Assembly (NCBI GenBank): GCA_036279475.1
Contig: DASUJB010000147.1
Location: 1,070 to 65,069, forward strand
From: Acidimicrobiales bacterium
GTDB taxonomy: Bacteria > Actinomycetota > Acidimicrobiia > Acidimicrobiales > VFJN01
Direction: 5' to 3'
Length of the DNA: 64,000 nt
Part shown: piece after piece, positions 1 through 64,000 of the stretch
How positions within the stretch are numbered: the first letter of the stretch is position 1
Layout: each line of letters starts with the position of its first letter
Notes under the pieces: model-generated
What the model saw: the letters and a program-made list of their open reading frames with translations, nothing else
What the model was told of the DNA's origin: nothing
The model's database searches: none
Translations under genes and position numbers: made by a program

Positions 1-1
1 C

Positions 2-784
2 GACGCCCGCAACATCGCCACCTCCGCCGTGCTCGACGGCGACGAGTGGGTCATCAACGGCGAGAAGTACTACATCTCCGGCGCGGGCGACCCGCGCTGC
101 AAGGTCATGATCTGCATGGCGCGCACCAACCCCGACGCCGCTCCGCACCAGCAGCAGTCCCAGATCCTGGTGCCCATGGACGCCCCCGGCCTCGAGATCG
201 TCGGCCCCATGCTGGTGTTCGGCCACGACGACGCCCCTCACGGGCACATGCACCTCCGCCTGCACGACGTCCGGGTCCCGAGGGAGAACGTCCTGCTGGG
301 CGAGGGCCGGGGCTTCGAGATCAGCCAGATGCGCCTCGGCCCCGGCCGGATCCACCACTGCATGCGCTCGATCGGCGCTGCCGACCGTGCCCTGCAGCTC
401 ATGGTGGAGCGAGGCCTGGGGCGCACGGCGTTCGGGAAGCCGCTCATCGCCTTGGGGAAGAACACCGAGCTGGTGTCCCGAGCCCGCATCGAGATCGAGG
501 CCATGCGACTCATGGTCCTGCGGGCAGCCAAGGCCATGGACCTGATGGGCAACGCCGAGGCGCGGGTGTGGGTCAGCGCGGTGAAGGCCATGGTCCCCGA
601 GCGCGTCTGCACCATCATCGACCAGGCGATCCAGCTCCACGGCGCCGCCGGTGTCTCGCAGTGGACACCGCTCGCCGACATGTACACGGGTCTGCGGACG
701 TTGCGGTTGGCCGACGGCCCCGACGAGGTGCACCACATGGTGGTGGGGCGGGCGGAGATCGCCCGGTACCAGTCGCCGGCCTGA
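2..784 (+). CDS. acyl-CoA dehydrogenase family protein, C-terminal part (5' end outside window)
   Basis: The frame of ORF 29..784 stays open to the window edge. The translation (EWVINGEKYYISGAGDPRC ... IQLHGAAGVS ... LRLADGPDEVH) looks like the middle and C-terminal helical domains of FAD acyl-CoA dehydrogenases. Confidence 0.85.
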   Translation, partial: DARNIATSAVLDGDEWVINGEKYYISGAGDPRCKVMICMARTNPDAAPHQQQSQILVPMDAPGLEIVGPMLVFGHDDAPHGHMHLRLHDVRVPRENVLLGEGRGFEISQMRLGPGRIHHCMRSIGAADRALQLMVERGLGRTAFGKPLIALGKNTELVSRARIEIEAMRLMVLRAAKAMDLMGNAEARVWVSAVKAMVPERVCTIIDQAIQLHGAAGVSQWTPLADMYTGLRTLRLADGPDEVHHMVVGRAEIARYQSPA

Positions 785-792
785 CCGGTCGA

Positions 793-818
793 CCCTCTCC
801 CCTGACCGGGGGAGGGGG
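793..818 (+). terminator. GC-rich stem-loop just after the acyl-CoA dehydrogenase stop (possible intrinsic terminator)
   Basis: CCCTCTCCCC (793-802) pairs with GGGGGAGGGGG (808-818) around the loop TGACC, with one bulge and one G-U pair. It starts 9 nt after the TGA at 782-784. There is no U-tract. Confidence 0.3.
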
Positions 819-916
819 TGGCCGCCGCGTCGGTGCGCGAGCGATGGCGGTGGACGGCCAGCGGCCACAGTCGCACACTGGGTGCATCCAACCGGCGAAG
901 ACCGAGGGGGTGCCTG

Positions 917-1621
917 ATGGCGAGCCGCAACGGCCTACCCGACGTGGTCCCGCAGCTGTCGCGGGGCAAGCATCGCAGTCCCCGCAAGGGCGCCTGCTTC
1001 ATGGAGATGGCCTCGTACCTGGCCGGCGAGCGCTGGAGCGACCGTCCCCCGTGCACGCATCCGCTCCTGGCCGCCCTCGCCCGGCTGGTCAACGACCACA
1101 CCTCCGACGCGGCCCGCACCGAGCTGGCGCCGCTCGTGCCGTCCGTCATCGGCCTGCGAACCGACGATCCCCGGGTCGACGTGCGCATCGCCCTCCGGGC
1201 AGCCATCGCGGCCCTGCCCGTGGCCTCGGCGGAGCGGCAACGGGTGCTGGCGGTGTCCGTGCTGACCGCGGGCCGCGCCCTGTCCCAGGCCGGCGGCAGC
1301 GATCCGCTGATGGAGGGCGAGGCCCGAACCGCGCTCGAGGCCGCCCCCGCGGCGACCGCCTGGGCCACGCGCTTCATCGAGGAGATGCGGGCCAGCAGCA
1401 GGGGCTTCGGTCGGCACGCTGCCCCCAGCACCGTCCGCTACGCCGTGGTCGGCATCGCCGCCGCCTGCGTCGAGGACCCCGACGTCCGGCTGCGCCGGCT
1501 GCTGCGGGACGCCATCGACGACACGGCGCTGTTCGTCGACGCCCGCTCCGGGGTGCCCGGCGACGTCGACGAGGACCGCTGGCTGGCGGCCTGTCGCCTC
1601 ACGGGGGTGGCCGCCGGCTGA
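917..1621 (+). CDS. conserved hypothetical protein
   Basis: ORF 818..1621 trimmed to the ATG at 917, which follows GAGGGGG at 904-910. The coding-like N-terminus (GKHRSPRKGACFMEMASYLAGERWSD) recalls actinobacterial hypothetical proteins. I recognise no functional domain. Confidence 0.6.
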   Translation: MASRNGLPDVVPQLSRGKHRSPRKGACFMEMASYLAGERWSDRPPCTHPLLAALARLVNDHTSDAARTELAPLVPSVIGLRTDDPRVDVRIALRAAIAALPVASAERQRVLAVSVLTAGRALSQAGGSDPLMEGEARTALEAAPAATAWATRFIEEMRASSRGFGRHAAPSTVRYAVVGIAAACVEDPDVRLRRLLRDAIDDTALFVDARSGVPGDVDEDRWLAACRLTGVAAG

Positions 1622-2052
1622 CCGGTGGGCGCCCGACGCTGCTCCCGCTCGACGTGGGAGCGGCCAGCGACCTGGTCGACCTCGCACCACACCGACTTCG
1701 CCGCGCCGTGGCGGTCGACCCCCCACCGGCGGGCCAGGCAGGCGACCAGGTGGAGGCCCAGGCCGCCCACTCGGCTGGGGTCGAGCTCCCGGGGCCGAGG
1801 GACCGACCCGGGGGCGCCGTCGACCACCTCCAACCGCAACGACGCGTCCCCCGCCCGCAGGTGCACGGTCGACGCCGTCCGGGCGTGGACCACGGCGTTG
1901 GCGACGAGCTCGGACACGGCGAGCTGAGCCCGCTCGACGTCCCCCTCGGCCCATCCCCGGCGGCGGAGGGCGGAGGAGACCCGCCGCCGTGCCGAGCGGA
2001 CGGCGGCGGTGTCGCAACCCACCCAGATCGTCTCTTCGTACACGTCGTCCAT
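1438..2052 (-). CDS. ATP-binding anti-sigma regulatory factor-like protein (HATPase_c, RsbW/SpoIIAB-type)
   Basis: ORF 1438..2124 trimmed to the ATG at 2052 (MDDVYEETIW). It has the motifs ELVANAVVHA and GGLGLHLV typical of small GHKL-fold serine kinases. The roughly 77-aa Ser/Arg-rich tail is antisense to the neighbouring gene. Confidence 0.6.
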   Translation of the reverse strand: MDDVYEETIWVGCDTAAVRSARRRVSSALRRRGWAEGDVERAQLAVSELVANAVVHARTASTVHLRAGDASLRLEVVDGAPGSVPRPRELDPSRVGGLGLHLVACLARRWGVDRHGAAKSVWCEVDQVAGRSHVEREQRRAPTGQPAATPVRRQAASQRSSSTSPGTPERASTNSAVSSMASRSSRRSRTSGSSTQAAAMPTTA

Positions 2053-2198
2053 GGTCCCCACCGTGGTTCGGCCGCCGTCCCTACTCGTGGCCCACCCAGG
2101 GATACCCTGCGTGGCGCCGACCAAACAGGAGGGGCCCCGGGTGGACGCCCCCGGGCCCGAGCGGGTGGACGACGGGGCGAGGTGCCCGGGAGGTAGCA

Positions 2199-2483
2199 GT
2201 GGACGAGGACAAGGTGTGGGACGGCGTGGCGACGATGGCCGCCGTCGGCGCGGTGGCGATGACGAGGCCGCTCATCGAGCGGGCCTGGCGTGCCGCCTTC
2301 CGTGCGGAGCCCCCGGGCAACCCGGCCCACGAGGACGTCGCCTGGCGCGACGCGCTCCTGTGGGCGGTGCTCACCGGGGCCGTGGTGGGCCTCGTGCGCC
2401 TGGTGGCTCAGCGGGTGGCGGCGGGTGCCTGGGCCAAGGCCCGCGGCGGCTACCCCAGGGCGCTGGCCTCGACCCGTCCGTGA
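2199..2483 (+). CDS. DUF4235-like small protein
   Basis: This is the C-terminal part of ORF 1989..2483, with a GTG at 2199 preceded by GGGAGG at 2187-2192. RAWRAAFRAEPPGNPAHEDVAWRDALLWAVLTGAVVGLVRLV resembles the DUF4235 pattern. The start is uncertain. Confidence 0.55.
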   Translation: MDEDKVWDGVATMAAVGAVAMTRPLIERAWRAAFRAEPPGNPAHEDVAWRDALLWAVLTGAVVGLVRLVAQRVAAGAWAKARGGYPRALASTRP

Positions 2484-2590
2484 GGCGCAGGCCCGGCGGG
2501 GTCCCGCCCGCCCGGTGCCGCCTGGACCGGTCGAGTCCGGAGGCCGGCCACCACGGCGAGGATCTCACGCCGCGGCGGCCGGCTGACCAG

Positions 2591-2672
2591 TGGGCCGGGG
2601 AGGATTCGAACCTCCGAAGGCGATGCCGGCAGATTTACAGTCTGCTCCCTTTGGCCGCTCGGGCACCGACCC
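2591..2672 (-). tRNA. tRNA-Tyr (anticodon GTA), long variable arm, CCA not encoded
   Basis: The minus-strand sequence folds by hand as acceptor GGGTCGG/CCGGCCC (one G-U pair), anticodon stem-loop GCAGA-CTGTAAA-TCTGC, long variable arm, T arm GGAGG-TTCGAAT-CCTCC and discriminator A. Confidence 0.9.
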
Positions 2673-2761
2673 GGGAGGCGACACCGTAGCGCCCGACCGC
2701 CGGCGTCACCACACGGCGACGTGGGTGACGCCGGAGGTGGGACCGCCCTACCCTCGGCCTC

Positions 2762-3250
2762 ATGCCCAGCTTCGACGTCGTCTCCGAGATCGACATGCAG
2801 GAGGTCCGCAACGCGGTCGACCAGGCGTCCCGCGAGGTCGCCAACCGGTTCGACTTCAAGGGCACCGACAGCTCCGTCGAGCTCGGCGACCACGTCATCG
2901 TCCTCCGCAGCGTCAGCGAGGACCGGATCGGCGCCCTGCGCCAGGTGCTGGAGGAGAAGCTGGTGCGGCGCAAGGTGTCGCTCAAGGCACTCGACCACCA
3001 GAAGGTGGAGGAGGCCGCGGGTGGCACCGTTCGCCAACAGGTCGACCTGGTCGCCGGGATCTCGCGCGACAAGGCCACCGCCATCAACAAGTTCCTCAAG
3101 GGCCTCGGCCTCAAGGGGGTGCAGAGCCAGGTGCAGGGCGACCGGCTCCGGGTGTCGGGCAAGAAGCGGGACGACCTCCAGGCTGCCATCCAGGCCCTGC
3201 GCGAGCACGACTTCGGCCTGCCGCTGCAGTTCGACAACTTCCGGGACTGA
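2762..3250 (+). CDS. yajQ: YajQ family (UPF0234) nucleotide/c-di-GMP-binding protein
   Basis: 162 aa. MPSFDVVSEIDMQEVRNAVDQASREVANRFDFKG is the hallmark YajQ N-terminus, and the similarity runs the full length. Confidence 0.9.
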   Translation: MPSFDVVSEIDMQEVRNAVDQASREVANRFDFKGTDSSVELGDHVIVLRSVSEDRIGALRQVLEEKLVRRKVSLKALDHQKVEEAAGGTVRQQVDLVAGISRDKATAINKFLKGLGLKGVQSQVQGDRLRVSGKKRDDLQAAIQALREHDFGLPLQFDNFRD

Positions 3251-3298
3251 CGCCCCTGCCATGGGGAGCGTCGGGCCACCGCCGCGGGCGCCGGTGCG

Positions 3299-4153
3299 TC
3301 AGCGCCAGTCGCCGCTGCGCAGCCGGGCCACCCGATCCTCGGTGGTGGGATGGGTCCGCCACAGGTTGGCGAAGCTCATCTTGCGCCCCGACAACGGGTT
3401 GACGATGAACGCCGAGGCATGGGCCGGGTCGATGTCCATCGGGATCCGGCGGGCACCGACCTCCAGCTTCTGCAGAGCTCTCGCCAGCGGCTCGCCGTCA
3501 CCGATCAGGCGGGCGCCGCTGCGGTCGGCCTCGAACTCGCGGCTGCGGCTGATGGCCATCTGCAGCAGGCCGGCGGCGAGCGGGGCGAGGAGGGCCATGG
3601 CGAGGAGGGCGATGGGGTTGGGGCCGTCCTCGTCGCGTCCGCCGAAGAAGGCGGAGAACTGCAGGAAGTTGGCCACCAGGGTGATGCCCATGGCGATGGC
3701 AGCCGCCACCGACCCGATGAGGATGTCGCGGTTGCCCACGTGGCTGAGCTCGTGGGCGAGCACGCCACGGAGCTCGTCCCAGTCGAGGATGCGGAGGATC
3801 CCCCGCGTCACCGCCACCGCGGCGTGCTCGGGGTTGCGGCCGGTGGCGAAGGCGTTGGGCTGCTCGTCGGGCGTGACGTACAGCTTGGGCATGGGCATGC
3901 CCGCCTGCTGGGTGAGCTGGCGCACGACGGCGTAGTACTCGGGCATCTGCGCCTCGGTCACGGGCTGCGCCCGTGCGGCACGGATGGCGAGCTTGTCGCT
4001 GTTCCAGTACGAGAAGCCCACGAACGCGACGCCGAGCGCGAACCCGATGAGCGCCCCGTTGCCGCCCCAGATCGCCCCGCCGACGACGACGAGGATCCCG
4101 CCCAGCCCGGCGAGGAGGACGACGGTCTTGAAGGTGTTCTTCACGAGGTTCAC
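3299..4153 (-). CDS. htpX: zinc metalloprotease HtpX (M48 family)
   Basis: ORF 3299..4201 trimmed to the GTG at 4153 (VNLVKNTFKTV). It has the HELSHV zinc motif, a downstream EFEAD, and N-terminal TM helices. Confidence 0.9.
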   Translation of the reverse strand: MNLVKNTFKTVVLLAGLGGILVVVGGAIWGGNGALIGFALGVAFVGFSYWNSDKLAIRAARAQPVTEAQMPEYYAVVRQLTQQAGMPMPKLYVTPDEQPNAFATGRNPEHAAVAVTRGILRILDWDELRGVLAHELSHVGNRDILIGSVAAAIAMGITLVANFLQFSAFFGGRDEDGPNPIALLAMALLAPLAAGLLQMAISRSREFEADRSGARLIGDGEPLARALQKLEVGARRIPMDIDPAHASAFIVNPLSGRKMSFANLWRTHPTTEDRVARLRSGDWR

Positions 4154-4253
4154 GCTAGCGGCAGGGCCTGGGAAGCACCTGGGAGGGCCCTGGCGCGGCA
4201 CGCCTTGGCCGGTGGGCCGGCACCACCCTCCCCTCGGCGGCCCCGGACGTGCC

Positions 4254-4751
4254 TCAGTCGTAGTAGCCGGAGTGGATGTAGACGCAGGGGACGCCCTCGG
4301 CGTGGAACATGTCGACGTTGCGCCGGTCGTCCTCGAAGGCGAGGCGCAGGTCGAACCCGGCCTCCCGCAGCTCGTCCACGGTGTCGCGCTTGAAGGCCCG
4401 GGACGTGGAGTGGTCGCCGTGGTCGCGCATCACCAGCAGGTCCCAGCGGAGGCCGTAGCGGTCGAGCCAGGCCACGGTCTGCGGACGGACCCGGAGCGGG
4501 CGGGCGGTCAGGAGCACCACGCCCACGGCCGGGTCCAACAGGTCGAGCAGCCGCGCCGTCTCGTCGATGGGCGCGTCGTCGCCGCAGGCGGCGAAGAAGG
4601 CATCCCAGTCCCGCCGCGGCGCCGCGAGGAAGTGCTGTCGGCTGGAGGCGTCGGACAGGACCCCGTCCACGTCGAACACGACCGCCTGGCCACGCGGTGG
4701 TGGCGGGTCCTGGCGCCAGGTCCAGTTGGGCGGCATCCGGTCGCGGTCCAC
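4254..4751 (-). CDS. HAD-superfamily phosphatase-like protein
   Basis: 165 aa. It carries the VVFDVDGVL motif I and a later FEDD acidic motif. The start is GTG at 4751, with an alternative ATG at 4736. Confidence 0.6.
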   Translation of the reverse strand: MDRDRMPPNWTWRQDPPPPRGQAVVFDVDGVLSDASSRQHFLAAPRRDWDAFFAACGDDAPIDETARLLDLLDPAVGVVLLTARPLRVRPQTVAWLDRYGLRWDLLVMRDHGDHSTSRAFKRDTVDELREAGFDLRLAFEDDRRNVDMFHAEGVPCVYIHSGYYD

Positions 4752-4804
4752 CGCCCGAACCTACCGGCGCCGGCCGGGGGGCGAGCTCCCGGGGCGCCGG
4801 GCGG

Positions 4805-6796
4805 TCACTCCTCCGAGGGCTGGGCCTGCGCCCGCCGCCGGATCTCGTCGACCACCGCGGGATCGGCCAGGGTGGTGGTGTCGCCCAGGTCCCGGCCCTC
4901 GGCGACGTCACGCAACAGCCGTCGCATGATCTTGCCCGAGCGGGTCTTGGGCAGCTCCTCGGTGAAGACCACCAGCTTGGGTCGCGCGGTGGGCCCGATC
5001 TTCCGGGCCACGTGGCCGCGCAGCTCCTCCCCCAGCGCCGGGGTGGCATCGACGCCACCCCGCACGGTGACGAAGGCGACGATGGCCTGGCCGGTCAGCG
5101 GATCCGTGGCGCCGCAGACGGCGGACTCGGCCACGGCCGGGTGGTCGACCAGGGCCGACTCGACCTCGGTGGTGGAGATCCGATGGCCGGACACGTTCAT
5201 CACGTCGTCGACCCGGCCGAGCAGCCACAGGTAGCCCTCATCGTCCACCTTGCACCCGTCGCCGGCGAAGTAGCGGTCGCCGAACCGTGCCCAGTAGGTG
5301 TCGCGGTAGCGGTCGGGGTCGCCGTAGATGCCCCGGAGCATCGAGGGCCAGGGGCGGGTGAGCGTGAGGTAGCCGCCACCCTTCTCGACCCGGGCACCGT
5401 CGTTGTCGACCACCTCGGCAGCGATGCCGGGGAGCGGGAAGGTGGCCGACCCCGGCTTGAGGGTGGTGACGCCGGGCAGGGGCGCGATCATGATGGCGCC
5501 CGTCTCCGTCTGCCACCACGTGTCGACGATCGGGCACCGGCCCCCGCCGATGTGGGTGTGGTACCACATCCACGCCTCGGGGTTGATGGGCTCGCCCACC
5601 GATCCCAGCAGGCGGAGCTTGGACAGGTCGTGGCGCGCCGGCTCCTGCTCCCCCCACTTCATGAACGTGCGGATCGTGGTGGGGGCCGTGTACAGGATGG
5701 TGACCCCGTAGCGCTCGGCCACCTCCCACAGGCGGTCCTTGCCGGGGGTGTCCGGCGTGCCCTCGTAGATGACGCTGGTGGCACCGTTGGCCAGGGGGCC
5801 GTAGACGATGTAGCTGTGGCCCGTCACCCAGCCGATGTCCGCCGAGCACCAGTAGACGTCGGTCTCCGGCTGCAGGTCGAAGACGTACCGGTGGGTGAAG
5901 GCGACCTGGGTGAGGTAGCCACCGGTGGTGTGCATGATGCCCTTGGGCTTCGCCGTCGTGCCCGACGTGTAGAGCAGGTAGAGGAGGTCCTCGCTGTCCA
6001 TCCGCTCGGGCTCACACACCGGTGCGGCCTCGGCCATGAGGTCGTGGAACCACAGGTCGCGGCCGTCGGTCATGTCGACGGCCACGTCTGCGTCGGGGTG
6101 GCTGGACACCCGGTCGACCACCACGACGTGCTCGATCGACGGGGTGGAGGCCAGCGCCACGTCGGCCGTGGGCTTGAGCAGGTGGGCCTGGCCGCGTCGG
6201 AAGCCCCCGTCGGCGGTGACGAGCACCTTGCAGGCGGCATCGTTGATGCGGTCGACGAGCGAGTCGGCGGAGAACCCGCCGAAGACCACCGAGTGGGGGG
6301 CGCCGATCCGGGCGCAGGCCAGCATGGCCACCGGCAGCTCCGGGATCATCGGCATGTAGATGGCGACCCGGTCGCCCTTGCCGACGCCCAGCCCCTTCAG
6401 GGCGTTGGCGAAGCGCTGCACGTCGGCCAGGAGGTCGGCGTAGGTGACGGTGCGCCGGTCGCCGGGCTCCCCCTCCCAGTAGTAGGCGACACGGGCGCCG
6501 TGCCCCGCCTCGACGTGGCGGTCGAGGCAGTTGTACGCGACGTTGAGCGTGCCACCCAAGAACCACTTGGCGAACGGCAGGTCCCAGTCGAGGACGGTGT
6601 GCCAGTGGTCGTACCACGACACCAGCTCGGACGCCTGGCGTGCCCAGAAGCCCTGCCAGTCGGCTTCGGCCTCGTCGTAGATCCCCGGGTCCCTGACCAG
6701 GGCACGGGCCGCGAAGTCGGCCGGGGGCGGGAACGTGCGATCCTCGCTGAGGTAGTCCTCGATCGCCGCGCCGTCAGCCTGCGGATCGGATGGCAT
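4805..6796 (-). CDS. acs: acetyl-CoA synthetase (AMP-forming)
   Basis: The 1006-aa ORF 4805..7825 was trimmed to the ATG at 6796, giving 663 aa. The protein is Acs-like along its length (WYDHWHTVLDWDLPFAKWF, YTSGTTAKPKG, WWQTETG, PKTRSGKIMRR). Confidence 0.95.
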   Translation of the reverse strand: MPSDPQADGAAIEDYLSEDRTFPPPADFAARALVRDPGIYDEAEADWQGFWARQASELVSWYDHWHTVLDWDLPFAKWFLGGTLNVAYNCLDRHVEAGHGARVAYYWEGEPGDRRTVTYADLLADVQRFANALKGLGVGKGDRVAIYMPMIPELPVAMLACARIGAPHSVVFGGFSADSLVDRINDAACKVLVTADGGFRRGQAHLLKPTADVALASTPSIEHVVVVDRVSSHPDADVAVDMTDGRDLWFHDLMAEAAPVCEPERMDSEDLLYLLYTSGTTAKPKGIMHTTGGYLTQVAFTHRYVFDLQPETDVYWCSADIGWVTGHSYIVYGPLANGATSVIYEGTPDTPGKDRLWEVAERYGVTILYTAPTTIRTFMKWGEQEPARHDLSKLRLLGSVGEPINPEAWMWYHTHIGGGRCPIVDTWWQTETGAIMIAPLPGVTTLKPGSATFPLPGIAAEVVDNDGARVEKGGGYLTLTRPWPSMLRGIYGDPDRYRDTYWARFGDRYFAGDGCKVDDEGYLWLLGRVDDVMNVSGHRISTTEVESALVDHPAVAESAVCGATDPLTGQAIVAFVTVRGGVDATPALGEELRGHVARKIGPTARPKLVVFTEELPKTRSGKIMRRLLRDVAEGRDLGDTTTLADPAVVDEIRRRAQAQPSEE

Positions 6797-6833
6797 CGCC
6801 ACTTCCCCTCGTTCGTGGACCGACGGAGCGAGC

Positions 6834-8033
6834 CTACCCGCCCTCGCCCGGGGCCTCGCCGGGCGCCCACTCGAGCACCCTGAAGCCGCCCAGGCCCCCC
6901 CGGTCGGTGAGGGCGGCGGCCTCGAGCACCCGGCTGCGGGCGGCCAGGGCCGCCAGGTCGCCGACGTGGGCGCGCTCCTGCCACGTCGACCTCGCCTCGC
7001 CCACCAGGTCGTCCAGGCCGTGCCGTGCCAACCAGTCGGCCTGGGACCGGTCGGAGGTGGGCGGCCGGACCAGCGCGAGCTGGTCGACCGCCACCTCGCA
7101 CGTGACGTCCTGGCGGCCGAGGTCGTCGAGCGGTCCGCCGGCACGGCCGTGCGCCCGGTAGGTCCGGAGCCACTCGCCCTGCGGCCGGGTCGCCATGTCG
7201 GCCGTGGTGGTGACGTAGTCCACGACCACCACCCGACCGCCGGCTCCGGCGACGGCCAGCGCCTCGCGCAACCAGGACCGGGCCGCCTCCTGCAGGGCCA
7301 CCCGTGCCCCCTCGGCCGCCACGGGGACCAGCCGATCGAGTGCCGCGGACCGGCGGGCGTCGAGGGGCACCGCCCTCTCCGCGAGGCGGGGCCCACCACG
7401 ACCGGTGGCCAGGTCGACCCGGACCTCGTCCCAACGATCCACCGACCGCTGGGCCAGGCCGAAGGGGAGGTCGTCGAGCAGCTCGTTGGCCAGCACCACC
7501 GCCGGTCCCGCCACCCGAGGCAGGTCGGCGAGGCTGACGCACAGCGGACCGGCGGGACCGCCGGCCACCGGCGATCCGGTGTCCGGATCGACGGGCGGGA
7601 AGGCCAGCGCCGGGTCCTCCACCGGGAGGTGGCGGGCGTGCAGCCGTCGCTGGGCCACCGACCGCTCGACCAGGACGTAGCGCAGGGCGGTGGCGCAGGC
7701 GGGCGCGGCCGCCAGGACCGTCCGTGCCAGCGTGCCCGGTCCGGCCCCGGCCTCGACGACCACGTACGGCGACGGCCGGCCGAGCTGGTACCACCACTGG
7801 TCGAGCGCTCGGGCCACCACGCCACCGAAGAGGGGGCCGACCTCCGGGCTGGTCAGGAAGTCGCCCGACCGGCCGCCGGCCCGGCCACCCCTCTCGTAGA
7901 AGCCGGCGCCGGGCTGGTACAGCGCCAGCTCGAGCACCCGGTCGAAGGGCAGCGGGCCGTGCCGCCGGATCTCGGCGGCGACCGCCGCCTCCACGCCGGA
8001 GACCGGCGGGTCGGGCACGCTCACCGGCGCCAC
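6834..8033 (-). CDS. class I SAM-dependent methyltransferase, NDUFAF7/MidA (DUF185) family
   Basis: 399 aa. LYQPGAGFYERGG ... SGDFLTSPEVGPLFGG ... VVEAGAGPGTLA matches the DUF185/MidA signature. It lies 76 bp downstream of nuoN of operon 1. Confidence 0.75.
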   Translation of the reverse strand: MAPVSVPDPPVSGVEAAVAAEIRRHGPLPFDRVLELALYQPGAGFYERGGRAGGRSGDFLTSPEVGPLFGGVVARALDQWWYQLGRPSPYVVVEAGAGPGTLARTVLAAAPACATALRYVLVERSVAQRRLHARHLPVEDPALAFPPVDPDTGSPVAGGPAGPLCVSLADLPRVAGPAVVLANELLDDLPFGLAQRSVDRWDEVRVDLATGRGGPRLAERAVPLDARRSAALDRLVPVAAEGARVALQEAARSWLREALAVAGAGGRVVVVDYVTTTADMATRPQGEWLRTYRAHGRAGGPLDDLGRQDVTCEVAVDQLALVRPPTSDRSQADWLARHGLDDLVGEARSTWQERAHVGDLAALAARSRVLEAAALTDRGGLGGFRVLEWAPGEAPGEGG

Positions 8034-8109
8034 CGGCCCGTGGGGGGAGCGGTGCCGGGAGCGGGCGCCACCGGCGCGGCCCCCGCCCTCCGGTGGCGGC
8101 CCCCGGCCG

Positions 8110-9621
8110 TCAGGGCGTCACGCCCGCCACGAAGTCGGCCATGTCGCCCAGCTCGGCCGCCCACTGGGTGACGCCGAAGGCCAACGTGAGGACGGCCGTG
8201 ATGGCCAGCGCCGCCGTCAACGACACCGGCAACCGCACGGGGGTGACGTCACCGTCGGGCGCAGGGTTCATCCACATCTCCTTGGCGACGTTGGCGTAGT
8301 ACGCCAGCGACACCACGGTGTTGACCGCCATCACCACGGCCAGGGCGTACCCCCACCCCGTGTCCGACTCGACCACCGCTCGGAAGGCGACGAACTTGGC
8401 CAGCCAACCGCCCAGGGGCGGGATGCCGGCCAGGGCAAACAGGAAGAGCGACATCAGGACGGCCAGGGACGGGGCGTACTCGAACAGCCCGCCGAACGTC
8501 GAGATGTCCGCGCTGCCCGTCTTGCGAGCCACCGCCATCACCACGGTGAAGGCACCGAGGTTCATGGCGGCGTAGATGAGCAGGTAGGTCACCACCGTGC
8601 TGAGGGTCGTGCCACCGATCTGGCCCACCACCGCCATGGGGGCGAGGATGAAGCCGGCCTGGGAGATCCCCGAGTAGGCCAGCATGCGCACCAGGTTCGT
8701 CTGGCGCAGCGCCACCACGTTGCCGACCGTCATCGAGCCCGCGGCCAGGACCCACATGAGCGGCCGGACGACCTCGGCCTGCTCGGCGAAGCCGATGACG
8801 ACGAGCTGCACCAGGGCCACGAACCCCGCGGCCTTGGAGGACACCGACAGGAAGGCGGTGACGGGCGTGGGCGCGCCCTCGTACGTGTCGGGTGCCCACG
8901 TGTGGAAGGGCACCGCCGACACCTTGAAGGCGAAGCCGGCGATCACGAACACGATGGCCAGGGTGATCACGGGGACGGAGCCGCCCGCGGTGCCGAGGGC
9001 CTCGCCGATGCCGCCGAGCCGGGTGGTACCCGCCACGCCGTACAGGAGCGACATCCCGTAGAGGAGCACACCCGTGGCGAACACCCCCATCAGGTAGTAC
9101 TTGACGCCGGCCTCGTTGCCCTTCCGGTCGCGCTTGCGCCAGCCGGCCAGGAGGTACGCGGGGACCGACAGGGTCTCGAGGGCGACGAAGATCGTGACGA
9201 GGTCGCGCGCCGACGCCATCACCGTCATCCCCAGGATGGACGACAGCAGCAGGAAGTAGTACTCGCCCTCCGCGTAGTCGCCCTCGGCGACGTAGTTGGT
9301 CGACAGCAGCACCGTGACGTACCCGGCCACGAGGAACAGGGCCTTGACCACGAGGGAGAAGTCGTCGACGGCGTAGGCGCCGCCGAACATCGTCCGGTCG
9401 GCGCCGTCGGCGGCCAGCGTGAGCACGGGGACGAGCGCGCCGAGCAGCCCGATCCCTGCCAGGGAGGGGAGCGCTCCCTTCCGGTCGTCCGGGAGGAAGA
9501 GGTCGGCCACCAGCACGAGGCACAGGACGCCCACGACGACCAGCTCGGGGGCGAGGGCGTGCCAGTCGATGTCGGGACGGGCGAAGCCGTCCTGCGACGC
9601 CCGGGCGAGGAGGGCCAGCAC
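8110..9621 (-). CDS. nuoN: NADH-quinone oxidoreductase subunit N (operon 1, 11-subunit type)
   Basis: 503-aa polytopic antiporter-like protein (VPFHTWAPDTYEGAPTPVTAF). GTG start at 9621, 6 nt after the nuoM stop. Confidence 0.9.
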   Translation of the reverse strand: MLALLARASQDGFARPDIDWHALAPELVVVGVLCLVLVADLFLPDDRKGALPSLAGIGLLGALVPVLTLAADGADRTMFGGAYAVDDFSLVVKALFLVAGYVTVLLSTNYVAEGDYAEGEYYFLLLSSILGMTVMASARDLVTIFVALETLSVPAYLLAGWRKRDRKGNEAGVKYYLMGVFATGVLLYGMSLLYGVAGTTRLGGIGEALGTAGGSVPVITLAIVFVIAGFAFKVSAVPFHTWAPDTYEGAPTPVTAFLSVSSKAAGFVALVQLVVIGFAEQAEVVRPLMWVLAAGSMTVGNVVALRQTNLVRMLAYSGISQAGFILAPMAVVGQIGGTTLSTVVTYLLIYAAMNLGAFTVVMAVARKTGSADISTFGGLFEYAPSLAVLMSLFLFALAGIPPLGGWLAKFVAFRAVVESDTGWGYALAVVMAVNTVVSLAYYANVAKEMWMNPAPDGDVTPVRLPVSLTAALAITAVLTLAFGVTQWAAELGDMADFVAGVTP

Positions 9622-9627
9622 GGCGGA

Positions 9628-11175
9628 TCAGCCGCCCACCGCGGCGGCGATGGACTGGGCCACGGAGGTGAGCTGGTCGTCCCCGACGCGGAACACCAGG
9701 TTCGGGTAGACGCCGACGACGAGGATCAGCACGAGGAGCGGCACCCAGGCGATCCACTCCGGCAGCGTGACGTCAGGGATCTCCTCGTCCTCGAACTCCT
9801 CGGTGGGCGTGCCGAAGGCCGTGCGCTGGTACAGCCACAGCAGGTAGCCGGCGGCGAACACCGTGCCCAGGGCGGCGACGACCATGTAGACGCGGAACAG
9901 CTCCTCGCTGAGGCCGGCGCCCGGCTGGTAGGTCGAGAGGATCGCCGGGAACTCGCCCCAGAAGCCGGCGAGGCCCGGCAGGCCCAGCGAGGCCATGGCC
10001 GTGAAGCCCAAGATCCAGCCCAGCCGCGGCGCCTTCACGAGGATGCCCCCCAGCCGGCGGATCTCCAGCGTGTGGTAGCGCTCCTTCACGGAGCCGGCGA
10101 TGAAGAAGAGCATGCCGGTGATGAGCCCGTGGGCGACCATGCCCATCAGGGCGGCGTTGAGCCCGAAGTCGGTGAGCGTGGCCACCCCGAGCATGGTGAA
10201 GCCCATGTGGGCGACCGACGAGAAGGCGATGAGCCGCTTCATGTCCGTCTGCGCCAGGCAGGCCAGGGCTCCGTAGATGATGCCGATGACGGCCAGCAGG
10301 CCGATCCACGGAGCCCACGACACCGCGGCCTCGGGCAGGATGGGCAGGGCGACCCGGACGAACCCGTAGGTGCCGAGCTTGAGGAGCACCGCCGCCAGGA
10401 TGACCGAGCCCACGGTGGGCGCCTGGGTGTGGGCGTCGGGCAGCCAGGTGTGGAACGGGAAGATCGGCACCTTGATGCCGAACCCCATGAACATCCCGCC
10501 GAAGATCAGCAGCTCGGTGGTGTGCGAGACGTTGCCGCGGGCCACCCCCGCGGCCAGGTCGCTCATGACGAACGAATCGCTGCCCGCCGCGAAGAAGAGC
10601 GCGAGGAAGCTCACGATCATCAGGGCCGACCCGAACAGCGTGAACAGGAAGAACTTGATGGCCGCGTACTGGCGCTGCTCACCGCCCCACACGCCGATGA
10701 GGAAGTACATCGGCAACAGCACGACCTCGAAGAACACGAAGAAGAGGATGAGGTCCTGGGCCACGAACGTGCCGAGCATGCCGGTGTGCAGCACGAGCAG
10801 CAGGATGAGGAAGGCCTTGGGGTTCCGTGGCTCGGGGAAGTGGTTCCACGAGTACACGATGCACAGCGGCACGATCAGCAGCGTCAGGGCGATCAACGGG
10901 ATCGACAGGCCGTCGATCCCGATCGCGTACCGGCTGTGGATCACGTCGATCCACGACTCGTCCACCACGAACTGCAGGCGGTCCGTGGCGCCGTAGTCGA
11001 AGTCGGCGATGACGGCGGCTCCGACACCCGCCGTGCCCAACGACACGACGAGGGCCAGCCACTTGTGCGCCGACTCCAGGGTCCTGGGCACGAGCAGCAT
11101 CACCAGGGCTCCTGCCAGAGGCAGGAACACCATGAGCGACAGGCCCCAGTCGGTCAGGAACTCGTTGTTGTCCAT
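9628..11175 (-). CDS. nuoM: NADH-quinone oxidoreductase subunit M (operon 1)
   Basis: 515 aa, with FPFHTWLPDAHTQAPTVGSVILA and an NuoM-type topology. ATG start at 11175. Confidence 0.9.
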   Translation of the reverse strand: MDNNEFLTDWGLSLMVFLPLAGALVMLLVPRTLESAHKWLALVVSLGTAGVGAAVIADFDYGATDRLQFVVDESWIDVIHSRYAIGIDGLSIPLIALTLLIVPLCIVYSWNHFPEPRNPKAFLILLLVLHTGMLGTFVAQDLILFFVFFEVVLLPMYFLIGVWGGEQRQYAAIKFFLFTLFGSALMIVSFLALFFAAGSDSFVMSDLAAGVARGNVSHTTELLIFGGMFMGFGIKVPIFPFHTWLPDAHTQAPTVGSVILAAVLLKLGTYGFVRVALPILPEAAVSWAPWIGLLAVIGIIYGALACLAQTDMKRLIAFSSVAHMGFTMLGVATLTDFGLNAALMGMVAHGLITGMLFFIAGSVKERYHTLEIRRLGGILVKAPRLGWILGFTAMASLGLPGLAGFWGEFPAILSTYQPGAGLSEELFRVYMVVAALGTVFAAGYLLWLYQRTAFGTPTEEFEDEEIPDVTLPEWIAWVPLLVLILVVGVYPNLVFRVGDDQLTSVAQSIAAAVGG

Positions 11176-11196
11176 CGTGAACCTTGGCGGTAGCCG

Positions 11197-13377
11197 TCAG
11201 ACGAAGATGATGATGACGCCGGCGAAGAGCGCGGCGGCACCGAAGAGGAGCGCCCCGTACTGCTGCACCTTGCCGGAGGTGAGTTGGCGGAAGACCTGGC
11301 CGCTGCTGTTGGCCGCAGCCGCCGACCCCGTGATGGCACCGTCGACGACCTGCTGGTCGATCCGGGTGTACACGAAGCGGCCGACGGCCGTGGCCCCCCG
11401 GCCGGCCCCGTTGACCACGCCGTCGATGACGTGCTGGTTGACCCAGTACGCGGCCCGGGCGACGGGACCCTTGACCGCACCGACGATCACGTCGGTGTAC
11501 AGCCAGTCGAGGTAGTACTTGTTCTCGAGCACCTGGCGGCCGACCCGGGCCAGGCGGTTGCGCTGCGTGATCCCGTGGGGACCGAGGCCCCGCCAGTACC
11601 ACAGGTAGGCGACGCCGATGCCGAGGACGGCCACGATCGTGGCCGTGACGGCGATCCCGGGGGAGAACTCCGGGTGGCTGAAGTTGGCCGTCGGGAAGTA
11701 CGGGGCCTTCGGCTCGTAGAAGTGCTCGAACCGCAGGTCGAGCCCGTCACCGGGCCCCACCGCCGCCGGCAGGTTGGCGAAGCCGGCGGTCACCCCTAGG
11801 ACGGCCAGCACCCACAGCGGGACCGTGAGGCGGGGGCCCGATTCGTGTGGGTGACCGTGGCCGCGGTACTCGCCGAAGAACGTCAGGTACACGACCCGGG
11901 TCATGTAGGCCGCCGTCATCAGGGCCCCGACGATGCCCACGACCATGAACGCGGTGTAGCCGCCCCCGCCGCCGAGCTGGCTGGCACCTGCGAGGATCTC
12001 GTCCTTCGACCAGAACCCCGCCAGGGGGAAGATGCCGACGAGGGCCCCCGTGGCGATGAGGAAGGTCCGGTAGGTGTGCGGCATCCACCGCCGCAGACCC
12101 CCCATGTCCTTGCGCATGTCGAAGCTGTGCACGGCGTGGCTGACCGACCCGGCGCCCAGGAACAGGCAGGCCTTGAAGAAGGCGTGGGTGAAGAGGTGGA
12201 AGAACGCTGCCGTCCAGGCTCCCACGCCCAGCGCCATCACCATGTAGCCGAGCTGCGACACGGTCGAGTAGGCGAGGACCTTCTTGATGTCGTTCTGGAC
12301 GAACGCCAGCCCGGCACCGCCGAGCACCGTGACCGCGCCCACCACGGCGAGCAGGTTCACGCTGGACACGCCGATGCTCAGGCCCTCGAAGAACACGCCG
12401 TAGAGGCGGCCCACCATGTAGACGCCGGCGACCACCATCGTGGCCGCGTGGATGAGGGCCGACACGGGCGTGGGTCCGGCCATGGCGTCGGGCAGCCACG
12501 TGTGGAGGATGAACTGCCCCGACTTCGACATGACCGCGGCCACCAGCGAGCACGACGCCACCAGCAGGGCGAGGTGGCTGATGTCGCCCGACAGCGCCTG
12601 GGAGTTGATGTCGACGATGTCGAAGGTCTGCCCGGCTGCGAAGTACAGGGTGATGACGCCGACGATCAGGCCAACGTCCCCCACGCGGTTGGTGATGAAC
12701 GCCTTGAGGGCGGCGTCGCTGTTCGCCTTCTCCTCCCACCAGTGGCCGATGAGCGCGAACGAGCACAGGCCCACCAGCTCCCAGCACACGAGGAGCTGCA
12801 GCGTCGACGTGGACATGACCAGGCCGAGCATCGACGCCGTGAACAGCGACAGGAAGGCGAAGAAGTGGGTGTAGCGCCGGTCGCCGTGGACGTAGTCGGT
12901 GGAGTACACGTGCACCAGGAGGGACACGAGCGTGACGACGACCAGCATCATCGCGGCCGGGCCGTCCAGCAGCATCCCGGCCTCGACGTCGACCCCGCCG
13001 ATCTCGAACCAGGTCCAGGTCCGCTGGACGGGCGGGACCTCGTGCTCCTCCTCCTCGGCCGCGGCGGCGACCTCTCCGCCCTGCCCACCGGTGCCCTCGA
13101 CCCCTCCGGCGGTGGTGGCCTCGGCCAGCTCGCCCTCGCCCCCGAGGGCGTGACCCGTACCCTCCCCCGCCTCCTCGGCGGTGGCCTCGTGGGCGGCCGG
13201 CGGGTCCTCGACGTGGTCGAACCACTGGACGTTGGTGGCGATCGCCAGCACGAAGGCGACGGCGACGGCGGCGATGCCGACCTCGCTGCCCTTCCTGGGC
13301 AGGCGCTTGCCGAAGAAGAGGATCAGGAAGAACGAGGCGGCGGGGACGAGGGGGATGATCCAGGCGTTGTCGAGCAC
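11197..13377 (-). CDS. nuoL: NADH-quinone oxidoreductase subunit L (operon 1), with an acidic/Gly-rich insertion near the N-terminus
   Basis: 726 aa, with HTWLPDAMAGPTPVSALIHAATMV and a C-terminal lateral-helix region. GTG start at 13377. Confidence 0.9.
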   Translation of the reverse strand: MLDNAWIIPLVPAASFFLILFFGKRLPRKGSEVGIAAVAVAFVLAIATNVQWFDHVEDPPAAHEATAEEAGEGTGHALGGEGELAEATTAGGVEGTGGQGGEVAAAAEEEEHEVPPVQRTWTWFEIGGVDVEAGMLLDGPAAMMLVVVTLVSLLVHVYSTDYVHGDRRYTHFFAFLSLFTASMLGLVMSTSTLQLLVCWELVGLCSFALIGHWWEEKANSDAALKAFITNRVGDVGLIVGVITLYFAAGQTFDIVDINSQALSGDISHLALLVASCSLVAAVMSKSGQFILHTWLPDAMAGPTPVSALIHAATMVVAGVYMVGRLYGVFFEGLSIGVSSVNLLAVVGAVTVLGGAGLAFVQNDIKKVLAYSTVSQLGYMVMALGVGAWTAAFFHLFTHAFFKACLFLGAGSVSHAVHSFDMRKDMGGLRRWMPHTYRTFLIATGALVGIFPLAGFWSKDEILAGASQLGGGGGYTAFMVVGIVGALMTAAYMTRVVYLTFFGEYRGHGHPHESGPRLTVPLWVLAVLGVTAGFANLPAAVGPGDGLDLRFEHFYEPKAPYFPTANFSHPEFSPGIAVTATIVAVLGIGVAYLWYWRGLGPHGITQRNRLARVGRQVLENKYYLDWLYTDVIVGAVKGPVARAAYWVNQHVIDGVVNGAGRGATAVGRFVYTRIDQQVVDGAITGSAAAANSSGQVFRQLTSGKVQQYGALLFGAAALFAGVIIIFV

Positions 13378-13386
13378 GATTCCCCG

Positions 13387-13695
13387 CTATCCCCTCATCG
13401 AATCGATCTCGTCGAGGTCAACGCTCGACCGGTTCCGGTAGATGATCAGCACCATGGCCAGGCCGACGCCGACCTCTGCGGCGGCGACCGCGATGACGAA
13501 GAGGGCGAACACCGCCCCCGTGATGTCGTTGCCCATCGCCCCGAATGCAAGCAGGTTGATGTTCACCGCGTTCAGGATGAGCTCGATCGACATGAGCACG
13601 AGCACCGTGTTCTTCCGAGCGATCACCCCGTACACGCCGGTGCAGAAGAGGATCGCCCCCAGTAGGAGGAACTGGTTGAGCAGCAACTCGTCCAT
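13387..13695 (-). CDS. nuoK: NADH-quinone oxidoreductase subunit K (operon 1)
   Basis: 102 aa with three TM helices (SIELILNAVN, AAAEVGVGLA). Its ATG overlaps the nuoJ stop as ATGA at 13695-13697. Confidence 0.9.
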   Translation of the reverse strand: MDELLLNQFLLLGAILFCTGVYGVIARKNTVLVLMSIELILNAVNINLLAFGAMGNDITGAVFALFVIAVAAAEVGVGLAMVLIIYRNRSSVDLDEIDSMRG

Positions 13696-14207
13696 CAGCG
13701 GTCCTTCCGGGCGATGACGATGGCCCCGATCAGGGCCGCCAGCAGCAGGACCGAGATCGCCTCGAAGGGGATCAGGAACTGGCTGAAGATGGCGTCACCG
13801 ATGGTGGACGTGTTGCTGCCGTCGACGGTGGCGATCTGGCGGTCGTTGGGCAGCGGGTCGTCGCCGAAGTTTTCGATCAGGGCGTAGCCCATCACGCCGG
13901 CGAGCAGGGCGGCAGTGACGACGCCCGCCCACCAGTGGCTGTTCGTCATCTGCTCGTCGCGCCCGATGCGGCTGCGGGTGAGCATGATGCCGAACAGCAT
14001 CAGGACCATGATCGCACCGATGTACACGAGGACCTGCGTGACGGCCACGAACTCGGCGGCCAGGAGGATGAACTGCGCCGCCACGCCGGCGAACACGACG
14101 ATCAACGCCAACGCCGATCGCACGACGTTGCGGTTGGTCACCACCACGACGGAAGCTGCCACCATGACCGCGGCGATGGCGTAGAAGAAGACGTTCTCGG
14201 CGACCAT
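13695..14207 (-). CDS. nuoJ: NADH-quinone oxidoreductase subunit J (operon 1)
   Basis: ORF 13695..14534 trimmed to the ATG at 14207, giving 170 aa ([14 protein letters not shown]...). It overlaps the nuoI stop as ATGA. Confidence 0.85.
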   Translation of the reverse strand: MVAENVFFYAIAAVMVAASVVVVTNRNVVRSALALIVVFAGVAAQFILLAAEFVAVTQVLVYIGAIMVLMLFGIMLTRSRIGRDEQMTNSHWWAGVVTAALLAGVMGYALIENFGDDPLPNDRQIATVDGSNTSTIGDAIFSQFLIPFEAISVLLLAALIGAIVIARKDR

Positions 14208-14761
14208 CAGCGGGGCACCTTGCGAACCTTCTGCTCCGACCCCGCCTCGTACGGCTCGAAGTCCGGGACGGTCTCCATCCACTGACCGAGGCGCTCCTTG
14301 TCGTGGAGGAGGTCGGCCAGGCGCAGCTCGGAGTACTCGTACTCCGGGCTCCAGAACAGCGCGTCGAACGGGCAGACCTCGACGCAGATGCCGCAGTACA
14401 TGCAGAGGGCGTAGTCGATGTCGAAGCGGTCCAGCTCGTTGACCGTGCGGGGCCGACCACCGGGGCGGCGGGGCGGGGCGGTGGCCTTGTGGCCCTCGAT
14501 GTAGATGCACCAGTCGGGGCAGCTGCGGGCGCACAGCATGCAGACCGTGCAGTTGTCCTCCTTGAGGGCGATCACCCCCCGGGCCCGCGGCGGCGGGGTC
14601 TCCTTCTCGTGGGGGTACTGGACGGTGGCCGCCCCCTGGGAGGGAGCGGGGACGAGCGTGCGGACGCCCCGCGAGGGGAACATCGTCTTCGCCATCGTCT
14701 TGAGCGTGACGCCCAGGCCCTTCACGAGGCCCGGCGCCTTCGGCGTGGGGATCTCCGCCAC
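14207..14761 (-). CDS. nuoI: NADH-quinone oxidoreductase subunit I (operon 1), 2x[4Fe-4S]
   Basis: 184 aa with two ferredoxin motifs, [12 protein letters not shown] and [12 protein letters not shown]. Confidence 0.9.
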
Positions 14762-15798
14762 TACCAGGCCACCTTCAGAGCCATGGTCGCCAGGATGTTG
14801 ACCAGCGACAGCGGGATGAGGAACTTCCAGGCGAGCTGCTGGAGCTGATCCTCACGGAAGCGTGGGTAGGTGAACCGCACCCAGAAGACCACGAACGACA
14901 CCAGCATGATCTTCACCAGGAGCACGATCGGGCCCACCACGTTCATGTAGTCGGCGTCGAGGTCCATCCCCGGCAGCGCCCAGCCACCGAGGAACAGCGT
15001 GGCAGCCACCGCCGAGAACGCGCCCACGCTGGCGAACTCGGCGATGAAGAACAGCAGGAACCGCATGCCCGAGTACTCGGTCATGTAGCCGGACACCAGC
15101 TCCGACTCGGCGATCGGCATGTCGAAGGGTGCCTGGGTCAGCTCCGCCTGCATCGACACGAGGAAGATGAAGAAGCCCACGAACTGGGTGATGATGTACG
15201 GGTTGCCGATGCCGGAGAACCCGAAGATCTCGCCGTCGGCCTGGGCGGCGACGATGCCCTGCATGTTGAGCGTGCCGGCCTGGATGACCACGCCGACGAC
15301 GGCCAGGACCATCGGCAGCTCGTAGGCGATGAGCTGCCCTGCCGCCCGGAGGCCGCCCAGGAGCGAGTACTTGTTGGCCGACGCCCACCCGGCGAGGAGG
15401 ATGCCGAGCACGGAGATCGACGAGACGGCCAGCACGTAGAAGATGCCGACGTCCAGGTCGGTGAACCAGGCGTCAGGGCCGAACGGCACCGCCGCCAGGA
15501 TGAGGAAGACGGCCAGGACCACCACGTACGGCGCCATGGCGAACAACCGCCGGTCGGCCCGCCACGGGATGATGTCCTCCTTCTGGATCCACTTGCCCAC
15601 CTCGGCCAGGAGCTGCATCGAGCCGTAGGGACCGGCCTCCATGGGCCCGAGCCGGCTCTGCATGAAGCTCATCATCTTGAACAGGAAGACGTAGACGAGG
15701 GTGCCCGCCAACAGCAGCACCGCTGCCAGCACGCCGACCGATCGCAGCACCGTCTGCTGCCAGTAGGCCAACTCGATCGCGAGCAGCGAGGCCGTCAT
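14761..15798 (-). CDS. nuoH: NADH-quinone oxidoreductase subunit H (operon 1)
   Basis: ORF 14761..15879 trimmed to the ATG at 15798, giving 345 aa. That ATG overlaps the nuoD stop (ATGA at 15795-15798), so nuoH directly follows nuoD. Confidence 0.9.
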
Positions 15799-16967
15799 CG
15801 GTCGATGTCTCCCAGGATGAAGTACAGGCTGGCGAGGATCGTGATGATGTCGGGCACGTAGACCCCGCGCAGCAGCCACGGAACGATGGAGACGTTCGAG
15901 AAGCTGGCCGAGCGGATCTTGACCCGGAACGGACCCAGGTCGCCCTTGCTCACCAGGTAGTAGCCCGTGACGCCGAGGGGGTTCTCGGTGGCGACGTAGG
16001 CCTCACCCGCCGGCACCTTGATGATCCGAGGCACCTTGGCCATGATCGGCCCGCCCGGCAGGCCGTCGCAGAGCTGGTCGACGATGCCCGTCGCCTCGCG
16101 AGTCTCCTGGAGGCGCACCCAGCACCGGGCGAAGCTGTCCCCGTCGGGGTGCGTCCACACCCGCCAGTCGACCTCCCGGTGGGCCAGGCCGACGTCGCCG
16201 TCACGCCGAAGGTCCCAGTCGACCCCCGTGGCCCGCAGGTTGGCCCCCGTGAGCCCGTAGGACAGCGCCACCTCGGGAGGGATGACGCCCACGCCACGGG
16301 TGCGGGCCTGGAAGATCTCGTTGCCGAAGAGGAGCGCCTCGACCTCGTCGCAGAAGTCCCTGATCCGTGCCATCACGGCCTTGGTGTCCGCCACCCATCC
16401 CTTGGGCAGGTCGTCCCTCAGCCCTCCGATGCGGTCGAAGTTGGGATGGAACCGCCCGCCCGTCACCGCCTCGATCTGGTCGAGGACGTGCTCGCGGTCG
16501 CGGAAGGCGTAGAAGGCCGGGGTGACGGCACCCAGCTGCACCCCCAGGTCACCGAGGAAGAGGACGATGTTGGCGATCCTGGCCATCTCGAACAGGATCG
16601 TGCGGATGTGACGGGCCCGAGGTGGCGCCTCGATCTCCATCAGCCGCTCGGCGGCCAGGATGAAGGGCACCTCGTTGGCGAAGCTGCCCAACCAGTCGAT
16701 GCGGTTGACGAGCGTGGTGATCTGGGGATAGGTGCGGACCTCGGTGAGCTTCTCGTAGCCCCGGTGCATGTAGCCCGGCACCACGTCGGCCCACACCACC
16801 TGCTCGCCGTCGAGCTTGGCGGTGATGCGGAGCGTCCCGTGGGTGGCCGGATGCTGGGGGCCGAGGTTGATGACCATGCCCTCGTCGGTCTCGAGCTCCA
16901 CGTTGACCCGGCCCTCGGCGGCTTGGGCGTCGACGTAGGCGAGCTGCTGGCGCTCCGTCACCGTCAC
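15795..16967 (-). CDS. nuoD: NADH-quinone oxidoreductase subunit D (operon 1)
   Basis: ORF 15795..17171 trimmed to the GTG at 16967, giving 390 aa. It overlaps the nuoC stop as GTGA. It has GPQHPATHGTLR and HRGYEKL, and ends ILGDIDR. Confidence 0.9.
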   Translation of the reverse strand: MTVTERQQLAYVDAQAAEGRVNVELETDEGMVINLGPQHPATHGTLRITAKLDGEQVVWADVVPGYMHRGYEKLTEVRTYPQITTLVNRIDWLGSFANEVPFILAAERLMEIEAPPRARHIRTILFEMARIANIVLFLGDLGVQLGAVTPAFYAFRDREHVLDQIEAVTGGRFHPNFDRIGGLRDDLPKGWVADTKAVMARIRDFCDEVEALLFGNEIFQARTRGVGVIPPEVALSYGLTGANLRATGVDWDLRRDGDVGLAHREVDWRVWTHPDGDSFARCWVRLQETREATGIVDQLCDGLPGGPIMAKVPRIIKVPAGEAYVATENPLGVTGYYLVSKGDLGPFRVKIRSASFSNVSIVPWLLRGVYVPDIITILASLYFILGDIDR

Positions 16968-17665
16968 TCGGCGACCTCCTCGGTCCGGCCGTCGCCCGAC
17001 GGAGGCTCGTCGGGCATCGGCTCCACGTCGACGATGCCCGGCCACGGCTTCACCAGCCGGGCCAGCAGCGGGAAGTCCTTGCGGAGAGGGTTCCCCTCGA
17101 AGCCGCTCGGAAGGTAGATGTGGCGCAGGCCGGGATGCCCCTCGAAGGTGATGCCGAACATCTCCCAGCACTCACGCTCGTGCCAGCTGGCCCCGCTGAA
17201 CAGCGGCACGAGGCTGGCGATGCGCAGGTCGTCGTCGGGGACGTCCGCCTTGAGGACGACGTTGAGGTGCGCTTCTTCGTGGCGGCGGACGTTGGCGAGG
17301 CGGCAGACCACCTGGAACCGCGTGTCGCCCCCGGCGTACCCGGTCTCGAAGGGACCTTCCGGCAGGGAGGGGGCCGCCCCCTCGAGGGCGGCGTCCTCGT
17401 AGCGACCCCACGGTGACGGCGCCCAGTCGATGGCGGACAGGAACTCGAAGAAGGTGCAGCCCAGCTGGTACTTGGCCGCCTCGGCGGCGGCCGTCCACGC
17501 CGACCGATCCACCCGGAGCCACGAGCCGTGGCCGGGCTGGACGTGGCTGCCCAGGACGGCGTCGCCCAAGGCGTCGGTGAGGGTGTCGACGACCCCCTGA
17601 CGTGCCTCGTCGAGCTGGGTCCCGCCAGCCTCGCCCGCCGGGACCTCGGTGGTGTCCGCCATCAC
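16964..17665 (-). CDS. nuoC: NADH-quinone oxidoreductase subunit C (operon 1)
   Basis: 233 aa, with [20 protein letters not shown] and NPLRKDFPL. The GTG at 17665 overlaps the nuoB stop; an ATG at 17662 is an alternative. Confidence 0.85.
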
Positions 17666-18162
17666 TGCGCCACCAACGGGTCGCCCCGCCAGCGCTCGGC
17701 CATGTCCTCCCGGCCGATGCGCTGCTGGAGCAGGACGATGCCCTCGAGCAGGGCCTCCGGCCGGGGTGGGCAGCCCGGCACGAAGACGTCGACGGGGATG
17801 ACCTGGTCGACGCCCTTCGTCACCGAGTAGCTGTCCCAGTAGGGACCGCCGCAGTTGGCGCAGGAACCCATGGAGATGACGTACTTGGGATCGGCCATCT
17901 GCTCGTAGAGCCGCTTGATGGCAGGGACCATCTTGTCGGTCACCGTGCCGGAGATGATCACCACGTCGGCCTGGCGGGGGCTCGACGGGAGGGGGATGAC
18001 CCCCAGTCGCATCACGTCATAGCGGGGCGACGCGAAGGCGGCGCCCATCTCGATGGCACAGCAGGCCAGGCCCCACTGGTACGCCCAGAGGCTGTACTTG
18101 CGAGCCGTGTTGAGCAGGGAGGTGAGCGGCTTGGGCAGCTTGCCGCTCTCGACGAGACCCAT
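17662..18162 (-). CDS. nuoB: NADH-quinone oxidoreductase subunit B (operon 1), N2 cluster ligands intact
   Basis: ORF 17662..18288 trimmed to the ATG at 18162, giving 166 aa. The ligand motifs [19 protein letters not shown] and PGCPP are all present. Confidence 0.9.
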
Positions 18163-18178
18163 CAGCCGACGTCCTGTC

Positions 18179-18571
18179 TCAGATCCAGCGGAGGACCTTC
18201 TTCTTCCACGCGTAGAGCAGCCCGAGGGCGAGGACAGCGATGAAGATGCCCATCTCCGTGAACCCGAACCACCCGTAAGCCTCGGCACGGGTGGCGAAGG
18301 GGAAGACGAACACCGCCTCGACGTCGAACAGCACGAACAGCAGAGCGAACAGGTAGTAGCGCACCTGTGTCTGGCCCCACATCGACCCGGCAGGATCGAC
18401 GCCCGACTCGTAGTTGACGTACTTCTCGGCCTGCGGGCGTACCGGGCGCACGAGGCGACCGAGGCCCAGGATCGTGCCCACCAGCGCGATCGCCACGCCC
18501 GCGAAGACGCCGACGGTGAGATACGACCGGAGGAGGTCCGACACGGGGGCGAGACTAGTGATCGCCTGCAC
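18179..18571 (-). CDS. nuoA: NADH-quinone oxidoreductase subunit A (operon 1)
   Basis: The C-terminal 120 aa of ORF 18179..18613 are NuoA-like ([24 protein letters not shown]). The start is ambiguous among GTG 18571, GTG 18544 and the ORF start at 18613. Confidence 0.8.
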
Positions 18572-18652
18572 GAGGGGCCAAAGCTGCCCCGGGGCGCCCC
18601 GACCGCAGGTCAAGCAGGACCCGGGCGGGGGTCGGCCGAGCCGCCGCTGCCC

Positions 18653-19645
18653 TCAGGCGCACCGGTCGACGTAGCGCACGGCGTCGTGCTCGCCGACCGT
18701 GATCCCGATGACCGTCATGCCGTCGGTCTGGAAGGCGATGCCGGTGCCGTCGCCGGCATCGGCGCGGTAGATGTGCCCGTTCGACACCATCGGGTGGGGT
18801 CGGTCGTCGAGGTTGCCGGCGTAGGCCGCCAGCACCTGGTCCTGGGGCGCGCCCAACCTGATGGCGCTGTCGCTGGCACGGTTGGTGGGCAGCCCGGACT
18901 CGATGGAGACGGTCGACAGCACCCCCTGCGACGGATCGTCGACGCCGCGGTCGTCGGGGGCCCGGAACCGCAGCTCGAGGTCGAGCGCACCGGCCACCCG
19001 GGCCACGAAGCAGGTGCCCCCTGACGCCTCGAGCTCGGCCCGGTCGGGCTGGATGTTCATCCCCGCGGCCTGCAGGTCGGCGAGGGTAGCCCCGATCCGG
19101 AGCGGTCCCACCCCGTGAGGTGTCAGCTCGGCCCCGGGGTCGATGGTCCCGGGGGCGGTGGTGGGAGGCGGGGCCGTGGTCGACGGGGGTGGCGCACCGG
19201 TGGTCGGCGTGCGCGCCTCGTCCGCCTCCGGCGGAGCCGAGCCGCGGCCGTCGGCGGGGTCCTCGTCGGGGGACTGGACGGCTGCCAGGACGAGGAGCAG
19301 TGTCAGCACCGCCGCCACGATGCCGACGACGCGGCCCCGTGACGACGGGCGGGGCGGGCGCGGCACCTCCCCGGCACGCAGGCCCTCGAGGAGGTTGCGG
19401 TCGTCGATCACCGGCGGCGGCTGGGTGATCGGGCGGATCGCCGACCGGGGGGCCAGGCGGAGCTGGGGCTCGTCGGCCAGGCGGGCGTCGAGCTCGGGCC
19501 AGAAGTCGGGACCGTGCCGAGGGGGCGCCAGCCCCCGGAGCGCGGCCCCCAGCGGGCTGCCCGCCCCGGAGGGACCGGCATCGGCATCGGGCTCGGCGGC
19601 GTCGGGCCCCCCGGGGTGGGCGTGAGCGGGCGGGCGCCTGGTCAT
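18653..19645 (-). CDS. single-pass membrane protein, putative cognate anti-sigma/sensor partner of the upstream sigma factor
   Basis: 330 aa. Its ATG overlaps the sigma-factor stop (ATGA at 19642-19645). It has a Pro-rich cytoplasmic N-terminus, one TM helix (VVGIVAAVLTLLLVLAAV), a Pro/Thr-rich linker and a roughly 170-aa extracytoplasmic domain. There is no HxxxCxxC zinc motif. Confidence 0.55.
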   Translation of the reverse strand: MTRRPPAHAHPGGPDAAEPDADAGPSGAGSPLGAALRGLAPPRHGPDFWPELDARLADEPQLRLAPRSAIRPITQPPPVIDDRNLLEGLRAGEVPRPPRPSSRGRVVGIVAAVLTLLLVLAAVQSPDEDPADGRGSAPPEADEARTPTTGAPPPSTTAPPPTTAPGTIDPGAELTPHGVGPLRIGATLADLQAAGMNIQPDRAELEASGGTCFVARVAGALDLELRFRAPDDRGVDDPSQGVLSTVSIESGLPTNRASDSAIRLGAPQDQVLAAYAGNLDDRPHPMVSNGHIYRADAGDGTGIAFQTDGMTVIGITVGEHDAVRYVDRCA

Positions 19646-20871
19646 CGGGCGTTGCTCACGCCGCCAGCGCCGTCCGGCCCCTCCGCCTCGGCGGTCCCCC
19701 TGCGGGCGGTGTCCCGCGCTCGCCGCCGGCCTCGCCGGCCCCGTCCGCGGTCGGCTGGCACCCGGGTGTGCGTCACGGTCCCCTCCGAGGTCGCGGCACC
19801 ACGCGAGCCGGCCACCGGCCGCTCGCCGCCGGAGCCGGCTGGGGTGGGCGTCACCGCCGGCGCCTCCTCGCTCCCGGACGTGGCCCTCCTCCCCGGCCCG
19901 ACGCCGACTGCAGCGTCCCCGGACGCGGCGTCCCCCGCCGCGGCCGCGGCGACGGCGTCGTCCCCGGCCACTCCGTCGCCGACAGCACCGTCGCCGTCCG
20001 CCGGGGCGGCGGGCATCCCGGGGCCGCGGTCGGCATCGCCACCGGCGGCGGCCGGCTCGCCGACGACCCGTGCCGGCGGCACGCCGTCACCGCCACGCTC
20101 CTCCTCCTGCTCCTGCTCCGGGTCGGCCGGGGCGCCGCGGCCCGAGGCAGGTGGGCCGCCGCGGCCGGGCCCCTCGGCGGAGCCCTCGACTCCGGCCGCC
20201 GCGGCGCGGAGGGCGGCCGCGTCCTCGGCGGCGATCACGATCTCCTCCGAGAGGTCGGGCGGAGCGCTGTCGATGTCGGCATCCCCGGCCGGTAGTGCCA
20301 TGGCACCGACCGGCAGTGCCACCGCCCCGACCGGGGCCGCGCTGGACGGCCCGCCGACCGGGTCCGGCGACGGGGCCGCTCCGGCCGTGCTCGGGACCTC
20401 CGGCACCCACGGCGCCAGCCGGTCGCGGGCCACGGCCAGGCGGGCCTCGATCACGTCGACGCCCATCCCGAGGATGCGGGCAGCCGAGCGGGCGGTGAAG
20501 CCCTCCCGCTCCACCAGCACCACCGCCACCCGGTCGGCCGGCGCTAGCGCCACCAGGCCGGCGGCCAGGCCGGCGGTGGCGTCGGCCGGTGGCTCGCCCC
20601 GGCGGAGCTGGTCGATGCAGGCGTTGTAGACGGACCGGTAGAGCCAGGGCCCGACCTCGTCGCGGGGACTGATGCGGACCACGTCACGCCAGGCCCGCAG
20701 GTACGCCAAACCCATCGCCGCGTCCATCTGCCGCCGGTCGAGCACCAGCGCGTGGGTCAGCCCCCGCAGGCGACGGTCGTAGCGGGTGAGGAGCGCGGCG
20801 AAGGCCCGCCGGTCGCCTTGCTGCGACCGCCGGACGAGGGTGGCATCGCTCAGTCTTCGTGACTTGGGCAC
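19642..20871 (-). CDS. ECF-type sigma-70 family RNA polymerase sigma factor with a ~255-aa low-complexity C-terminal extension
   Basis: 409 aa, GTG start at 20871. The first ~153 aa resemble sigma regions 2 and 4 (RRSQQGDRRAFAALLTRYDRRL ... WLYRSVYNACIDQLRR ... LVEREGFTARSAARILGMGVDVIEARLAVARDRL). The rest is Ala/Gly/Asp/Pro-rich and ends in an Arg-rich patch. Confidence 0.8.
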   Translation of the reverse strand: MPKSRRLSDATLVRRSQQGDRRAFAALLTRYDRRLRGLTHALVLDRRQMDAAMGLAYLRAWRDVVRISPRDEVGPWLYRSVYNACIDQLRRGEPPADATAGLAAGLVALAPADRVAVVLVEREGFTARSAARILGMGVDVIEARLAVARDRLAPWVPEVPSTAGAAPSPDPVGGPSSAAPVGAVALPVGAMALPAGDADIDSAPPDLSEEIVIAAEDAAALRAAAAGVEGSAEGPGRGGPPASGRGAPADPEQEQEEERGGDGVPPARVVGEPAAAGGDADRGPGMPAAPADGDGAVGDGVAGDDAVAAAAAGDAASGDAAVGVGPGRRATSGSEEAPAVTPTPAGSGGERPVAGSRGAATSEGTVTHTRVPADRGRGRRGRRRARDTARRGTAEAEGPDGAGGVSNAR

Positions 20872-20916
20872 GGTCCGGTCACTGTCGGCTCGATCGGTCA
20901 GGGGAGCAGTGCGCCG

Positions 20917-20934
20917 CCGTGGGCGATTTCACCA
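20917..20934 (-). promoter_or_regulatory. Rex-operator-like AT-rich element upstream of the sigma factor gene
   Basis: The minus strand reads TGGTGAAATCGCCCACGG. Its core GTGAAATCGCCCAC differs at one position from the core at 42617-42630. It sits 46-63 nt upstream of the GTG at 20871 and matches the TTGTGAA-N4-TTCACAA consensus only partially. Confidence 0.3.
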
Positions 20935-20952
20935 CACTTCACGGCCGGGAGA

Positions 20953-20988
20953 CACCACCGACCGTCGGGCCGGCCGGCACCACCGACC
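20953..20988. repeat. 11-nt perfect direct repeat CACCACCGACC x2 (25-nt period) in the nuoN2-sigma intergenic region
   Basis: Copies lie at 20953-20963 and 20978-20988 and flank the GC palindrome CCGGCCGG. Confidence 0.5.
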
Positions 20989-21028
20989 GCCTCCGGTCCC
21001 TCCGGCGGCGCGGGACCTGGCCCGAGCC

Positions 21029-22570
21029 TCAGTTGACAGCGGTCAGCACCGGCAGGGCGTCGCGGGCGATGTCGGCGATCGAGCTGGGCCACACGCCCGC
21101 CACGAGGGTGACGGCCAGGCACAGCGCCAGCGAGATCCCCGCGCCCACCGGCACCGCGATGCGGGGGGCGGCGGGAGCCTCGTCGCCGTCGCTCATGTAC
21201 ATGCTGACCGTGATGCGCAGGTACATGAACGCCGAGATCACCGACGACAGCATGGCCACGATGGCCAGCCACTCCGAACCGGCATCCACCGCGGCGGTGA
21301 CGACGTAGAACTTGGCGAAGAACCCCGACGTGAGGGGGACGCCCGCCTGGGCCAGGAGGAAGACGGTCAGGACCATGGCCAAGCCGGGCCGCGAGCGGGC
21401 CAGACCCCGGTAGTCGGCCAACCTGTGGTGGAGGTCTCCCCGGCGACCGACGAGGGTGACGACGCCGAACGTGCCGGCGATGAGGAAGGTGTAGGTCGCC
21501 AGGTAGAAGAGGGCCGACTCGACACCCCGGTCCGACGCGGCCTGCACGCCCACCAGGACGAACCCGGCGTGGTTGATGGAGCTGTACGCCATCATGCGCT
21601 TCACGTCGGTCTGCACGACGGTGAGGACGGCTCCGGCCACCAGGGTCAGCACCGCCACGGCGCCGATCATGGGCTGCCAGTCGACCGAGTAGGCGTCGAA
21701 GGCCAGCACGAACACCCGCATCAGCCCGGCGAAGCCGGCCACCTTCACCCCGGAGGCCATCCACGCCACGATCGGGGACGGGGCACCCTGGTAGACGTCC
21801 GGCGTCCAGAAGTGGAACGGCACCGCCGCCACCTTGAAGCCCAACCCGACGAGCATGAGGGCCAGGCCGGCCAGCACCAACCCGTCGTCGGTCAGCACGG
21901 TCGTGCTGAAGAGCTGGAGGATCTCGACCAGGTTCGTCGTCCCCGTCCCGCCGTACACCAGGGCGATGCCGTAGAGGAAGAAGGCCGACGAGAAGGCACC
22001 CAGCACGAAGTACTTCATGCCGGCCTCCTGCGAGGTGAACCGGCGCCGGTGCATGGCGGCCAGCACGTAGGCCGCCATCGAGAGGATCTCGAGCCCCAGG
22101 AACAGGACCACAAGGTCGTTGGCCTGCGCCATGATCACGCCGCCCGCCGCCGAGAGCAGCATCAGCACGTACGGCTCGACGCCCTCCAGGCCCTCCCGCC
22201 GCAGGTACTCATCGGTCAGCAGGGCCGCCAGGACCACGGCTGCGGCGATCACCACGGTGGCGAAGACGGAGAAGCCGTCGACGCCGACCGCACCTCCGAG
22301 CGTGGTGAACGGCCCCCGCTCGGCATCCTGGACCTCCCGCCACAGGGGAACCGCCGCTCCCACGGCGCCCAGGGCGATGAGGCAGGTGAGGACGGTGTAA
22401 GCCGCCGTGGCCCGCCGTGAGGTCACGAACGCCGAGATCAGCAGGAGCACCAGCGCCCCGCCCACCAGGACGAGCAGCGGTGCCGCCGCCGACCAGTCGA
22501 CCGCCGGGGTCTCGATGGGGGACGGGTCGACGGGCAGCGGCTGGGACAGCTCCAGCAGGACCCCGATCAC
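21029..22570 (-). CDS. nuoN: NADH-quinone oxidoreductase subunit N (operon 2, 14-subunit type)
   Basis: 513 aa, with VPFHFWTPDVYQGAPSPIVAWM. The GTG start overlaps the nuoM stop (GTGA at 22567-22570). Confidence 0.9.
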   Translation of the reverse strand: MIGVLLELSQPLPVDPSPIETPAVDWSAAAPLLVLVGGALVLLLISAFVTSRRATAAYTVLTCLIALGAVGAAVPLWREVQDAERGPFTTLGGAVGVDGFSVFATVVIAAAVVLAALLTDEYLRREGLEGVEPYVLMLLSAAGGVIMAQANDLVVLFLGLEILSMAAYVLAAMHRRRFTSQEAGMKYFVLGAFSSAFFLYGIALVYGGTGTTNLVEILQLFSTTVLTDDGLVLAGLALMLVGLGFKVAAVPFHFWTPDVYQGAPSPIVAWMASGVKVAGFAGLMRVFVLAFDAYSVDWQPMIGAVAVLTLVAGAVLTVVQTDVKRMMAYSSINHAGFVLVGVQAASDRGVESALFYLATYTFLIAGTFGVVTLVGRRGDLHHRLADYRGLARSRPGLAMVLTVFLLAQAGVPLTSGFFAKFYVVTAAVDAGSEWLAIVAMLSSVISAFMYLRITVSMYMSDGDEAPAAPRIAVPVGAGISLALCLAVTLVAGVWPSSIADIARDALPVLTAVN

Positions 22571-24360
22571 GGCTGTGCCTCCGCGTGCTCGTCGTCGGCG
22601 GCGTCCTCGCCGGCCTCGTCTCCGTGGTCACCGTGCCGGGCCGCGCGGTCGTCGTCGGCGGCGGCCCGCTCCCTCTCCCTCGAGCCCCCGATGTCCGGCG
22701 ACACGAAGTCACTGTTCTCGTCCACGTGGGCGACCAGGCGGTCCACCGCCGGCTCCATGCGGTCGAGCACCGGCTTGGGGTAGACGCCGAGGAACACGAT
22801 CAGGCCGAGGAGGGGCGCCAGGACGGCTCCCTCCCGCCAGGTGAGCTCGGCGAACCTCTCGTTCTCGCCGTCGACCTCGCCGTGGAACACCCGTTGGTAG
22901 GCCCACAGGAGGTAGACGGCGGCCAGGATCACCCCGGCCGCGGCCACGACGGCCCACCAGCGCCGGGTCAGGAAGGACCCGATGAGGATCAGGAACTCCC
23001 CCACGAAGCCGTTGAGCCCCGGGAGGCCGATCGACGACAGCATGACCACGGTGAACACCGCGGCGAACACCGGCGCCACCTTCTGCAGGCCCCGGAGGGC
23101 GGCGATCTCCCGGGTGTGGCGGCGGTCGGAGATCATGCCGACGAGGAGGAAGAGCGCACCGGTGGACAGGCCGTGGTTCACGTTCTGCAGCAGGCCGCCC
23201 TGGATCCCCTGGGTCGTCAGGGCGAACGTCCCCAGGACGATGAAGCCAAGGTGGGCGACCGACGAGTAGGCCACCAGCCTCTTCAGGTCCTTCTGCATCG
23301 TGGCCACGATGGCGCCGTAGATGATGCCGACCACGCCCAGCGTGACGAGGCCCGGAGCGAAGAAGTTGGCGGCGTCGGGGAACAGGTACACGCCCAGGCG
23401 CAGGAGCCCGTACGTACCGAGCTTCAGCATGACCCCGGCCAGGATCACCGAGCCCGCCGTCGGCGCCTCGGTGTGGGCGTCGGGCAGCCAGGTGTGCACC
23501 GGGAACAACGGCACCTTGATCGCGAACGCCAAGGCGAAGGCCAGGAAGATCCAGCGGGCCGCCGACCAGTCGAGGGGGTTGGCGCTCGAGGAATCGTCGA
23601 CCACCGTCCGTGCGTCGGCGATCTCCTCCAGGTCGAACGACAGGGGCTGGTCCGCCTCCAGCCTCTCGACGCGGGTCGCCTCCGCCCTGCTCGGCTCGCC
23701 GTCGGCGCGGGCCAGTATCTCCTGCGCCTCGGCCCGGTTGGCGTCCTCGACGGCGTCGCGGTGCACGTAGGCGGTGGCCACGATGCCCACGAGCATGAGG
23801 GAAGACCCGAACATCGTGAAGAGGAAGAACTTCAGGGCGGCGTACACCCGGTTGGCGTAGCCCCAGCCGCCGATGAGGAAGTACATCGGCACGAGCACGA
23901 TCTCGAACATGACGAAGAACATGAAGAGGTCGCGCGCCACGAACACGCCGAGGCAGCCGGCCTCCAGCAGCAGCAACCAGGCGTAGTACGCCTTGGCGTC
24001 GTGCTGCGGCACGGCGCCGAGGAGGGCCACCGGGAAGAGCACCGCCGTCAGGACGACGAGGAAGAGGGAGATGCCGTCGACGCCGACGTGCCAGGAGACG
24101 CCGAAGTCGGACACCCACGTACGGTCGACGACGAACTGGTAGCCGCCGTCGCCGGCCTCGAACGCCACCATCAGCCAGACGGCCATGGCCACCGTCGCCG
24201 CGGTGAAGGCCAGCGCCACCGGCCGGTGGACCTCCGCCCGGGACCGGGGGACCAGGGCCACCACGGCGGCGCCGACGGCTGGCAGCGCGACGAGCGTCGT
24301 GAGGATGTCGAACGACGGCGCGCCGTTGCCGGCCTCGCTCGCCAGGAGGGTGCCCAGCAT
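22567..24360 (-). CDS. nuoM: NADH-quinone oxidoreductase subunit M (operon 2)
   Basis: The 852-aa ORF 22567..25125 was trimmed to the ATG at 24360, giving 597 aa. It overlaps the nuoL stop as ATGA. It has FPVHTWLPDAHTEAPTAGSVILA and a ~65-aa hydrophilic insertion. Confidence 0.9.
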   Translation of the reverse strand: MLGTLLASEAGNGAPSFDILTTLVALPAVGAAVVALVPRSRAEVHRPVALAFTAATVAMAVWLMVAFEAGDGGYQFVVDRTWVSDFGVSWHVGVDGISLFLVVLTAVLFPVALLGAVPQHDAKAYYAWLLLLEAGCLGVFVARDLFMFFVMFEIVLVPMYFLIGGWGYANRVYAALKFFLFTMFGSSLMLVGIVATAYVHRDAVEDANRAEAQEILARADGEPSRAEATRVERLEADQPLSFDLEEIADARTVVDDSSSANPLDWSAARWIFLAFALAFAIKVPLFPVHTWLPDAHTEAPTAGSVILAGVMLKLGTYGLLRLGVYLFPDAANFFAPGLVTLGVVGIIYGAIVATMQKDLKRLVAYSSVAHLGFIVLGTFALTTQGIQGGLLQNVNHGLSTGALFLLVGMISDRRHTREIAALRGLQKVAPVFAAVFTVVMLSSIGLPGLNGFVGEFLILIGSFLTRRWWAVVAAAGVILAAVYLLWAYQRVFHGEVDGENERFAELTWREGAVLAPLLGLIVFLGVYPKPVLDRMEPAVDRLVAHVDENSDFVSPDIGGSRERERAAADDDRAARHGDHGDEAGEDAADDEHAEAQP

Positions 24361-26375
24361 CAGATGTACAGCCTCGTGAGGAAGTAGCCCAGGACGACGA
24401 CCACGCCGGCCGAGATGCCCAGGGCATAGGAGCGGACGAAGCCGGTCTGCACGGTGCGGAGCCGGCGGCCCGACCCCCGGACGAGCGCGGCCACGCCGTT
24501 CACCGCACCGTCGACGACGTGGGCGTCGAACCACGCCACCGCCTCGAACGCCCGGGCCCCGGGCCCGCCGACGAAGCGGGTGACGGCGCCGTCGTAGAAC
24601 CACGCCCGGGCGAGGACCTCCGGCTCGACGGCACGGACCCTGTGCCGCAGGTAGACCAGCCCGGCCAGCAGGAGGCCGGCCAACGAGGCGACGATCGCCA
24701 CCACCGCCAGGGCCACCTTGGTGCCGGTGGCGACGTCGATGGCGAGCCCGTTGTCGCCGAGGACGGGCTCGAGCCAGTGCTCCAGCACCTGGAGGTCGGG
24801 GGTGAAGGGAAGGTTCAGCACCTCGGCGACGGCCGCCAGCCCGGCCAGGACCACCAGCGGCACGGTCATGAGCCAGGGCGACTCGTGCGGTCGGCCGTGG
24901 GTGCCCGTGGGCTCGGCGTCGTGGACGTCGGCCGCGGTGTCGGGCTGGCCAGCCGCCGCCTGCTCGCCCAGGCCGGCGGCCGACCCGGCGGGATCGCCCC
25001 CGGCCGGGGCGGTGACGGCGCTGTCGGGCCCGCTGGCCCATCGTGGCTCGCCGAAGAACACCAGGTACACCTGGCGGCTCATGTAGTAGGCGGTCAGCAG
25101 GGCCGTCACCAGCCCGATGGCCCACAACGCCTTCGCCTGCCCACCCCCGCTACCCCAGGCGTACAGCAGGATCTCGTCCTTGGAGAAGAAGCCCGAGAAG
25201 GGCGGCACGCCGGCGATGGCCAGCCACCCGACGATGAACGTGCCGGCGGTGAGGGGCATGAACCTCGACAGCCCGCCCATGCGCCGCATGTCCTGCTCCT
25301 CGTGCATCCCGTGGATCACCGACCCGGCCCCCAGGAACAGGAGGGCCTTGAAGAAGGCGTGGGTGACCATGTGGAAGATGGCGGCCACGTAGGCGCCCAC
25401 GCCCACGGCCAGGAACATGTAGCCCAGCTGGCTGATGGTCGAGTACGCGAGGACCTTCTTGATGTCGTTCTGGGCCACGGCGATGGTGGCTGCCACCAGC
25501 GCCGTGACGACGCCGACCCAGGCGATCACGTCCGGCGCCCAGCCGTAGCCCTCGGCCAGGATCGGGTTGACCCTCGTCATCAGGTAGACGCCGCCCGTCA
25601 CCATCGTGGCGGCGTGGATGAGGGCCGACACCGGTGTCGGCCCGGCCATGGCGTCGGGGAGCCAGATGTAGAGCGGGATCTGCGCCGACTTCCCCACGGC
25701 CCCGACGAACAGGAGCAGGCCGATGGCCGTGGCCGTGACCTCCGGCAGGGTGCCGGCCTCCCGCCCCACCTCGAGGAAGTCCACGGTGCCCAGCGAGGCG
25801 AAGGACAGGAAGATGGCGACCAGGAAGCCCCAGTCCCCCACGCGGTTGGTGACGAACGCCTTCTTCCCGGCGCTGGCGTTCGCCTCCTCGGTGAACCAGA
25901 ACGAGATCAGCAGGTAGGAGCAGAGGCCCACGCCCTCCCAGCCGAGGAAGGTGACCAGCATGTTGCTGCCCAGCACCAACATCAGCATCGAGAAGACGAA
26001 CAGGTTGAGGTAGACGAAGAACTTCGAGAAGTCGCGGTCCCCGTGCATGTACCCGATCGAGTACAGGTGGATCAGCGCCCCGACGCCGGTCACGAAGAGG
26101 GCCATCGTGATCGAGAGGGGATCGACGAGGAAGCCGACGTCCACCTGCAGGGCACCGACGGGCATCCACTCGAAGAGGGTCTGCACGAAGCGTCGGTCCT
26201 CGTGGTGCTCGCCGAGCAGGCCGGCCCACACGACGACGGCGGCCACGAAGCTGCCGGCGCACAGGACCGTCGCCAGCCAGCCGGCGCGCGGCTCGCCCAG
26301 CCGCCGCCCGAAGGCCGTGAGCACCACGAACCCGGCCAGGGGCAGGGCAGGGATCAACCAGACGAGTTCAAGCAC
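24360..26375 (-). CDS. nuoL: NADH-quinone oxidoreductase subunit L (operon 2)
   Basis: 671 aa, with MLELVWLIPALPLAGF and WLPDAMAGPTPVSALIHAATMV. Confidence 0.9.
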   Translation of the reverse strand: MLELVWLIPALPLAGFVVLTAFGRRLGEPRAGWLATVLCAGSFVAAVVVWAGLLGEHHEDRRFVQTLFEWMPVGALQVDVGFLVDPLSITMALFVTGVGALIHLYSIGYMHGDRDFSKFFVYLNLFVFSMLMLVLGSNMLVTFLGWEGVGLCSYLLISFWFTEEANASAGKKAFVTNRVGDWGFLVAIFLSFASLGTVDFLEVGREAGTLPEVTATAIGLLLFVGAVGKSAQIPLYIWLPDAMAGPTPVSALIHAATMVTGGVYLMTRVNPILAEGYGWAPDVIAWVGVVTALVAATIAVAQNDIKKVLAYSTISQLGYMFLAVGVGAYVAAIFHMVTHAFFKALLFLGAGSVIHGMHEEQDMRRMGGLSRFMPLTAGTFIVGWLAIAGVPPFSGFFSKDEILLYAWGSGGGQAKALWAIGLVTALLTAYYMSRQVYLVFFGEPRWASGPDSAVTAPAGGDPAGSAAGLGEQAAAGQPDTAADVHDAEPTGTHGRPHESPWLMTVPLVVLAGLAAVAEVLNLPFTPDLQVLEHWLEPVLGDNGLAIDVATGTKVALAVVAIVASLAGLLLAGLVYLRHRVRAVEPEVLARAWFYDGAVTRFVGGPGARAFEAVAWFDAHVVDGAVNGVAALVRGSGRRLRTVQTGFVRSYALGISAGVVVVLGYFLTRLYI

Positions 26376-26385
26376 GGGTTCCCTC

Positions 26386-26703
26386 TCACCCCTCGAGCAG
26401 AGCGGCGTCGTCGGCCGTGGCGTGGGGCCGCTTGCGCAGCAGGGCGACGATGATGGCCAGCCCCACCACGACCTCGGCTGCCGCCACCACGAGCACGAAC
26501 ACGACGGTGGACTGCCCCCCCGTGTCGCGCAGCATCCGGGAGAACGTGACGAACGTGAGCGTCACCGCGTTGAGCATCAGCTCGACGCACATGAACATCA
26601 CCAGCGGGTTGCGCCGGACGAGCAGCCCGAAGGTGCCGATGGCGAACAGCACCGATGCCAGGATCAGGTACCAGGCCGGTGTGACCTGGACGGCGGCGAT
26701 CAC
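26386..26703 (-). CDS. nuoK: NADH-quinone oxidoreductase subunit K (operon 2)
   Basis: This is the C-terminal 105 codons of the over-extended ORF 26386..28056. The GTG at 26703 overlaps the nuoJ stop as GTGA. It has CVELMLNAV and [10 protein letters not shown]. Confidence 0.85.
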
Positions 26704-27407
26704 GACGACGGCTCCTCTGCTGCCGGACGACCACCCGCTGCCTCGCCACCACGGCCGGCCGCCTGGCCGGCGGGGACCCGCTCGGCCCCGGCGGCCGCGC
26801 CGTGGCCGTCGCCCCCGGCGGCCCTGGCGGCTGCCGCCGCCATGCGCTCGGCGAGCTCTGCCGAGCGCTCCGCCTCGTCGGGCTCGACGATCTCGGGTTG
26901 CCGGGCCCGCCGGGCCAGCAGGACCGCACCCACGACGGCGATCACGAGCAGGACCGAGGTGATCTCGAAGGCGAAGAGGTAGTCGGTGAAGAGCGACCTC
27001 CCCAGCCGCTCGATGTCCGGCACGTCCTCGTCGACCTGACCGACGACGCCGGTGACCTCGTAGCCCGTGCTGGCCAGCGCTCCCACGATCAGCGCCAGCA
27101 CGCCGAGCGAGACGACGGCGGCCGCCACCCGCTGCCCCACCAGCGGCTCCACCCGCAGGTCGTCGGAGCGGTCCACGCCGAGCAGCATGATGACGAAGAG
27201 GAACAGGACGACGATCGCCCCGGCGTACACGATGACCTGGACCGCGGCCAGGAAGTTCGCCTCCTGGGCCACGAAGAGGACGGCGATCCCGAACAGCGTG
27301 CCCACGAGCGACAGCGCGGCGTGCACCGGGTTCTCGCTCGTGATCACGCCGAGGGCGCCGGCCAGGCAGGCGGCTCCGGCCACGACGAACACCACCAGCT
27401 CGACCAT
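26700..27407 (-). CDS. nuoJ: NADH-quinone oxidoreductase subunit J (operon 2), with an Ala/Gly-rich C-terminal tail
   Basis: 235 aa with an NuoJ-like TM core ([20 protein letters not shown]), followed by ~60 aa of low-complexity tail. Confidence 0.85.
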
Positions 27408-28138
27408 CAGCGGTCCCTCCGCGGGCCGTCGCCGTGGCCCTCGCCGCCCGCGGGCACGTCGGTCCGGCCGTGGCCGCCCGGCTCCCCGGGGTGGGCGAAG
27501 ATGACGTCGGCGTCGGCGGTGTCCACCTCGGCGTCGTCGACGGACTGGCCCTTCTCCGGAGGCCGGACACCGAAGCCCAGCTCACCGGTCCACTGGACAC
27601 GCCCCTCGTAGGCGGCGGCGCCCGCCGGCGCGGTGGCCCGCATCCACGCCGACGTGTGGGGGGCGACGTCGTCCACGTCGGACCAGTCCTCCCACGGCAA
27701 CTGCCGTGGGAGGCCGGCGTCGTCCACCACCAGCTCTGCCTTCGTGTAGATGGCGTCGTTGCGGTCGGTGAAGCTGAACTCGAACAGCTTGGTCTCGGTG
27801 ATGGCCTCCGTGGGGCACGCCTCCACGCAGAGGTCGCAGTGGATGCACCGGAGGTAGTTGATCTCGTAGATGTAGCCGTACCGCTCGCCGGGCGACACGG
27901 GCTCCTCGGGAGGGTTGTCGGCCCCCCGCACGTAGATGCAGCGGGCGGGGCACACCCCGGCGCACAGCTCGCAGCCGATGCACTTCTCCATGCCGTCCTC
28001 GTAGCGATTGAGGACGTGGCGGCCGTGCAGGCGGACGGGCTTGGGATGCTTCCCACCCTTGCCCTTGGTGTAGTCGCGGGTCACCCGCTCCTCGAAGAGC
28101 TTCTTGAAGGTGACACGGAACCCGTCGAGGTATCCCAT
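27407..28138 (-). CDS. nuoI: NADH-quinone oxidoreductase subunit I (operon 2), 2x[4Fe-4S], long C-terminal extension
   Basis: ORF 27407..28897 trimmed to the ATG at 28138, giving 243 aa. It overlaps the nuoH stop as ATGA. The motifs are [12 protein letters not shown] and [12 protein letters not shown]. Confidence 0.9.
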
Positions 28139-29379
28139 CAGGCGATCACTTCCTCCTCGGGCGACTCCCGGCGCCTGCGGGCGACCGCCACCGAGCCGCT
28201 GAGGGCGGCCCATCCCGCCGCCAGCACCACCAGCGAGACGACGACCACCACCGCGGTGTTCCAGCCCTCGTCCCGACCGACGTTGACCGCGGCCAGCAGC
28301 AGCAGCCAGGCGAGGGCCAGCGGGATCAACGTGGTCCAGCCGATCCGCATCAGCTGGTCGTAGCGGAAGCGGGGCAGGGTGGCCCGGATCCAGACGAACA
28401 CGAAGAGGAACACCAGGAGCTTCAACGTGAACCAGATCAGCCCCGACAGCCATCCGGGACCGAACCACAGGGGACCAGCGGGCCCTCCGAAGAACAGGGT
28501 GACGATGATGGCCGACATCGTGATCGTGTTCATGAACTCGGCCAGGTAGAAGAGCGCGAAGCGGAACGAGGAGTACTCGGTCTGGTAGCCCCCGACCAGC
28601 TCCTGCTCGGCCTCGACCAAGTCGAAGGGCGGGCGGTTGAGCTCGGCGGTCCCCGCGATCATGAAGAGGACGAACGGCACCACGCCCGTGGCGAGCAGGT
28701 TCCAGCGCGGGATGCCGATGGCGCCGAACAGCTCGTAGCCCTCCCCCGCCTGTGCTGCGACGATGTCGTGGGTCGACAGCGAGCCCGACAGCAGCACGAC
28801 CGCCACCACCGCCAGCCCCAGGGCGGCCTCGTAGCTGACCATCTGGGCCGAGCCGCGGACCGCCCCGAGCAGCGGCCACTTCGAGCCAGACGACCACCCG
28901 GCGAGCATCACCCCGTAGACGGCGATGGACGACATGGCCAGGACGAGCAGCACCCCGATCGGGGGATCGGCCAGCTGGAGGTAGGTGTCGTGGCCGAAGA
29001 GGCGGACGGAGCCGAACTTCTCGCCGTCGAAGCCCCCGGCGATGGGCACGACCGCGAACGTGACGAAGGCGGGCACGGCCGAGAGGAACGGGGCGAGGAT
29101 GAACACCCGGCGGTCGGCCCTGTCGGGGATCAGGTCCTCCTTCATGATGAGCTTCAGCCCGTCGGCCAGCGTCTGGAGGATGCCCCAGGGGCCGGCCTTG
29201 TTGGGTCCGACACGGTTCTGGAGGTCCGAGATGACCTTCCGCTCGAACCAGATCATCAGGATGACCGACGTGAGGAGCAGGCCGAAGGCGACGACGGCCT
29301 TGAGCAGGACGATCAGCACCTCGGCCAGGCCGATCCCCCCCTCGAGGAGGGGATCGAGCGCGAGAACGGCCGGGCTCAC
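28138..29379 (-). CDS. nuoH: NADH-quinone oxidoreductase subunit H (operon 2)
   Basis: 413-aa polytopic protein, with FDLVEAEQELVGGYQTEYSS. GTG start at 29379 preceded by GGGGAG. Confidence 0.9.
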   Translation of the reverse strand: MSPAVLALDPLLEGGIGLAEVLIVLLKAVVAFGLLLTSVILMIWFERKVISDLQNRVGPNKAGPWGILQTLADGLKLIMKEDLIPDRADRRVFILAPFLSAVPAFVTFAVVPIAGGFDGEKFGSVRLFGHDTYLQLADPPIGVLLVLAMSSIAVYGVMLAGWSSGSKWPLLGAVRGSAQMVSYEAALGLAVVAVVLLSGSLSTHDIVAAQAGEGYELFGAIGIPRWNLLATGVVPFVLFMIAGTAELNRPPFDLVEAEQELVGGYQTEYSSFRFALFYLAEFMNTITMSAIIVTLFFGGPAGPLWFGPGWLSGLIWFTLKLLVFLFVFVWIRATLPRFRYDQLMRIGWTTLIPLALAWLLLLAAVNVGRDEGWNTAVVVVVSLVVLAAGWAALSGSVAVARRRRESPEEEVIA

Positions 29380-29446
29380 CGTGGCCGGCTCCCCGCCAGC
29401 GGGTGACGACGGCCGGACCGGACCGCGGGTCGGGACGGGAGCCTGC

Positions 29447-32128
29447 TCATGGTCGCTCCACCCTGACGTCGGTCACGGGCGAGTTCCCGTCGATGAGGAC
29501 GTTGGCCCGGCCGCCCGCCCTGTTGGCGTGCAGGTGGGCGACGCTGCGGGGCACGCCGGGGTCGGGCACGGTCGGCACGGTCACGTTCCCCTTCGTCGAG
29601 GTGATGCGCACGTCGGCCCCCGCCGCCACGCCCAGGCGGTCGAAGTCCTGCGGGTGGAGGTGGAGGATCGCCGGCTCGGCCAGGTCGGCGAGCGAAGGCG
29701 AGCTGCGCACGAGCGTGCCCCGGTCGTAGAGCTTGCGGGTGACCACCAGCCGCAGCGAGTAGGCGTCGACCGAGGGCGGGTCGATGACCGTCCACACCGG
29801 CAGGGGCACGCCCGAGGTCGGCGGCAGCACGCCGGTGGGCTCGAGCTCGGGAGTCGTCCCCTGGTTGCTCTCGGCGGCCACGACGGCCTCGTCAGCGACG
29901 GCCGGTGCCGTCTGGCCCCGGGTGGCTGCCTCGTCGACCGTGGGCTCGTCGGGGGCGGCCTTGGCGACCTCGGACTCCTCGGCGCCGTTGCCGGACCGCC
30001 GGCTCGGCATGCCCACGACGACGCCCTCGCGGCCGACCGGGCTGCGCAGCGCCTCGGCGGTCAGGCCGGAGAACACCGGCGCCACCGCCTCGATCTCGGC
30101 CGCCAGGTCGGCCACGGACCCCACCCCCAGGTCGCCGCCGAGCCGGTCGGCCAGCTCGGCGGCCACGATCCAGTCCGCCTGGGCCGTCCCGGGCGCGGTG
30201 ACCGTGCGGGCCAGCGTGCTGACGCGCCCCTCGAGGTTGGTGGTGGTCCCCTCCACCTCGCCGTAGCCGGCCACGGGCAGGACCACGTCGGCCTGCTTCA
30301 CCGACTCGGTCAGGAACTGGTCGAGGGCCACGACCGTCCGCGCCCCGGCCAGGCCCCGCCGTGCCAGGTCGCGGTCGAGGAAGTCGGCCAGCGGATCGCT
30401 GCCGAGCAGCACGAGGGTGTCGATCTTGCCGTCGGCGGCGGCGCGCAGGATGCCGGCGGCGTCCAGGCCCCGCGCCTTCGGCAGGGTGGGCCACCGGTCG
30501 GCGAACCACTCCCGGCCGCCGTCGAGCGTGACCCGCCCGGGCAGGAGGCCCGGTGCCATGCCCAGCTCCAGCGCGCCGTGGACGTTGGCCCGGCGCAGCC
30601 CGCTCAGGAAGCGGACGTCGGCCAACGAGTGATGGATGGCGGCGGCGGCCGCCCCGATCGACCGGGCCGACTCGGCGAGGTTGCCCCGGCCGAGCACGAC
30701 GGTGACCGGTCCGTCGCCCAGGACCTGCTGGGCGGCCCGGAGGGCCTCGGGGGCGACGCCCCCCACCTCGTCGTCGACGTCGTGCCGGCCGACGAGCGCT
30801 CGGACGACGGGTAGCGCGCAGCCGGGCCGGTAGCGCAGCGAGACGGCGGCGAGCTGGTCGGTCAGGCTGGTGGCGACGGACGCTAGCTCGACCACCTTGA
30901 CGCCCGACTCCCGTACGGCGTGCCGCAGCCTGAGGTACAGGACCGGCAGCTCCTCCTTCAGGTCGGGACCCATCACGACGACGGTCCCGCCCGGGCGGCA
31001 GGCGTCGTCGATGGTGGCCCGGGGCAGGCCCAGGACCACCTCCGCCGGGAGGCCGTCGCCCAGCTGGGCGTCGACGTGGTCGGACCCGATCACGCCCTTG
31101 GCGAGCTTCACCCAGGCGTAGCATTCCTCGTTGGTGAGGCGCGCCCCGCCGATGACGGCGAACCCCTCCGGCCCGCTGCGATCGAGCCCCTCCTTGACGG
31201 CCTCGGCAGTGCGGCTCAACGCCTCGCTCCACGTGGCCGGCTTGAGGGAGAGGGCGGCGTCGCGCACCAGGGGCTCGCCCAGGCGGTCCTCGCTGTTCAC
31301 CGCCTCGAAGTCGAAGCGACCCTTGTCGCACAGCCAGCCCCAGTTGACGGCGTCGTTGTCGACGCCCTGGTACCGCACCAGCCGGTTCCGGCTCGACTGC
31401 ACCACGACCCGGCAGCCGACCGAGCACGACGTGCACGTCGACTCCACCTGCTCGAGGTCCCAGGGACGTGCCTTGAAGCGGTAGGGGGTGGAGGTCAGGG
31501 CACCCACCGGGCAGATCTGCACGGTGTTGCCGCTGAAGTAGCTGGCGAAGGGGTGCTCGGGGAAGGTGTTGACCTCGGTCTGGCTACCCCGGTCCATGAA
31601 GTGGATGAGCGGGTCGCCTGCCACGTCCTTGGCGAAGCGGGTGCAGCGGTCGCAGAGGATGCAGCGCTCGCGGTCGAGCAGGACCAGGTCGCTGACGGGG
31701 ATGGGCTTCTCGAAGTGCCGCTTCTCCTCGACGAAGCGGCTCTCGCCCGGCCCGTACGCCATGGTCTGGTCCTGGAGGGGGCACTCGCCTCCCTTGTCGC
31801 ACACCGGGCAGTCGAGCGGGTGGTTGACGAGCAGGAACTCGAGCACGCCCTCCTGCGCCTTGCGGGTGACCGGCGAGCCCGTCGACACGGTCATGCCGTC
31901 GGTGCACTCGATCATGCAGGACGGCTGGAGCGCGGGCCCCCGACCGGTGTCGATCTCGACGATGCACATGCGGCACATGCCCACCGGCTTCATCCGCGAG
32001 TGGTAGCAGAACCGGGGGATGTAGATGCCGTTGCGCTCGGCTGCCGCGATGACGAGCTCGCCCTTCATGGCTTCGATCGGCTGCCCGTCGACGGTGATGC
32101 CGACGGTGTCGGCGGCGGTGGCGGTCAT
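29447..32128 (-). CDS. nuoG: NADH-quinone oxidoreductase subunit G (operon 2)
   Basis: The 1053-aa ORF 29447..32608 was trimmed to the ATG at 32128, giving 893 aa. It overlaps the nuoF stop as ATGA. It has N-terminal 2Fe-2S and 4Fe-4S motifs (CYHSRMKPVGMCRMC, HPLDCPVCDKGGECPLQD, CILCDRC) and a molybdopterin-like domain. Confidence 0.9.
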   Translation of the reverse strand: MTATAADTVGITVDGQPIEAMKGELVIAAAERNGIYIPRFCYHSRMKPVGMCRMCIVEIDTGRGPALQPSCMIECTDGMTVSTGSPVTRKAQEGVLEFLLVNHPLDCPVCDKGGECPLQDQTMAYGPGESRFVEEKRHFEKPIPVSDLVLLDRERCILCDRCTRFAKDVAGDPLIHFMDRGSQTEVNTFPEHPFASYFSGNTVQICPVGALTSTPYRFKARPWDLEQVESTCTSCSVGCRVVVQSSRNRLVRYQGVDNDAVNWGWLCDKGRFDFEAVNSEDRLGEPLVRDAALSLKPATWSEALSRTAEAVKEGLDRSGPEGFAVIGGARLTNEECYAWVKLAKGVIGSDHVDAQLGDGLPAEVVLGLPRATIDDACRPGGTVVVMGPDLKEELPVLYLRLRHAVRESGVKVVELASVATSLTDQLAAVSLRYRPGCALPVVRALVGRHDVDDEVGGVAPEALRAAQQVLGDGPVTVVLGRGNLAESARSIGAAAAAIHHSLADVRFLSGLRRANVHGALELGMAPGLLPGRVTLDGGREWFADRWPTLPKARGLDAAGILRAAADGKIDTLVLLGSDPLADFLDRDLARRGLAGARTVVALDQFLTESVKQADVVLPVAGYGEVEGTTTNLEGRVSTLARTVTAPGTAQADWIVAAELADRLGGDLGVGSVADLAAEIEAVAPVFSGLTAEALRSPVGREGVVVGMPSRRSGNGAEESEVAKAAPDEPTVDEAATRGQTAPAVADEAVVAAESNQGTTPELEPTGVLPPTSGVPLPVWTVIDPPSVDAYSLRLVVTRKLYDRGTLVRSSPSLADLAEPAILHLHPQDFDRLGVAAGADVRITSTKGNVTVPTVPDPGVPRSVAHLHANRAGGRANVLIDGNSPVTDVRVERP

Positions 32129-33522
32129 GGCGTCGCACCTGCGGAGACGGTGGGAGGGGTGGACAGGTAGGCCTTGCCGTTCACCGGCACGGTGACCTCG
32201 GCCGCCCCCCCGCAGTAGGCGGCGAACTCGTCGCGGAAGCGCAGGATGGCCGAGGCGATGGGCGCCACCGCCGACGGCCCCAGCGGGCAGATCGTGGTCT
32301 GCTTGGGAGGCCAGGCGATGGAGGGGCTGATGTTGTCGCAGATGTCGAGGAGCTTGTTCACGTCGGCCGGGCGACCGTAGCCGTCGAGCATGCGGCGCAG
32401 GACCTTCTCCAGCCACGCCGTGCCCTCCCGGCACGGCGTGCACTTCCCGCACGACTCGTGGGCGAAGAAGCGCACGATCCGCCACGCCGCCTTGACCACG
32501 TCGGTGGTCTCGTCCATCACGACGATGGCCCCCGAGCCCAGCATCGATCCCGCCGCCCCCACGGCGCCCGCCTCCAACGGCAGGTCCAGGTGCTCCTCGA
32601 AGAACCACGCGGCCGACGCACCGCCGGGGATGAACGCCTTGAGCTCGTTGCCGTCCCGGATGCCGTCGGCGTAGCGCTCCCCGAAGATGATGTCGCGGAA
32701 CGTGGTGACGCCGAACTCCACCTCGAACACGCCGGGGTTGCGGACGTGACCGGACACCGCGAAGAGGCGGGTGCCCTTCGAGCTCTCCGCTCCCAGGTCG
32801 CCGAAGGCGGCACCGCCGTTCTCGACGATCCAGGGCAGGTTCGACAGCGTCTCGACGTTGTTGACCACCGTGGGCTGCATGTACAGGCCCTTGGCCGCCG
32901 GGAAGTACGGCGGCTTCAGGCGAGGCATCCCCCGGTTGCCCTCGAGCGACTCCAGCAGGGCGGTCTCCTCGCCCACGATGTAGGCGCCCGCCCCCCAGTG
33001 CAGCACGATGTCGACCGAGAAGTCGGTGCCGAGGATGTGATCGCCGACGAGGCCGGCGGCATAGGCGTCGTTGAGCGCGCCGGCCAGCCGCTCCTGCGCC
33101 AGCGCCATCTCGCCTCGCACGTACAGGAAGGCCTGGCTGGCGCCGATGGCGTAGCAGGCGATGAGCACGCCCTCGATGAGCTGGTGCGGATCGCGCTCCA
33201 TGAGCAGGCGGTCCTTGTAGGTGCCCGGCTCCGACTCGTCACCGTTCACCACGATGTAGCGGGGGAAGACGCCCGGCGGGCAGAAGCCCCACTTGACCCC
33301 CGCAGGGAAGCCCGCGCCGCCCCGACCGAGGAGGCTGGCCCCCTTGACCTGGTCGGCGACCTGCGCCGGGGTCATCTCGGTGACCGCCTTGGCCAGGGCG
33401 CGGTAGCCGCCGGTCTCCCGGTAGCGGTCGAGGGTGTAGCCGTCGGCGAGGTCCCAGCGCGAGGAGACGATGCGCGGCAGCTCTCGCGATCCACCGTCGG
33501 TGGTGGCGTCGACGTCCGTCAC
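32125..33522 (-). CDS. nuoF: NADH-quinone oxidoreductase subunit F (operon 2)
   Basis: ORF 32125..33906 trimmed to the GTG at 33522, giving 465 aa. It overlaps the nuoE stop as GTGA. It has GRGGAGFPAGVKWGF and ESCGKCTPCREG. Confidence 0.9.
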   Translation of the reverse strand: MTDVDATTDGGSRELPRIVSSRWDLADGYTLDRYRETGGYRALAKAVTEMTPAQVADQVKGASLLGRGGAGFPAGVKWGFCPPGVFPRYIVVNGDESEPGTYKDRLLMERDPHQLIEGVLIACYAIGASQAFLYVRGEMALAQERLAGALNDAYAAGLVGDHILGTDFSVDIVLHWGAGAYIVGEETALLESLEGNRGMPRLKPPYFPAAKGLYMQPTVVNNVETLSNLPWIVENGGAAFGDLGAESSKGTRLFAVSGHVRNPGVFEVEFGVTTFRDIIFGERYADGIRDGNELKAFIPGGASAAWFFEEHLDLPLEAGAVGAAGSMLGSGAIVVMDETTDVVKAAWRIVRFFAHESCGKCTPCREGTAWLEKVLRRMLDGYGRPADVNKLLDICDNISPSIAWPPKQTTICPLGPSAVAPIASAILRFRDEFAAYCGGAAEVTVPVNGKAYLSTPPTVSAGATP

Positions 33523-34145
33523 GAGGTGGCCCCTCCGGTCGTCCCCTCGGTGTTGCGGGCCAGCCACGGCGGCTCGACGTTGCGGTCGGGCGGCGCCACG
33601 CCGGCCCTGGTGTCGGGCAGCTGCTGGCGCACGCGGCTCAGGATGCCGTGCCGGGGGATGTCGTTGTCGAGGCGGCCGGCCCTCAGGTCGTCGACGAGCT
33701 CGTCGGCCTGGTCCGCGGTGACGCGATGGAAGTAGCGGTAGTTCACCTGCAGGCACGGGGCCTCGGTGCAGGCGGCGATGCACTCCACGTCCTCGAGGGT
33801 GAACCTGCCGTCGGGCGTGGTGTCGCCGGCGCGGATCCCGAGTCGCTGCTCCAGGTGGTGCAGCAGCTCCTCCCCGCCTCGCAACATGCACGAGATGTTC
33901 GTGCACACGTTCACCACGTAGTCGCCCACGGGCTCGAGCTTGAACATCTCGTAGAACGAGGCCGTGCCGAGCACCTCCGCCGGCGTGATCCCCAACAGCT
34001 CGGCGATGTGCTCCATCGCCTCCTCGGTGACGTGCCCGTCCTGCTCCTGGGCCAGGTGCAGCAGGGGGATCAGCGCCGACCTCGCCACCGGGTAGCGGGC
34101 GATCACGTCCTCGGCGACGGCGGCGTTCTCCGCGGTGAACCTCAC
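33519..34145 (-). CDS. nuoE: NADH-quinone oxidoreductase subunit E (operon 2)
   Basis: 208 aa with the thioredoxin-like 2Fe-2S motifs CTNISC and CIAACTEAPC. The GTG at 34145 overlaps the nuoD stop as GTGA. Confidence 0.9.
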   Translation of the reverse strand: MRFTAENAAVAEDVIARYPVARSALIPLLHLAQEQDGHVTEEAMEHIAELLGITPAEVLGTASFYEMFKLEPVGDYVVNVCTNISCMLRGGEELLHHLEQRLGIRAGDTTPDGRFTLEDVECIAACTEAPCLQVNYRYFHRVTADQADELVDDLRAGRLDNDIPRHGILSRVRQQLPDTRAGVAPPDRNVEPPWLARNTEGTTGGATS

Positions 34146-35470
34146 CGGTCGACCTCGCCCAGGATGGGGTCGACGGAGGAGATGACGGCCACCGCGTCGG
34201 CGATGAGGCCGCCCCGCAGCATGTGGGGGATGGCCTGCAGGTTCAGGAAGGACGGGGCCCGCACGTGCATCCGGTAGGGGACGCTGCTGCCGTCGCTCAC
34301 GATGTAGCAGCCGAGCTCTCCCCGGGGGCTCTCGACCGCTCGGTACACCTCGCCCTCCGGCACCTTGAACCCTTCCGTGAAGATCTTGAAGTGGTGGATG
34401 AGGGCCTCCATCGACTCGTCGATCCGACCGCGGGGTGGAGGCGTGACCTTGCGGTCCTGGATCCGGTAGTCGCCCGGCGGCATGCGGTCGAGGATCTGCC
34501 GCACGATCCCCATCGACTCTCGCACCTCCTCGAGGCGGATGGAGTACCGGTCGAAGCAGTCGCCGTAGCTGCCGACCACCACGCCGAAGTCGACCTCGTC
34601 GTAGAAGAGGTAGGGCTCGGCGCGCCGGAGGTCCCAGGGCACGCCGGTGGACCGCAGGACCGGTCCCGTGGCACCCAGGGCGATGGCCTCGTCGGCCGTG
34701 AGGACGCCCACGCCCTGCAACCGCTCACGCCAGATCGGCTGGCCGGTGAGCAGGACGTCGTACTCGTCGAGCCGGGGCTCGATCAGGTCGAGGACCCGGA
34801 GGGTGGCGTCCCGCCAGCCGTCGGGGAGGTCGGCGGCCACCCCGCCGACGCGGATGAAGTTGTGGTTCATCCGCGTCCCCGTGAACATCTCCAGCAGGCG
34901 CAGCGTCTCTTCGCGCTCCCGCCAGCCGTAGATCATCATCGACACCGCCCCGAGGTCCATGCCGTTGGTGGCGAGGTACAGCAGGTGGGACGAGATCCGG
35001 TTCAGCTCGGTCAGCAACATGCGGATCCACTGGGCCCGCGGGGGGATGTCCGCCTCGATGCCGAGGAGGGCCTCGGTGGCCTGGCAGAAGACGAGCTCGT
35101 TGAAGAGCGGGGACGCGTAGTCCATCCGCGTGGTGTTGGTGGGTCCTTGGAGGTACGTCAGCTTCTCGCCGGTCTTCTCCATGCCCGTGTGCAGGTAGCC
35201 GATCACCGGCTTGGTGCGCAGCACCTCCTCGCCCTGCAGCTCCAGCATCAGCCGCAGGACCCCGTGCGTCGACGGGTGCTGGGGGCCCATGTTGAGCAGC
35301 ATCGTCTGCTCGTCCGACTCCGGCTCCTGACCGGAGCGGGCGGCGACGTCGGCCTCGGACATGCGGAGGACCGAGCCGGCCTCGCGGAGCGGCTCGGCGA
35401 CGGCGGACCCCCTCGACGGCTCCAGCTCCTGGCTGCCCTCGTCGGTACGGAGGACATGGGTGGTGGTCAT
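34142..35470 (-). CDS. nuoD: NADH-quinone oxidoreductase subunit D (operon 2)
   Basis: 442 aa, with GPQHPSTHGVLR and HTGMEK, ending ILGEVDR. Confidence 0.9.
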   Translation of the reverse strand: MTTTHVLRTDEGSQELEPSRGSAVAEPLREAGSVLRMSEADVAARSGQEPESDEQTMLLNMGPQHPSTHGVLRLMLELQGEEVLRTKPVIGYLHTGMEKTGEKLTYLQGPTNTTRMDYASPLFNELVFCQATEALLGIEADIPPRAQWIRMLLTELNRISSHLLYLATNGMDLGAVSMMIYGWREREETLRLLEMFTGTRMNHNFIRVGGVAADLPDGWRDATLRVLDLIEPRLDEYDVLLTGQPIWRERLQGVGVLTADEAIALGATGPVLRSTGVPWDLRRAEPYLFYDEVDFGVVVGSYGDCFDRYSIRLEEVRESMGIVRQILDRMPPGDYRIQDRKVTPPPRGRIDESMEALIHHFKIFTEGFKVPEGEVYRAVESPRGELGCYIVSDGSSVPYRMHVRAPSFLNLQAIPHMLRGGLIADAVAVISSVDPILGEVDR

Positions 35471-35483
35471 GGGCAGTTGGACC

Positions 35484-36038
35484 TCACCGCTCGTTCCGGA
35501 CGCCCTTGAACTGCACGGGGATCTCCCCCACCGGCTGGTCCTTGCGGAGCGGGTACCCCTCCCAGTCCTCGGGCATGAGGATGCGGGTCATGTCGGGGTG
35601 GTCGGTGAAGGTGATGCCGAACATGTCGTACACCTCCCGCTCGAGCGCCTCGGCCGCCGGGTGCACGCCGAACAGGGACGGGCAGGTGGGATCGTCGGCC
35701 GGGATCTGGACCCGCAGCCGCAACCGCTCGGCGCGGGCGTGCGAGAGCAAGGCCACGACCACCTCGAAGCGCTCGGCGGACACCCCGGCCGGCAGGTCCC
35801 GCCGCCCCCGGAAGGCGACGTAGTCGACGGCGGTGATGTCGACGCACACCCGGAAGCCCTCGTCGTCCCGCAACCTCCGGACGAGGTCGACGAGCTCCTC
35901 CCGCCCCGGGTGCAGCACGACCTGGCCCCGGCTGCTGGACATGGGCACGCCGTCGCGGGTCTGCGGCGCGGTGGTGCCCCCCTCGTCGCCGGCGGCCTCG
36001 CCGGCCTCGTCCGCACCCCCCTGGGGCGACGACGCCAT
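35484..36038 (-). CDS. nuoC: NADH-quinone oxidoreductase subunit C (operon 2)
   Basis: ORF 35484..36143 trimmed to the ATG at 36038, giving 184 aa. The start lies 1 nt after the nuoB stop. It has EREVYDMFGITFTDHP and YPLRKD. Confidence 0.85.
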   Translation of the reverse strand: MASSPQGGADEAGEAAGDEGGTTAPQTRDGVPMSSSRGQVVLHPGREELVDLVRRLRDDEGFRVCVDITAVDYVAFRGRRDLPAGVSAERFEVVVALLSHARAERLRLRVQIPADDPTCPSLFGVHPAAEALEREVYDMFGITFTDHPDMTRILMPEDWEGYPLRKDQPVGEIPVQFKGVRNER

Positions 36039-36039
36039 C

Positions 36040-36615
36040 TCAGCGCTCCCTCTGGGCCAGCGCCGGCTCCACGATGCCGTCACGCTGCTCGATGACCAGC
36101 CCCGCGCCTCGGCTCCGCTCTCCCCGCCGTCGCAGGAGCTCACCCGAGGCGATGTTCTCGCGGAGCGTCTCGATGGCGTGGATCAGCGTCTCCGGCCCCG
36201 GGGGGCAACCGGGGGCGTACACGTCGACCGGGACGAACTCGTCGACTCCCTGGACGAGGGCGTAGTTGTTGAACATCCCGCCCGTGCTGGCGCATACGCC
36301 CATCGAGATGACCCACTTGGGCTCCATCATCTGGTCGTGGATCTGGCGCAGCACGGGGGCCATCTTCTGGGACACCCGCCCGGCGACGATCATGATGTCC
36401 GACTGCCGAGGCGACGCCCGGAACACCTCCATGCCGAAGCGGCCCAGGTCGTAGTGAGCTCCACCGGCGGCCATCATCTCGAGGGCGCAGCACGCCAGGC
36501 CGAAGGTGACCGGCCACGACGACCGGGAGCGGGACCACTGCACGAGGTCCTCCACCTTCCCGGTGATGAAGTTGTGGTCGAGGCCCTCCAGGCCCTTCGA
36601 CACGTCCCACCCCAT
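36040..36615 (-). CDS. nuoB: NADH-quinone oxidoreductase subunit B (operon 2)
   Basis: 191 aa, with [19 protein letters not shown] and PGCPP. Confidence 0.9.
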
Positions 36616-37127
36616 CAGGGCGCTCCCGTGGTCGTGGCGGTGGCCGGCTCGTCGGCCGGCTCGATCGCCTCCTCGACGTCGGGACGGCCCACGAGGCCGA
36701 CCCGCCGCACGGTGGTCCGGGTCGTGCGCTCCACCCCCACCATCGCCGAGCGCTGCGGCCGGGCCCGGTTGATCGGCCCCCAGTCGAGGACACCGTTGCT
36801 GATCAGGTACACCAGGCTCACGGCCACGAGCGCCGCGAAGACCAGGACCTCGACGAGCCCGAACGCACCGAGGTCCCGGTAGATCACCGCCCAGGGGTAG
36901 AGGAAGATGATCTCGATGTCGAACACGACGAAGATCATCGCCACCAGGTAGAAGTGCACCGGGAACCGCTCGGGGTTCTCACGGCGGGGGACGATGCCGG
37001 ACTCGTAGGGTGCCCGCTTCGCCGACGTCGAGCGGCGCGGGGCGAGCACCCTCGACATCAGGAGGCTGACGGCGGCGAAGGCCACGGCGAGCACGCCGAT
37101 GGCCACCACGGGGAGGTACTGGCCCAT
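36615..37127 (-). CDS. nuoA: NADH-quinone oxidoreductase subunit A (operon 2), with a ~50-aa C-terminal extension
   Basis: 170 aa, with YESGIVP and [24 protein letters not shown] at 37127 preceded by GGAAGGG. Confidence 0.9.
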
Positions 37128-37152
37128 CTACCGCCCTTCCTGACGCGTCATC

Positions 37153-38040
37153 TCAACCTCCTGCCGGCGCCGGTGCCGGCGCGTTCCGGTGCTGGGCGGC
37201 TCGCTGGTCTCGCCGGTGCAGCATGACGCACAGCAAACCGACCATCATCCCGGAACCGGTGGTGATGAGGGCGGCGGGGAGCCGCCGCTGCCCGATGTCA
37301 CGCTCGAGGATGACCGAGATGGTCTGTGCATCCTCGTCCGCCTCGGGCGGAGGGGCGGGCTGGCCGGGCTCGGGCTCCCCCTGCTCACGGGCCGGCTTCA
37401 GTTGGACGATCGCGTAGTGGGGCGGGTGGGTCACGCGCAGGGTGTTGGTGATGCGGTTCGTGACCCGGTCGATGACGGCGTCGCTCTCCCGCTCCGGCTT
37501 CCCGCCCGTCTCGAACGCGTAGGTGAACACCCGGCTGTTGGCGTCCTCCAGCCCGGGGACGGCCCCCTCGGCCAGGAGGGCGTCCACCGCCGTCTGCGCC
37601 TCGCCCCGGGAGGCGTCCGACGCGTCCAGCAGCTTCCAGTCACCCAGGTCGTCGTCATGCTCCTCGGTGACCCGCTCCAGCTCCTCCGGCGACAGCTCGT
37701 CGATCTTCGACGGCGGCGGGAGCGAGGACGGGTCCAGCTCGTGGGCCTCGTCCAGGGTGGAGTTGTCGAGGTCGCCGTAGACGATCTCGGTGACCTCCCA
37801 GGCCGGGGCCCGCCCGGCCGGCCCCTGCCCCGGCGGGTACAGCCACCACACCGTGCCGTGGATGGTGAGCCAGGCGAAGACGCCCGTCAGCGCCACCAGG
37901 AAGCCCAGCCGGTGGGCGAGGTTGGTGGCGAGCAGCAGGTACACCGAGCCCATCAGCACCAGGACGCCGGTGGCCACGGCCAGGATGCCGCGGATCTGCG
38001 GGTCCCAGGCGATGCCGGCCAGGGTGGTGACGATGTGCAC
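37153..38040 (-). CDS. membrane protein of unknown function, last gene of the Rieske/cyt b operon
   Basis: 295 aa. The GTG at 38040 lies 1 nt after the cytochrome c stop. It has three N-terminal TM helices, an acidic ~170-aa soluble region and one C-terminal TM helix. I recognise no domain. Confidence 0.6.
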   Translation of the reverse strand: MHIVTTLAGIAWDPQIRGILAVATGVLVLMGSVYLLLATNLAHRLGFLVALTGVFAWLTIHGTVWWLYPPGQGPAGRAPAWEVTEIVYGDLDNSTLDEAHELDPSSLPPPSKIDELSPEELERVTEEHDDDLGDWKLLDASDASRGEAQTAVDALLAEGAVPGLEDANSRVFTYAFETGGKPERESDAVIDRVTNRITNTLRVTHPPHYAIVQLKPAREQGEPEPGQPAPPPEADEDAQTISVILERDIGQRRLPAALITTGSGMMVGLLCVMLHRRDQRAAQHRNAPAPAPAGG

Positions 38041-38041
38041 G

Positions 38042-39283
38042 TCAGCCCTCTTCCTTCTCGAGCTGGGCCTGGATCTGGCTGACCGAGGGTGCCCCCTTGG
38101 GGTTGGGCGTCTCCGAGGCGGGCAGGGTGGCCTCGTAGCGGGCGATGGCCGCCACCATCTCCGGGGTCAGCATGCCGTCCCCCTCCACCTCCTCGGTGTT
38201 GGGGTTGTCGGCGAACCCGGGCATCCGGCCGCTGCCGATCCCGTTGTTGCCGTACGGCTCCCCGTCGATGCTGCCCTGGGACACGAAGCCCACCAGCTCC
38301 GTGTAGTCGGCGAACTGCCGGGGGATGAGGCCGCCCGTCAGGTTGGGGCCGAGGGCACCACTGCCATCGGGGAACCCGACGTACACGCCCTCGAGGGGGG
38401 CGTCCGGCGGCTGCACCACGTCCTCCCCCGTGCGGATGATCGACCAGCCCCGGGTGTGGCAACGGGCGCAGGCGAAGGCGCCACCCGAGGTCTCCAGGTT
38501 GAACAGCGTCCGGCCCACCTGGGGGTCGTCGTAGTCGAGGCCCTTGATGGCGGCGTCCATCTCGGCCTTGCTCGCTCCCTCGTCGACCAGCCCGAGCTGC
38601 TCGACCAAGCCTTCCTCGGCCTCACGCTGTGCCTGGGCCGGCGACAGCTGGATGGACTCGAGGTAGTCGACGAGGTTGCTGACCTGCTGCTCGTTGAGCG
38701 GGCCCTTGTTGACCGATGCGCCCCATCCCGCCATCGGCGAGAACGGGCGGCCGTAGTTGATGATGTACTCCACCTCGTCGCGCGAGAAGCGGAGCAGCAC
38801 CGTGTCGAGGGCGGGTGCCCGCCAGGTGACGGTGGCGACGAACTCCCCGTCAGCGTTGGTGACGGTGTACGGCGCCTGGCCGCCCGTGCCCTCGGGGCCG
38901 TGGCAGTTCTGGCACTGGGAGCCGGTGACGTACAGCTCCTCGCCCCGGCTGGCGAACACGCGCTCGAAGTTCTCGACGGCCCCCGACTGCCGGCCCGGCT
39001 CGGCCAGCCAGTAGAGCGGTAGCGCCACGGCGATGACGACGAGGAGCACGAGGGCCCACCGCAGCGTGCGGTTGAGCACGGTCGTCTCGAGCGTCTCGTC
39101 GTCGTGGTAGGGCCTCCGGTTGGGAGCGAGCTCGATCTCCGAGCCGGTCTCCGGGCGGCCGGCGCGGAGGTTTGCCACCACGTACGCCAACAACCCGAGG
39201 AGGAGCAGCACCACCAGCGTGGCGCCGATCGTCGTGACCGTGCTGGCTGCCAGCACGGCCGGCGAGATGGACAGGGGGCTCAT
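38042..39283 (-). CDS. membrane-anchored di-haem c-type cytochrome
   Basis: ORF 38042..39766 trimmed to the ATG at 39283, giving 413 aa. It overlaps the Rieske stop as ATGA. It has two N-terminal TM helices and two haem-c motifs, CQNCH and CARCH. Confidence 0.85.
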   Translation of the reverse strand: MSPLSISPAVLAASTVTTIGATLVVLLLLGLLAYVVANLRAGRPETGSEIELAPNRRPYHDDETLETTVLNRTLRWALVLLVVIAVALPLYWLAEPGRQSGAVENFERVFASRGEELYVTGSQCQNCHGPEGTGGQAPYTVTNADGEFVATVTWRAPALDTVLLRFSRDEVEYIINYGRPFSPMAGWGASVNKGPLNEQQVSNLVDYLESIQLSPAQAQREAEEGLVEQLGLVDEGASKAEMDAAIKGLDYDDPQVGRTLFNLETSGGAFACARCHTRGWSIIRTGEDVVQPPDAPLEGVYVGFPDGSGALGPNLTGGLIPRQFADYTELVGFVSQGSIDGEPYGNNGIGSGRMPGFADNPNTEEVEGDGMLTPEMVAAIARYEATLPASETPNPKGAPSVSQIQAQLEKEEG

Positions 39284-40146
39284 CAGTGGCCGCCGCCTCC
39301 AGAGACGCAGTGGGGGCCCTCGGCCTCTTGGCCGGTGGTGTTGGTACCGATCGGCGGGCCCTCGACGATGGTGCCCGTGTCGACCGTGAACTGGCCGCCG
39401 TTCACCTCCATGGCGAAGCGGTCCATGCCTCGCGGCGCCGGTCCGCCCTTCTTCTCGCCGACGCGGTTGTACTGCGAGCCGTGGCAGCCGCACTCGAACC
39501 ACTGCGAGGACAGGCACTGGGGCACCCGGCAGCCGAGGTGGGGGCACTTTTGGTACAGGGCCACCAGGCCCGCCTCCATGCCCGCCAGCTCTGGCGGGGA
39601 GTAGACGGACCTCGCCTTGTCCAGGGCGTCCGCCGGGTACCGGGTCACCCACATGCGGCCCTCCGGGTAGTAGGCGAACCCGTCGCCCTCGTCGATGGCG
39701 GCCTCGATGTCGGTGATCTTGCCGACGTTGATCTTGGTGCCGAACCCGCCCACCCCGCTGGGCCACAGGAAGGCGAGGACACCGGCACCGAAGCCGGAGA
39801 TCCCCAGGAGGAACGACACGACGATCGACCGGTTGAAGAACTGCCGCCGCGTCACCCCCAGCGTCTCCTCGTCCGGGGGCACCCAGGCGACGGGTGGCTC
39901 GCCCGCCCTCGCCGGTGCCGACGACTCGCGGCGGGCCACGACGGCGGCGCGCTCGACCTCGCGACCGCTGGCCGGCCGGTCCTCCTCCGACAGCTCGACG
40001 GGCCCGCGGTCACGGCGGGCCGTCTCGCTGGACAGGACGCCCCGGGCGGCGCCGGTGTCGCGCCGACGGGCCGAGGCCAGCAGCAGCACGCCGGCCAGGA
40101 CGACGAGGACGGGGACGGCGATGAGGATGATCGTCGTTGGACTCAT
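39283..40146 (-). CDS. Rieske [2Fe-2S] subunit of a Rieske/cytochrome b complex
   Basis: 287 aa with the cluster boxes CPHLGC and CGCHGS. It has an internal twin-arginine motif (TRRQFFNRS) before the second TM helix and an extra N-terminal TM helix. Confidence 0.9.
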   Translation of the reverse strand: MSPTTIILIAVPVLVVLAGVLLLASARRRDTGAARGVLSSETARRDRGPVELSEEDRPASGREVERAAVVARRESSAPARAGEPPVAWVPPDEETLGVTRRQFFNRSIVVSFLLGISGFGAGVLAFLWPSGVGGFGTKINVGKITDIEAAIDEGDGFAYYPEGRMWVTRYPADALDKARSVYSPPELAGMEAGLVALYQKCPHLGCRVPQCLSSQWFECGCHGSQYNRVGEKKGGPAPRGMDRFAMEVNGGQFTVDTGTIVEGPPIGTNTTGQEAEGPHCVSGGGGH

Positions 40147-40164
40147 GGCTGGTGTCCTTTCCGA

Positions 40165-40947
40165 TCAGAGCTCGAAGAACAGCCCGGCGTTCCAGGGGAA
40201 CACGAAGTTCTGGCCGGGACCCCGGAAGAACGAGCCGATCATCACGAGGGTCGCCCACGCCATCAGGAAGATGGTGAACAGCGAGATGGCGAACTTGCGG
40301 TCCTCGGGCTTGTTGGACGGGTTGCGATCCGTGTACGGCGTGAGGACCAGGCCGATCAGGCCGAAGCCCGGCAGCGTCACGCCCGCGACCATGGGGTGGA
40401 ACATGGTCAGCATCTCCTGCAGGCCGAGGAAGTACCACGGGGCCTTGGAGGGGTTCGGCGTCTCGTTGATGTTGGCCAGCGCCAGCAGGGGAGCGTTGAC
40501 GAACACCGAGAAGAGCAGGAGGAAGGCGGTGATGGCCAGCGCCGCCACGAACTCGATGCTGAGGAGGTGGGGCCAGACGTGGACCTTGTCCTGGGGGACC
40601 GCCTTCACGTCCTGGATCGACCCGGACTTGACCACGGTCAGGAGGCGCTGGGTGTGGCCGCCGGGACCGGTGGCCACCGGCGGGGCGGCGACGGCGGGAG
40701 CGGCCGTCGCCACGGCGGTGGCGGCGCCGCCACCGCCGGACGAGCTGGCGCCGCCGGCCTTGGCCGCCTTGGACCGCTCGAGGAGGTGGGCCGGGATGCG
40801 GCTCGCCGCCTCGCTCGTGGCGCCGGTCTCGCCCGCGCCGCCGGTCTCGCTGGCCGCCGGGGTGCCGGCGCCGCCGGCCTTGGCCGCCGCCGCCTTCTTG
40901 CGGGCCTCCTCGGCCCGCTTGCGGAGATGTTCGGGGATCTCGGTCAC
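40165..40947 (-). CDS. cytochrome b C-terminal domain protein (b6f subunit IV / PetD-like) with a ~110-aa N-terminal extension
   Basis: 260 aa, GTG start at 40947. The C-terminal 150 aa align by eye with subunit IV (VWPHLL..., NPSKAPWYFLGLQE). The N-terminus carries two IP(E/A)HL...AAKAGGA modules. Confidence 0.85.
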   Translation of the reverse strand: MTEIPEHLRKRAEEARKKAAAAKAGGAGTPAASETGGAGETGATSEAASRIPAHLLERSKAAKAGGASSSGGGGAATAVATAAPAVAAPPVATGPGGHTQRLLTVVKSGSIQDVKAVPQDKVHVWPHLLSIEFVAALAITAFLLLFSVFVNAPLLALANINETPNPSKAPWYFLGLQEMLTMFHPMVAGVTLPGFGLIGLVLTPYTDRNPSNKPEDRKFAISLFTIFLMAWATLVMIGSFFRGPGQNFVFPWNAGLFFEL

Positions 40948-40963
40948 GTCGCCTACCTGGTCT

Positions 40964-41755
40964 CTACAGCGGCCCGGAGATGCCGCCGTCCTTGCGGACC
41001 CGCCAGAAGTGGACGGCCATGAAGATCACGATGACGAAGGGCAGCATCAGCACGTGGAGCACGTACCAGCGGAGGAGCGTGTCCGTGCCGATCTCGGCCC
41101 CGCCCAGCAGCACGAAGCGGACCTGGTTCCCGAACACGGGGGTGTACCCCATCATGTTGGTGCCCACGGTGACCGCCCACAGGGCGAGCTGGTCCCACGG
41201 CAGCAGGTAGCCGGTGAACGACAGCAGCAGGGTGAGCGTGAGGAGGACCACGCCGATCACCCAGTTGAACTCCCGCGGTGGCTTGTAGGCGCCGTGGTAG
41301 AAGACGCGTGCCATGTGCAGGAACACGGAGATCACCATCAGGTGCGCCGCCCACCTGTGCATGTTTCGCACCAGCAGCCCGAAGGTGACGGAGGTCTGCA
41401 GCGTGTAGATGTCGTCCCACGCCTGGGCAGCCGTGGGCCGGTAGAAGAACATCAGGAAGATGCCCGTGACCGTGAGCAGGATGAACAGGAAGAAGCTCAG
41501 GCCGCCCAGGCAGAGCGTGTAGCTCACCTTCACCGCGTGCCTCTTCACCTTCACCGGGTGGAGGTGGTAGAGGACGCTGTTCATGATCACGTAGGACCGG
41601 TTCCTGGGGCTGTCGTTGTAGCCCTTGCGGAAGATCGAGCCCGGACGGAAGATCGAGTTCCACGCCTGTGAGCCCTGGACCTGGTCGGGCAGGCCCTTGA
41701 CGAACTGTTGCGCCCGGTCCCTCAGCGGCGGCTTGGATTCCATGGTCTTGGCCAA
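40964..41755 (-). CDS. cytochrome b6-type protein (cytochrome b N-terminal four-helix domain)
   Basis: 263 aa. The TTG at 41755 lies 5 nt after GGAGA. Haem-b histidine pairs are present ([40 protein letters not shown]). The segment YTLCLGG...FFYRPT aligns with the b6 haem-ci cysteine segment. Confidence 0.9.
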
Positions 41756-41765
41756 CTGGGGTCTC

Positions 41766-42182
41766 CTATCCCAACCGCATGCCGTAGCCGTACCCGTGGC
41801 TGCTGGTGCGCTGGTGGGCGTCGCCGGTGGCGGCGGGGTCCCCCACCTTGCCGAGGATGATCACGCCCGTGGGGCACCGGTCGACGCACAGGGCGCAGCG
41901 GGTGCAGACGTCGTCGTCGATGGTGAAGATGACGTGGTCGGACGGATCGATGCCCGGCTGGTCGACGCCCAGCGCCTCGTCGACCGCGTCGGGCGACACC
42001 ATGTGGATGCACTTCCACGGGCAGATGTCGACGCAGCCCTCGCACATGATGCACTCGGACTGGTCGATGTGGATGAACTGCTTCGGCTTGACCGCCTTCG
42101 ACAGCCAGCCCGCGTCGACCTCCTGGAGGACGTAGTCGTCGCGGAACTCGGGCATCGGTGGGTTGGCATCGACCTTGGCCAT
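41766..42182 (-). CDS. soluble 2x[4Fe-4S] ferredoxin-domain protein inside the Rieske/cyt b operon
   Basis: ORF 41766..42455 trimmed to the ATG at 42182, which follows GAGGAAGGG, giving 138 aa. It has the motifs [12 protein letters not shown] and [12 protein letters not shown], and no TM helix or signal peptide. Confidence 0.8.
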
Positions 42183-42184
42183 GC

Positions 42185-42598
42185 CTATCCCTTCCTCACC
42201 AGGGGCCGGCCGTAGCGCGACGCGGGGATCTCGGCCGGCTTCTTCTTCCCCCGGTCGTTCCACACGGCCCACAGCGTGATGTGCAGCGTCAGCCCCACGC
42301 CGTAGATCACGACGGCGACGACGTCGGCGAGCGTCTTGTAGCTGATGGTGAGCGGCTGGTTGCCCGTCGGCTCGGCGATGAGGCGGTCGGACCGCCAGCC
42401 GAGCTGTCCCTCGGCCCATTGGAGCCACTGGTGGGGGATCACCCCGTACCACCACAGGAAGAGGAACATCGTCACCAGGGCGGCTGCCATCGCCTCGCCC
42501 CAGGACAGGGGGGCACCCGCCGGGCGGCGCCGGCCGTAGGCGAGGACACCGGCGACACCGCCGAAGCCCACAAGGATGGTGCAGATGAAGGCGACCAA
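42185..42598 (-). CDS. small three-TM membrane protein of unknown function, first gene of the Rieske/cyt b operon
   Basis: This is the frame of ORF 42185..42661. I prefer the TTG at 42598 (137 aa, GAGGAG upstream) because a Rex-like palindrome lies at 42615-42632. The GTG at 42661 is the alternative. The stop lies 2 nt before the ferredoxin ATG. Confidence 0.5.
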   Translation of the reverse strand: MVAFICTILVGFGGVAGVLAYGRRRPAGAPLSWGEAMAAALVTMFLFLWWYGVIPHQWLQWAEGQLGWRSDRLIAEPTGNQPLTISYKTLADVVAVVIYGVGLTLHITLWAVWNDRGKKKPAEIPASRYGRPLVRKG

Positions 42599-42614
42599 GG
42601 GACCTAGCGACTCC

Positions 42615-42632
42615 TCGTGAAATCGCTCACAT
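42615..42632. promoter_or_regulatory. candidate Rex operator (ROP-like palindrome) in front of the Rieske/cyt b-nuo transcription unit
   Basis: TCGTGAAATCGCTCACAT matches TTGTGAA-N4-TTCACAA at 11 of 14 specified positions by my alignment. A further TGTGAAC half-site lies on the minus strand at about 42692-42698. The region is the divergent intergenic between the operon and the cytochrome c gene. Confidence 0.4.
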
Positions 42633-42809
42633 TGAAGCAGCCGCCCATGGGGACCGGCCACCTCGGCAGGTTTAGCACGGGCCTTCCGAGGCGTTCACAT
42701 TGGCGCCGGGCACCGGGACGGGCCGCCGACCTGCACTTCCGGGAGCTTGGTGGCGACCGACGGCGCATGCGTAGAGTGGCCGATCGGAGAGCCGTCCGCG
42801 GAGGCAGCG

Positions 42810-43568
42810 TTGACCGAGATCCCCGAGCACCTTCTCAAGCGCTCCCGCGAGCGCCGCGCCGCCGTGGGCCGGGGCGGCGACACCCCCGAGGAGAGCTCGA
42901 GCGGGGCCGGCGGTCCGTCCCCGACGGCGCCCGCCCCCGGCGCCGGCGTGGCGCCCGCCGCCGTCCCACCCCCCGCCGTGGAGGAGGCGCCCGCCCCTCC
43001 GCCCCCCGAGCCCGCCTACGTGCAGGCGGCCCGTCGACGCAAGCGGGTGCCCTACTGGGCCACGGCGGCCCTCGCCATCCTGCCGCTGTGGGGCTACGTC
43101 TACGTGCGGACCCTCGAGCCCCCGCCGGCCGGCGAGGACGACCCGCTCACCCTGGGCGGCGAGGTGTACTCCGGCAACTGCGCCTCGTGCCACGGTGCCA
43201 CCGGTGGCGGGGGCGCCGGCGCCCAGCTCTCCGACGGCGAGGTGACGGCCAACTGGCCGGACTGGCGGGACCAGGCGGCATGGGTCCGCCTCGGCTCCGC
43301 CGACTACCCCGCGCCCACCTACGGCGCCCTCGACAGGCCCACCGGCGGCCTCGGGACCATGCCGGCCTGGCCCACGCTCACCGACCAGCAGATCGCCGAG
43401 GTCGTCCTGTACGAGCGGTCGCTGGCCGGTGACGAGGACGTGACCGAGGCCAACCCCGACTACGAGGAGCTCTACGCGGTGGCACGCGGAGAGACGACCC
43501 TCGCCGAGGTGGGCCTCGGTCCCCTGTCGGAGGCAGCCGGCGTGACCGAGGACCAGCTGGGCGGCTGA
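42810..43568 (+). CDS. membrane-anchored mono-haem class I c-type cytochrome
   Basis: ORF 42747..43568 trimmed to the TTG at 42810, which lies 5 nt after GGAGG (42800-42804), giving 252 aa. It has the N-terminal TEIPEHLLKRS motif, one TM helix (VPYWATAALAILPLWGYVYV) and the haem motif CASCH. Confidence 0.8.
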   Translation: MTEIPEHLLKRSRERRAAVGRGGDTPEESSSGAGGPSPTAPAPGAGVAPAAVPPPAVEEAPAPPPPEPAYVQAARRRKRVPYWATAALAILPLWGYVYVRTLEPPPAGEDDPLTLGGEVYSGNCASCHGATGGGGAGAQLSDGEVTANWPDWRDQAAWVRLGSADYPAPTYGALDRPTGGLGTMPAWPTLTDQQIAEVVLYERSLAGDEDVTEANPDYEELYAVARGETTLAEVGLGPLSEAAGVTEDQLGG

Positions 43569-43613
43569 CGGCCCGGCCGTCGATCCCCCTGGCCTCCCCC
43601 TAGCCTGAGGCAC

Positions 43614-44879
43614 ATGAGCCAGCCGCACCGGCACGACGTCCTTGTCATCGGCGGCGGGCCGGCCGGAGCGGCGGCCGGCTTCTGGCTGGCCAAGGCCGGC
43701 CGTGACGTCTGCGTCGTCGAGCGCAAGTCCTTCCCCCGGGACAAGACCTGCGGTGACGGGCTGACCCCCCGGGCCGTCCACCAGCTGCGCGCCATGGGGT
43801 TGGAGGCCGCCATCGCCGCCCGGCACCACCGCCACGACGGCCTGCGGGCCGTCGCCCACGGCATCACCCTCGAGCTGCCCTGGCCCGAGCACCCCGTGTT
43901 CCCCGACTACGGCTACGTGGTGCGCCGCCGCGACCTGGACCAGTTGGTGGCGGAGCACGCCGCCGGAGCGGGCGCCACCGTCCTCACCGCCACCGAGGCG
44001 GTGAGGCCACTGCTGCACGACGGCCTGCTGACGGGCGCGCTGGTGAAGCACGCGACCAGTGGCGACGTTCGCCCGCTGCGCGCCCGCTACGTCATCGTCG
44101 CCGACGGCTCGCTCTCGCGGTTCGGGCGGGCCCTGGGCGCGGCCCGGAACAAGGCCTACCCGCAGGGCATCGCCATCCGCACCTACTTCGAGAGCCCTCG
44201 CTCCACCGACCCCTGGATCGAGTCGTGCCTCGACGTCCGGGATCGGGACGGGGCGTCGATGCCCGGCTACGGCTGGATCTTCCCCTTGGGCGACGGCACC
44301 ATCAACGTGGGCATCGGCCTCCTGTCCACGTTCAAGGGCTACAAGGACGTCAACACCACCCACCTCATGGGGGAGTGGGCCGCCACCGCCCCCCGGCGCT
44401 GGGGCATCGACCCCGACGCCATGCTGGCCCCCCCCACCGGCGGCCGCCTCCCCATGGCCGGATCGGTGAACCCCAAGGCCGGGCCCAACTGGCTGCTCGT
44501 CGGGGACGCCGCCGGCTCGATCAACCCGTTCAACGGCGAGGGCATCGACTACGCCTACGAGACCGCTCACCTGGCGGCCGAGCTGGTGGACGAGGCGCTG
44601 GCCGCCGGTACCGGTGCCCCCCTCCAGCGCTACACCACCCTGCTCGACGAGGAGTACGGGCTCTACTTCAGGGTGGCCCGGAACTTCGCCCGCATCATCG
44701 GCCAACCGGCGCTGATGCGGGAGCTCACCCGCGTCGGCATGCGATCCCGCTCGCTCATGGAGTGGGTCCTGCGCATCATGGCCAACCTGCTGCGCGACGA
44801 CGAGCTGGGGCCGGCCGAGGCCGCCTACCGGTCCGTCGCCCGCCTCGCCCGGCTGGTGCCCGAGCCCGTCCCGTCCTGA
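43614..44879 (+). CDS. geranylgeranyl reductase family FAD-dependent oxidoreductase (MenJ-like menaquinone side-chain reductase candidate)
   Basis: 421 aa, with VLVIGGGPAGAAAG, KTCGDGLTP and GDAAGSINPFNGEGI. Confidence 0.8.
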   Translation: MSQPHRHDVLVIGGGPAGAAAGFWLAKAGRDVCVVERKSFPRDKTCGDGLTPRAVHQLRAMGLEAAIAARHHRHDGLRAVAHGITLELPWPEHPVFPDYGYVVRRRDLDQLVAEHAAGAGATVLTATEAVRPLLHDGLLTGALVKHATSGDVRPLRARYVIVADGSLSRFGRALGAARNKAYPQGIAIRTYFESPRSTDPWIESCLDVRDRDGASMPGYGWIFPLGDGTINVGIGLLSTFKGYKDVNTTHLMGEWAATAPRRWGIDPDAMLAPPTGGRLPMAGSVNPKAGPNWLLVGDAAGSINPFNGEGIDYAYETAHLAAELVDEALAAGTGAPLQRYTTLLDEEYGLYFRVARNFARIIGQPALMRELTRVGMRSRSLMEWVLRIMANLLRDDELGPAEAAYRSVARLARLVPEPVPS

Positions 44880-44935
44880 CGCCGGGTCGACCTACCCGCC
44901 CTCGACGAGCCGACCTGCCGACCCTCGACGACCGG

Positions 44936-45964
44936 TCAGCCCTCCCCAGGTCGGGCGGTGGCCTCGTCGCCCGACGAGCCACCGGCACCCCCGCCGGCCC
45001 CCTCCTCCCCGGCGACGGACCCCTCGGCGGGGACCTCGCCGGCGCCGCCCGGTGGGCGGGCGGACGCCGCCACCCCGAGGGCCGCGGCCCCGTCGCCGGC
45101 ACCGGAACCGACGGAGACGCCCTCGACGCCCGACGGGGGGTCGGCGACGGCCGCCAGGCGCGGGCGCACCCGCCCCAGCACCCAGATGCCGGCTGGCACC
45201 ATCGCCAGGGACATCCACTGGGCCCCGGTCATGCCCGCCACCCGCTCGTCGTTGACGCGCAACGAGTCGGTGAGCCACCGGCCCACCCCGTAGACGAGCA
45301 CGAAGAGCCCCACGATCGTCCCGGGCGCCACCTCCCGCCCCCGCCGCCGCACGGTGACCACCAGGGCGCCCAGCACGAAGAACAGCAGCAGCAGGAAGAG
45401 CAGCTCGTAGAGGGCGGTCTGGTGGAATGTGGTGCCGGGCACCAGCGGCGTGCCACCCAAGGTGGGCTCGCGCACCTCGCCTCCGTCGTAACGCACCGCC
45501 AGGAAGGAGTCGGAGGTCCGCCCGAAGTGCTCGCCGACCGCGTAGCAGCCCACGCGCCCGATGGCGAGGCCGAGGGTGAGGCCCAGGGCGTAGCCGTCGA
45601 GCACCCGCCAGCGGAGCGCCTCACCCCAACGCCGGAAGAACGGCAGGCCCACCACCAGGGCGACGATGAACCCGCCCGAGAACTGGATGCCGCCCTCCCA
45701 GACGGCGATCACGTCGACCGGATCGTCGATCTGGTCGAGGTGGGTGACCACCCACGTGAGCCTGGACCCGACGAGGCCCGCCAGGACCATCCACGTCGCC
45801 ACCCGGTACGTCTCGTCGCGGCTCACCCCGAAGCGCTCGACGTAGGCCGCGGCCACCCAGGCGCCGAGGAGCACGCCCGCGGCGACCATGAGCCCGAACG
45901 TCCGCAGGTCCAGGGGCCCCAGGTCGATGGTGGGGAAGGTGGTGTAAGGGATGACGGCCGGCAC
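44936..45964 (-). CDS. lgt: prolipoprotein diacylglyceryl transferase with a low-complexity C-terminal tail
   Basis: 342 aa, GTG start at 45964. It is Lgt-like (IDLGPLDLRTFGLM, WEGGIQFSGG, GRVGCYAVGEHFG). Confidence 0.85.
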   Translation of the reverse strand: MPAVIPYTTFPTIDLGPLDLRTFGLMVAAGVLLGAWVAAAYVERFGVSRDETYRVATWMVLAGLVGSRLTWVVTHLDQIDDPVDVIAVWEGGIQFSGGFIVALVVGLPFFRRWGEALRWRVLDGYALGLTLGLAIGRVGCYAVGEHFGRTSDSFLAVRYDGGEVREPTLGGTPLVPGTTFHQTALYELLFLLLLFFVLGALVVTVRRRGREVAPGTIVGLFVLVYGVGRWLTDSLRVNDERVAGMTGAQWMSLAMVPAGIWVLGRVRPRLAAVADPPSGVEGVSVGSGAGDGAAALGVAASARPPGGAGEVPAEGSVAGEEGAGGGAGGSSGDEATARPGEG

Positions 45965-46006
45965 GCGCCCATGGTTGCCGACGACGGGACCGGGTGCGAG
46001 CCGCGG

Positions 46007-47416
46007 TCAGTCCTCGGACAGCGGCTCCACCCATCCGCCGTGGCGGGCCGCGAGCCGCTCGGCCGCGGCCGGGCCCCAGGTGCCACCCCGGTAGAGCTGC
46101 ACCGGCGGGAGGTCGCGGAGGACGGTGTCGACGATCCGCCACTGCTCCTCCACCCCGTCGGCCCGGCCGAACCGGCGGTGGTCGCCCTCCATCGCATCCT
46201 CGAGGAGCCGTTGGTAGGCCTCCTGCCGGTGGGGGAACAGCGACTCGTAGGACACCTCGAGGTCCACCGGCCGGCTCACGAGGTCGTCGCCCGGCGACTT
46301 CGTCTGCATGTGCAAGGTCACGCCGTCGTTCCGCCCCAGCCGGAACCGGAGGCGGTTGGGGTCGGGCTGAGCCGCCCGGGAGCGGGAGAACAGCAGCCGG
46401 GGCGGGGCGGCGAAGGTGACGACCGCCTCGGTGGCCGTCACGGGCAGGCGCTTGCCGGTGCGCACCAGCCACGGCACGCCCGCCCAGCGCCACGAGTCGA
46501 TCTCCAGCTCGAGGGCGACGTAGGTCTCGACGTCGCTGCCGCCGTCCACACCGGGCTCGTCGACGTAATCCCGGTACTGGCCCCGCACCACGTGGGCCGG
46601 GTCGAGGGCTCGCACCTGCCGCCACAGGCGCACCTTCTCGTCGCTGAGCGCGTCCTCGTCGGCCGAGACGGGTGGCTCCATCGCCAGCAGCGCCACCACC
46701 TGGAGCAGGTGGTTCTGGAACACGTCCCGGAGGGCGCCGACGGACTCGTAGAAGCGGCCCCGACCCTCCACGCCGAACGCCTCGGCCAGGGTGACCTGCA
46801 CGCTGGTCACGTAGTTGCGGTTCCACAACGGCTCGAGCATGGAGTTGGCGAACCGGAAGATCAGCAGGTCCTCGACCGACTCCTTGCCGAGGAAGTGGTC
46901 GATGCGGAACACCGCGTCCTCGGGGAACACCGCGTGCAGCACGGCGTTGAGCTCGGCCGCCGACACCCGGTCGCGGCCGAACGGCTTCTCCACCACGACC
47001 CGCGATCCAGGGCCCGCCAGGCCGGCAGCCGACAGGCCCTCCACGATCTCGTCGAACATGCCGGGGGGGATGGCCAGGTAGTACAGGGGTCGCTCCACCC
47101 CCCTCAGCCTCCGGGCCAGGGCCTCGAAGGTGGACGGCTCGCGGTAGTCACCGCTGACGTAGCTGAGCCGGCCGGCGAGCTCGTCCCACGGACCGGGCTC
47201 GAAGTCGTCGCCCACCCGCTCCACCACGGCCTCCCGAGCCCGCTGGCGGAGGTCGTCGTCGGTCAGCTCGGACGACGCCACGCCGATGACCGGCACCTCG
47301 CACCGGCCGTCGCGCTGCATCTCGTAGACGGCGGGGAAGATCTTCTTGCGCGCCAGGTCCCCGGTGGCGCCGAACAGGACCAGGGCGTCGCTCCGGCGAC
47401 CGGGCACGACCGCCAC
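46007..47416 (-). CDS. zwf: glucose-6-phosphate 1-dehydrogenase
   Basis: ORF 46007..47635 trimmed to the GTG at 47416, giving 469 aa. The start follows directly after the gnd stop. It has [12 protein letters not shown] and RIDHFLGKE. Confidence 0.9.
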
Positions 47417-47418
47417 CC

Positions 47419-48344
<926 letters not shown>

Positions 48345-48348
<4 letters not shown>

Positions 48349-49898
48349 GTCGCCACCTCCGTCAGCTCGGCCAGCCGGACGCGCCCGGCCCGCCGCTTGC
48401 GCTCGCGCAGGGCGAGCAGGTCACCATCGGCCTGGGCCCGCTCGAGGGCGGCGAACCCGTAGGGACGGCCGGGGACGGGGACGTCCACGTCGCCGCCGTG
48501 GTCGGCCACCACCTGGACGAAGACGCCCATGCCCGGCCCTCCCTTGTGCAGCTGGCCCGTCGAGTGGAGGAACCGGGGGCCGAGGCCGAGCGTCGTGGCC
48601 ACCCGCAACCGGTCGCGCAGGGCGACGCGGGCCCGCTCGAGGGCGGGCACCTCCGGGCCGGCGGGATCGACGAAGGCCTGGATGGCCAGGTAGTCGCCGT
48701 CGCCCACCGTGGCCAGCAGGTCATCCAAGGGGGTGGGTGACACGTCGGGCGGCCCCTCCTCCAGCACTCGGGCGGTCGCCTGCTTGGCCGCGGCGACATC
48801 CGGCTGGTCGAAGGGCTGGATGCCGAGCAGGGCACCCGCCAGGGCGGTCGCCAGCTCCCACAAGATGACCTGGCCGCCGAGGTCGACGAAGCGGCCCCCG
48901 AACGGGAGCACGAGGACGGGGTGCCCGGCGGCGGCCAGCACGGTCAGCTCGGCGGGGGCCGTGTCGTCCCCCAGGGCCACGAAGAGACGGTCGTCACCGT
49001 AGGCGTCGGGACCCGCCACCGGCTCGCCCACGACCGGCACGATGCCGGTGCCGTCCTTGCCCGTCGACTCGGCGACCAGCTGCTCGAGCCACAGCCCGAA
49101 CGTGGCCTGGCCGGGCGGCGTGACGATCGTGAGCTTGTCCCGACCCCGGCGCACGCCCGCCGCCATCGTGGCTGCCAGCCGCGCCGCGGGGTTGACCGGC
49201 GCGGCGGCGTGGAGGTCGGCGGCCATGCCCTCGGCCGTCGCCAGGAGGCCGGCCACGTCGGCGCCGGCCAGGGCCGTGGGGACCAACCCGAAGTAGGAGA
49301 GGGCCGAGTAGCGGCCGCCGACGTCGGGCCGGTTCTCGAAGGTCGCCGCGAACCGCAGCTCGCGCGCCAGGGCGGCGAGCTCGCTCCCGGGGTCCGTGAT
49401 GACCGCGAAGCGCTCCGGATGGGGGTGGCGCCCCCACGCCCACGCCAGGTGGCTGCGGGTCTCCAGGGTGGTCCCCGACTTCGACGCGGCCACGTGGAGC
49501 GTGCGCTCGGGGACGAGGGTGGCGCCGAGCCGGTCGACGGCCACCGGGTCGGTGGTGTCGAGCACGTGGAGGAGGGGGGCCGAGGGGTCCGTGGCGCCGC
49601 TACGGGCCACCACCTCGGGGAAGAGGCTCGAGCCACCCATGCCGGCCAGCAGCACGTCATCGACGTCGCCTGCCAGGGCCTGGCACCGGGCGACGAGGGC
49701 CTCGGCGGTCGGCGCCAGCTCGGTGGCCAGCGACAGCCAGCCGAGGCGGTCGGCGATCTCCGTCGGGTCGTCGCGCCAGAGCGTGTGGTCGCGGGCCCAG
49801 GCGCGGGCCACGGCGTCGCGCGCCGCGAGGTCGGCCAGCGCCTCGGCCGCCGGCTCGGCGAGCGGTCCCAACCGGTCGGGGGTGTCGTCGCTGACCAC
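48345..49898 (-). CDS. pgi: glucose-6-phosphate isomerase
   Basis: 517 aa, with GMGGSSLFPEV, SKSGTTLET and VGGRYSALS. Confidence 0.75.
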
Positions 49899-49997
49899 CG
49901 CCTCTTGCTAGCAGCCCCGGGGGGCCGCCCGCGCCGCGGCGCCCGCGGTGGGCGGCGGCTGGGGGCGCCAGGGGCGTGGCAGTACCGTGGCCAGGCC

Positions 49998-51230
49998 ATG
50001 GGACCGCCCGTCCGCCTCCCCGTCGCCGGCGCCGATCCGGTCCCCGGCCGGGCCGCCCCGGGCGAGCGCCGCTGGAGCGCGGCGTGGCTGGTGGCGGCGA
50101 CCGCGGCGGTCACCCTGCCCATCCTGTGGCTGGGCTACGGGACGGACCTCGACATCGGAGCCGTCCTGGACACCGGTGCCCGCATCCGGTCGTTCGACTA
50201 CGCGCCGTCCCGCAACCCCGGGGTGCCGGTGGTGGAGGCCGTGGTGGCCGTGCTCGACCCCCTCGGCGGCCACGTCCTCGTCAACCTGGCCACGGCGGCC
50301 GCCCTGGCCGCCACCGTCGTGGCCGTCGCCCGCCTGGTCACGGGGTGGGGCCATCCTCACGGTGACCTCGTGGCCCTCTGCTTCCTGGCCTCCCCCATCG
50401 TGCTGATCTCGGGCACGCAGACGGCCGACTTCGTGTGGGCGACCGCCTTCCTGGCCTGGGCGGCGGTGGCCCTCCAGGCCCACCACCCGCTGGCGGCCGG
50501 TGTGCTGCTGGCGCTCACCGTGGGGAGCCGTAGCTCGTCGGCGCTGCTGGTGGTCGCCCTCCTCGTGGCCGTGGGGTGGGATCGGGACGAGCGGCGTGGT
50601 GCGGTCACGGCGGCGGTGGTGGCCGCACCGCTGACCGCGGCCCTGTACCTGCCGGCCTGGCTGGCCTTCGACCGGACCCTGGGCTTCCTCGACACCACCG
50701 ACGGGTGGGTGGGGCCGGCCAACAACCTGTCCCGGTTCCTCCTGAAGAACTACGCGGTGGCCGGCCCGGCGCTGCTCGCCCTGGTGGCGGTGGCCAGCCC
50801 GGCCCTCGTCCGCTCGCTGCGGGCCTGGAACCGGGACCCGCTGGTGCGCTTCGCGGTGCTGAGCCTGGTCCTCACCGAGGCCCTGTTCCTGCGCATGCCG
50901 TGGAAGCCGGCCCACCTCGTCCCCTCGTTGCTGGCGCTGGTCCTGTGGGTGGCGGCCAGCGAGCGCAACCGGCGACCGTTCCTCCGGCTCCTCGTGGGAG
51001 CGATGGTCCTCAACGGCCTGGTGGTGCTGCGGCCGTTCGTGGCCGAGTCGCCCGACGCCACGGAGGGGGGCGACCTCGAGCCGGCGGTGACGGCCGGGTG
51101 GCTCGTCAACGACATCCGCTGCCGCACCCGGTACATGGACGAGCCCCCGCGGCTGGACTCGGGGGCGTGGGCCTGCGCCCTGGAACCCATGCGGGGACCG
51201 GCCCGGGGAGCCACCGGCGAGCTGGGTTGA
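49998..51230 (+). CDS. polytopic membrane protein, possibly a GT-C-type glycosyltransferase
   Basis: ORF 48921..51230 trimmed to the ATG at 49998, giving 410 aa. It has about 9-10 hydrophobic helices. The functional assignment is weak. Confidence 0.4.
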   Translation: MGPPVRLPVAGADPVPGRAAPGERRWSAAWLVAATAAVTLPILWLGYGTDLDIGAVLDTGARIRSFDYAPSRNPGVPVVEAVVAVLDPLGGHVLVNLATAAALAATVVAVARLVTGWGHPHGDLVALCFLASPIVLISGTQTADFVWATAFLAWAAVALQAHHPLAAGVLLALTVGSRSSSALLVVALLVAVGWDRDERRGAVTAAVVAAPLTAALYLPAWLAFDRTLGFLDTTDGWVGPANNLSRFLLKNYAVAGPALLALVAVASPALVRSLRAWNRDPLVRFAVLSLVLTEALFLRMPWKPAHLVPSLLALVLWVAASERNRRPFLRLLVGAMVLNGLVVLRPFVAESPDATEGGDLEPAVTAGWLVNDIRCRTRYMDEPPRLDSGAWACALEPMRGPARGATGELG

Positions 51231-51250
51231 CGGCGGCACCGGCCGCCGGC

Positions 51251-52540
51251 TCAGGGCCCGGCGAGGGCGTCGACCGCGGCTGTGGCCACCGCGGCCAGGA
51301 CGTCGTCGCCGTGGGCCAACCCCGGGAAGAGCACCTCGTAGGCGCCGGGCGGGAGGGCGACGCCTCGTGCCAGCAGGGCGTGGAAGAGTCGGGCGTAGGC
51401 GGCCTCGTCGGTGGCCCGGGCACCGTCGTAGTCCGTCGGCGGCGGGTCGCCCAGGTACAGGCCGACGAGCGTCGACACCACCGGCACGTGCCCGGCGATC
51501 CCCGCGGTCCCGAGGGCGCCCAGGAGGGCGGTGGCCAGCCCCTGGGCTCGGGCCCGCAGGGCCCCGTAGGCCTCGTCGTCGAGCAGCTCGAGCACCGCCA
51601 GGCCGGCCGCGGTGGCCAGCGGGTTCCCCGAGAGGGTGCCGGCCTGGTAGACGGGCCCGAGGGGGGCGACGACCCCCATCACGTCGGCGCGGCCGCCGTA
51701 GGCGCCGACGTTGAGGCCCCCGCCGATCACCTTGCCCAGGGTCGTGAGGTCGGGGGTCACCCCGAGGAGCTCCTGCGCGCCGCCCCGTGCCAGGCGGAAC
51801 CCGGTGATGACCTCGTCGAACACCAGCAGGGCGCCCACCCGGTCGCACTCGGCCCGCAGGCCCTCGAGGAAGCCCGGCGCCGGCGCCACCAGGCCCATGT
51901 TGGCGGCGACGGGCTCGACGATGACGCACGCCGTCCGCTCGTCCAGGACGGGCACCACGTTGTACGGGACGACCACCGTGTCCTGCACGGCGGCTGCGGT
52001 GACGCCCGCCGACCCCGGGAGCCCCAGGGCGGCCAGGCCGCTGCCGGCCTGGGCCAGCAGCAGGTCGCCATGGCCGTGGTAGTTGCCGGCGAACTTCACC
52101 ACCTTCGGACGTCCGGTGAACCCCCGCGCCACCCGGACGGCGGACATCGTCGCCTCGGTGCCGCTGGACACGAGCCGCACCATCTCGCAGGAGGGGACGC
52201 GGTCGCAGATCTGCTCGGCCAGCAGCACCTCCCGCTCGGTGGGAGCGCCGTAGCTGGTGCCGTCGACCGCGGCCCGCCGCACCGCCTCGACGACGGCCGG
52301 GTGGGCGTGACCGGCGATGATGGCCCCGTAGGACTGCACGAGGTCGATGTAGCGATGCCCCTCGACGTCCCACACGTACGGTCCCTCGGCCCGGGCCACG
52401 AAGTAGGGCGTCCCCCCGACGGCGCCGAAGGCCCGCACGGGGCTGTTCACCCCCCCGGGGATCACGCGCCGGGCACGGGCGAACAGGTCGTCGTTGGCAG
52501 GCACGGGGCGCGAGCCTACGGGCGTCCCCGTGGCCGCCAC
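51251..52540 (-). CDS. hemL: glutamate-1-semialdehyde 2,1-aminomutase
   Basis: ORF 51251..52636 trimmed to the GTG at 52540, giving 429 aa. It has IPGGVNSPVRAF and the lysine segment TTLGKVIGGG. Confidence 0.9.
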   Translation of the reverse strand: MAATGTPVGSRPVPANDDLFARARRVIPGGVNSPVRAFGAVGGTPYFVARAEGPYVWDVEGHRYIDLVQSYGAIIAGHAHPAVVEAVRRAAVDGTSYGAPTEREVLLAEQICDRVPSCEMVRLVSSGTEATMSAVRVARGFTGRPKVVKFAGNYHGHGDLLLAQAGSGLAALGLPGSAGVTAAAVQDTVVVPYNVVPVLDERTACVIVEPVAANMGLVAPAPGFLEGLRAECDRVGALLVFDEVITGFRLARGGAQELLGVTPDLTTLGKVIGGGLNVGAYGGRADVMGVVAPLGPVYQAGTLSGNPLATAAGLAVLELLDDEAYGALRARAQGLATALLGALGTAGIAGHVPVVSTLVGLYLGDPPPTDYDGARATDEAAYARLFHALLARGVALPPGAYEVLFPGLAHGDDVLAAVATAAVDALAGP

Positions 52541-52580
52541 GACCCGCCCGTGGGGGGACGGCCCCTCGCCCCGGGCCCGC

Positions 52581-53561
52581 TCAGCGGAGGCGCTCGGCGA
52601 CGTCGCGTGCCGCGTAGGTGAGGACCATGTCGGCACCGGCCCGACGGATGGCCGTCAGGTGCTCGAGCATGACGGCAGGACCGTCGATCCACCCCTTCTC
52701 CGCCGCCGCCTTCACCATGGCGTACTCCCCCGACACGTGGTACGCGGCGAGGGGCACGTCCACCTCGGCCCGTACCCGGGCCAGGACGTCGAGGTAGGCC
52801 AGGGCCGGCTTGACCATCACCATGTCGGCGCCCTCGTCCAGGTCGGCACGGATCTCCTCGAGCGCCTCCCGGGCGTTGCGGGGATCCTGCTGGTAGCCCC
52901 TGCGGTCGCCCCCTCCGGCGATGGTGACGTCGACCGCCTCGCGGAAGGGGCCGTACAGGGCCGAGGCGTACTTGGCCCCGTAGGCCAGGACGGCCACCTC
53001 GGTGAACCCGTCCTCGTCGAGGGCGGCACGGATGGCGGCCACCTGGCCGTCCATCATGCCGCTGGGGGCCACGACGTCGGCGCCCGCCGCCGCCTGGGCC
53101 TGCGCCACCCGGGCGTAGAGGGGCAGGGTGGCGTCGTTGTCGACCCGGCCCCTTCCGTCGAGGACCCCGCAGTGGCCGTGGTCCGTGTACTCGTCGAGGC
53201 ACAGGTCCGCCATGAGCACGAGGTCGTCCCCCACGTCGGACCGCAGGTCGCGGAGCGCCACCTGCACGATGCCCTCGGGATCCCAGGCGCCCGATCCCTC
53301 CGCGTCCCTGGCCGCCGGCACGCCGAAGAGGATGACGGCGGGCACGCCCAGCTGGCCCAGCTCGTGGACCTCCTTGCGGAGCGACTCCCGGGTGTGCTGG
53401 ACGACCCCGGGGAGGGCGGTGACCTCCCGGGGTTGGTCGATGCCGTCGCGCACGAAGAGGGGGACCACCAGGTCGTCGAGCGAGAGGTGGGTCTCCGCCA
53501 CCAGGCGGCGCAGGGAGGGCGTGCGGCGCAGGCGCCGCAGCCGGCGCTGGGGGAAGCTCAC
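52581..53561 (-). CDS. hemB: porphobilinogen synthase (delta-aminolevulinate dehydratase)
   Basis: 326 aa, with RRLRRTPSLRRLVAET, MVKPALAYLD and YHVSGEYAM. Confidence 0.95.
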   Translation of the reverse strand: MSFPQRRLRRLRRTPSLRRLVAETHLSLDDLVVPLFVRDGIDQPREVTALPGVVQHTRESLRKEVHELGQLGVPAVILFGVPAARDAEGSGAWDPEGIVQVALRDLRSDVGDDLVLMADLCLDEYTDHGHCGVLDGRGRVDNDATLPLYARVAQAQAAAGADVVAPSGMMDGQVAAIRAALDEDGFTEVAVLAYGAKYASALYGPFREAVDVTIAGGGDRRGYQQDPRNAREALEEIRADLDEGADMVMVKPALAYLDVLARVRAEVDVPLAAYHVSGEYAMVKAAAEKGWIDGPAVMLEHLTAIRRAGADMVLTYAARDVAERLR

Positions 53562-53639
53562 GCACCGATGGTAGTGAGCGCCGGCCGGGCCTCACCTCCC
53601 GAGGCACCCCGACCGGTGCTCCCGGCCATCCCGCCCGCC

Positions 53640-54335
53640 TCAGCTCGGGGTGACCAGCGCAGCCAGCGCTCCGAGGTCGAGGTCGGCCAACGAGCCCACG
53701 GTCCGGTGGGCAGCCCCGAAGTCCAACGTCCGGGTCATCGGAACGGGCACGGCGACCACCACCATCCCCGCGGCCCGGCCGGCGGCCACGCCGTTGGGCG
53801 AGTCCTCGAGCACCACGCAGCGGGCGGGATCGACGGCCAGGGCATCGGCGGCGACGAGGTAGAGGTCGGGAGCCGGCTTGGTGCGGGTGGCATCGCCGTC
53901 GACGTCGTCGCGGGTCACGACAGCCCGGAAGCGGTGGCGCAACCCCAGGCGGTCGAGGTGGGGGACGACCCAGCCCGACGCCGAGGAGGACACGACGGCA
54001 CAGGGCACCCCGGCCCGGCCGGCACCCTCCAGGAGGTCCACCAGGCCCTCGCGGGGCGCGAGCTCCCGGATCCGGGGCAGCCGCCGCTCCTCTCGCCGGG
54101 CCACGAGGGAGGCCCGGTCCACCGGCCGGCCCAGCTGGGCGGCCAGCCGCTCGGTCCAGTGGGGGTGGTCGGCGGTCCCGAGGAGCGTGTGCCACCAGGC
54201 GAGGTCGACGGGTTGGCTGTGGGCGGCGAAGACCTCCACCACCGCCTCGTACGTGCAGGTCTCCGTGTCGAGGATGAGGCCGTCGAAGTCCAGCAGGAGG
54301 GCGGCGGGCGGCGTCACCGCGGCACGACCGCTCAC
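53640..54335 (-). CDS. HAD-superfamily hydrolase embedded in the haem operon
   Basis: ORF 53640..55259 trimmed to the GTG at 54335, giving 231 aa. It overlaps the cobA/hemD stop as GTGA. It has LLDFDGLILDTE and a later VLEDSPNGVAAG. Confidence 0.7.
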   Translation of the reverse strand: MSGRAAVTPPAALLLDFDGLILDTETCTYEAVVEVFAAHSQPVDLAWWHTLLGTADHPHWTERLAAQLGRPVDRASLVARREERRLPRIRELAPREGLVDLLEGAGRAGVPCAVVSSSASGWVVPHLDRLGLRHRFRAVVTRDDVDGDATRTKPAPDLYLVAADALAVDPARCVVLEDSPNGVAAGRAAGMVVVAVPVPMTRTLDFGAAHRTVGSLADLDLGALAALVTPS

Positions 54336-55852
54336 GGGCCCGCCTCGACGGGCGACGGCTGGGGACGGGGGTGGCATGCCGCCCAGGCGCAGAGGGCGTC
54401 GACCAGCCCATCGATGGTGTGGACCTCGGCCTCCACGTCGACGTGCAGGCCGTGGGACCGGGCGGTGGCGGCGGTCACGGGCCCGATGGCCGCCACGACC
54501 GGCGGCGTGCGACCGGTTCCCACGGAGGCGAGGAAGTTGGTCACGGTGGACGACGACGCGAACGTGACGACGTCGGCGTGGGCCACCGCCTCGGCCTGGG
54601 CCGGCTCGGGGGGGACGGGCACCGTCCTGTACGCCTCGACCACGTCGACGGCCCACCCCTTGGCGGCCAGGCCGTCGGGCAGGACGTCGCGGGCCGCGGC
54701 CGCCCGGGCCAGGAGCACCCGTCCTCCCTCGGGCGGCGCCGCGGGGAAGGCGGCCACGAGCGACTCCGCCACGTAGCGCTCCGGGACGAGGTCGGCCACG
54801 AGGTAGCCGGCGGCCAGGGCGTCGGCGGTGCCCGGGCCGATGGTCGCCAGGCGGGTCCCCCCGAAGGCCCGGGCATCGTGACCGGCGCGCCTCACCGCGT
54901 CGAGCAGCCTGCCGGCACCGTTGGGGGAGGTCACCACCACCCAGTCGTAGCCCCCCGCCGCCAGGCGGGCGACGGCCGCCGCCAGCCCGGCACCGCCGTC
55001 GGCGGGGTCGACGATCTCGATGGCCGGTACCTCCACCGTGGCCGCGCCCCGGGCGGCCAGCCTCTCGACGAGGGCGCTGGCCTGCGCCCGGGCCCTCGTG
55101 ACCACCACCCGCCACCCGAACAGGGGCCGGTCCTCGAACCACGCCAGGTTGGCGGCCGCCACGTCGCCCACGACGATCGTCGACGGCGTGCCCAGGGCGA
55201 GGTCGGCCACCGTGCCGAGGGTGGCTCGCACCGTGCGCTGCTCGGGGCGGGTGGCCCACTGCACGGCGGCCACCGGCGTGTCGGGGGACCGTCCCCCGGC
55301 GACGAGCGCGGCGGCGATGCGCCCGATGCGGGCCACCCCCATGAGGATCACGATCGTGCCGCCGACCCGGGCCACCGCCTCCCAGTCGACCGTGCCACCG
55401 TCGCCGACCCCCGGCTCCTCGTGGCCGGTGACGATGGTGACGCTGGTCGACGAGTGCCGGAGGGTCACGGGGATGCCGGCGTAGGCGGGCGCGGCGATCG
55501 CCGACGTGATGCCGGGCACGACCTCGAACCGCACCCCCGCGGCCGCCAGGGCCGCGGCCTCCTCGCCGCCCCGGGCGAACACGAAGGGGTCGCCACCCTT
55601 CAGGCGCACGACCGTGGCACCGGTCCGCCCGCGCTCGACCAGCAGTGCGTTGATGTCGTCCTGGCCCAGCCGCACGTGGCCGGGAGCCTTGCCGACGTCG
55701 ATGCGCTCGGCGCCCGGAGGGGCGAGGTCGAGCAGCGAGGCCTGCGACAACCGGTCGTACACCACGACGTCGGCCCGGCGCAGCACCTCCTGGGCCCGCA
55801 CGGTGAGCAGCCCCGGGTCCCCGGGCCCCGCCCCGACCAGGTGGACCGTCAT
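54332..55852 (-). CDS. cobA/hemD: bifunctional uroporphyrinogen-III C-methyltransferase / uroporphyrinogen-III synthase
   Basis: ORF 54332..56008 trimmed to the ATG at 55852, giving 506 aa. The N-terminal half is SUMT-like (VGAGPGDPGLLT, LKGGDPFVF) and the C-terminal half HemD-like. Confidence 0.85.
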   Translation of the reverse strand: MTVHLVGAGPGDPGLLTVRAQEVLRRADVVVYDRLSQASLLDLAPPGAERIDVGKAPGHVRLGQDDINALLVERGRTGATVVRLKGGDPFVFARGGEEAAALAAAGVRFEVVPGITSAIAAPAYAGIPVTLRHSSTSVTIVTGHEEPGVGDGGTVDWEAVARVGGTIVILMGVARIGRIAAALVAGGRSPDTPVAAVQWATRPEQRTVRATLGTVADLALGTPSTIVVGDVAAANLAWFEDRPLFGWRVVVTRARAQASALVERLAARGAATVEVPAIEIVDPADGGAGLAAAVARLAAGGYDWVVVTSPNGAGRLLDAVRRAGHDARAFGGTRLATIGPGTADALAAGYLVADLVPERYVAESLVAAFPAAPPEGGRVLLARAAAARDVLPDGLAAKGWAVDVVEAYRTVPVPPEPAQAEAVAHADVVTFASSSTVTNFLASVGTGRTPPVVAAIGPVTAATARSHGLHVDVEAEVHTIDGLVDALCAWAACHPRPQPSPVEAGP

Positions 55853-55916
55853 CGCGGCGTGGGACCCGCCGCTCCGGCCACGGACGGGCCTCGGGGCCGC
55901 CGTCGGCCGGCGCCGG

Positions 55917-56825
55917 TCACGTCCGCCCCAGCAGCCGGGCGCCGCCCTGGACCTCGAGGAGGTGCCGGGCCACGTCGGCCCCGATCGCCGGCCCGTCGGC
56001 GACGTCACCGGTCGCCGCGTGGCGGACGAGCGCGGCGCCGTCGGGCGTGGCCACCAGGCCCTCCACCGTCACCGCGCCACCGGCCAGCGTGGCGTGGGCA
56101 GCCGCCGGCAGCGCGCAGTCGCCGCCCAGCGCCGCCAGGAAGCCCCGCTCGGCGTCGACCGCCAGCCGTGACGGCCGGTGCTCGATGCCGGCCAGGGCAG
56201 CCCGGGCGGCCCCGTCGTCGACCCGGCACTCGACGGCCAGGGCCCCCTGGCCCACCTGGGGCAGCACCGTCTCGACGGGCAGGCGCTCGGCGATGCGCCC
56301 GGCCCAGCCGAGGCGGTCGAGGGCGGCGGCCGCCACCACGACGGCCGCCACCCCGTGCCGCCCGGCGCGGTCGACGCGCCGTGCCATGTTCCCCCGCACG
56401 CTCTCGAAGCGAAGGTCGGGACGGGCCCGGGCGAGCTGGGCCCGGCGCCGCAGGGAGCCGGTGGCCACCACCCCGCCCACGGGGAGCTCGGCGAGGCGAG
56501 CGCCGACGAGCGCATCGCGGACGTCGGCGCGCTGGGGCACGGTCGCCAGCACCAGGCCCCCGGGCGTGGCCGAGGGGAGGTCCTTGGCCGAGTGCACGGC
56601 GAGGTCGGCCCGGCCGTCCAGCACGGCGAGCTGGACCTCCTTCACGAACACGCCCTTGCCCCCCAGCTCCCAGATGGGCACGTCCAGCCGGCTGTCCCCG
56701 CCCGTCTCCACCAGGACGATCTCCGTCCGGAGGCCGGGATCGACGGCGTGCAGGAGGGCGGCGACGTGGTCGGCCTGCCACCGGGCCAGCGCCGAGCCCC
56801 GGGTGGCGATGCGAAGGCGGCTCAT
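55917..56825 (-). CDS. hemC: hydroxymethylbilane synthase (porphobilinogen deaminase)
   Basis: ORF 55917..57032 trimmed to the ATG at 56825, giving 302 aa. It has RIATRGSALARWQA, HSAKDLP and RGNMARR. Confidence 0.9.
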   Translation of the reverse strand: MSRLRIATRGSALARWQADHVAALLHAVDPGLRTEIVLVETGGDSRLDVPIWELGGKGVFVKEVQLAVLDGRADLAVHSAKDLPSATPGGLVLATVPQRADVRDALVGARLAELPVGGVVATGSLRRRAQLARARPDLRFESVRGNMARRVDRAGRHGVAAVVVAAAALDRLGWAGRIAERLPVETVLPQVGQGALAVECRVDDGAARAALAGIEHRPSRLAVDAERGFLAALGGDCALPAAAHATLAGGAVTVEGLVATPDGAALVRHAATGDVADGPAIGADVARHLLEVQGGARLLGRT

Positions 56826-56856
56826 GGAGGCCTCGATGACGCCCCGGGACGGGACC

Positions 56857-58122
56857 TCAGCCCTCGATCTCGAACAGGTCCCGCAGCGCGGCGACCAGCC
56901 GGTCACCGCGGGCGGTACCGGCGGCGTCCTTGAGGACCACGGTCGGCTGGTGCAGGAGCTTCGCCACCACCCCCCGGGTGACGGCGTCGACGAGGGCGAG
57001 CTGTCGAGGGTCGAGCTCGGCGTACCGGGCACCCAGCCGGTTCAGCTCGGCGGCGCGGACCGCCTCGGCCCGCTGGCGCAGGCCCACGATCATGGGGGCG
57101 ACCTCGCGGGCCGACGAGGCTCCCAAGTACCGCTCCAGCTCGTCGGCGAGGATGGCCTCGACCGCCGCCACCTCGCGGCGGCGGCCGGCCACGCCGGCGG
57201 CGGCGAACGTCCGCACGTCGTCCATGTCGAGCAAGGTCACGCCGGCCACCTCGGCCACCGCCGGATCGACGTCGCGGGGCACGGCGATGTCCACGACCAG
57301 GAGCGGTCGCCCGGCACGGGCCGCCATGACCGGGGCGACGTCGGCCTTCTCGACCAGTGGGGCCCGCGAGCCGGTGGACGTGAGGAGGACGTCGACCCGG
57401 CCCAGCTCCTCGGGCACGTCCAGGAGCGCCACCGCCCGCCCCCCGACCCGGGCCGCCAGCTCGCGGGCACGGCCCGGCGTGCGGTTGGCGACGGCCACGT
57501 CGGCGGCCCCGGCCCCGGCGAGCGCCGCGGCCATGCCCTCGCCCATCTCACCGGCGCCGACGACCAGCACGCGCGTGCCGGCGACCCCGCCGAGGTGCCG
57601 AGCAGCCATGGCGACGGCCGCCTGCGAGACGGAGGCGATGCTACGGGCGATGCCGGTCTCGGTGCGGGCCCGCTTGCCGGCCTCGAGGGCGTGGCGGAAG
57701 AGCAGGTTGAGGGTGGGACCGGCCGCGCCCTCGGCCCGGGACCGCTCCCAGGCGGCCTTGATCTGGCCCTGGATCTCGCTCTCCCCCAGGACGGCGGAGT
57801 CGAGGCCGGCCGTCACGGACATGAGGTGGGCGGCGGCCGCCGAGTCGTAGTGGACGTAGAGGTGGTCGGCGAAGTCCTCGGGAGGGAGGAAGGAGAAGTC
57901 GGCGAGGAAGCCACGGATGTCGCTGTAGGCGCCGTGGAACCGCTCGGCCACCGCGTAGACCTCGGTGCGGTTGCAGGTCGACAGCACCATCGCCTCGCTG
58001 ATGTGGTCGCGCGTGGTGAGGTCGTGCAACGCCTTGGACATCTGCCCCTCGCCGACGGCCATCCGCTCGAGGAGGTCGAGGGGTGCGGTGCGGTGGTTCA
58101 GTCCGATGACGACGACAGACAC
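56857..58122 (-). CDS. hemA: glutamyl-tRNA reductase
   Basis: The 872-aa ORF 56857..59475 was trimmed to the GTG at 58122, giving 421 aa. It has VIGLNHRTAPLDLLE and STCNRTEVY. It overlaps the upstream gene by 25 nt. Confidence 0.9.
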   Translation of the reverse strand: MSVVVIGLNHRTAPLDLLERMAVGEGQMSKALHDLTTRDHISEAMVLSTCNRTEVYAVAERFHGAYSDIRGFLADFSFLPPEDFADHLYVHYDSAAAAHLMSVTAGLDSAVLGESEIQGQIKAAWERSRAEGAAGPTLNLLFRHALEAGKRARTETGIARSIASVSQAAVAMAARHLGGVAGTRVLVVGAGEMGEGMAAALAGAGAADVAVANRTPGRARELAARVGGRAVALLDVPEELGRVDVLLTSTGSRAPLVEKADVAPVMAARAGRPLLVVDIAVPRDVDPAVAEVAGVTLLDMDDVRTFAAAGVAGRRREVAAVEAILADELERYLGASSAREVAPMIVGLRQRAEAVRAAELNRLGARYAELDPRQLALVDAVTRGVVAKLLHQPTVVLKDAAGTARGDRLVAALRDLFEIEG

Positions 58123-58730
58123 GCGCGCAGGCGCTCCTTCGCTTCGTCGAGCCGGCCGGCCCGGAGCATGTCCAGGATTCCCGAATCGAGCGCCTCTTGC
58201 CAATCGAGCCGCTCGGTGCCCAGGCCGCGTTCCTGTACCTCGTGCCGCACCTCGGACACCAACTCGATGAGGGCGTCGAACTCGGGGCCGTGGGCGTCGG
58301 CCAGCCGCCGACGCACCCAGGCGGCGACGGCCGGGCTGTGCCCCCCGGTCGACACCGTGAGCACCAGCCGCCCCTGGCGCACCCGCGCCGGGAGGATGGC
58401 GCTGCACCAGCGGGGGTCGTCCGCGCTGTTGACCCAGACGCCTGCCGCCTCGCCGTCCTCGTAGACCTGCCGGTCCACGGCGACGTCGCCCGTGGCCACG
58501 ACGGCGAAGCGATAGGCGGCGACCTCCCCCGACCGGTAGGGCCGCACCTCGGTCGCCACGTCGAGGGCGGCCAGCTCGGGCAGGACGTCCGGTGCCACGA
58601 CGGTCACCACCGCGCCGGCCTCGAGCAGCCCACGCGCCTTGGCCAGCGCCACGCGCCCCCCGCCGACCACCAGGCAGGGCCGGCCGGCCAGCAGGAGGTT
58701 GACGGGGTACACCGGCTCGTCGACGGGCAC
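58098..58730 (-). CDS. precorrin-2 dehydrogenase / sirohydrochlorin ferrochelatase-like protein (SirC/CysG N-terminal type)
   Basis: 210 aa with a Rossmann motif in LVVGGGRVALAKARGLLEAGAVVTVVAP, and an overall layout like the siroheme synthase N-terminal domain. Confidence 0.75.
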   Translation of the reverse strand: MPVDEPVYPVNLLLAGRPCLVVGGGRVALAKARGLLEAGAVVTVVAPDVLPELAALDVATEVRPYRSGEVAAYRFAVVATGDVAVDRQVYEDGEAAGVWVNSADDPRWCSAILPARVRQGRLVLTVSTGGHSPAVAAWVRRRLADAHGPEFDALIELVSEVRHEVQERGLGTERLDWQEALDSGILDMLRAGRLDEAKERLRACLSSSSD

Positions 58731-58745
58731 GTCGCCACCCGCCCG

Positions 58746-59444
58746 TCAGCCCGCCGGGGGCGCCAGCGCCTCGGGGGGCGGCACGCTCCCCACGTCGGCC
58801 ACCCGACGCTGCTGGTAGAAGCTGAGGATCTGCAACTCCACCGCGAGGTCGACCTTGCGCAGCGACACCTCGGGCGGCACCACCACCATGGTCGGCGCGA
58901 AGTTGAGGATGGAGGTGACCCCGGCGGCGATCATGCGGTCGGCCACCTCCTGGGCGGCGGCGGCGGGGGTGGCGATGATGCCGATGGCGATCCGGTGGTC
59001 GGCGGCGATGTCGTCGAGCTCGTCGACGTGGCGGACCGTGACCCCGTTCACCTCGGTCCCGACGACGGCAGGATCGGCGTCGACGAGGGCCGCGACGGGG
59101 AAGCCCCGCTCGGTGAACCCGGCGTAGTTGGCAAGGGCGTGCCCGAGGTTGCCCACGCCCACGATGACCACGTGCCACTCCTTGGTGAGCCCCAGCTCCC
59201 GGCTCATCTGGAAGATGAGGTACTGGACGTCGTAGCCGACACCCCGGGTGCCGTAGCTGCCCAGGTAGCTGAGGTCCTTGCGGACCTTGGCCGCGTTGAA
59301 GCCGGAGAGCTCGGCCAGGCGCTCGGACGAGATCGTGGGCATGCCGTCTCCCGCCGCCGCTAGGAGGCTGCGGAGGTAGATGGGCAGGCGGTTGACGGTC
59401 GCCTCGGGGATCTTGCGCACGTGCCGCCTGCTTCCCTCCGCCAT
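58746..59444 (-). CDS. rex: redox-sensing transcriptional repressor Rex
   Basis: 232 aa, with RLPIYLRSL, KVRKDLSYLGSYGTRGVGYDV and the NAD(H) Rossmann motif VIVGVGNLGHALANY. It heads the hem gene string, as in Streptomyces rex-hemACD. Confidence 0.9.
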   Translation of the reverse strand: MAEGSRRHVRKIPEATVNRLPIYLRSLLAAAGDGMPTISSERLAELSGFNAAKVRKDLSYLGSYGTRGVGYDVQYLIFQMSRELGLTKEWHVVIVGVGNLGHALANYAGFTERGFPVAALVDADPAVVGTEVNGVTVRHVDELDDIAADHRIAIGIIATPAAAAQEVADRMIAAGVTSILNFAPTMVVVPPEVSLRKVDLAVELQILSFYQQRRVADVGSVPPPEALAPPAG

Positions 59445-59452
59445 GGCCGGGG

Positions 59453-59486
59453 AATCTACCCTGCGGGCCTTTCACGTGCTCACAAG
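59453..59486 (-). promoter_or_regulatory. candidate rex promoter (-10 TAGATT) with an overlapping Rex half-site
   Basis: The minus strand reads GCTTGTGAGCACGTGAAAGGCCCGCAGGGTAGATTCCCCGGCC followed by the ATG. TAGATT (59458-59453) ends 8 nt before the ATG, which suggests a leaderless or near-leaderless mRNA. TTGTGAG matches only the left ROP half-site. Confidence 0.3.
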
Positions 59487-59505
59487 CGGCTGCGTGCCGG
59501 TCGCG

Positions 59506-59595
59506 CTACCGAGCGAGCAGCAGCAGCTGGATCACCGACGCCCCGAGGATGAGGGCCAGCAGGACCGCGAGGACGATCGTGGTGCCGGGCCTCAT
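59506..59595 (-). CDS. unlisted 29-codon hydrophobic small ORF (MRPGTTIVLAVLLALILGASVIQLLLLAR)
   Basis: I translated it by hand. The ATG at 59595-59593 overlaps the TGA of the DUF62 gene (ATGA at 59592-59595), and the TAG lies at 59508-59506. It has a single predicted TM helix and is too short for the ORF track. Confidence 0.45.
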   Translation of the reverse strand: MRPGTTIVLAVLLALILGASVIQLLLLAR

Positions 59596-60482
59596 GCCCG
59601 CCGCCGTGGCTGGAGGTGCACGGGGGACGTGGGCCCGCCACCGACGTCGCCGTCGCCGGGCCCGTCGTCGAGCGAGGCGAGCACGATCTCGTCGCCAGCC
59701 TCGAGGCCCAGGTCGTCGGCCGCGGAGGCCCGGGCCATGCTGACGGCCAGCAGCCCGTAGCTGTCGACCAGCAGCCCCACCTGGCGTGGCTTGAGCTCGC
59801 CGTAGGTGTGCACCCGCACGGCGGCGCGGGTGGCCGGGCGGGGACGGGTCCAGCGCAGCTGCACGCGCTCACCCCAGGGGTCGAGGGCCTCGGGGTCGAC
59901 GTTGAGCTGGCAGTTGCCGTAGCGGTCGACCCACAGCACCTCGCCCACGATGGTCCCCCGCTCCTCGCGGGCCAACGGCATGATGCCGGGGACGAGCTCG
60001 TGGAGGTCGACCGGCGCGCCCAGCTCCTCGGCGGGCACGCCGGCGGCCAGGTGCGCCGCCGCGGGGGCGAAGACGTCCCGCCCGGCGAAGGTCGGGCCCG
60101 GTGCCGGCAGCTGGTAGGCGGGGTTGGTCAGCTCCACGGCGGCGGTCGCACCGCCGGACATGTCGGCCGCCGAGGCCAGCACGCCGTTGTCGGGACCGAT
60201 CAGGAAGGACTGCCCACCACCGACCTCGACGGCGAGGGCACGGCGATCGGTGCCGACGCCGGGGTCGACGATGGCGAGGACCACGCCGGGGCACAGGTAC
60301 TGGACGCTGCGGGCCAGCGTGAGGGCCGCCCCCCTCGTGTCGTAGGGGGCGATCTCGTGGGTGATGTCGACGACCGCCACGTGCGGGGCGATCGAGCGGA
60401 TGACCGACTTCACCACGCCGACGAACTCGTCGCGCGTGCCGTAGTCGGACAGGAAGCTGATCGTGTCGAAGCGGGGAGCCAT
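59592..60482 (-). CDS. SAM hydroxide adenosyltransferase family protein (DUF62, SAM hydrolase/halogenase-like fold)
   Basis: ORF 59592..60653 trimmed to the ATG at 60482, giving 296 aa. It has SFLSDYGTRDEFVGVVKSVI, DPGVGT, GPDNGV and FAGRDVFAPAAAHLA. Confidence 0.85.
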   Translation of the reverse strand: MAPRFDTISFLSDYGTRDEFVGVVKSVIRSIAPHVAVVDITHEIAPYDTRGAALTLARSVQYLCPGVVLAIVDPGVGTDRRALAVEVGGGQSFLIGPDNGVLASAADMSGGATAAVELTNPAYQLPAPGPTFAGRDVFAPAAAHLAAGVPAEELGAPVDLHELVPGIMPLAREERGTIVGEVLWVDRYGNCQLNVDPEALDPWGERVQLRWTRPRPATRAAVRVHTYGELKPRQVGLLVDSYGLLAVSMARASAADDLGLEAGDEIVLASLDDGPGDGDVGGGPTSPVHLQPRRRA

Positions 60483-60636
60483 GCGGACGCGAGTGTGTCG
60501 GAGGGGGCGCTCCCGCACCACCCCGTGACGGCACGGGGCCCTCCCGGCCGCCGAGCGGTCGGCCGGGGGCCGCCGGCACGTGGCGGCGGCCACGGCGAGC
60601 GGCGGGTCGTGTGGTGCTGGACGGGGGGTCGCCAGG

Positions 60637-61431
60637 TCAACCGCCGAGGGCACGGCTGCGCTCCGTGGCGGCCACCACGGCGTCGAGGAAGGCGGCCCGC
60701 ACCGCCGCCGACTCCAGGGCGCGCAGCCCGGCAGCCGTGGTGCCGGCCGGCGACGTGACCGCCGCCCGCAGCGCCTCGGGCCCCTCCGGCGACTCGGCCA
60801 GCAGGCGAGCCGCGCCCAGGAGCGTCTGGACCACCAGGGCGTGGCTCGTGGCCCGGGACAGGCCCACCAGCACCCCGGCGTCGACCATGGCCTCGGCCAC
60901 GAGGAACAGGTAGGCGGGGCCGGAGCCCGACAACCCGGTCACCGGGTCGAGGAGCCCCTCGTCAACCCGGACGACCGTGCCCACCGCCCCCAGCACCTGC
61001 TCGGCCCAGTCGAGGTGGGCAGGGGTGGCTGCCGCTCCCCCGGCGATGGCGGCGGCACCCGCCCCCACCAGGGCTGGCGTGTTGGGCATGGCCCGGACGA
61101 CGGGCGTGCCCGGCGCCAGGGCGGCCTCGAGGCGGGCGGTCGTGACCCCGGCGGCGATGGACAGGACCGGCGACGTGGGCGTCCCCCCCAGGGCACGACA
61201 GGCCGACTCGACGTCGTCCGGCTTGACCGCCAGGACGTGGCCGTCCGCCGTGTCCGGCTCGGCGGCGACGTCGACCCCGGCCAACCGGTCCCGCAGCTCC
61301 GCCGCCCGGGCGGGCAGTCGCTCGACGATGCGCAGGGCAGCGGGCGGGGCCCATCCGGCGGCCAGGAGGCCACGCACGAGCGCCTCGCCCATCTTCCCCC
61401 CGCCGATGACCTGGAGCCGGGGCGTCGCCAT
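60637..61431 (-). CDS. proC: pyrroline-5-carboxylate reductase
   Basis: ORF 60637..61542 trimmed to the ATG at 61431, giving 264 aa. It has VIGGGKMGEAL, RAMPNTPALVG, SGSGPAYLF and VTSPAGTT. Confidence 0.9.
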   Translation of the reverse strand: MATPRLQVIGGGKMGEALVRGLLAAGWAPPAALRIVERLPARAAELRDRLAGVDVAAEPDTADGHVLAVKPDDVESACRALGGTPTSPVLSIAAGVTTARLEAALAPGTPVVRAMPNTPALVGAGAAAIAGGAAATPAHLDWAEQVLGAVGTVVRVDEGLLDPVTGLSGSGPAYLFLVAEAMVDAGVLVGLSRATSHALVVQTLLGAARLLAESPEGPEALRAAVTSPAGTTAAGLRALESAAVRAAFLDAVVAATERSRALGG

Positions 61432-61540
61432 GAACGGCGACGTTAGCGAAGCTCGGTCGGCGCAGCGGCCGCCCGGCCCGGCGCGGCGCCCCTCGACTTC
61501 CCCGATCGAGGTGCCGGCCGGGCCGGCCGTCCGGTTGGCC

Positions 61541-61570
61541 ACGATAGTGCAGGAAACAACCCAAGATCAA
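61541..61570 (-). promoter_or_regulatory. sigma-70-like promoter candidate for proC (TTGATC-N18-TATCGT)
   Basis: It lies in a locally AT-rich island. TTGATC is the reverse complement of 61565-61570 and TATCGT of 61541-61546, about 110 nt upstream of the proC ATG. Confidence 0.25.
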
Positions 61571-61590
61571 CTGGAAATCCTGGACGTATG

Positions 61591-61614
61591 GCGTCACGTC
61601 GAGAATCGTGACGC
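61591..61614 (-). terminator. perfect 8-bp stem hairpin spanning the stop codon of the YbjN-domain gene
   Basis: GCGTCACG (61591-61598) and CGTGACGC (61607-61614) flank an 8-nt loop. On the minus-strand transcript it is followed by a relatively U-rich stretch. Confidence 0.35.
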
Positions 61615-62061
61615 GAAGCCGATGCGTAGCGCCGGCTGGAAGAAGCGCTCGACCCAGGCGTAGAGCGAGCCGAGGATCCGGTCGAGCTCGTCGTCGTCGA
61701 TGCAGCCGTTGCCGAGCTGCCCGACGAGGAACACCGCGTCCTCGTCGCCGATGGCGAAGGCCGCGCCGTGCAGCTTGGCGTTCTGGCGCAGCAGGTAGGC
61801 GTAGAGGGAGCCCTCGTTCTCCTCGGGGGCAGGCATCACGTAAGTCTCGTAGTGCAGCGAGCGCTGCCTGAGGTGGAACCAGATCGTGAAGACGTCCTTG
61901 GCCTCGCCGCGGACGCGCACAAACCAGCGTCGCTCCCCGCTCAGGTCGTCGCGCTCGACCGCCGCCACCACCGGGTTGGCGAGGCGCTGGCGCTCGAGCC
62001 ACGCCTCGATGCGCCCCCCGAGCGCGTCGAGCTCCTCCTCGGTCGAGGGACGCTGGGTCAT
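61594..62061 (-). CDS. YbjN domain-containing protein
   Basis: 155 aa. The pattern RWFVRVRGEAKDVFTIWFHLRQRSLHYETYVMP ... AFAIGDEDAVFLV resembles actinobacterial YbjN-like proteins. Confidence 0.6.
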   Translation of the reverse strand: MTQRPSTEEELDALGGRIEAWLERQRLANPVVAAVERDDLSGERRWFVRVRGEAKDVFTIWFHLRQRSLHYETYVMPAPEENEGSLYAYLLRQNAKLHGAAFAIGDEDAVFLVGQLGNGCIDDDELDRILGSLYAWVERFFQPALRIGFASRFST

Positions 62062-62104
62062 GCGCGCAACCTATCCGCCCGGGCTGGCGGCCCCAGCGCC
62101 CCGC

Positions 62105-63343
62105 TCAGCGCGCGCAGGACACCGGTGACCGGGCCGACAGGTCGGCGTAGATGCGTCGCAGCCGACCGGCGGCGGTCGGCCACCGGTAGGCCCGGGCGCG
62201 GGCCGCGGCCTGCACCGCCAGCTGGCCGGCCAGCACCGGGTTGTCCAGTACCTGGGCCGCGTAGGCCGCGTACACCGCCGGGTCGCGTCCGTCGACCAGG
62301 AAGCCGGTGTGACCGTGGTCGACCAACGTGCGCAACCCGCCCACGGCGGCGGCGACGACGGGCGTGCCACAGGCGGCCGCCTCCAGGGCCACCAGGCCGA
62401 ACGACTCGCTGCGGCTCGGTACCAGCACGACGTCCGCCGCCCGGTAGTAGGAGGACAACAGGTGGTGGGGCTGCGGGGGGGCGAAGCGGACGCGGTCGCC
62501 CAGCCCCAGCTCCGCCACCAGCTCGCCGACGCGCGCCGCCTCCTCGCTCCCGGCGCTGCCACTCGCCCCTCCCACGACCACCAGCACCGCGGTGGGGTCG
62601 TCGAGCTGGGCCAACGCCCGCACGGCCACGTCGAGGCCCTTGAGCGGTTGGATCCGCCCCACGAACAGGAGGACGGAGCCGTCGCCCGGCACGAGCTCCG
62701 GCAGCGCGGCCCGGGCGCCCGCCCGGTCGCCCGGGGAGAAGAAGGCGTGAACCACACCGGGGGGGACGACCTCGATCCGCCGGGGATCGGCGCCGTAGAG
62801 CCGCTCCAGCTGAGCGGCCTCGGCCGGGCAGTTGGCCAGGATCACGTCGGAGCAGCCCACCACCTCCGCCTCGGCCTCGATGCGCCGCTGCGGCTCGCGG
62901 TCGCCGGTGGTCGCCTTGACCCGCGCCAGGGTGTGGAAGGTCGACACCAGCGGCAGGCCCAGCTCGTGCTTCAGGCGGTGACCGGCGACGCCCGACAACC
63001 AGTAGTTGGCGTGGAGCGCCTCGATCCCGAGGCCGCGGCTCTCGGCTGTCGCCAGCTGCCGGAGGACCCCGTCGGCGAACTCGTCGACGACCTCGGGCAG
63101 CGCCTCCTTGGGCAGGTCGGGGTGCCCGGCGGGCACGTGCACGACTCGGAACCCGGGCTCGACGTCGACCACGTCGGGCAGCCAGTCGGCCCATCGACGG
63201 GTGAAGACCTCGCTGGCCACGCCGGCCTGTGCCAGGGCCGACACCAGCTCTCGCACGTAGACGTTCATGCCCCCGCTGTCACCGGCGCCCGGTTGGACGA
63301 GCGGCGACGTGTGGAGGGAGAGGACGGCGACCCGGCGCACCAC
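62105..63343 (-). CDS. mshA: D-inositol-3-phosphate glycosyltransferase (mycothiol biosynthesis)
   Basis: The 611-aa ORF 62105..63940 was trimmed to the GTG at 63343, giving 412 aa. It has RRVAVLSLHTSPLVQPGAGDSGGMNVYV and the GT4 C-terminal ESFGLVALEAAACGTPVV. Confidence 0.9.
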   Translation of the reverse strand: MVRRVAVLSLHTSPLVQPGAGDSGGMNVYVRELVSALAQAGVASEVFTRRWADWLPDVVDVEPGFRVVHVPAGHPDLPKEALPEVVDEFADGVLRQLATAESRGLGIEALHANYWLSGVAGHRLKHELGLPLVSTFHTLARVKATTGDREPQRRIEAEAEVVGCSDVILANCPAEAAQLERLYGADPRRIEVVPPGVVHAFFSPGDRAGARAALPELVPGDGSVLLFVGRIQPLKGLDVAVRALAQLDDPTAVLVVVGGASGSAGSEEAARVGELVAELGLGDRVRFAPPQPHHLLSSYYRAADVVLVPSRSESFGLVALEAAACGTPVVAAAVGGLRTLVDHGHTGFLVDGRDPAVYAAYAAQVLDNPVLAGQLAVQAAARARAYRWPTAAGRLRRIYADLSARSPVSCAR

Positions 63344-63476
63344 GGCACCGAACAGCGCCCGTCGCCGAGGAATTCCCGGCCGGGAGGCGCGTCGGCCGGG
63401 ACCCGGCAAGGTCGTGTGCAGGGCCCGGCCCCGGGGTAGGTTGCGAGCGATCCGCCCGACGACCAAAGGAGAGCCG

Positions 63477-64000
63477 ATGGCTTTCGAGCTTCCTCCGCTT
63501 CCGTACGCCAAGGACGCCCTTGCCCCCCACATGAGCGAGAAGACGCTCGAGTACCACTGGGGGAAGCACCACCAGGCGTACGTCACCAACCTGAACGGCC
63601 TCATCGAGGGCACGGACCTCGAGGGCAAGTCGCTCGAGGAGATCATCCTGGCGGCCGAGCCCGGCGGTGTCTTCAACAACTCGGCCCAGGTGTGGAACCA
63701 CACGTTCTTCTGGAGCTGCATGACCCCCGGCGGCGGCGGCGAACCCGACGGCGACGTGAAGACGGCCCTCGAGCAGTCCTTCGGCTCGGTCGACGAGTTC
63801 AAGCAGACCTTCACCGACAAGGCCAAGACGCTCTTCGGCTCCGGGTGGACCTGGTTGGCCAAGGGCGACGGCGGCCTCGAGATCCTGCAGACCAAGGACG
63901 CCGACCTGCCGCTCAAGCACGGCAAGACGGCCATCCTCACGCTGGACGTCTGGGAGCACGCGTACTACCTCGACTTCCAGAACGCCCGGCCGGCCTACAT
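63477..64000 (+). CDS. sodB: superoxide dismutase, Fe/Mn family with Fe-type signature (3' end outside window)
   Basis: This gene is not in the ORF track because there is no stop before the window edge. The ATG at 63477 follows AAGGAGAG. The translation is MAFELPPLPYAKDALAPHMSEKTLEYHWGKHHQAYV ... FNNSAQVWNHTFFW ... DVWEHAYYLDFQNARPAY. Confidence 0.85.
   Translation, partial: MAFELPPLPYAKDALAPHMSEKTLEYHWGKHHQAYVTNLNGLIEGTDLEGKSLEEIILAAEPGGVFNNSAQVWNHTFFWSCMTPGGGGEPDGDVKTALEQSFGSVDEFKQTFTDKAKTLFGSGWTWLAKGDGGLEILQTKDADLPLKHGKTAILTLDVWEHAYYLDFQNARPAY

What the first reader, a model, noticed from the sequence alone, without database searches (positions are those of the whole stretch)
4805..42661. 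36 consecutive co-directional genes form one respiratory supercluster (Rieske/cyt b complex, complex I x2, regulators, assembly factor, acs)
Every gene from 42661 down to 4805 is on the minus strand. Most junctions are overlaps or gaps of a few nucleotides.

The only gaps over 30 bp that I found are:
- 29380-29446 (nuoG2-nuoH2)
- 20872-21028
- 18572/18614-18652
- 8034-8109
- 6797-6833

The last gene of the Rieske/cyt b operon ends 25 bp before nuoA2, with only a ribosome-binding site in between.

In the bacteria I know, quinol-oxidising bc-type complexes and complex I are encoded at separate loci. Physical and probably transcriptional fusion of the two, followed by a second complex I, is unusual. 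It suggests co-regulated stoichiometry or a functional supercomplex. Reverse or 'uphill' electron flow through bc and complex I, as in some chemolithotrophs, is one speculative reading.
Basis: partly seen in the sequence, partly recalled or inferred. Interest (0 to 1): 0.6.

Follow-up and report, generated by a model that had tools for sequence, protein, structure and literature searches.

The report
Complex III–complex I operon in Acidimicrobiales
In this soil actinobacterium and its relatives, the genes for an unusual cytochrome b6-type "complex III" run straight into the genes for complex I as what looks like one 21-gene operon, followed by separately controlled units including a second complex I that lacks its NADH-binding part. 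This is a conserved and apparently undescribed gene arrangement, but it is built from known parts.

Summary

The window is from an Acidimicrobiales MAG. The Rieske/cytochrome b → nuoA junction is conserved in all 23 species-level Acidimicrobiia loci found. It is usually 3–6 bp, with the ribosome-binding site inside the upstream gene. No conserved element is embedded before nuoA. A conserved Rex-operator-like site sits only at the head of the block. I therefore read gene 1 through nuoN1 as one 21-gene operon.

The rest is not one unit:
- Conserved promoter-like blocks precede the sigma gene and nuoA2.
- Relatives carry opposite-strand genes at nuoN1|sigma, at nuoN2|methyltransferase and before acs.
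- 87% of all genes in the window are on the minus strand anyway.

The second "complex I" has 11 subunits and no NuoE/F/G. It is followed by an NDUFAF7-type methyltransferase, and only NuoD2 keeps that enzyme's target arginine.

The cytochrome b is b6-like and belongs to the uncharacterised "APWY clade". It has a heme-ci motif, a high-potential-type Rieske protein and a highly conserved 2×[4Fe-4S] ferredoxin gene.

Verdict: a new variant of a known kind, of moderate interest. Reverse or bifurcating electron flow remains speculation.

The parts
42599..42809 (.). Divergent regulatory region between gene 1 and the cytochrome c/MenJ-like pair. It holds a Rex-operator-like inverted repeat TGTGAGCGATTTCACG (42616-42631), the RBS GAGGAG (from 42616 down), an invariant CGTGCTAAACCTGC (42666-42679, candidate -10) and a distal AATGTGAAC element (42690-42701).
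   Evidence: This is the best ROP match in the whole window (11/13; 0.14 expected per strand). It is invariant in about 15 species, and the distal site is a 12/13 ROP in 4 of them. ROP consensus from PMC5355995.
42185..42598 (-). Gene 1: 137-aa protein with 3 TM helices and no family assignment; first cistron of the block.
   Evidence: No Pfam/NCBIfam/PDB match. TM profile. Conserved at this position in all loci.
41766..42155 (-). Soluble 2x[4Fe-4S] ferredoxin (129 aa), a candidate cytoplasmic subunit of the bc complex.
   Evidence: Pfam Fer4 families. Both CxxCxxCxxxCP motifs are conserved. 90-94% identical in close relatives and 72-74% in the most distant ones.
40964..41755 (-). Cytochrome b6-like N-terminal half of a split cytochrome b, with the CxGG (LCLGG) heme-ci motif.
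   Evidence: Pfam Cytochrome_B 157 bits. NCBIfam ExtP 310 bits > 290 cutoff. Nearest solved structures are b6 of b6f (169 bits) vs bc1 cyt b (113) and actinobacterial QcrB (~90). His pairs are spaced 14 and 15 residues (sequence). LCLGG is conserved.
40165..40947 (-). Subunit-IV-like C-terminal half of cytochrome b with Qo motif APWY and a ~120-aa low-complexity N-terminal extension.
   Evidence: Pfam Cytochrom_B_C. Sequence KAPWYFLG. APWY is present in every locus that holds the gene.
39283..40146 (-). Rieske [2Fe-2S] protein with two TM helices; boxes CPHLGC and CGCHGSQY (S-Y signature).
   Evidence: Pfam Rieske. Motifs conserved. The S-Y = high-potential rule is taken from PMC4122944.
38042..39283 (-). 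Membrane-anchored dihaem cytochrome c (413 aa; CxxCH at residues 124 and 272).
   Evidence: Pfam Cytochrom_C/CBB3. Weak NCBIfam hit to actinobacterial QcrC. Motifs.
37153..38040 (-). Gene 7: 295-aa bitopic membrane protein (TM helix at each end, alpha/beta domain between), orphan family. It could be a subunit of either the bc complex or complex I.
   Evidence: More than 1,500 homologs, all 'hypothetical' where named. No Pfam/NCBIfam match. AF2 model pLDDT 70.6 with no PDB fold or sequence match.
37128..37152 (-). Gene 7|nuoA1 junction: 25 bp here because of a ~21-bp insertion containing the palindrome TGACGCGTCA. Relatives have 3-6 bp, with GGAGG inside the last codons of gene 7.
   Evidence: 17 distinct loci with a 3-6 bp gap, plus two frameshifted assemblies with the same terminal sequence. 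Flat synonymous-site conservation in the 3' end of gene 7.
21029..37127 (-). nuoA1-B-C-D-E-F-G-H-I-J-K-L-M-N: canonical 14-subunit NADH:quinone oxidoreductase. NuoD1 has HTGME (no target arginine) and the Q-site Tyr.
   Evidence: Pfam hits for all 14 subunits in canonical order. Fe-S cysteines intact. NuoD1 motif.
20872..21028 (-). nuoN1|sigma intergenic region with the conserved block GTGTGGTGAAATCGCCCACGGCG (20915-20937) and CTCCCC (within 20896-20907); a unit boundary.
   Evidence: The gap is 157-363 bp in relatives. The block is conserved in 6 genomes. An opposite-strand AbiEi_4 gene is inserted here in L038.
19642..20871 (-). ECF-type sigma-factor-like protein (regions 2 and 4) with a ~250-aa low-complexity C-terminal tail.
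   Evidence: Pfam Sigma70_r2, plus r4_2 in relatives. NCBIfam SigM-like matches, all below cutoff.
18653..19645 (-). Gene 23: 330-aa single-pass membrane protein overlapping the sigma gene by 4 bp; an anti-sigma-like partner (inferred).
   Evidence: No family match. One TM helix at residues 101-127. Always paired with the sigma gene.
18545..18652 (-). Gene 23|nuoA2 intergenic region with an invariant block at 18551-18587: TTGGCC (18576-18581), 18 nt containing the ROP-like TCGTGCAGGCGATCACTA, then TAGTCT (18552-18557), 7 nt before the GTG start, with no Shine-Dalgarno. Candidate promoter of a leaderless nuo2 mRNA.
   Evidence: Alignments of 4 and then 6 genomes. Motif scores. No SD.
8110..18544 (-). 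nuoA2-B-C-D-H-I-J-K-L-M-N: 11-subunit complex-I-like enzyme without the NuoE/F/G NADH module. NuoD2 has HRGYE (target arginine) and Trp in place of the Q-site Tyr.
   Evidence: Pfam. 30-42% identity to the nuo1 paralogs and Fe-S cysteines intact. NuoD2 passes NCBIfam NuoD NF004739. Motifs.
6834..8033 (-). MidA/NDUFAF7-family SAM-dependent methyltransferase (Methyltransf_28).
   Evidence: Pfam 96 bits. Sources name homologs MidA/NDUFAF7. It follows nuoN2 in relatives: 46-bp gap, 4-bp overlap, or two inserted genes.
4805..6802 (-). acs (acetate-CoA ligase): a conserved neighbour, not part of the respiratory unit.
   Evidence: NCBIfam 983 bits. In relatives it is separated from the methyltransferase by an opposite-strand TetR gene.
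3299..4679 (-). HAD-type phosphatase (4254-4679) and M48 peptidase (3299-4153), which extend the co-directional run to 38 genes.
   Evidence: Pfam. Same order in relatives.
42810..44879 (+). Divergently transcribed cytochrome c (42810-43568) and a geranylgeranyl-reductase-family FAD protein whose best match is the menaquinone reductase MenJ (43614-44879).
   Evidence: Pfam. NCBIfam GG-red-SF passes; MenJ 334 bits is below its 700 cutoff. The pair is conserved in nearly all loci.
58746..59420 (-). rex, the redox-sensing (NADH/NAD+) repressor, heading a run of heme-biosynthesis genes; the candidate regulator of the cluster.
   Evidence: NCBIfam Rex 340 bits > 226 cutoff. Pfam. hemA/C/D/B/L follow it.

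Best explanation
The region is a conserved Acidimicrobiales respiratory gene island. It consists of several same-direction transcription units, not one.

Unit 1 (42598 to 21029, 21 genes) encodes a menaquinol:cytochrome c oxidoreductase of the b6-like 'APWY' type: a 3-TM protein, a 2x[4Fe-4S] ferredoxin, cytochrome b6, subunit IV, a Rieske protein, a dihaem cytochrome c and a bitopic orphan protein. It runs without interruption into nuoA-N. The unit is probably transcribed from a single promoter upstream of gene 1 that carries a Rex-type operator. If so, the whole NADH-to-cytochrome c segment of the chain is made together and tuned to the NADH/NAD+ ratio. nuoA is translated as an internal cistron from a ribosome-binding site inside gene 7.

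Unit 2 is an ECF-type sigma factor with its anti-sigma-like partner.

Unit 3 is an 11-subunit complex-I-like enzyme with no NADH module and an unknown electron donor. It appears to be expressed from its own promoter as a leaderless mRNA. It is usually followed by an NDUFAF7-type methyltransferase, which probably dimethylates the HRGxE arginine of NuoD2.

acs, the HAD phosphatase and the M48 peptidase are merely neighbours.

Shown here: gene content, motifs, junction geometry, and conservation of gene order and of the non-coding blocks.
Inferred: co-transcription, Rex binding, leaderless initiation, the methylation target, and membership of the ferredoxin, gene 1 and gene 7 in either complex.
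For: - Gene content and order.
- The bc-to-nuoA linkage is present in every one of the 23 species-level Acidimicrobiia loci with enough sequence, including Iamiaceae, Ca. Poriferisodalis and a marine Acidimicrobiaceae MAG where gene 7 is only 32-35% identical.
- The gene 7 stop to nuoA start distance is 3-6 bp in 17 distinct loci, with GGAGG inside gene 7.
- Third-codon-position conservation is not raised in the last 60 codons of gene 7 (0.76-0.80 vs a mean of 0.79), so no conserved embedded promoter or operator is visible.
- The only strong Rex-operator match in 64 kb (11/13; 0.14 expected per strand) lies 34 nt upstream of gene 1. It is invariant in about 15 species, with a second full operator about 70 bp further upstream in four of them.
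- A bona fide rex gene is in the window. In Streptomyces, Rex footprints on the nuoA1 promoter (PMC5355995).
- Unit boundaries: large conserved gaps carrying invariant non-coding blocks before sigma and nuoA2 in 6 genomes; no SD and a TAnnnT box 7-8 nt before the nuoA2 start; opposite-strand insertions at nuoN1|sigma, nuoN2|methyltransferase and methyltransferase|acs.
- Methyltransferase link: adjacency to nuoN2 is conserved; the HRGxE arginine is present in NuoD2 (4/4 loci) and replaced by Thr in NuoD1 (22/22); NDUFAF7 targets that arginine (PMC3829151, PMC8042128).
Against: - There are no expression data. Co-transcription is inferred from geometry and conservation only.
- A weak or non-conserved internal promoter inside gene 7 cannot be excluded, nor can processing of the long mRNA.
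- Consensus promoter and terminator scans were uninformative at 72% GC.
- The Rex-like site deviates from the consensus at two positions and is absent from the two most distant genomes (L025, L026). The sites before nuoA2 (10/14) and sigma (9/14) are not individually significant.
- In this window the gene 7|nuoA gap is 25 bp, not 4 bp.
- The promoter reading of the nuoA2 block rests on six genomes.
- Nothing shows that the ferredoxin, gene 1 or gene 7 are physically part of either complex.
Confidence: 0.65

Rival explanations
1. One reading: all 36 genes form one co-transcribed respiratory supercluster whose products are made in fixed stoichiometry.
For: All genes are co-directional and no consensus terminator was found at any junction. 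The order bc-nuo1-sigma-gene 23-nuo2-methyltransferase is conserved and contiguous on two long contigs (+ 27 + 50, and 23 + 28).
Against: - Invariant promoter-like blocks precede sigma and nuoA2, and nuoA2 has no SD.
- The gaps are 157-363 bp and 90-125 bp.
- Relatives tolerate opposite-strand genes at three junctions.
- acs has its own TetR regulator in relatives.
- The local strand bias is 87%, so co-direction is expected.
Confidence: 0.05
2. The bc genes and nuo1 are merely adjacent. nuoA-N has its own promoter inside gene 7 and the two complexes are expressed independently, so the adjacency is inherited gene order with no functional meaning.
For: Internal promoters within long actinobacterial operons are common (own knowledge). 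The window itself has a 25-bp junction with a 10-bp palindrome. No expression data exist.
Against: - The junction is 3-6 bp with the RBS embedded in gene 7 in 17 distinct loci, and the linkage survives to 32-35% identity of gene 7.
- No synonymous-site conservation peak appears in the 3' end of gene 7. This contrasts with the invariant non-coding blocks at the other three unit heads.
- No Rex-like site precedes nuoA1, whereas Streptomyces has one there.
Confidence: 0.15
3. The fusion reflects direct functional coupling beyond co-expression. Either complex I and the bc complex form a physical supercomplex, with gene 1 and/or gene 7 as linkers. Or the APWY-type complex uses its ferredoxin subunit and heme ci to move electrons between quinol and a low-potential cytoplasmic carrier (bifurcation or reverse flow), possibly serving the NuoEFG-less enzyme.
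For: - APWY Qo motif, CxGG heme-ci motif and S-Y (high-potential) Rieske signature, all invariant.
- A MenJ-like neighbour suggests menaquinone is the quinone.
- The ferredoxin gene is among the most conserved in the block.
- The literature proposes reverse operation for the APWY clade (PMC4122944) and bifurcation to NAD(P)+ for anammox Rieske/cyt b complexes with cytoplasmic redox subunits and high-potential Rieske proteins (PMC12954380).
- An 11-subunit enzyme with an unknown donor lies in the same island.
Against: - No test of direction or interaction was possible.
- The dihaem cytochrome c resembles the actinobacterial QcrC, which wires complex III to an oxidase, consistent with ordinary forward respiration.
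- If this is the organism's only Rieske/cyt b complex (not checked), it must at least run forward.
- The ferredoxin is in unit 1 and nuo2 in unit 3, each with its own control region.
Confidence: 0.12
4. A different partition: gene 7 (and perhaps other accessory genes) is a supernumerary subunit of complex I rather than the last gene of the bc operon. The true boundary between the two enzymes' genes would then lie between the cytochrome c gene and gene 7.
For: Gene 7 is the gene translationally coupled to nuoA. In M. smegmatis, the gene immediately 5' of nuoA in the same operon (MSMEG_2064) proved to be a structural subunit of complex I (PMC10068793). Gene 7 has no similarity to any known bc subunit.
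Against: Gene 7 is just as tightly joined to the cytochrome c gene (1-bp gap). It has no similarity to MSMEG_2064-type response regulators or to any complex I subunit.
Confidence: 0.3

Closest known systems
APWY-clade Rieske/cytochrome b complexes (Kao & Hunte 2014, PMC4122944)
   Same: Split cytochrome b (b6 plus subunit IV), Qo motif APWY, a CxGG motif in b6, and a Rieske protein in the same cluster. The paper lists a split cytochrome b from one Acidimicrobidae strain (Ilumatobacter) among actinobacterial split forms assigned to the PEWY-cyt c or APWY clades; which clade Ilumatobacter falls in could not be checked.
   Different: The CxGG context is LCLGG rather than the clade's usual WCMGG. 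The accessory genes (3-TM protein, 2x[4Fe-4S] ferredoxin, bitopic orphan) and the direct fusion to nuoA-N are not described there. No member of the clade has been characterised.
Streptomyces Rex regulon: nuoA1-N1 and rex-hemACDB operons (PMC5355995)
   Same: A rex gene heading heme-biosynthesis genes, and a TGTGA-N6-TCACA-type operator in front of the operon that contains nuoA-N.
   Different: Here seven bc-complex genes lie between the operator/promoter region and nuoA. Rex binding is untested.
Actinobacterial cytochrome bcc complex QcrCAB
   Same: Likely menaquinol oxidation, a membrane-anchored dihaem cytochrome c, and a Rieske protein with extra TM helices.
   Different: The cytochrome b is split and b6-like (169 bits to b6 vs ~90 to QcrB). 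NCBIfam QcrB and QcrC models score far below cutoff. Gene order and accessory genes differ.
Anammox (Kuenenia) Rieske/cytochrome b complexes with cytoplasmic NAD(P) oxidoreductase subunits (PMC12954380)
   Same: A b6-type core plus an extra cytoplasmic redox subunit encoded in the cluster, and a high-potential Rieske protein in a (probable) menaquinone organism.
   Different: The extra subunit here is a small 2x[4Fe-4S] ferredoxin, not an FAD/NAD(P) protein. There are no multihaem HAO-like subunits. The organism is probably an aerobic heterotroph.
Geobacter ExtOPQ (NCBIfam 'ExtP/ExtQ', PMC5877670)
   Same: The cytochrome b6-like protein passes the ExtP equivalog cutoff (310 vs 290 bits). Both have a split b plus a Rieske protein.
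   Different: There are no porin-cytochrome, rhodanese or multihaem Ext genes here. The 'selenite/tellurite reduction' name should not be transferred.
11-subunit complex-I-like enzymes (cyanobacterial NDH-1, archaeal Fpo, Streptomyces nuoA2-N2; own knowledge)
   Same: The A, B, C, D, H, I, J, K, L, M, N set without NuoE/F/G, with Fe-S ligands intact.
   Different: No donor module (FpoF, NdhS/O-type) is recognisable nearby. NuoD2 has Trp at the Q-site tyrosine position. A MidA/NDUFAF7-type methyltransferase is attached.
NDUFAF7/MidA arginine methyltransferase (PMC3829151, PMC8042128)
   Same: Methyltransf_28 family, and a target HRGxE arginine present in the adjacent enzyme's 49-kDa-type subunit.
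   Different: It is bacterial and encoded next to an NADH-module-less paralog, while the canonical NuoD1 has Thr at that site. Activity is untested.

Membership tests
Rieske/cytochrome b complex, b6-type | Cytochrome b with four His haem ligands in helices B and D; b6-type spacing of 14 and 15 residues | tested here: met
   Sequence: NMH-x13-H (H133/H147) and YVLH-x14-H. Pfam Cytochrome_B covers 7-188/189. The best PDB matches are b6 chains.
Rieske/cytochrome b complex, b6-type | A separate subunit IV carrying the Qo motif | tested here: met
   Pfam Cytochrom_B_C. APWY motif in the window and in all relatives that hold the gene.
Rieske/cytochrome b complex, b6-type | Rieske [2Fe-2S] boxes CxHxGC and CxCH | tested here: met
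   CPHLGC and CGCHGSQY.
Rieske/cytochrome b complex, b6-type | Quinol:cytochrome c oxidoreductase activity and Q-cycle direction | not testable with these tools
   Requires biochemistry.
APWY clade (Kao & Hunte 2014) | Qo motif APWY plus CxGG in the b6 half; phylogenetic placement in the clade | tested here: inconclusive
   Both motifs are present and invariant, but no phylogenetic tree was built. The CxGG context is LCLGG rather than WCMGG.
Actinobacterial QcrCAB bcc complex | Unsplit QcrB of ~540 aa; NCBIfam bc1_QcrB_actin and bc1_QcrC_actin above cutoff | tested here: not met
   124 bits vs a 500 cutoff, and 22 vs 200. The cytochrome b is split.
Complex I (NuoA-N, 14 subunits) | All 14 core subunits in canonical order, with the FMN/NADH module and Fe-S ligands | tested here: met
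   Pfam hits for A-N at 37127-21029. NuoB has 4 Cys and NuoI 8 Cys, and NuoE/F cysteines are present. NuoD1 passes TIGR01962.
11-subunit complex-I-like enzyme | A, B, C, D, H, I, J, K, L, M, N present; E, F, G absent; N2 and NuoI clusters ligated | tested here: met
   The same 11-gene set is seen in L028, L038 and L039, and, despite frameshifted gene calls, in L029 and L030.
11-subunit complex-I-like enzyme | Identity of the electron donor | not testable with these tools
   No donor module was recognised in the island.
NDUFAF7/MidA methyltransferase | Methyltransf_28 domain above the Pfam cutoff | tested here: met
   96.4 bits vs 23.3. Sources name homologs MidA/NDUFAF7.
NDUFAF7/MidA methyltransferase | A substrate arginine in the HRGxE motif of a 49-kDa/NuoD subunit | tested here: met
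   NuoD2 MHRGYEK, 4/4 relatives. NuoD1 has LHTGMEK, 22/22.
NDUFAF7/MidA methyltransferase | Symmetric dimethylation of that arginine | not testable with these tools
   Needs mass spectrometry.
Rex regulon | A Rex repressor encoded in the genome | tested here: met
   NCBIfam NF003992, 340 bits vs 226.
Rex regulon | A ROP operator (TGTGAACNNNTTCACA) in the promoter region | tested here: inconclusive
   An 11/13 match at 42616-42631, the best in the window and invariant in about 15 species. Binding is untested, and the site is absent in L025/L026.
Single operon (gene 1 to nuoN1) | No room for, or sign of, a promoter or terminator at internal junctions; conserved coupling | tested here: met
Single operon (gene 1 to nuoN1) | One continuous transcript | not testable with these tools
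   No RNA data are available here.

The most novel reading that the evidence does not exclude
Acidimicrobiales have welded an uncharacterised APWY-type Rieske/cytochrome b6 complex to complex I in one operon because the two work as one machine. The complex carries a dedicated cytoplasmic 2x[4Fe-4S] ferredoxin subunit, a heme-ci motif and a high-potential-type Rieske protein, in a probable menaquinone background. In one version the two complexes form a CI-CIII supercomplex. In the other, the bc complex bifurcates quinol electrons (or runs in reverse) to or from a low-potential iron-sulfur carrier, perhaps feeding the neighbouring NuoEFG-less enzyme. That would be the first non-anammox example of a Rieske/cyt b complex with a cytoplasmic low-potential exit.
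Probability: 0.12. Interest if true: 0.8.

Novelty: new variant of a known kind. Interest (0 to 1): 0.5.

Why it matters
Complexes I and III are normally encoded at separate loci. In eight full-text searches I found no description of an operon that fuses them.

Here the fusion is conserved across Acidimicrobiia, a widespread soil, marine and symbiont class. It involves a type of Rieske/cytochrome b complex (the APWY clade) that nobody has characterised and that has been suspected of running in reverse. The arrangement yields several testable predictions:
- The ferredoxin, gene 1 and gene 7 are subunits of one of the two complexes.
- Rex controls the whole NADH-to-cytochrome c segment.
- A bacterial NDUFAF7 homolog serves a NADH-module-less complex I paralog rather than the canonical enzyme.

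If only co-expression is involved, this is a tidy example of operon-level coordination of a respiratory chain and of modest importance.

Tried and rejected
- Consensus sigma-70 promoter and intrinsic-terminator scans over 3001-43000 found nothing above the shuffled expectation. They are uninformative at 72% GC.
- Folding of the junctions gave GC-rich hairpins everywhere and was not discriminating.
- Gene 7: the AlphaFold2 model (pLDDT 70.6) had no Foldseek match in the PDB at E <= 0.001. A profile search against PDB sequences found nothing. Gene 1 likewise.
- The metagenome scan with the methyltransferase gave only 4 loci. One (L032) kept methyltransferase-acs-HAD-M48, but contig ends limited what it could show.
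- Kao & Hunte's supplementary tables are not held. I therefore could not confirm which clade their Ilumatobacter cytochrome b falls in, or whether that genome has a second cytochrome b.
- Rfam found only a tRNA outside the cluster, so no known RNA element explains the conserved non-coding blocks.
- A shared ECF-type promoter between the sigma upstream region and the nuoA2 upstream region: none is evident. I do not claim that the sigma factor drives nuo2.
- The NCBIfam name 'selenite/tellurite reduction ExtP' was rejected as a functional label.
- Recent duplication of nuo was rejected, because the paralogs are 30-42% identical.
- Misassembly was rejected, because the same order is seen in independent assemblies, including long contigs of up to 1 Mb.

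Full report
**Source and gene map**

The window is 72% G+C. By exact protein match it comes from an Acidimicrobiales metagenome-assembled genome, locus tags VFW63_…, on a 66-kb contig. Raw ORF lists are useless at this composition, so I called genes with a self-trained codon model and annotated them with Pfam and NCBIfam.

Between 4805 and 42661 there are exactly 36 genes, all on the minus strand. In transcription order they are:

| Genes | Coordinates | Identity |
|---|---|---|
| gene 1 | 42598-42185 | 3-TM orphan |
| ferredoxin | 42155-41766 | 2x[4Fe-4S] |
| cytochrome b6-like | 41755-40964 | N-terminal half of split cytochrome b |
| subunit-IV-like | 40947-40165 | C-terminal half of split cytochrome b |
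| Rieske | 40146-39283 | [2Fe-2S] protein |
| cytochrome c | 39283-38042 | membrane-anchored, dihaem |
| gene 7 | 38040-37153 | bitopic orphan |
| nuoA…N | 37127-21029 | 14 genes |
| sigma-like | 20871-19642 | ECF-type |
| gene 23 | 19645-18653 | single-pass orphan |
| nuoA,B,C,D,H,I,J,K,L,M,N | 18544-8110 | 11 genes, no E/F/G |
| methyltransferase | 8033-6834 | Methyltransf_28 |
| acs | 6802-4805 | acetate-CoA ligase |

**The observation**

There are four corrections.
- Two further minus-strand genes (HAD phosphatase, M48 peptidase) extend the run to 38.
- Gene 1 starts at the TTG at 42598, not 42661. The difference is conserved regulatory DNA.
- nuoA2 starts at 18544, as in relatives, so the gap before it is 108 bp.
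- The second nuo set is not a full complex I.

The run itself is not clearly beyond chance. 54 of the window's 62 genes lie on the minus strand, and the run contains only about six transcription units.

**Is the arrangement conserved?**

Gene 7, the gene abutting nuoA, has more than 1,500 homologs, all 'hypothetical' where a source names them. Three relatives on long contigs showed the same order from the divergent cytochrome c/FAD-protein pair through the bc genes into nuoA….

A scan of one genome per species with a gene 7 alignment returned 23 loci, all Acidimicrobiia. tblastn mapping of the window's proteins showed gene 7 followed by nuoA in every locus with sequence there. That includes Iamiaceae, Ca. 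Poriferisodalis and a marine Acidimicrobiaceae MAG, where gene 7 is only 32-35% identical.

The stop-to-start distance is 3-6 bp in 17 distinct loci, with GGAGG inside the last codons of gene 7. Two apparent exceptions are frameshifted assemblies that end in the same sequence. The window's 25 bp comes from a ~21-bp insertion.

With gene 23 as anchor, five relatives show nuoN1, a gap, sigma, gene 23, a gap, then nuoA2…N2. On two contigs this is contiguous with the bc-nuo1 locus. With the methyltransferase as anchor, it follows nuoN2 in three relatives: a 46-bp gap, a 4-bp overlap, or two inserted genes. The arrangement is therefore neither unique to this genome nor an assembly artefact.

**Where the units begin and end**

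Consensus promoter and terminator scans were empty and uninformative, so I relied on comparative evidence.

*Head of the block.* The 211-bp region upstream of gene 1 is highly conserved in about 15 species. It holds a distal AATGTGAAC element, an invariant CGTGCTAAACCTGC, and the invariant inverted repeat TGTGAGCGATTTCACG followed directly by GAGGAG and the TTG start. That repeat is the best match in the whole window to the Rex operator TGTGAACNNNTTCACA (11/13; 0.14 expected per strand). In four genomes the distal element is itself a 12/13 operator.

A bona fide rex gene lies at 58746-59420 (NCBIfam 340 bits), heading a run of heme-biosynthesis genes. That is the arrangement known from Streptomyces, where Rex footprints on the nuoA1, cyd, atp and rex-hem promoters (PMC5355995).

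*The gene 7|nuoA junction.* There is no Rex-like site before nuoA1. Third-codon-position conservation along gene 7 is flat (0.76-0.80 in the last 60 codons against a mean of 0.79). No conserved regulatory element is hidden there.

*The other two heads.* The gaps before sigma (157-363 bp) and before nuoA2 (90-125 bp) each contain a block that is invariant in six genomes, amid flanks that cannot be aligned.

The nuoA2 block reads TTGGCC-N18-TAG(G/T)CT, 7-8 nt before the GTG start, with no Shine-Dalgarno sequence. That is what a promoter producing a leaderless or nearly leaderless mRNA looks like. Its spacer holds a 10/14 Rex-like repeat, and the sigma block a 9/14 one. These are suggestive only.

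*Insertions.* Relatives tolerate opposite-strand genes at nuoN1|sigma (AbiEi_4 family), at nuoN2|methyltransferase and, in all three cases examined, a TetR gene between the methyltransferase and acs.

My reading is therefore one 21-gene operon (gene 1 to nuoN1), followed by sigma/gene 23, then nuo2 (usually with the methyltransferase), then acs and the rest as separate units.

**What the bc complex is**

- The cytochrome b is split and b6-like. Its nearest solved structures are b6 of b6f (169 bits), well ahead of bc1 cytochrome b (113) and actinobacterial QcrB (~90).
- The haem-ligand histidines are spaced 14 and 15 residues apart, as I recall for b6 (sequence).
- The subunit-IV-like protein carries the Qo motif APWY, and the b6 half carries a CxGG motif (LCLGG).
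- Kao & Hunte (PMC4122944) define an 'APWY clade' found in several phyla. They list one Acidimicrobidae strain among the actinobacteria with split cytochrome b, note the CxGG (possible heme ci) motif, state that no member has been characterised, and suggest reverse operation.
- The Rieske protein reads CGCHGSQY, the S-Y signature those authors link to potentials above 260 mV.
- All of these motifs, and both cluster motifs of the ferredoxin, are invariant across the relatives.
- The ferredoxin is one of the most conserved genes of the block: 90-94% in close relatives and 72-74% in the most distant.
- The NCBIfam name 'ExtP' (310 bits, cutoff 290) only reflects similarity to the Geobacter ExtOPQ split-b module (PMC5877670).
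- The divergent FAD protein is a geranylgeranyl-reductase-family member whose best match is the menaquinone reductase MenJ, which fits menaquinone use.
- Anammox Rieske/cyt b complexes with cytoplasmic NAD(P) oxidoreductase subunits and high-potential Rieske proteins are the nearest conceptual analogue (PMC12954380).
- Genes 1 and 7 remain orphans.
- In M. smegmatis, the gene 5' of nuoA in the operon is a complex I subunit (PMC10068793). Gene 7 may therefore belong to complex I.

**The two nuo sets and the methyltransferase**

The paralogs are 30-42% identical and both keep their Fe-S ligands, so this is an old pair and not a recent duplication.

NuoD1 reads LHTGMEK…RMDY in 22/22 loci. NuoD2 reads MHRGYEK…RIDW in 4/4 loci. 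The arginine of HRGxE is the residue that NDUFAF7 dimethylates. The modification occurs in Paracoccus complex I, and T. thermophilus naturally has Thr there (PMC3829151, PMC8042128).

The MidA/NDUFAF7-family gene sits after nuoN2. Its likely substrate is therefore NuoD2, not the canonical enzyme. The Trp at the quinone-site tyrosine position of NuoD2 is unexplained, as is the donor of the 11-subunit enzyme.

**Verdict**

The fusion of a b6-type Rieske/cytochrome b gene set to nuoA-N is real, ancient within Acidimicrobiia and most likely transcriptional. Eight full-text literature searches found no description of it (for example).

The 'supercluster' as a single unit is not supported, and the unbroken 36-gene run is partly a peculiarity of this genome: three genes that relatives carry in or beside this region are absent here (TetR, GNAT, cupredoxin).

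Everything about mechanism beyond co-expression remains inference, including any supercomplex, reverse or bifurcating flow, and the role of the ferredoxin. I rate it a new variant of a known kind, with interest about 0.5.

Noticed in passing
window 34142-35470 (nuoD1) and 15795-16967 (nuoD2); L002-L026, L028-L030, L035: NuoD1 has Thr in the HRGxE motif and keeps the quinone-site Tyr (LHTGMEK…RMDY). NuoD2 keeps the Arg but has Trp at the Tyr position (MHRGYEK…RIDW) and lacks a ~25-residue segment present in NuoD1. The pattern is fixed in 22 and 4 relatives respectively. The Trp substitution is unexplained.
   Followed up: partly
window 37128-37152: This genome alone has a ~21-bp insertion at the gene 7|nuoA1 junction. 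It contains the perfect 10-bp palindrome TGACGCGTCA and a new GGAAGGG ribosome-binding site. Relatives have 3-6 bp here.
   Followed up: partly
window 52581-59485: A Streptomyces-like cluster: rex, a sirohaem-synthase-like gene, hemA, hemC, cobA/hemD, a HAD hydrolase, hemB and hemL. Upstream of rex lie a half Rex operator TTGTGAG (within 59468-59485) and a TAGATT box (59453-59458), suggesting autoregulation.
   Followed up: partly
L035, L036, L037 (around locus positions 11160-14860); L002-L004 (around 2400-3100); compare window 6803-6833, 4680-4804, 44880-44935: Relatives carry an opposite-strand TetR gene between the methyltransferase and acs, a GNAT acetyltransferase after acs, and a cupredoxin gene between lgt and the MenJ-like gene. 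All three are absent from this window, which is why its co-directional run is unbroken.
   Followed up: partly
L038 7551-8519; L036 8125-10004: An AbiEi_4-family gene on the opposite strand is inserted between nuoN1 and the sigma gene in one relative. In another, an unknown opposite-strand gene plus a TetR-like gene are inserted between nuoN2 and the methyltransferase.
   Followed up: no
window 40587-40947 (subunit IV N-terminus), 19642-20400 (sigma C-terminus), ~23560-23760 (NuoM1), ~13020-13215 (NuoL2): Several membrane or regulatory proteins carry long low-complexity Ala/Gly/Glu/Pro-rich extensions or insertions: ~120 aa on subunit IV, ~250 aa on the sigma-like protein, ~65 aa inside NuoM1 and ~65 aa inside NuoL2. 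Their function is unknown, and codon scores are lower there.
   Followed up: no
window 18545-18552, 20872-20890, 4154-4170: The first cistrons of the inferred units (nuoA2, sigma, M48 peptidase) lack a Shine-Dalgarno sequence, whereas most internal cistrons have one. This is consistent with the leaderless mRNAs that are common in Actinobacteria.
   Followed up: partly
window 2591-2672 (-): A tRNA gene (Rfam, 53.9 bits) lies just beyond the YajQ/DUF520 gene. The 94-aa ORF my gene caller placed at 2199-2483 (+) has no support.
   Followed up: no
window 46007-49898: Pentose-phosphate genes (zwf, a 6-phosphogluconate-dehydrogenase-like gene and a weak PGI-like gene) lie immediately upstream of lgt and the respiratory island. 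The zwf-lgt neighbourhood is conserved in relatives (L002-L004).
   Followed up: no

What the first reader, a model, noticed from the sequence alone, without database searches (positions are those of the whole stretch)
6834..8033. NDUFAF7/MidA-family methyltransferase immediately downstream of the EFG-less nuo operon
Seen in sequence: a 399-aa DUF185-type SAM methyltransferase (GDFLTSPE, EAGAGPGTLA) starts 76 bp after nuoN of operon 1 on the same strand.

Established knowledge: the mitochondrial homologue NDUFAF7 (MidA) dimethylates an arginine of NDUFS2, the NuoD homologue, and is needed for early complex I assembly.

Both NuoD paralogues here keep the GPQHP(A/S)THG(T/V)LR segment. I believe this segment contains the modified arginine, but I cannot verify the residue from memory.

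A bacterial MidA homologue linked to a nuo operon would be a direct hint that NuoD arginine methylation also operates here, possibly for only one of the two enzymes.
Basis: partly seen in the sequence, partly recalled or inferred. Interest (0 to 1): 0.65.

Follow-up and report, generated by a model that had tools for sequence, protein, structure and literature searches.

The report
Operon-linked MidA/NDUFAF7-type methyltransferase gene
A real gene for a MidA/NDUFAF7-type methyltransferase sits as a conserved twelfth gene behind an 11-subunit complex I-like operon in Acidimicrobiia, and only that enzyme, not the standard complex I encoded next to it, carries the arginine this family methylates in mitochondria.

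Summary
ORF 6834-8033 (-) is a real 399-aa gene of Pfam Methyltransf_28 (MidA/NDUFAF7 family), 76 bp after nuoN of an nuoEFG-less operon. Its predicted fold matches only MidA-family structures.

One detail is wrong. The dimethylated arginine of NDUFS2 lies in the HRGxE motif (KCDPHIGLLHRGTEK), not in the GPQHP...LR segment.

At that site the two NuoD paralogues differ:
- NuoD1, from the adjacent 11-subunit operon, has HRG, and its NuoB1 has Thr. This is the mitochondrial/Paracoccus arrangement.
- NuoD2, from the 14-subunit operon, has HTG, and NuoB2 carries the compensating Arg. This is the Thermus/Mycobacterium arrangement.

The nuoN-methyltransferase adjacency holds in 64 of 71 Acidimicrobiia genome loci (median gap 44 bp), down to about 40% methyltransferase identity. 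It also holds in 11 of 12 loci picked through NuoD1 instead. The downstream acs gene is much less tightly linked.

The most likely function is methylation of NuoD1 Arg137 beside cluster N2, as a maturation factor dedicated to the 11-subunit enzyme. Methylation itself is inferred, not shown. NuoD arginine dimethylation is already known in Paracoccus, so this is a new member of a known kind in a new, informative operon context.

The parts
6834..8033 (-). MidA/NDUFAF7-family (Pfam Methyltransf_28, former DUF185/COG1565) SAM-dependent methyltransferase gene, 399 aa from GTG 8033 (alternative GTG starts at 8024 and 8018). Family motifs: GDFLTSPE (codons from 7865), SAM motif I EAGAGPGTLA (from 7754), ANELLDDLP (from 7490), VVDYV (D272 codon 7218-7220), GRQDVTCEV (from 7118).
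   Evidence: PF02636, 96.4 bits; GC3 0.93; profile against 5ZTZ E=1.7e-35, 4F3N E=6e-44; AF2 pLDDT 93.8; Foldseek TM 0.70-0.78 to MidA-family structures only; only copy in the window.
8034..8109 (-). 76-bp spacer between the nuoN stop and the methyltransferase start. No promoter-like or terminator-like site, and no structure beyond shuffled controls. Compatible with read-through from nuoN.
   Evidence: 0 promoters, 0 terminators; fold z = 0.12. In relatives the equivalent gap has a median of 44 bp and sometimes overlaps by 4 bp.
8110..18613 (-). 11-gene complex I-like operon without nuoEFG, in ORF limits: nuoA 18179-18613, nuoB1 17662-18288, nuoC 16964-17665, nuoD1 15795-16967 (ORF open to 17171), nuoH 14761-15879, nuoI 14207-14761, nuoJ 13695-14534, nuoK 13387-13695, nuoL 11197-13377, nuoM 9628-11175, nuoN 8110-9621.
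   Evidence: a Pfam/NCBIfam assignment for each subunit. nuoD abuts nuoH, so there is no room for E, F, G.
16761..16763 (-). CGG codon for NuoD1 Arg137 (ORF numbering; Arg69 from the probable GTG start at 16967), in GYMH-R-GYEK. This is the position of NDUFS2 Arg-85 (bovine/human mature), Yarrowia R121 and Thermus Nqo4 T64. It is the proposed methylation site.
   Evidence: Peptide from Carroll 2013. HRGxE motif from Hameedi 2021. Invariant in 44/44 linked NuoD of genome loci and in all metagenome NuoD1 relatives.
17944..17946 (-). ACG codon for NuoB1 Thr115 in [10 protein letters not shown], the position of Thermus Nqo6 Arg83 and Yarrowia NDUFS7 Thr122. Thr here is the mitochondrial-type partner of an Arg on NuoD.
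   Evidence: 19/19 readable linked NuoB have SGT/AGT. The intersubunit switch is described in PMC8042128.
35186..35188 (-). Contrast: ACG codon for NuoD2 Thr95 (GYLH-T-GMEK) in the 14-subunit operon. There is no arginine to methylate at this site.
   Evidence: (aligned with Thermus Nqo4 ylhTgfek and M. smegmatis 8E9G_D ylhTgiek).
36376..36378 (-). Contrast: CGG codon for NuoB2 Arg80 ([10 protein letters not shown]), equivalent to Thermus Nqo6 Arg83. This is the compensating arginine of the Thermus/Mycobacterium-type N2 site.
4805..6796 (-). Acetyl-CoA synthetase gene (acs, 663 aa, ATG at 6796), 37 bp downstream of the methyltransferase stop. It is a frequent but loosely linked neighbour and is not judged part of the unit.
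   Evidence: NF001208, 981 bits; acs within 300 bp in only 16/65 loci; absent in L085.

Best explanation
The ORF encodes an active SAM-dependent protein methyltransferase of the MidA/NDUFAF7 family. It is carried as the last, twelfth gene of an 11-subunit complex I-like operon that lacks the NADH-oxidising module.

Proposed mechanism:
1. It is probably transcribed with nuoA-N.
2. It methylates the guanidino group of NuoD1 Arg137 (motif HRGYE, Arg followed by Gly). [quoted passage not shown]
3. It acts before or while NuoD1 joins NuoB1, so it serves as a maturation/assembly factor dedicated to this isoenzyme.
4. The 14-subunit complex I encoded immediately upstream cannot be modified at this site. 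It has Thr there and supplies the equivalent arginine from NuoB2.

Shown here: family and fold membership, conserved operon linkage, and the reciprocal Arg/Thr pattern in the two enzymes.

Inferred: the substrate, the site, the type of methylation (symmetric dimethylation, by analogy with NDUFS2), co-transcription, and the role in assembly or N2 tuning.
For: **Family.**
- Pfam PF02636 is the only hit, at 96.4 bits.
- The clade profile aligns over the whole catalytic domain of Dictyostelium MidA 5ZTZ (E=1.7e-35), keeping GDF-T-PE, E-G-G-G-GTL, ANE-LD-LP, -DY- and PG-QD-T.
- The AF2 model (pLDDT 93.8) matches only MidA-family structures: 4G67, 5ZU0, 5ZTZ, 4F3N, 1ZKD, at TM 0.70-0.78 and E about 1e-23 to 1e-20. 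The next hits are generic methyltransferases at TM about 0.3.

**Linkage.**
- In 80 Acidimicrobiia genome loci (methyltransferase 49-75% identical), the nuoN stop lies within 300 bp of the methyltransferase in 64 of the 71 loci with enough upstream sequence. The median gap is 44 bp, and some gaps are 4-bp overlaps.
- acs lies within 300 bp in only 16 of 65 loci.
- The arrangement persists at 40-42% methyltransferase identity (L083-L085). This includes L085, where a 5-kb foreign island splits nuoL from nuoM and acs is absent.
- Reciprocal test, anchored on NuoD1 in metagenomes: 11 of 12 evaluable Acidimicrobiia-type operons are followed by the gene.

**Target.**
- NuoD1 has HRG at the NDUFS2 Arg-85 position, and NuoD2 has HTG.
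- NuoB1 has Thr and NuoB2 has Arg at the Nqo6-R83 position.
- The Arg is invariant in 44/44 linked NuoD.

**Precedent.**
- NDUFAF7 methylates this arginine in human cells (PMC3829151).
- The modification exists in Paracoccus Nqo4.

**Junction.** No promoter or terminator signal lies between nuoN and the gene.
Against: - No direct evidence of methylation, of co-transcription, or of any interaction.
- The clade is only 22-27% identical to the solved MidA-family proteins, so substrate specificity could have diverged.
- An Arg at this site does not by itself predict methylation. E. coli keeps the Arg unmodified.
- More distant 11-subunit operons with Arg in NuoD have no adjacent Methyltransf_28 gene (L138, L150, L152, L159, L164).
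- One Acidimicrobiia-type operon (L121) is followed by a glycosylase gene instead.
- All linked loci belong to one class, so part of the conservation may be inherited synteny.
- NuoD1 lacks the canonical quinone-site Tyr87 and Asp139. The enzyme is atypical, and the role of its N2 environment is unknown.
Confidence: 0.6

Rival explanations
1. The methyltransferase does serve the 11-subunit complex, but it modifies a different residue or subunit than NuoD1 Arg137. Candidates are another Arg or Lys of NuoD1, NuoB1, NuoC or NuoI, or a cofactor-related step.
For: - The operon linkage points to the complex, not to a particular residue.
- The clade is distant from characterised MidA (22-27% identity).
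- NuoD1 is atypical: Y87W, D139Q and a 25-residue deletion.
Against: - The only characterised substrate of the family is exactly this arginine.
- The Arg-Gly context is kept and invariant.
- The Arg/Thr contrast between the linked and unlinked enzymes fits the site.
Confidence: 0.2
2. The adjacency is inherited gene order without a functional tie. The enzyme has an unrelated substrate, for example Acs or another cellular protein, and merely sits between nuo and acs.
For: - All linked loci come from one class.
- acs is often nearby.
- L121 shows that the operon can exist without the gene next to it.
- Proteobacterial family members are not known to be nuo-linked (my own knowledge, not tested here).
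Against: - The nuoN-methyltransferase gap stays tight, within 300 bp in 64/71 loci with a median of 44 bp. Meanwhile the other flank is repeatedly rearranged, with acs within 300 bp in only 16/65 loci and TetR or HTH genes inserted.
- In L085 the downstream genes are all different, yet the methyltransferase still follows nuoN by 51 bp.
- The methyltransferase has diverged to 40% identity while keeping its position.
Confidence: 0.1
3. The protein is a nucleic-acid (DNA) methyltransferase, as recently suggested for Wolbachia MidA.
For: PMC12455994 reports 166 m4C/m6A calls in E. coli expressing Wolbachia MidA. The authors themselves call this preliminary.
Against: - That report found no sequence specificity and very few sites.
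- No DNA-binding domain is detected here.
- The fold matches arginine methyltransferase MidA.
- A position at the end of a respiratory operon is not expected for a DNA methylase.
Confidence: 0.03
4. The protein acts as a non-catalytic assembly chaperone for NuoD1. It binds NuoD1 without transferring methyl groups.
For: NDUFAF7/MidA binds NDUFS2 directly.
Against: - SAM motif I and the acidic family motifs are nearly invariant across the clade: G96, A97, G98, G100, N183, E184, D187, D272.
- In Dictyostelium a methyltransferase-deficient mutant does not rescue.
Confidence: 0.05

Closest known systems
NDUFAF7 (human) / MidA (Dictyostelium discoideum), mitochondrial protein arginine methyltransferase and complex I assembly factor
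   Same: - Same Pfam family (PF02636).
- Same full-length fold: TM 0.73-0.74 to 5ZU0/5ZTZ.
- Same conserved motifs.
- The cognate NuoD/NDUFS2 carries the HRGxE arginine followed by Gly, with Thr on the NuoB/NDUFS7 side.
   Different: - Only about 22% identical.
- Encoded in the operon of its presumed substrate rather than as an unlinked nuclear gene.
- The partner enzyme has 11 subunits, lacks the NADH module and has a non-canonical quinone site (Tyr87 to Trp).
- Activity is untested.
Symmetric dimethylarginine in Nqo4 of Paracoccus denitrificans complex I (Carroll et al. 2013), with alpha-proteobacterial NDUFAF7 homologues inferred as the enzyme (Shahul Hameed et al. 2018)
   Same: A bacterial NuoD with Arg at the Arg-85 position, in an organism that has a MidA-family gene.
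   Different: - Paracoccus has a canonical 14-subunit enzyme.
- A nuo-linked methyltransferase gene is not reported for it in the papers read here.
- The present lineage is Actinomycetota, outside the 'proteobacterial origin' scenario.
Bacterial DUF185/COG1565 structures 4F3N/4G67 (Burkholderia thailandensis) and 1ZKD (Rhodopseudomonas palustris)
   Same: Best sequence and fold matches: profile E=6e-44 and 7e-36, TM 0.70-0.78.
   Different: They are structural-genomics entries with no assigned substrate, and they are 23-27% identical.
11-subunit complex I-like enzymes lacking NuoEFG (Moparthi and Hagerhall 2011), and the tandem full plus EFG-less nuo operons of 'Ca. Actinomarinales' (PMC7771536)
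   Same: The same nuoABCDHIJKLMN gene set, and the same tandem layout with a 14-gene operon, in an Acidimicrobiia-related lineage.
   Different: Neither paper, nor Spero et al. 2015, mentions a methyltransferase gene at the end of the operon.
Thermus thermophilus / Mycobacterium smegmatis complex I N2 site (Nqo4 Thr64 with Nqo6 Arg83)
   Same: The window's 14-subunit operon has exactly this arrangement.
   Different: It is the contrast case. It offers no arginine on NuoD and has no linked methyltransferase.

Membership tests
Methyltransf_28 / MidA / NDUFAF7 family | Significant match to the family profile (Pfam PF02636) and to no competing methyltransferase family | tested here: met
   96.4 bits against a cutoff of 23.3, the only family reported; no NCBIfam model matches, so there is no competing assignment.
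Methyltransf_28 / MidA / NDUFAF7 family | Full-length fold of MidA: Rossmann-type SAM domain plus the family-specific N- and C-terminal elements | tested here: met
   AF2 pLDDT 93.8. Foldseek TM 0.70-0.78 over about 390-408 columns to 4G67, 5ZU0, 5ZTZ, 4F3N and 1ZKD. The next hits have TM about 0.3.
Methyltransf_28 / MidA / NDUFAF7 family | SAM-binding motif I (E/D-x-G-x-G-x-G) and the family motifs GDF-T-PE, ANE-LD-LP, -DY-, PG-x-D-T conserved | tested here: met
   All motifs are present, nearly invariant in the 35-sequence clade alignment, and aligned with the same motifs of 5ZTZ, 4F3N and 1ZKD.
Methyltransf_28 / MidA / NDUFAF7 family | Cognate NuoD/NDUFS2 carries the target arginine (HRGxE, Arg followed by Gly) | tested here: met
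   - NuoD1 has GYMHRGYEK, invariant in 44/44 linked NuoD.
- Not met for NuoD2 (GYLHTGMEK), which is why only the 11-subunit enzyme qualifies.
Methyltransf_28 / MidA / NDUFAF7 family | Catalyses (symmetric di)methylation of that arginine | not testable with these tools
   Needs mass spectrometry or an enzyme assay.
Methyltransf_28 / MidA / NDUFAF7 family | Required for assembly or activity of the complex | not testable with these tools
   Needs genetics in a cultured Acidimicrobiia strain or heterologous reconstitution.
Methyltransf_28 / MidA / NDUFAF7 family | Orthology with the alpha-proteobacterial/mitochondrial branch, rather than a paralogous subfamily | tested here: inconclusive
   - The protein is roughly equidistant (22-27% identity) from Burkholderia, Rhodopseudomonas and Dictyostelium members.
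- In the representative search only 286 cluster representatives reach E<=1e-30, against 8,340 at E<=0.001.
- No family phylogeny was built.
11-subunit complex I-like enzyme (for the linked operon) | nuoA, B, C, D, H, I, J, K, L, M, N present and contiguous; nuoE, F, G absent | tested here: met
   The same holds in the related loci.
11-subunit complex I-like enzyme (for the linked operon) | Cysteine ligands of cluster N2 in NuoB | tested here: met
   Read from the NuoB1 sequence: [22 protein letters not shown].
Canonical quinone-reducing complex I (for the linked operon) | Quinone-site residues Tyr87, His38 and Asp139 (Thermus Nqo4 numbering) | tested here: not met
   His38 is kept, Tyr87 is Trp, Asp139 is Gln, and 25 residues are deleted. 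Trp is present in 43/43 linked NuoD.

The most novel reading that the evidence does not exclude
Arginine methylation beside cluster N2 is not a proteobacterial/mitochondrial invention. It would be an older trait of NuoD-type proteins that Actinomycetota use specifically for non-canonical enzymes.

In Acidimicrobiia, a MidA-type enzyme would be a dedicated, operon-encoded maturation factor of an NADH-module-less complex I-like enzyme with an altered quinone site.

In other actinobacteria, a second, divergent Methyltransf_28 gene is clustered with an orphan NuoD-like protein (L141, L144, L147, L155, L157). That would mean MidA-family enzymes and NuoD-family proteins form a recurrent enzyme-substrate pair, even outside complex I.
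Probability: 0.3. Interest if true: 0.65.

Novelty: new member of a known kind. Interest (0 to 1): 0.5.

Why it matters
The role of NDUFS2 arginine dimethylation is still unresolved. It could serve assembly, as a key between NDUFS2 and NDUFS7, or it could tune the N2 potential (PMC8042128).

- **A natural internal control.** These bacteria encode two complex I-type enzymes side by side. One has the arginine on NuoD and a methyltransferase gene in its own operon. The other has the arginine moved to NuoB and no such gene.
- **Independent support from gene context.** This suggests that MidA-family enzymes act on NuoD in bacteria outside the alpha-proteobacteria.
- **A new operon component.** It adds a conserved twelfth gene to an 11-subunit complex I-like operon whose electron donor and physiology are unknown.
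- **A simple test.** The prediction can be checked by mass spectrometry in cultured Acidimicrobiia or in E. coli co-expression.

Tried and rejected
- **GPQHP...LR segment as the methylation site:** rejected. The modified peptide is KCDPHIGLLHRGTEK.
- **Functional tie to acs:** rejected as the main link. Adjacency statistics are 16/65 within 300 bp against 64/71 for nuoN, and L085 lacks acs.
- **Promoter/terminator scan and RNA fold of the 76-bp junction:** nothing found. This is uninformative beyond 'no obvious break', since the scans cover sigma-70 and U-tract signals only.
- **NCBIfam:** no model for the methyltransferase.
- **MidA structure paper (Cell Rep 2018):** not held in the library. 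Catalytic residues were therefore judged from motif conservation, not from the authors' mutagenesis.
- **Literature search on DUF185, COG1565 and Methyltransf_28:** mostly unrelated DUF185x hits. Searches for NDUFAF7 with actinobacterial terms and for nuoEFG with methyltransferase gave no report of the linkage. The library misses most subscription journals, so absence is not proof.
- **The listing of cluster members for distant representatives:** almost no taxon names.
- **Extension of the nuoN-methyltransferase linkage to more distant 11-subunit operons:** it does not extend to L138, L150, L152, L159 or L164.
- **One Pfam call failed on wrong coordinates.**
- **Whole-genome co-occurrence of the gene with the 11-subunit operon:** could not be tested, because only +/-10 kb around matches is accessible.
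Full report
**1. Observation**

The window is about 72% G+C, so long chance ORFs occur on every strand. ORF 6834-8033 (-) is nevertheless a real gene.
- Its third-position GC is 0.93, against 0.58 at second positions.
- It translates to 399 aa containing GDFLTSPE and EAGAGPGTLA.
- It matches Pfam PF02636 (Methyltransf_28, former DUF185) at 96.4 bits against a 23.3-bit cutoff, with no competing family.
- It has more than 4,500 homologues, many named 'SAM-dependent MidA family methyltransferase' or 'NDUFAF7' by JGI.
- It is the only family member in the window.

It starts 76 bp after the stop of nuoN (8110-9621) on the same strand. In-frame GTGs at 8024 and 8018 are alternative starts, and the nearest homologue is 396 aa.

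The upstream genes are nuoA-B-C-D-H-I-J-K-L-M-N, with nuoD abutting nuoH, so nuoE, F and G are absent. A complete operon with nuoE, F and G lies further upstream on the same strand, at about 21.0-37.1 kb. An acetyl-CoA synthetase gene follows the methyltransferase after 37 bp. The organism belongs to class Acidimicrobiia, judging from the names of the closest relatives.

**2. Family and fold**

- A single-sequence PDB search finds the two uncharacterised bacterial DUF185 structures (4F3N, 1ZKD) and Dictyostelium MidA (5ZTZ).
- A profile of 35 clade members aligns with the whole catalytic domain of MidA (E=1.7e-35) and with 4F3N (E=6e-44). It shares the GDF-T-PE, E-G-G-G-GTL, ANE-LD-LP, -DY- and PG-QD-T motifs.
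- An AlphaFold2 model is confident (pLDDT 93.8, pTM 0.91).
- Foldseek against the PDB returns only MidA-family structures as strong matches (TM 0.70-0.78, E about 1e-23 to 1e-20). It then drops to generic class I methyltransferases (TM about 0.3).

Membership of the MidA/NDUFAF7 family is therefore established at sequence and fold level. Identity to characterised members is only 22-27%, and orthology with the mitochondrial branch was not resolved.

**3. The arginine**

Both paralogues do keep that segment, but it is the wrong place.

What the literature says:
- Carroll et al. 2013 identified symmetric dimethyl-Arg-85 in the bovine peptide KCDPHIGLLHRGTEK. They found the modification in human, Pichia and Paracoccus denitrificans enzymes. 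It was absent in E. coli although the Arg is kept, and Thermus has Thr at the site (PMC3750175).
- Hameedi et al. 2021 call this the HRGXE motif. They describe an 'intersubunit switch': where Thermus Nqo4 has Thr, Nqo6 Arg83 fills the same space, whereas Yarrowia NDUFS7 has Thr there (PMC8042128).

What the window shows:

| Operon | NuoD at the Arg-85 site | NuoB at the Nqo6-R83 site | Arrangement |
|---|---|---|---|
| 11-subunit (EFG-less), next to the methyltransferase | NuoD1 GYMH-R-GYEK (Arg137, codon 16761-16763) | NuoB1 [10 protein letters not shown] | mitochondrial / Paracoccus |
| 14-subunit (full) | NuoD2 GYLH-T-GMEK | NuoB2 [10 protein letters not shown] | Thermus / Mycobacterium |

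Alignments to solved chains confirm the equivalences. NuoD2 aligns with Thermus Nqo4 and M. smegmatis NuoD, both with Thr. NuoB2 aligns with Thermus Nqo6 and M. smegmatis NuoB, both with Arg.

So the enzyme encoded next to the methyltransferase has the mitochondrial arrangement that NDUFAF7 acts on. The standard complex I of the same genome offers no arginine at that site.

**4. Is the adjacency conserved?**

*Genome loci chosen through the methyltransferase.* A scan of one genome per species with a diverse clade alignment returned 80 loci. All were Acidimicrobiia, including Microthrixaceae, Iamiaceae, Acidimicrobiaceae, Aquihabitans and Rhabdothermincola, with the methyltransferase 49-75% identical.

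| Adjacency | Loci with enough sequence | Within 300 bp | Median gap |
|---|---|---|---|
| nuoN stop to methyltransferase | 71 (at least 1.7 kb upstream) | 64 | 44 bp, several 4-bp overlaps |
| methyltransferase stop to acs | 65 (at least 2.5 kb downstream) | 16 | about 920 bp |

On the acs side, TetR or HTH genes and other inserts are common. In all these loci nuoD runs into nuoH. The linked NuoD carries GYMHRGYEK in 44 of 44 cases, and the linked NuoB carries SGT/AGT in 19 of 19 readable cases.

*More distant representatives.* Three representatives at 40-42% identity still show nuoA-N followed by the methyltransferase (L083-L085). In L085 a 5-kb PLDc/AIPR island splits nuoL from nuoM and the downstream genes are unrelated. 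The methyltransferase still follows nuoN by 51 bp.

*Reciprocal test, anchored on NuoD1 in metagenomes.* This gave 80 loci at 91-41% identity.
- Of 12 Acidimicrobiia-type operons (71% or more) that extend past nuoN, 11 are followed by the gene.
- L121 is followed by an fpg/nei-type glycosylase and an SDR gene instead.
- More distant 11-subunit operons that also have Arg in NuoD (L138, L150, L152, L159, L164) have no Methyltransf_28 gene within reach.

The linkage is thus a trait of the Acidimicrobiia clade, not of all 11-subunit enzymes.

*The junction.* The 76-bp junction shows no sigma-70-like promoter, no intrinsic terminator and no structure beyond shuffled controls. That is compatible with co-transcription but does not show it.

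**5. Mechanism**

The best-supported reading (confidence about 0.6) is that the protein is an active arginine methyltransferase dedicated to the 11-subunit enzyme. It would modify NuoD1 Arg137 beside cluster N2, before or while NuoD1 pairs with NuoB1. This is analogous to NDUFAF7 acting on NDUFS2 early in complex I assembly.

- Shown: family and fold, the conserved operon position, and the reciprocal Arg/Thr pattern.
- Inferred: substrate, site, symmetric dimethylation, co-transcription and physiological role.

Rivals:
- Another residue or subunit of the same complex (about 0.2).
- Inherited synteny with an unrelated substrate (about 0.1).
- A non-catalytic chaperone (about 0.05). The invariant SAM and acidic motifs argue against it.
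- A DNA methyltransferase, as tentatively proposed for Wolbachia MidA (about 0.03).

**6. Comparison with what is known, and novelty**

Already known:
- NuoD arginine dimethylation in a bacterium (Paracoccus).
- Alpha-proteobacterial NDUFAF7 homologues are inferred to perform it.
- The 11-subunit complex I-like enzyme is a known class found in actinobacteria.
- The tandem arrangement of a full and an EFG-less nuo operon has been described in 'Ca. Actinomarinales'.

Not found in the papers searched (the library lacks most subscription journals):
- The MidA-family gene as a conserved last gene of this operon.
- The observation that the two co-resident enzymes differ in where the N2-proximal arginine sits.

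I rate this a new member of a known kind, in a new and informative genomic context.

**7. Other observations**

- **NuoD1 is atypical.** Thermus Tyr87, the quinone ligand, is Trp in 43 of 43 linked NuoD. Asp139 is mostly Gln. A 25-residue segment is missing. His38 and the NuoB N2 cysteines are kept.
- **A second context exists.** Metagenome loci L141, L144, L147, L155 and L157 lie in an actinobacterial DUF2520-folP-ftsH neighbourhood. They carry an orphan NuoD-like gene (GYMHRGAEK, no other nuo genes) with a divergent Methyltransf_28 gene 1.4-3.4 kb upstream on the same strand. This may be an independent methyltransferase-NuoD pairing, or only shared synteny. It was not pursued further.

Noticed in passing
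L155:6926-11101 (+); also L141, L144, L147, L157: In a different actinobacterial neighbourhood (DUF2520, folP, ftsH; GC about 68%), an orphan NuoD-like gene has no other nuo genes nearby. It is 388 aa, matches Complex1_49kDa at 224 bits, and carries GYMHRGAEK and NRHDW. A divergent Methyltransf_28 gene lies 1.4-3.4 kb upstream on the same strand (Pfam 63.8 bits; GDFxTSPE replaced by RNFRTSAH). In L155 the genes in between are CMD, CMD and SDR. This may be a second, independent methyltransferase-NuoD pairing.
   Followed up: partly
window 15795-16967 (-), Trp160 codon 16692-16694: NuoD1 of the 11-subunit operon lacks canonical quinone-site residues. Thermus Nqo4 Tyr87 is Trp (43/43 linked NuoD in relatives), Asp139 is Gln, and about 25 residues (Thermus TPPPRHLLETSMEAVIYHFKHYTEG) are deleted. 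His38 is kept. The electron acceptor chemistry of this enzyme may differ from standard complex I.
   Followed up: partly
window 8110-37127 (-); L089, L091, L094, L115, L118 and others: The 14-gene and 11-gene nuo operons lie in tandem on one strand. They are separated here by a sigma-70-like gene (19642-20871) and an ORF without Pfam match (18653-19645). The tandem layout recurs in metagenome relatives, with a NuoN2-type gene about 3 kb upstream of NuoD1. It was reported for 'Ca. Actinomarinales', where a heliorhodopsin gene sits between the operons (PMC7771536).
   Followed up: partly
L085:1742-6408: A roughly 5-kb insertion lies between nuoL and nuoM of the 11-subunit operon. It carries PLDc_2 and AIPR (abortive-infection-type) genes and several unknown ORFs, which looks like a defence island inside a respiratory operon. 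The operon continues with nuoM, nuoN and the methyltransferase.
   Followed up: no
L121:17419-20858: This is the only Acidimicrobiia-type 11-subunit operon (NuoD1 78% identical, Arg and Trp kept) whose nuoN is followed not by the methyltransferase but by an fpg/nei-type DNA glycosylase and an SDR gene. Whether the methyltransferase is elsewhere in that genome is unknown.
   Followed up: partly
L001 compared with the window (and the table generally): The methyltransferase evolves much faster than the Nuo subunits it accompanies. In L001, NuoD1 is 96% and NuoH 93% identical to the window, but the methyltransferase only 73%.
   Followed up: no
window 3299-6796 (-); L001, L002, L083, L084: The downstream neighbourhood recurs loosely: acs, sometimes a GNAT acetyltransferase (the usual Acs regulator), HAD_PNKP phosphatase (4254-4751), M48 peptidase (3299-4201) and YajQ. 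A TetR or HTH regulator is often inserted between the methyltransferase and acs.
   Followed up: no
L010 and L066: Two different Methyltransf_28 copies (68% and 57% identical to the query) come from the same metagenome bin (SMAG_U10409). This is either a mixed bin or two paralogues in one genome.
   Followed up: no
window 16968-17171 (-): The mechanical nuoD1 ORF (458 aa) has an Arg/Pro-rich 68-residue N-terminal extension that overlaps nuoC. Homology starts near the GTG at 16967, so the extension is most likely a high-GC ORF artefact.
   Followed up: partly

Follow-up and report, generated by a model that had tools for sequence, protein, structure and literature searches.

The 64,000-nucleotide window that we analysed, a single stretch from an Acidimicrobiales bacterium, carries on its minus strand (positions 8110 to 18544) eleven contiguous genes for a complex I-like enzyme, arranged as nuoA-B-C-D-H-I-J-K-L-M-N; this is the complete 11-subunit set, and its members are given the suffix 2 here. 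Ten of the subunits are named by NCBIfam models and NuoN by Pfam. The stop codon of nuoD2 and the start codon of nuoH2 overlap as ATGA (15798 to 15795); in all, three junctions overlap by 4 nt and three by 1 nt, and the remaining gaps do not exceed 21 nt. NuoE, NuoF, and NuoG therefore have no room inside the operon, and neither the open reading frames (ORFs) nor the junctions between 8110 and 18544 yielded nuoE, nuoF, or nuoG. The eleven genes form one tightly coupled operon, and the gene order, the nuoD/nuoH overlap, and the lack of a hidden nuoEFG are all as described in the first-pass annotation of this DNA.

The first gene, nuoA2 (18179 to 18544), encodes 121 amino acids from a GTG at 18544; its best NCBIfam match, the NuoA model NF005839 (E = 1.7e-35), falls below the model cut-off. 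The GTG at 18571 had previously been taken as the start codon; however, conservation among orthologues begins at VSDLLR, and their comparison favours the in-frame GTG at 18544. There follow nuoB2 (17662 to 18162), which encodes the carrier of cluster N2 (215 bits with NF005012; cut-off 116), and nuoC2 (16964 to 17665), which shares 4 nt with the end of nuoB2 and whose product most closely resembles the NuoC family TIGR01961 (E = 1.3e-27), at a score under that model's cut-off. The 390-residue product of nuoD2 (15795 to 16967) scores 373 bits with NF004739 (cut-off 360), and that of nuoH2 (14761 to 15798) scores 304.9 bits with NF004741 (cut-off 305). Below their cut-offs, the best matches of nuoI2 (14207 to 14761), which encodes the 2x[4Fe-4S] subunit, and of nuoJ2 (13695 to 14207; 170 amino acids from an ATG at 14207) are TIGR01971 (NuoI; E = 7.5e-26) and the NuoJ model NF005168 (E = 8.9e-40), respectively. 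NuoK2 (13387 to 13695) scores 127.8 bits with NF004322 (cut-off 128) and 111.6 with NF004320 (cut-off 57). The operon ends with nuoL2 (11197 to 13377; 726 amino acids; NF005141, 580 bits against 556), nuoM2 (9628 to 11175; TIGR01972, 552 bits against 264), and nuoN2 (8110 to 9621; PF00361, E = 8e-66).

All of the Fe-S ligands are conserved. The N2 ligands of NuoB2 (CC, C, C) are invariant in 73 orthologues, and the two CxxCxxCxxxCP motifs of NuoI2, which hold N6a and N6b, are invariant in 68; the intactness of both sets had been reported from the window sequence. NuoD2 has no cysteine at either hydrogenase site (GPQHPATHG and YFILGDIDR) and thus lacks the [NiFe] ligands. The proton-pumping residues of canonical complex I are likewise in place. 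The antiporter-like subunits retain all of their canonical charged residues, including the Lys, Glu, and His positions: E144, D178, K229, H254, H334, H338, K342, K399, and D400 in NuoL2; E144, K234, K265, H322, H348, and E407 in NuoM2; and E133, K217, K247, and K395 in NuoN2. Both NuoK2 glutamates (E36 and E72), D79 and E81 of NuoA2, and Y59 of NuoJ2 (E. coli numbering for NuoA2 and NuoJ2) are also conserved. NuoL2 carries an Ala/Glu/Gly-rich insert at approximately residues 55 to 115, the length of which differs among orthologues.

The minus strand also carries a complete canonical operon of 14 genes, nuoA to nuoN (21029 to 37127), whose end is 2.4 kb upstream of nuoA2; the intervening DNA contains an ECF-type sigma factor gene and a likely anti-sigma gene. 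The NuoE of this operon contains PF01257, its NuoF contains PF01512 and PF10589, and its NuoG contains Fer2_4, NADH-G_4Fe-4S_3, Fer4_Nqo3, and molybdopterin domains, confirming the complete neighbour noted in the first pass. The paralogous subunits of the two operons, judged by eye to differ clearly, are only 29 to 42% identical, so the 11-gene operon did not arise by recent truncation of a duplicate.

Relatives of the operon occur on at least 567 genome contigs, and 80 loci were kept for comparison. All 80 belong to Acidimicrobiales or unclassified Actinomycetota metagenome-assembled genomes and have the A-to-N order, and nuoD adjoins nuoH in all 76 loci that include both genes. The operon is thus kept without nuoEFG across the order Acidimicrobiales and is a conserved feature of these bacteria, beside an ordinary NADH-dependent complex I. 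The phylogeny proposed in the first-pass annotation, run here for NuoD, placed NuoD2 in a clade separate from NuoD1, Nqo4, and NdhH (bootstrap 52/60) and not as a recent truncated duplicate. With the invariant ligands and the low paralogue identity, this result upholds the earlier opinion that the operon is not a decaying copy; it encodes a real and intact complex I-like enzyme that diverged long ago and has no NADH module of its own.

The proximity of the two operons raises the question of whether the 11 subunits assemble with NuoE, NuoF, and NuoG of the 14-gene operon, giving a second NADH:menaquinone oxidoreductase isozyme with a different quinone pocket, for instance in inhibitor resistance or quinone affinity. 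NuoEFG are encoded only 2.4 kb away, and of 60 related loci, 29 have the operons side by side, at a spacing of just 145 to 173 nt in some, which is compatible with cotranscription. However, 14-gene operons were absent from the sequenced upstream flank of the other 31 loci. NuoG docks on NuoC, NuoD, and NuoI in the Thermus structure, and it is precisely NuoC2, NuoD2, and NuoI2, the expected dock, that share only 29 to 42% identity with their paralogues and form a separate, old lineage. Spero et al. raised the possibility of such sharing in Syntrophobacter, where a single nuoEFG accompanies the remaining genes in duplicate (PMC4453560), and the Tyr87-to-Trp change, which NuoD2 carries, is linked to inhibitor resistance (PMC4758237). 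In Desulfitobacterium hafniense, however, NuoE/F-like proteins did not covary with the 11-subunit enzyme (PMC11238625). On balance, we regard a shared NADH module as unlikely.

The enzyme has a remodelled quinone pocket. Aligned to Nqo4 of Thermus thermophilus, NuoD2 is a short form in which residues 314 to 336 are absent, and it has undergone the changes Y87W, D139Q, and D401Y; of the canonical head-group residues (His38, Tyr87, and Asp139; Nqo4 numbering), only His38 is kept. His38, Trp87, Gln139, and Tyr401 are invariant in 78 to 80 of 80 orthologues. In addition to the new Tyr at 401, the alignment reveals a new Asp at position 135. In NuoH2, the TM1 motif ER has become LF, and the equivalent of E. 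coli E216 is Ile or Val; both changes are conserved. NuoD1, a long form, has the canonical His38, Tyr87, Asp139, and Asp401, and NuoH1 retains the ER motif. Judging from the substitutions, Tyr401 and Asp135 of NuoD2 may assume the roles of proton donor and carboxylate. Studies of Yarrowia and E. coli cited in PMC4758237 found that mutations at the Tyr87 equivalent, Trp included, severely reduce decylubiquinone reduction; the NuoD2 pocket may therefore not reduce quinone canonically. In the literature consulted, we found no description of these NuoD2 changes (Y87W, D139Q, D401Y) and the NuoH2 change from ER to LF.

Such a pocket might also signal a noncanonical direction or acceptor: the proton motive force could drive electrons from menaquinol up to an acceptor of low potential, ferredoxin for example, or a membrane acceptor other than menaquinone could be reduced. 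That Tyr87, Asp139, Asp401, and the Glu-Arg pair of NuoH TM1 were replaced, with the NuoD replacements then becoming invariant, is consistent with this idea, as is their retention in the 14-gene operon, if both enzymes are assumed to use the same quinone pool. However, His38, the N2 ligands, and the entire proton-pump machinery are canonical, and nothing in the data indicates an alternative acceptor; we consider this sequence-based idea improbable.

Immediately beyond the operon, 76 nt downstream of nuoN2, lies a gene for a MidA/NDUFAF7-like SAM-dependent methyltransferase (6834 to 8033, minus strand; PF02636, 96.4 bits; cut-off 23.3), whose product matches the NDUFAF7 homologue of PDB entry 5ztz_A (E = 1.1e-14). 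Of 48 related loci, 36 have a gene of this type after nuoN2. NDUFAF7 methylates an arginine of the 49-kDa/NuoD subunit, the site of which is taken from PMC3750175 and PMC3829151. The substrate Arg-Gly of the HRGxEK loop is present in NuoD2 as R69 (GYMHRGYEK; 120 of 120 orthologues), whereas NuoD1 lacks it, having Thr in place of Arg (GYLHTGMEK). We predict that the MidA-like protein methylates this arginine and acts in the assembly of NuoD2. A target arginine found in NuoD2 and not in NuoD1 was not described in the literature consulted.

The sister clade of NuoD2 in the tree is an orphan NuoD-like gene found among Actinomycetes, in Cryptosporangium, Micromonosporaceae, Pseudonocardiales, and Nanopelagicales. 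The two have in common Trp87, the Arg-Gly target, the short form, and a PF02636 methyltransferase gene in the vicinity, which lies within 2.6 to 5.6 kb of the orphan gene. Unlike nuoD2, the orphan gene stands singly, lacking a nuo neighbour within 10 kb, and adjoins ftsH-folE-folP-folB-folK; furthermore, at positions 139 and 401 it has a variety of residues in place of Asp. In Streptomyces coelicolor, nuoD2 and the nuoA2-N2 cluster that stands apart from it are presumably of the same kind. The literature consulted contained no description of this sister relation or of the orphan gene's position near a MidA-like gene.

Which donor supplies this enzyme? The first-pass annotation proposed one other than NADH, and this part of its proposal is supported: published work also favours a non-NADH donor for this enzyme class (PMC3144371, PMC11238625, PMC7771536); no specific donor emerged from the present analysis. 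Its two candidates fared less well. The 2x[4Fe-4S] ferredoxin at 41766 to 42182, described as operon encoded, belongs to neither nuo operon: its gene begins 10 nt upstream of one for cytochrome b, in an operon for cytochrome b, subunit IV, Rieske, and cytochrome c proteins approximately 23 kb from the 11-gene operon, which makes membership of that bc-type complex the better reading. A search for dedicated partners, also suggested at the time, found no FpoF/FrhB-type gene in the operon, the scanned window ORFs, or the conserved neighbours of the 80 related loci; no NdhS, NdhV, or NdhO in the scanned window ORFs or conserved neighbours; and, within the operon and among the genes conserved around it, no partner of the ferredoxin type. 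The Firmicute 11-subunit enzymes likewise have no known dedicated partner gene (PMC3144371).

The second candidate, F420H2, would make the enzyme a dehydrogenase resembling archaeal Fpo/Fqo, the F420H2:methanophenazine or quinone oxidoreductases, fed through an FpoF-like subunit encoded elsewhere. Many actinobacteria produce F420, the archaeal enzymes also have 11 core subunits, and NuoD2 shares the short form with FpoD and aligns end to end with its model. F420H2 was, moreover, proposed as the donor in "Candidatus Actinomarinales" (PMC7771536). Fpo/Fqo, however, has the input subunit FpoF/FqoF, of which the search described above found no counterpart in the operon, the scanned window ORFs, or the conserved neighbours. 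Nuo models outscore Fpo models for every subunit, and the Fpo scores are far below their cut-offs (FpoD, 311 against 600; FpoH, 274 against 475; FpoL, 390 against 1050; FpoK, 108 against 145; FpoI, 44 against 180). Archaeal NuoCD-like representatives also fall outside the NuoD2 group in the tree. An F420H2 dehydrogenase consequently seems to us quite improbable.

The reading that we prefer, and to which we give somewhat better than an even chance as a whole, is that of a proton pump supplied by a soluble low-potential carrier other than NADH and encoded apart from the operon. Electrons would enter singly at the exposed 2x[4Fe-4S] subunit NuoI2, the likely entry point. By analogy with NDH-1, for which ferredoxin is the donor, and with the Firmicute enzymes, for which it has been proposed (PMC11238625), reduced ferredoxin is the most likely donor, and F420H2, delivered via an adaptor encoded elsewhere, a less likely one. 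Electrons would then pass to N2 and on to menaquinone in the remodelled pocket (His38 kept, with Trp87, Gln139, Tyr401, and Asp135), and quinone reduction would drive proton pumping via NuoH/A/J/K and NuoL/M/N. We predict that Arg69 of NuoD2 receives symmetric dimethylation as the complex assembles.

Among known systems, canonical complex I (Nuo14) differs in that its NADH module is encoded with the complex. The ancestral NUO11 type of Degli Esposti (2015) lacks that module genome-wide, whereas here NuoE, NuoF, and NuoG are encoded in the adjacent operon. Cyanobacterial and plastid NDH-1 is a ferredoxin:plastoquinone oxidoreductase in which electrons from ferredoxin enter at NdhI, and like the present enzyme it has 11 core subunits without NuoEFG. 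Unlike NuoD2, its NdhH is of the long type and keeps the canonical residues Tyr87, Asp139, and Asp401; its genes are scattered rather than gathered in a single operon; and it needs NdhS, NdhV, and NdhO, to which nothing comparable was found in the scanned window ORFs or conserved neighbours. Ndh models score under Nuo models and below their cut-offs (NdhH, 319 against 583; NdhI, 60 against 302; NdhF, 485 against 963).

A further comparison is with the 11-subunit enzymes of Firmicutes. Of the NCBIfam models, NF008974 (366 positions) gives NuoD2 its highest score and aligns with it end to end without the Nqo4 314-336 insertion; we take this model and the best-scoring NuoA, NuoJ, and NuoK models to represent the Bacillus type. 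However, scores are under the cut-offs of these models (for NuoD2, 380 against 522), NuoD2 lies in a separate Trp87 clade, and these Firmicutes have no adjoining 14-gene operon, whereas the Acidimicrobiales bacterium does. The enzymes of the Bacillus cereus group and D. hafniense share the gene order and have no known dedicated partner gene (PMC3144371, PMC11238625).

A close counterpart is in "Ca. Actinomarinales," of the same class, Acidimicrobiia. The reports (Lopez-Perez et al. 2020, PMC7771536; bioRxiv 10.1101/2021.02.01.429150) describe a pair of nuo clusters, of which one has 11 genes and no EFG; the two-cluster arrangement is therefore already published for Acidimicrobiia and is not new. 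The 11-gene order is the same there, the full 14-gene operon is nearby, and an NDUFAF7 (PF02636) gene lies downstream, followed by htpX, as an M48 peptidase gene (3299 to 4201) lies in the window here. In that lineage, however, the operons are separated by genes for a heliorhodopsin and an Fe3+ ABC transporter, in place of the sigma and likely anti-sigma genes, and the G+C content is approximately 32%, compared with approximately 72% here. The 11-gene operon and the "Ca. Actinomarinales" cluster are probably orthologous.

Eleven minus-strand ORFs, running from 18544 (or 18571) down to 8110 in a window with a G+C content of about 72%, were assigned by NCBIfam and Pfam to NuoA, B, C, D, H, I, J, K, L, M and N. 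These assignments and the tight junctions between the genes bear out the first-pass annotation, which had described an 11-gene complex I operon without nuoEFG (here operon 2; its products carry the suffix 2), although its start for nuoA2 at 18571 was adjusted, and 18544 was used instead. Neighboring genes overlap by 4, 4, 4, 1, 1, and 1 nt or are separated by gaps of no more than 21 nt, and the stop of nuoD2 and the start of nuoH2 have a single ATGA (15798-15795) in common. Because the junctions are so compact, there is no room for nuoE, nuoF, or nuoG, as the nuoD/nuoH overlap had already indicated. The canonical operon (operon 1; 21029-37127) lies upstream on the same strand, with nuoN1 2.4 kb from nuoA2; it is complete with 14 genes, as claimed earlier, and its NuoE, NuoF, and NuoG were confirmed by Pfam. 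The subunits of the two operons, which had appeared clearly different by eye, are only 29 to 42% identical between paralogues.

Both subunit sets were aligned to the E. coli proteins, the numbering of which is used for the following residues. NuoL2 has kept E144, D178, K229, H254, H334, H338, K342, K399, and D400; NuoM2 has kept E144, K234, K265, H322, H348, and E407; and NuoN2 has kept E133, K217, K247, and K395. Also retained are E36 and E72 of NuoK2, Y59 of NuoJ2, D79 and E81 of NuoA2, and, in NuoB2, the four N2 cysteines of the tandem-Cys ligand set. NuoI2 contains two CxxCxxCxxxCP motifs. No variation in the Fe-S motifs was seen among 68 to 73 orthologues, in agreement with the earlier observation that the NuoB N2 ligands and both NuoI ferredoxin motifs are intact. 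To judge from these sequences, the proton-pumping and electron-transfer hardware of operon 2 is intact. A decaying copy was ruled out, since there are no frame disruptions and the cofactor and pump residues are all kept across 68 to 80 orthologues; a membrane-bound hydrogenase was likewise ruled out, since the [NiFe] cysteines are absent from NuoD2. NuoL2 (11197-13377) carries an Ala/Glu/Gly-rich low-complexity insert at approximately residues 55 to 115, between the first helices and TM3; in orthologues, the spacing over this part of the protein varies from approximately 120 to approximately 230 residues, and it is 178 here.

Relatives of NuoD2 number in the thousands, and the best matches are 79 to 91% identical and belong to Acidimicrobiales wherever they are named. 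When one genome per species was scanned, at least 567 contigs proved to encode a relative, and 80 loci were kept for analysis; these derive from Acidimicrobiales, Microthrixaceae, Ilumatobacteraceae, "Ca. Aldehydirespiratoraceae," Desertimonas flava, Aquihabitans sp., and similar taxa. The order A-B-C-D-H-I-J-K-L-M-N is kept in every one of the 80 loci that reaches far enough, and nuoD2 adjoins nuoH2 in 76 of 76 related loci. Given this conserved order, the nuoD2-nuoH2 adjacency, and the conserved neighbors, it is concluded that the operon 2 enzyme is old in the order, has been inherited vertically, and is under purifying selection; it is not a remnant or a recent duplicate. The 14-gene operon is found in the sequenced upstream flank of 29 of 60 related loci, at gaps of 145 nt to 7.2 kb. 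The operon 2 enzyme could borrow NuoEFG from operon 1, which encodes all three proteins; we regard this as unlikely.

The HMMER scan for relatives of NuoD2 covered 1.84 billion cluster representatives and revealed an isolated lineage, the nearest full-length representatives being 55% and 49% identical and the others no more than 45%. In a neighbor-joining tree of 101 NuoD sequences, NuoD2 clusters with other short-form sequences that have Trp87 and is separated from NuoD1, Nqo4, and NdhH (long form, Tyr87) and also from the many short-form Tyr87 sequences. Bootstrap values were 52/60 for the Trp87 clade, 56/60 for NuoD2 with P0121 (another sequence in the tree), and 60/60 for the sister group. 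Neither of two archaeal NuoCD-like representatives (Methanonatronarchaeales and Methanofastidiosia) falls with NuoD2; the placement of NuoD2 relative to Fpo, Fqo, Bacillus, and Streptomyces proteins is indirect, because the tree was built without labelled members of these groups. A recent truncated duplicate, an outcome that the first-pass annotation had thought a phylogeny might reveal, was ruled out, since the tree instead places the paralogues, with their low identity, in separate clades.

Phmmer alignment to Thermus thermophilus Nqo4 and MAFFT alignment agree on a set of changes in the quinone pocket of NuoD2 (Nqo4 numbering). His34 and His38 are kept, the latter in 80 of 80 orthologues, but Tyr87 is replaced by Trp (80/80), Thr135 by Asp (78/80), Asp139 by Gln (78/80), and Asp401-Pro402 by Tyr-Phe (80/80); Phe146 is replaced by Ala, the orthologues having Val in 60 cases and Ala in 20. 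Residues 314 to 336, present in the canonical form, are absent from the operon 2 protein. In TM1 of NuoH2, the Glu-Arg pair at E. coli E36-R37 has become Leu-Phe (69/69 and 61/69 orthologues), and E216 is Ile or Val in 68 of 69. NuoD1, in contrast, is of the long form with canonical Tyr87, Asp139, and Asp401, and NuoH1 keeps the ER motif. The quinone head group is hydrogen-bonded by His38 and Tyr87, and mutations of the Tyr87 equivalent, including that to Trp, severely reduce decylubiquinone activity and confer strong inhibitor resistance (Degli Esposti, PMC4758237). Trp87 would predict resistance of the operon 2 enzyme to piericidin and rotenone. We infer that the operon 2 pocket has been re-engineered rather than being dead; the lost proton donor and carboxylate may be replaced by Tyr at position 401 and Asp at position 135. 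A natural Y87W replacement in NuoD of piericidin-producing Streptomyces has been attributed to self-resistance (PMC4758237). Trp87 is universal in the actinobacterial clade of NuoD2 and orphan NuoD-like proteins (120/120 and 80/80), and these Streptomyces proteins may simply be paralogues of the NuoD2/orphan clade.

The gene that follows nuoN2 after 76 nt (6834-8033, minus strand) encodes a MidA/NDUFAF7-like methyltransferase that carries PF02636 and matches the solved NDUFAF7 homologue 5ztz (E, 1.1e-14); a PF02636 methyltransferase gene is immediately 3' of nuoN2 in 36 of 48 related loci. In mitochondria, the residue that receives symmetric dimethylation from NDUFAF7 is Arg85 of the 49-kDa subunit (motif LLHRGTEK); Paracoccus carries the modification as well, E. 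coli lacks it, and the methylated position is a threonine in Thermus, where the HRG loop corresponds to Nqo4 Thr64 (PMC3750175, PMC3829151). The target loop reads GYMHRGYEK in NuoD2 versus GYLHTGMEK in NuoD1, and the predicted target arginine of NuoD2, Arg69, is kept in 120 of 120 orthologues. With arginine in the one loop and threonine in the other, the predicted methylase has a target in the second enzyme only.

A similar pairing was seen in the sister group. Its member P0225 has relatives in Cryptosporangium, Micromonosporaceae, Pseudonocardiales, Sphaerisporangium, and "Ca. Nanopelagicales." In the three loci examined, from Cryptosporangium arvum, a Nanopelagicales MAG, and one further metagenome contig, a lone NuoD-like gene (L081, 10001-11146; L082, 5845-7002; L083, 10001-11179) has no other nuo gene within 10 kb and adjoins ftsH-folE-folP-folB-folK, with a PF02636 MidA-like methyltransferase gene 2.6 to 5.6 kb away. 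All 120 sequences of the orphan-gene set have both Trp87 and the RG arginine. On this evidence, the link between the Trp87-type NuoD and the MidA-like enzyme spans two actinobacterial classes.

Reverse or otherwise non-canonical operation, in which the Trp87-type NuoD2 enzyme would not be a conventional quinone reductase but would run backwards or use a different membrane acceptor, seems to us rather improbable. In the reverse case, the proton-motive force would push electrons from menaquinol to a low-potential carrier, such as ferredoxin or F420, and the adaptation to reverse running would lie in the pocket (Y87W, D139Q, D401Y, and ER to LF in NuoH2) and in the dedicated arginine methylase. 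If either variant were true, aerobic actinobacteria would have a membrane-driven source of strong reductant, and the orphan NuoD and MidA pair of Actinomycetes would be either left over from this system or a part of it put to new use.

The donor that we tentatively propose, at somewhat less than an even chance, is a soluble low-potential protein, probably a ferredoxin. The first-pass interpretation is partly supported: it was right about a real 11-gene enzyme without NuoEFG but not in calling its candidate ferredoxin partner operon-encoded. The 2x[4Fe-4S] ferredoxin-like protein at 41766-42182, which has two CxxCxxCxxxCP motifs, was ruled out as an operon-encoded nuo component, its gene being outside both nuo operons. 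It belongs to a minus-strand cluster directly upstream of nuoA1 (37153-42661) that encodes a small membrane protein (42185-42661), the ferredoxin, the N-terminal part of cytochrome b (40964-41755), its C-terminal part/subunit IV (40165-40947), a Rieske protein (39283-40146), a cytochrome c (about 38042-39400), and an unknown ORF (37153-38040). A dicluster ferredoxin gene starting 10 nt upstream of a split cytochrome b gene in a bc-type operon looks unusual. Pfam scans of selected window ORFs found no FpoF/FrhB, NdhS/O, flavodoxin, or hydrogenase module, and no conserved redox partner occurred among all clustered flanking ORFs of the 80 loci; an FpoF- or NdhS/O-like partner, for which a search had been suggested, was found neither in the selected ORFs nor among the recurrent neighbors. 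The recurrent flanking genes in the 80 loci were only MidA and housekeeping genes, the latter encoding a glutamine amidotransferase, a STAS-domain protein, a threonine dehydratase-like protein, a kinase, and a LigB dioxygenase. F420H2, the other donor suggested earlier, would have to act via an unlinked adaptor, and with no FpoF/FrhB in the selected window ORFs we consider it rather improbable. The failure of these searches to reveal a dedicated partner agrees with published work, in which none was found either (PMC3144371), and with the multi-donor model for D. hafniense (PMC11238625).

Between the nuo operons, the minus strand encodes a sigma-70 region-2 protein (19642-20871), whose gene shares 4 nt with a proline-rich ORF that has a single hydrophobic segment (18653-19645); the product of this ORF is probably an anti-sigma factor, and the two would form a sigma/anti-sigma pair. 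Only the closest relatives (loci L001 to L004) have the ORF at 18653-19645. By eye, a possible promoter, TTGGCC-18 nt-TAGTCT, can be read upstream of the GTG at 18544 and could give a nearly leaderless nuoA2 transcript; a consensus promoter and terminator scan of this high-GC DNA gave no informative match. A Rex-like redox-sensing repressor (58746-59444) is encoded near a haem-biosynthesis cluster (region 52581-59444) that contains genes for a sirohaem synthase-like protein (58098-58730), porphobilinogen deaminase (55917-57032), a fused HemD/methylase (54332-56008), and ALAD (52581-53561), all on the minus strand. A search near both nuoA genes gave no convincing Rex operator; two weak matches with three mismatches each (33899 and 42615) are not at a nuo promoter.

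Soil, wastewater, freshwater, and marine systems all harbor abundant Acidimicrobiales, which carry both enzyme types side by side. Since the related loci also include named organisms (Aquihabitans sp. McL0605 and Desertimonas flava SYSU D60003), the electron donor, in question since at least 2011 for the widespread complex I-like enzymes with 11 subunits (PMC3144371), could be addressed directly in this order. Ilumatobacter is a further cultured relative, and complete Acidimicrobiales chromosomes with operon 2 include OZ220743, OZ242297, and OZ220727. Testable handles are added by the invariant non-canonical quinone pocket, the methylase target arginine in the second enzyme only, and the orphan NuoD link. 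Passages of the related literature do not mention the remodelled pocket, the arginine difference between the NuoD paralogues, or the sister relationship of NuoD2 to MidA-linked orphan genes. The basic arrangement is already in the literature.

With regard to known systems, the operon 2 subunits that have an Ndh or Fpo counterpart score higher with Nuo models and fall far below the Ndh and Fpo cutoffs; NF008974, the best NuoD model for NuoD2, aligns end to end at 380 bits versus a cutoff of 522. Passages of Moparthi and Hagerhall (2011) place actinobacteria among the phyla with an 11-subunit complex I. Those of Lopez-Perez et al. (2020, PMC7771536) describe two nuo clusters in "Ca. Actinomarinales" (class Acidimicrobiia), one with 11 genes and without EFG, call the arrangement "like other actinobacteria," and suggest F420 as the donor. 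Downstream of the MidA-like gene, the minus strand of the window encodes an acetyl-CoA synthetase (about 4805-6790), a HAD phosphatase (4254-4751), and an M48/HtpX-like peptidase (3299-4201). Passages of a 2021 preprint (bioRxiv 10.1101/2021.02.01.429150) report this 11-gene operon in "Ca. Actinomarina" with NDUFAF7 and then htpX downstream of it and the 14-gene operon nearby; the M48 peptidase gene in the window is htpX-like.
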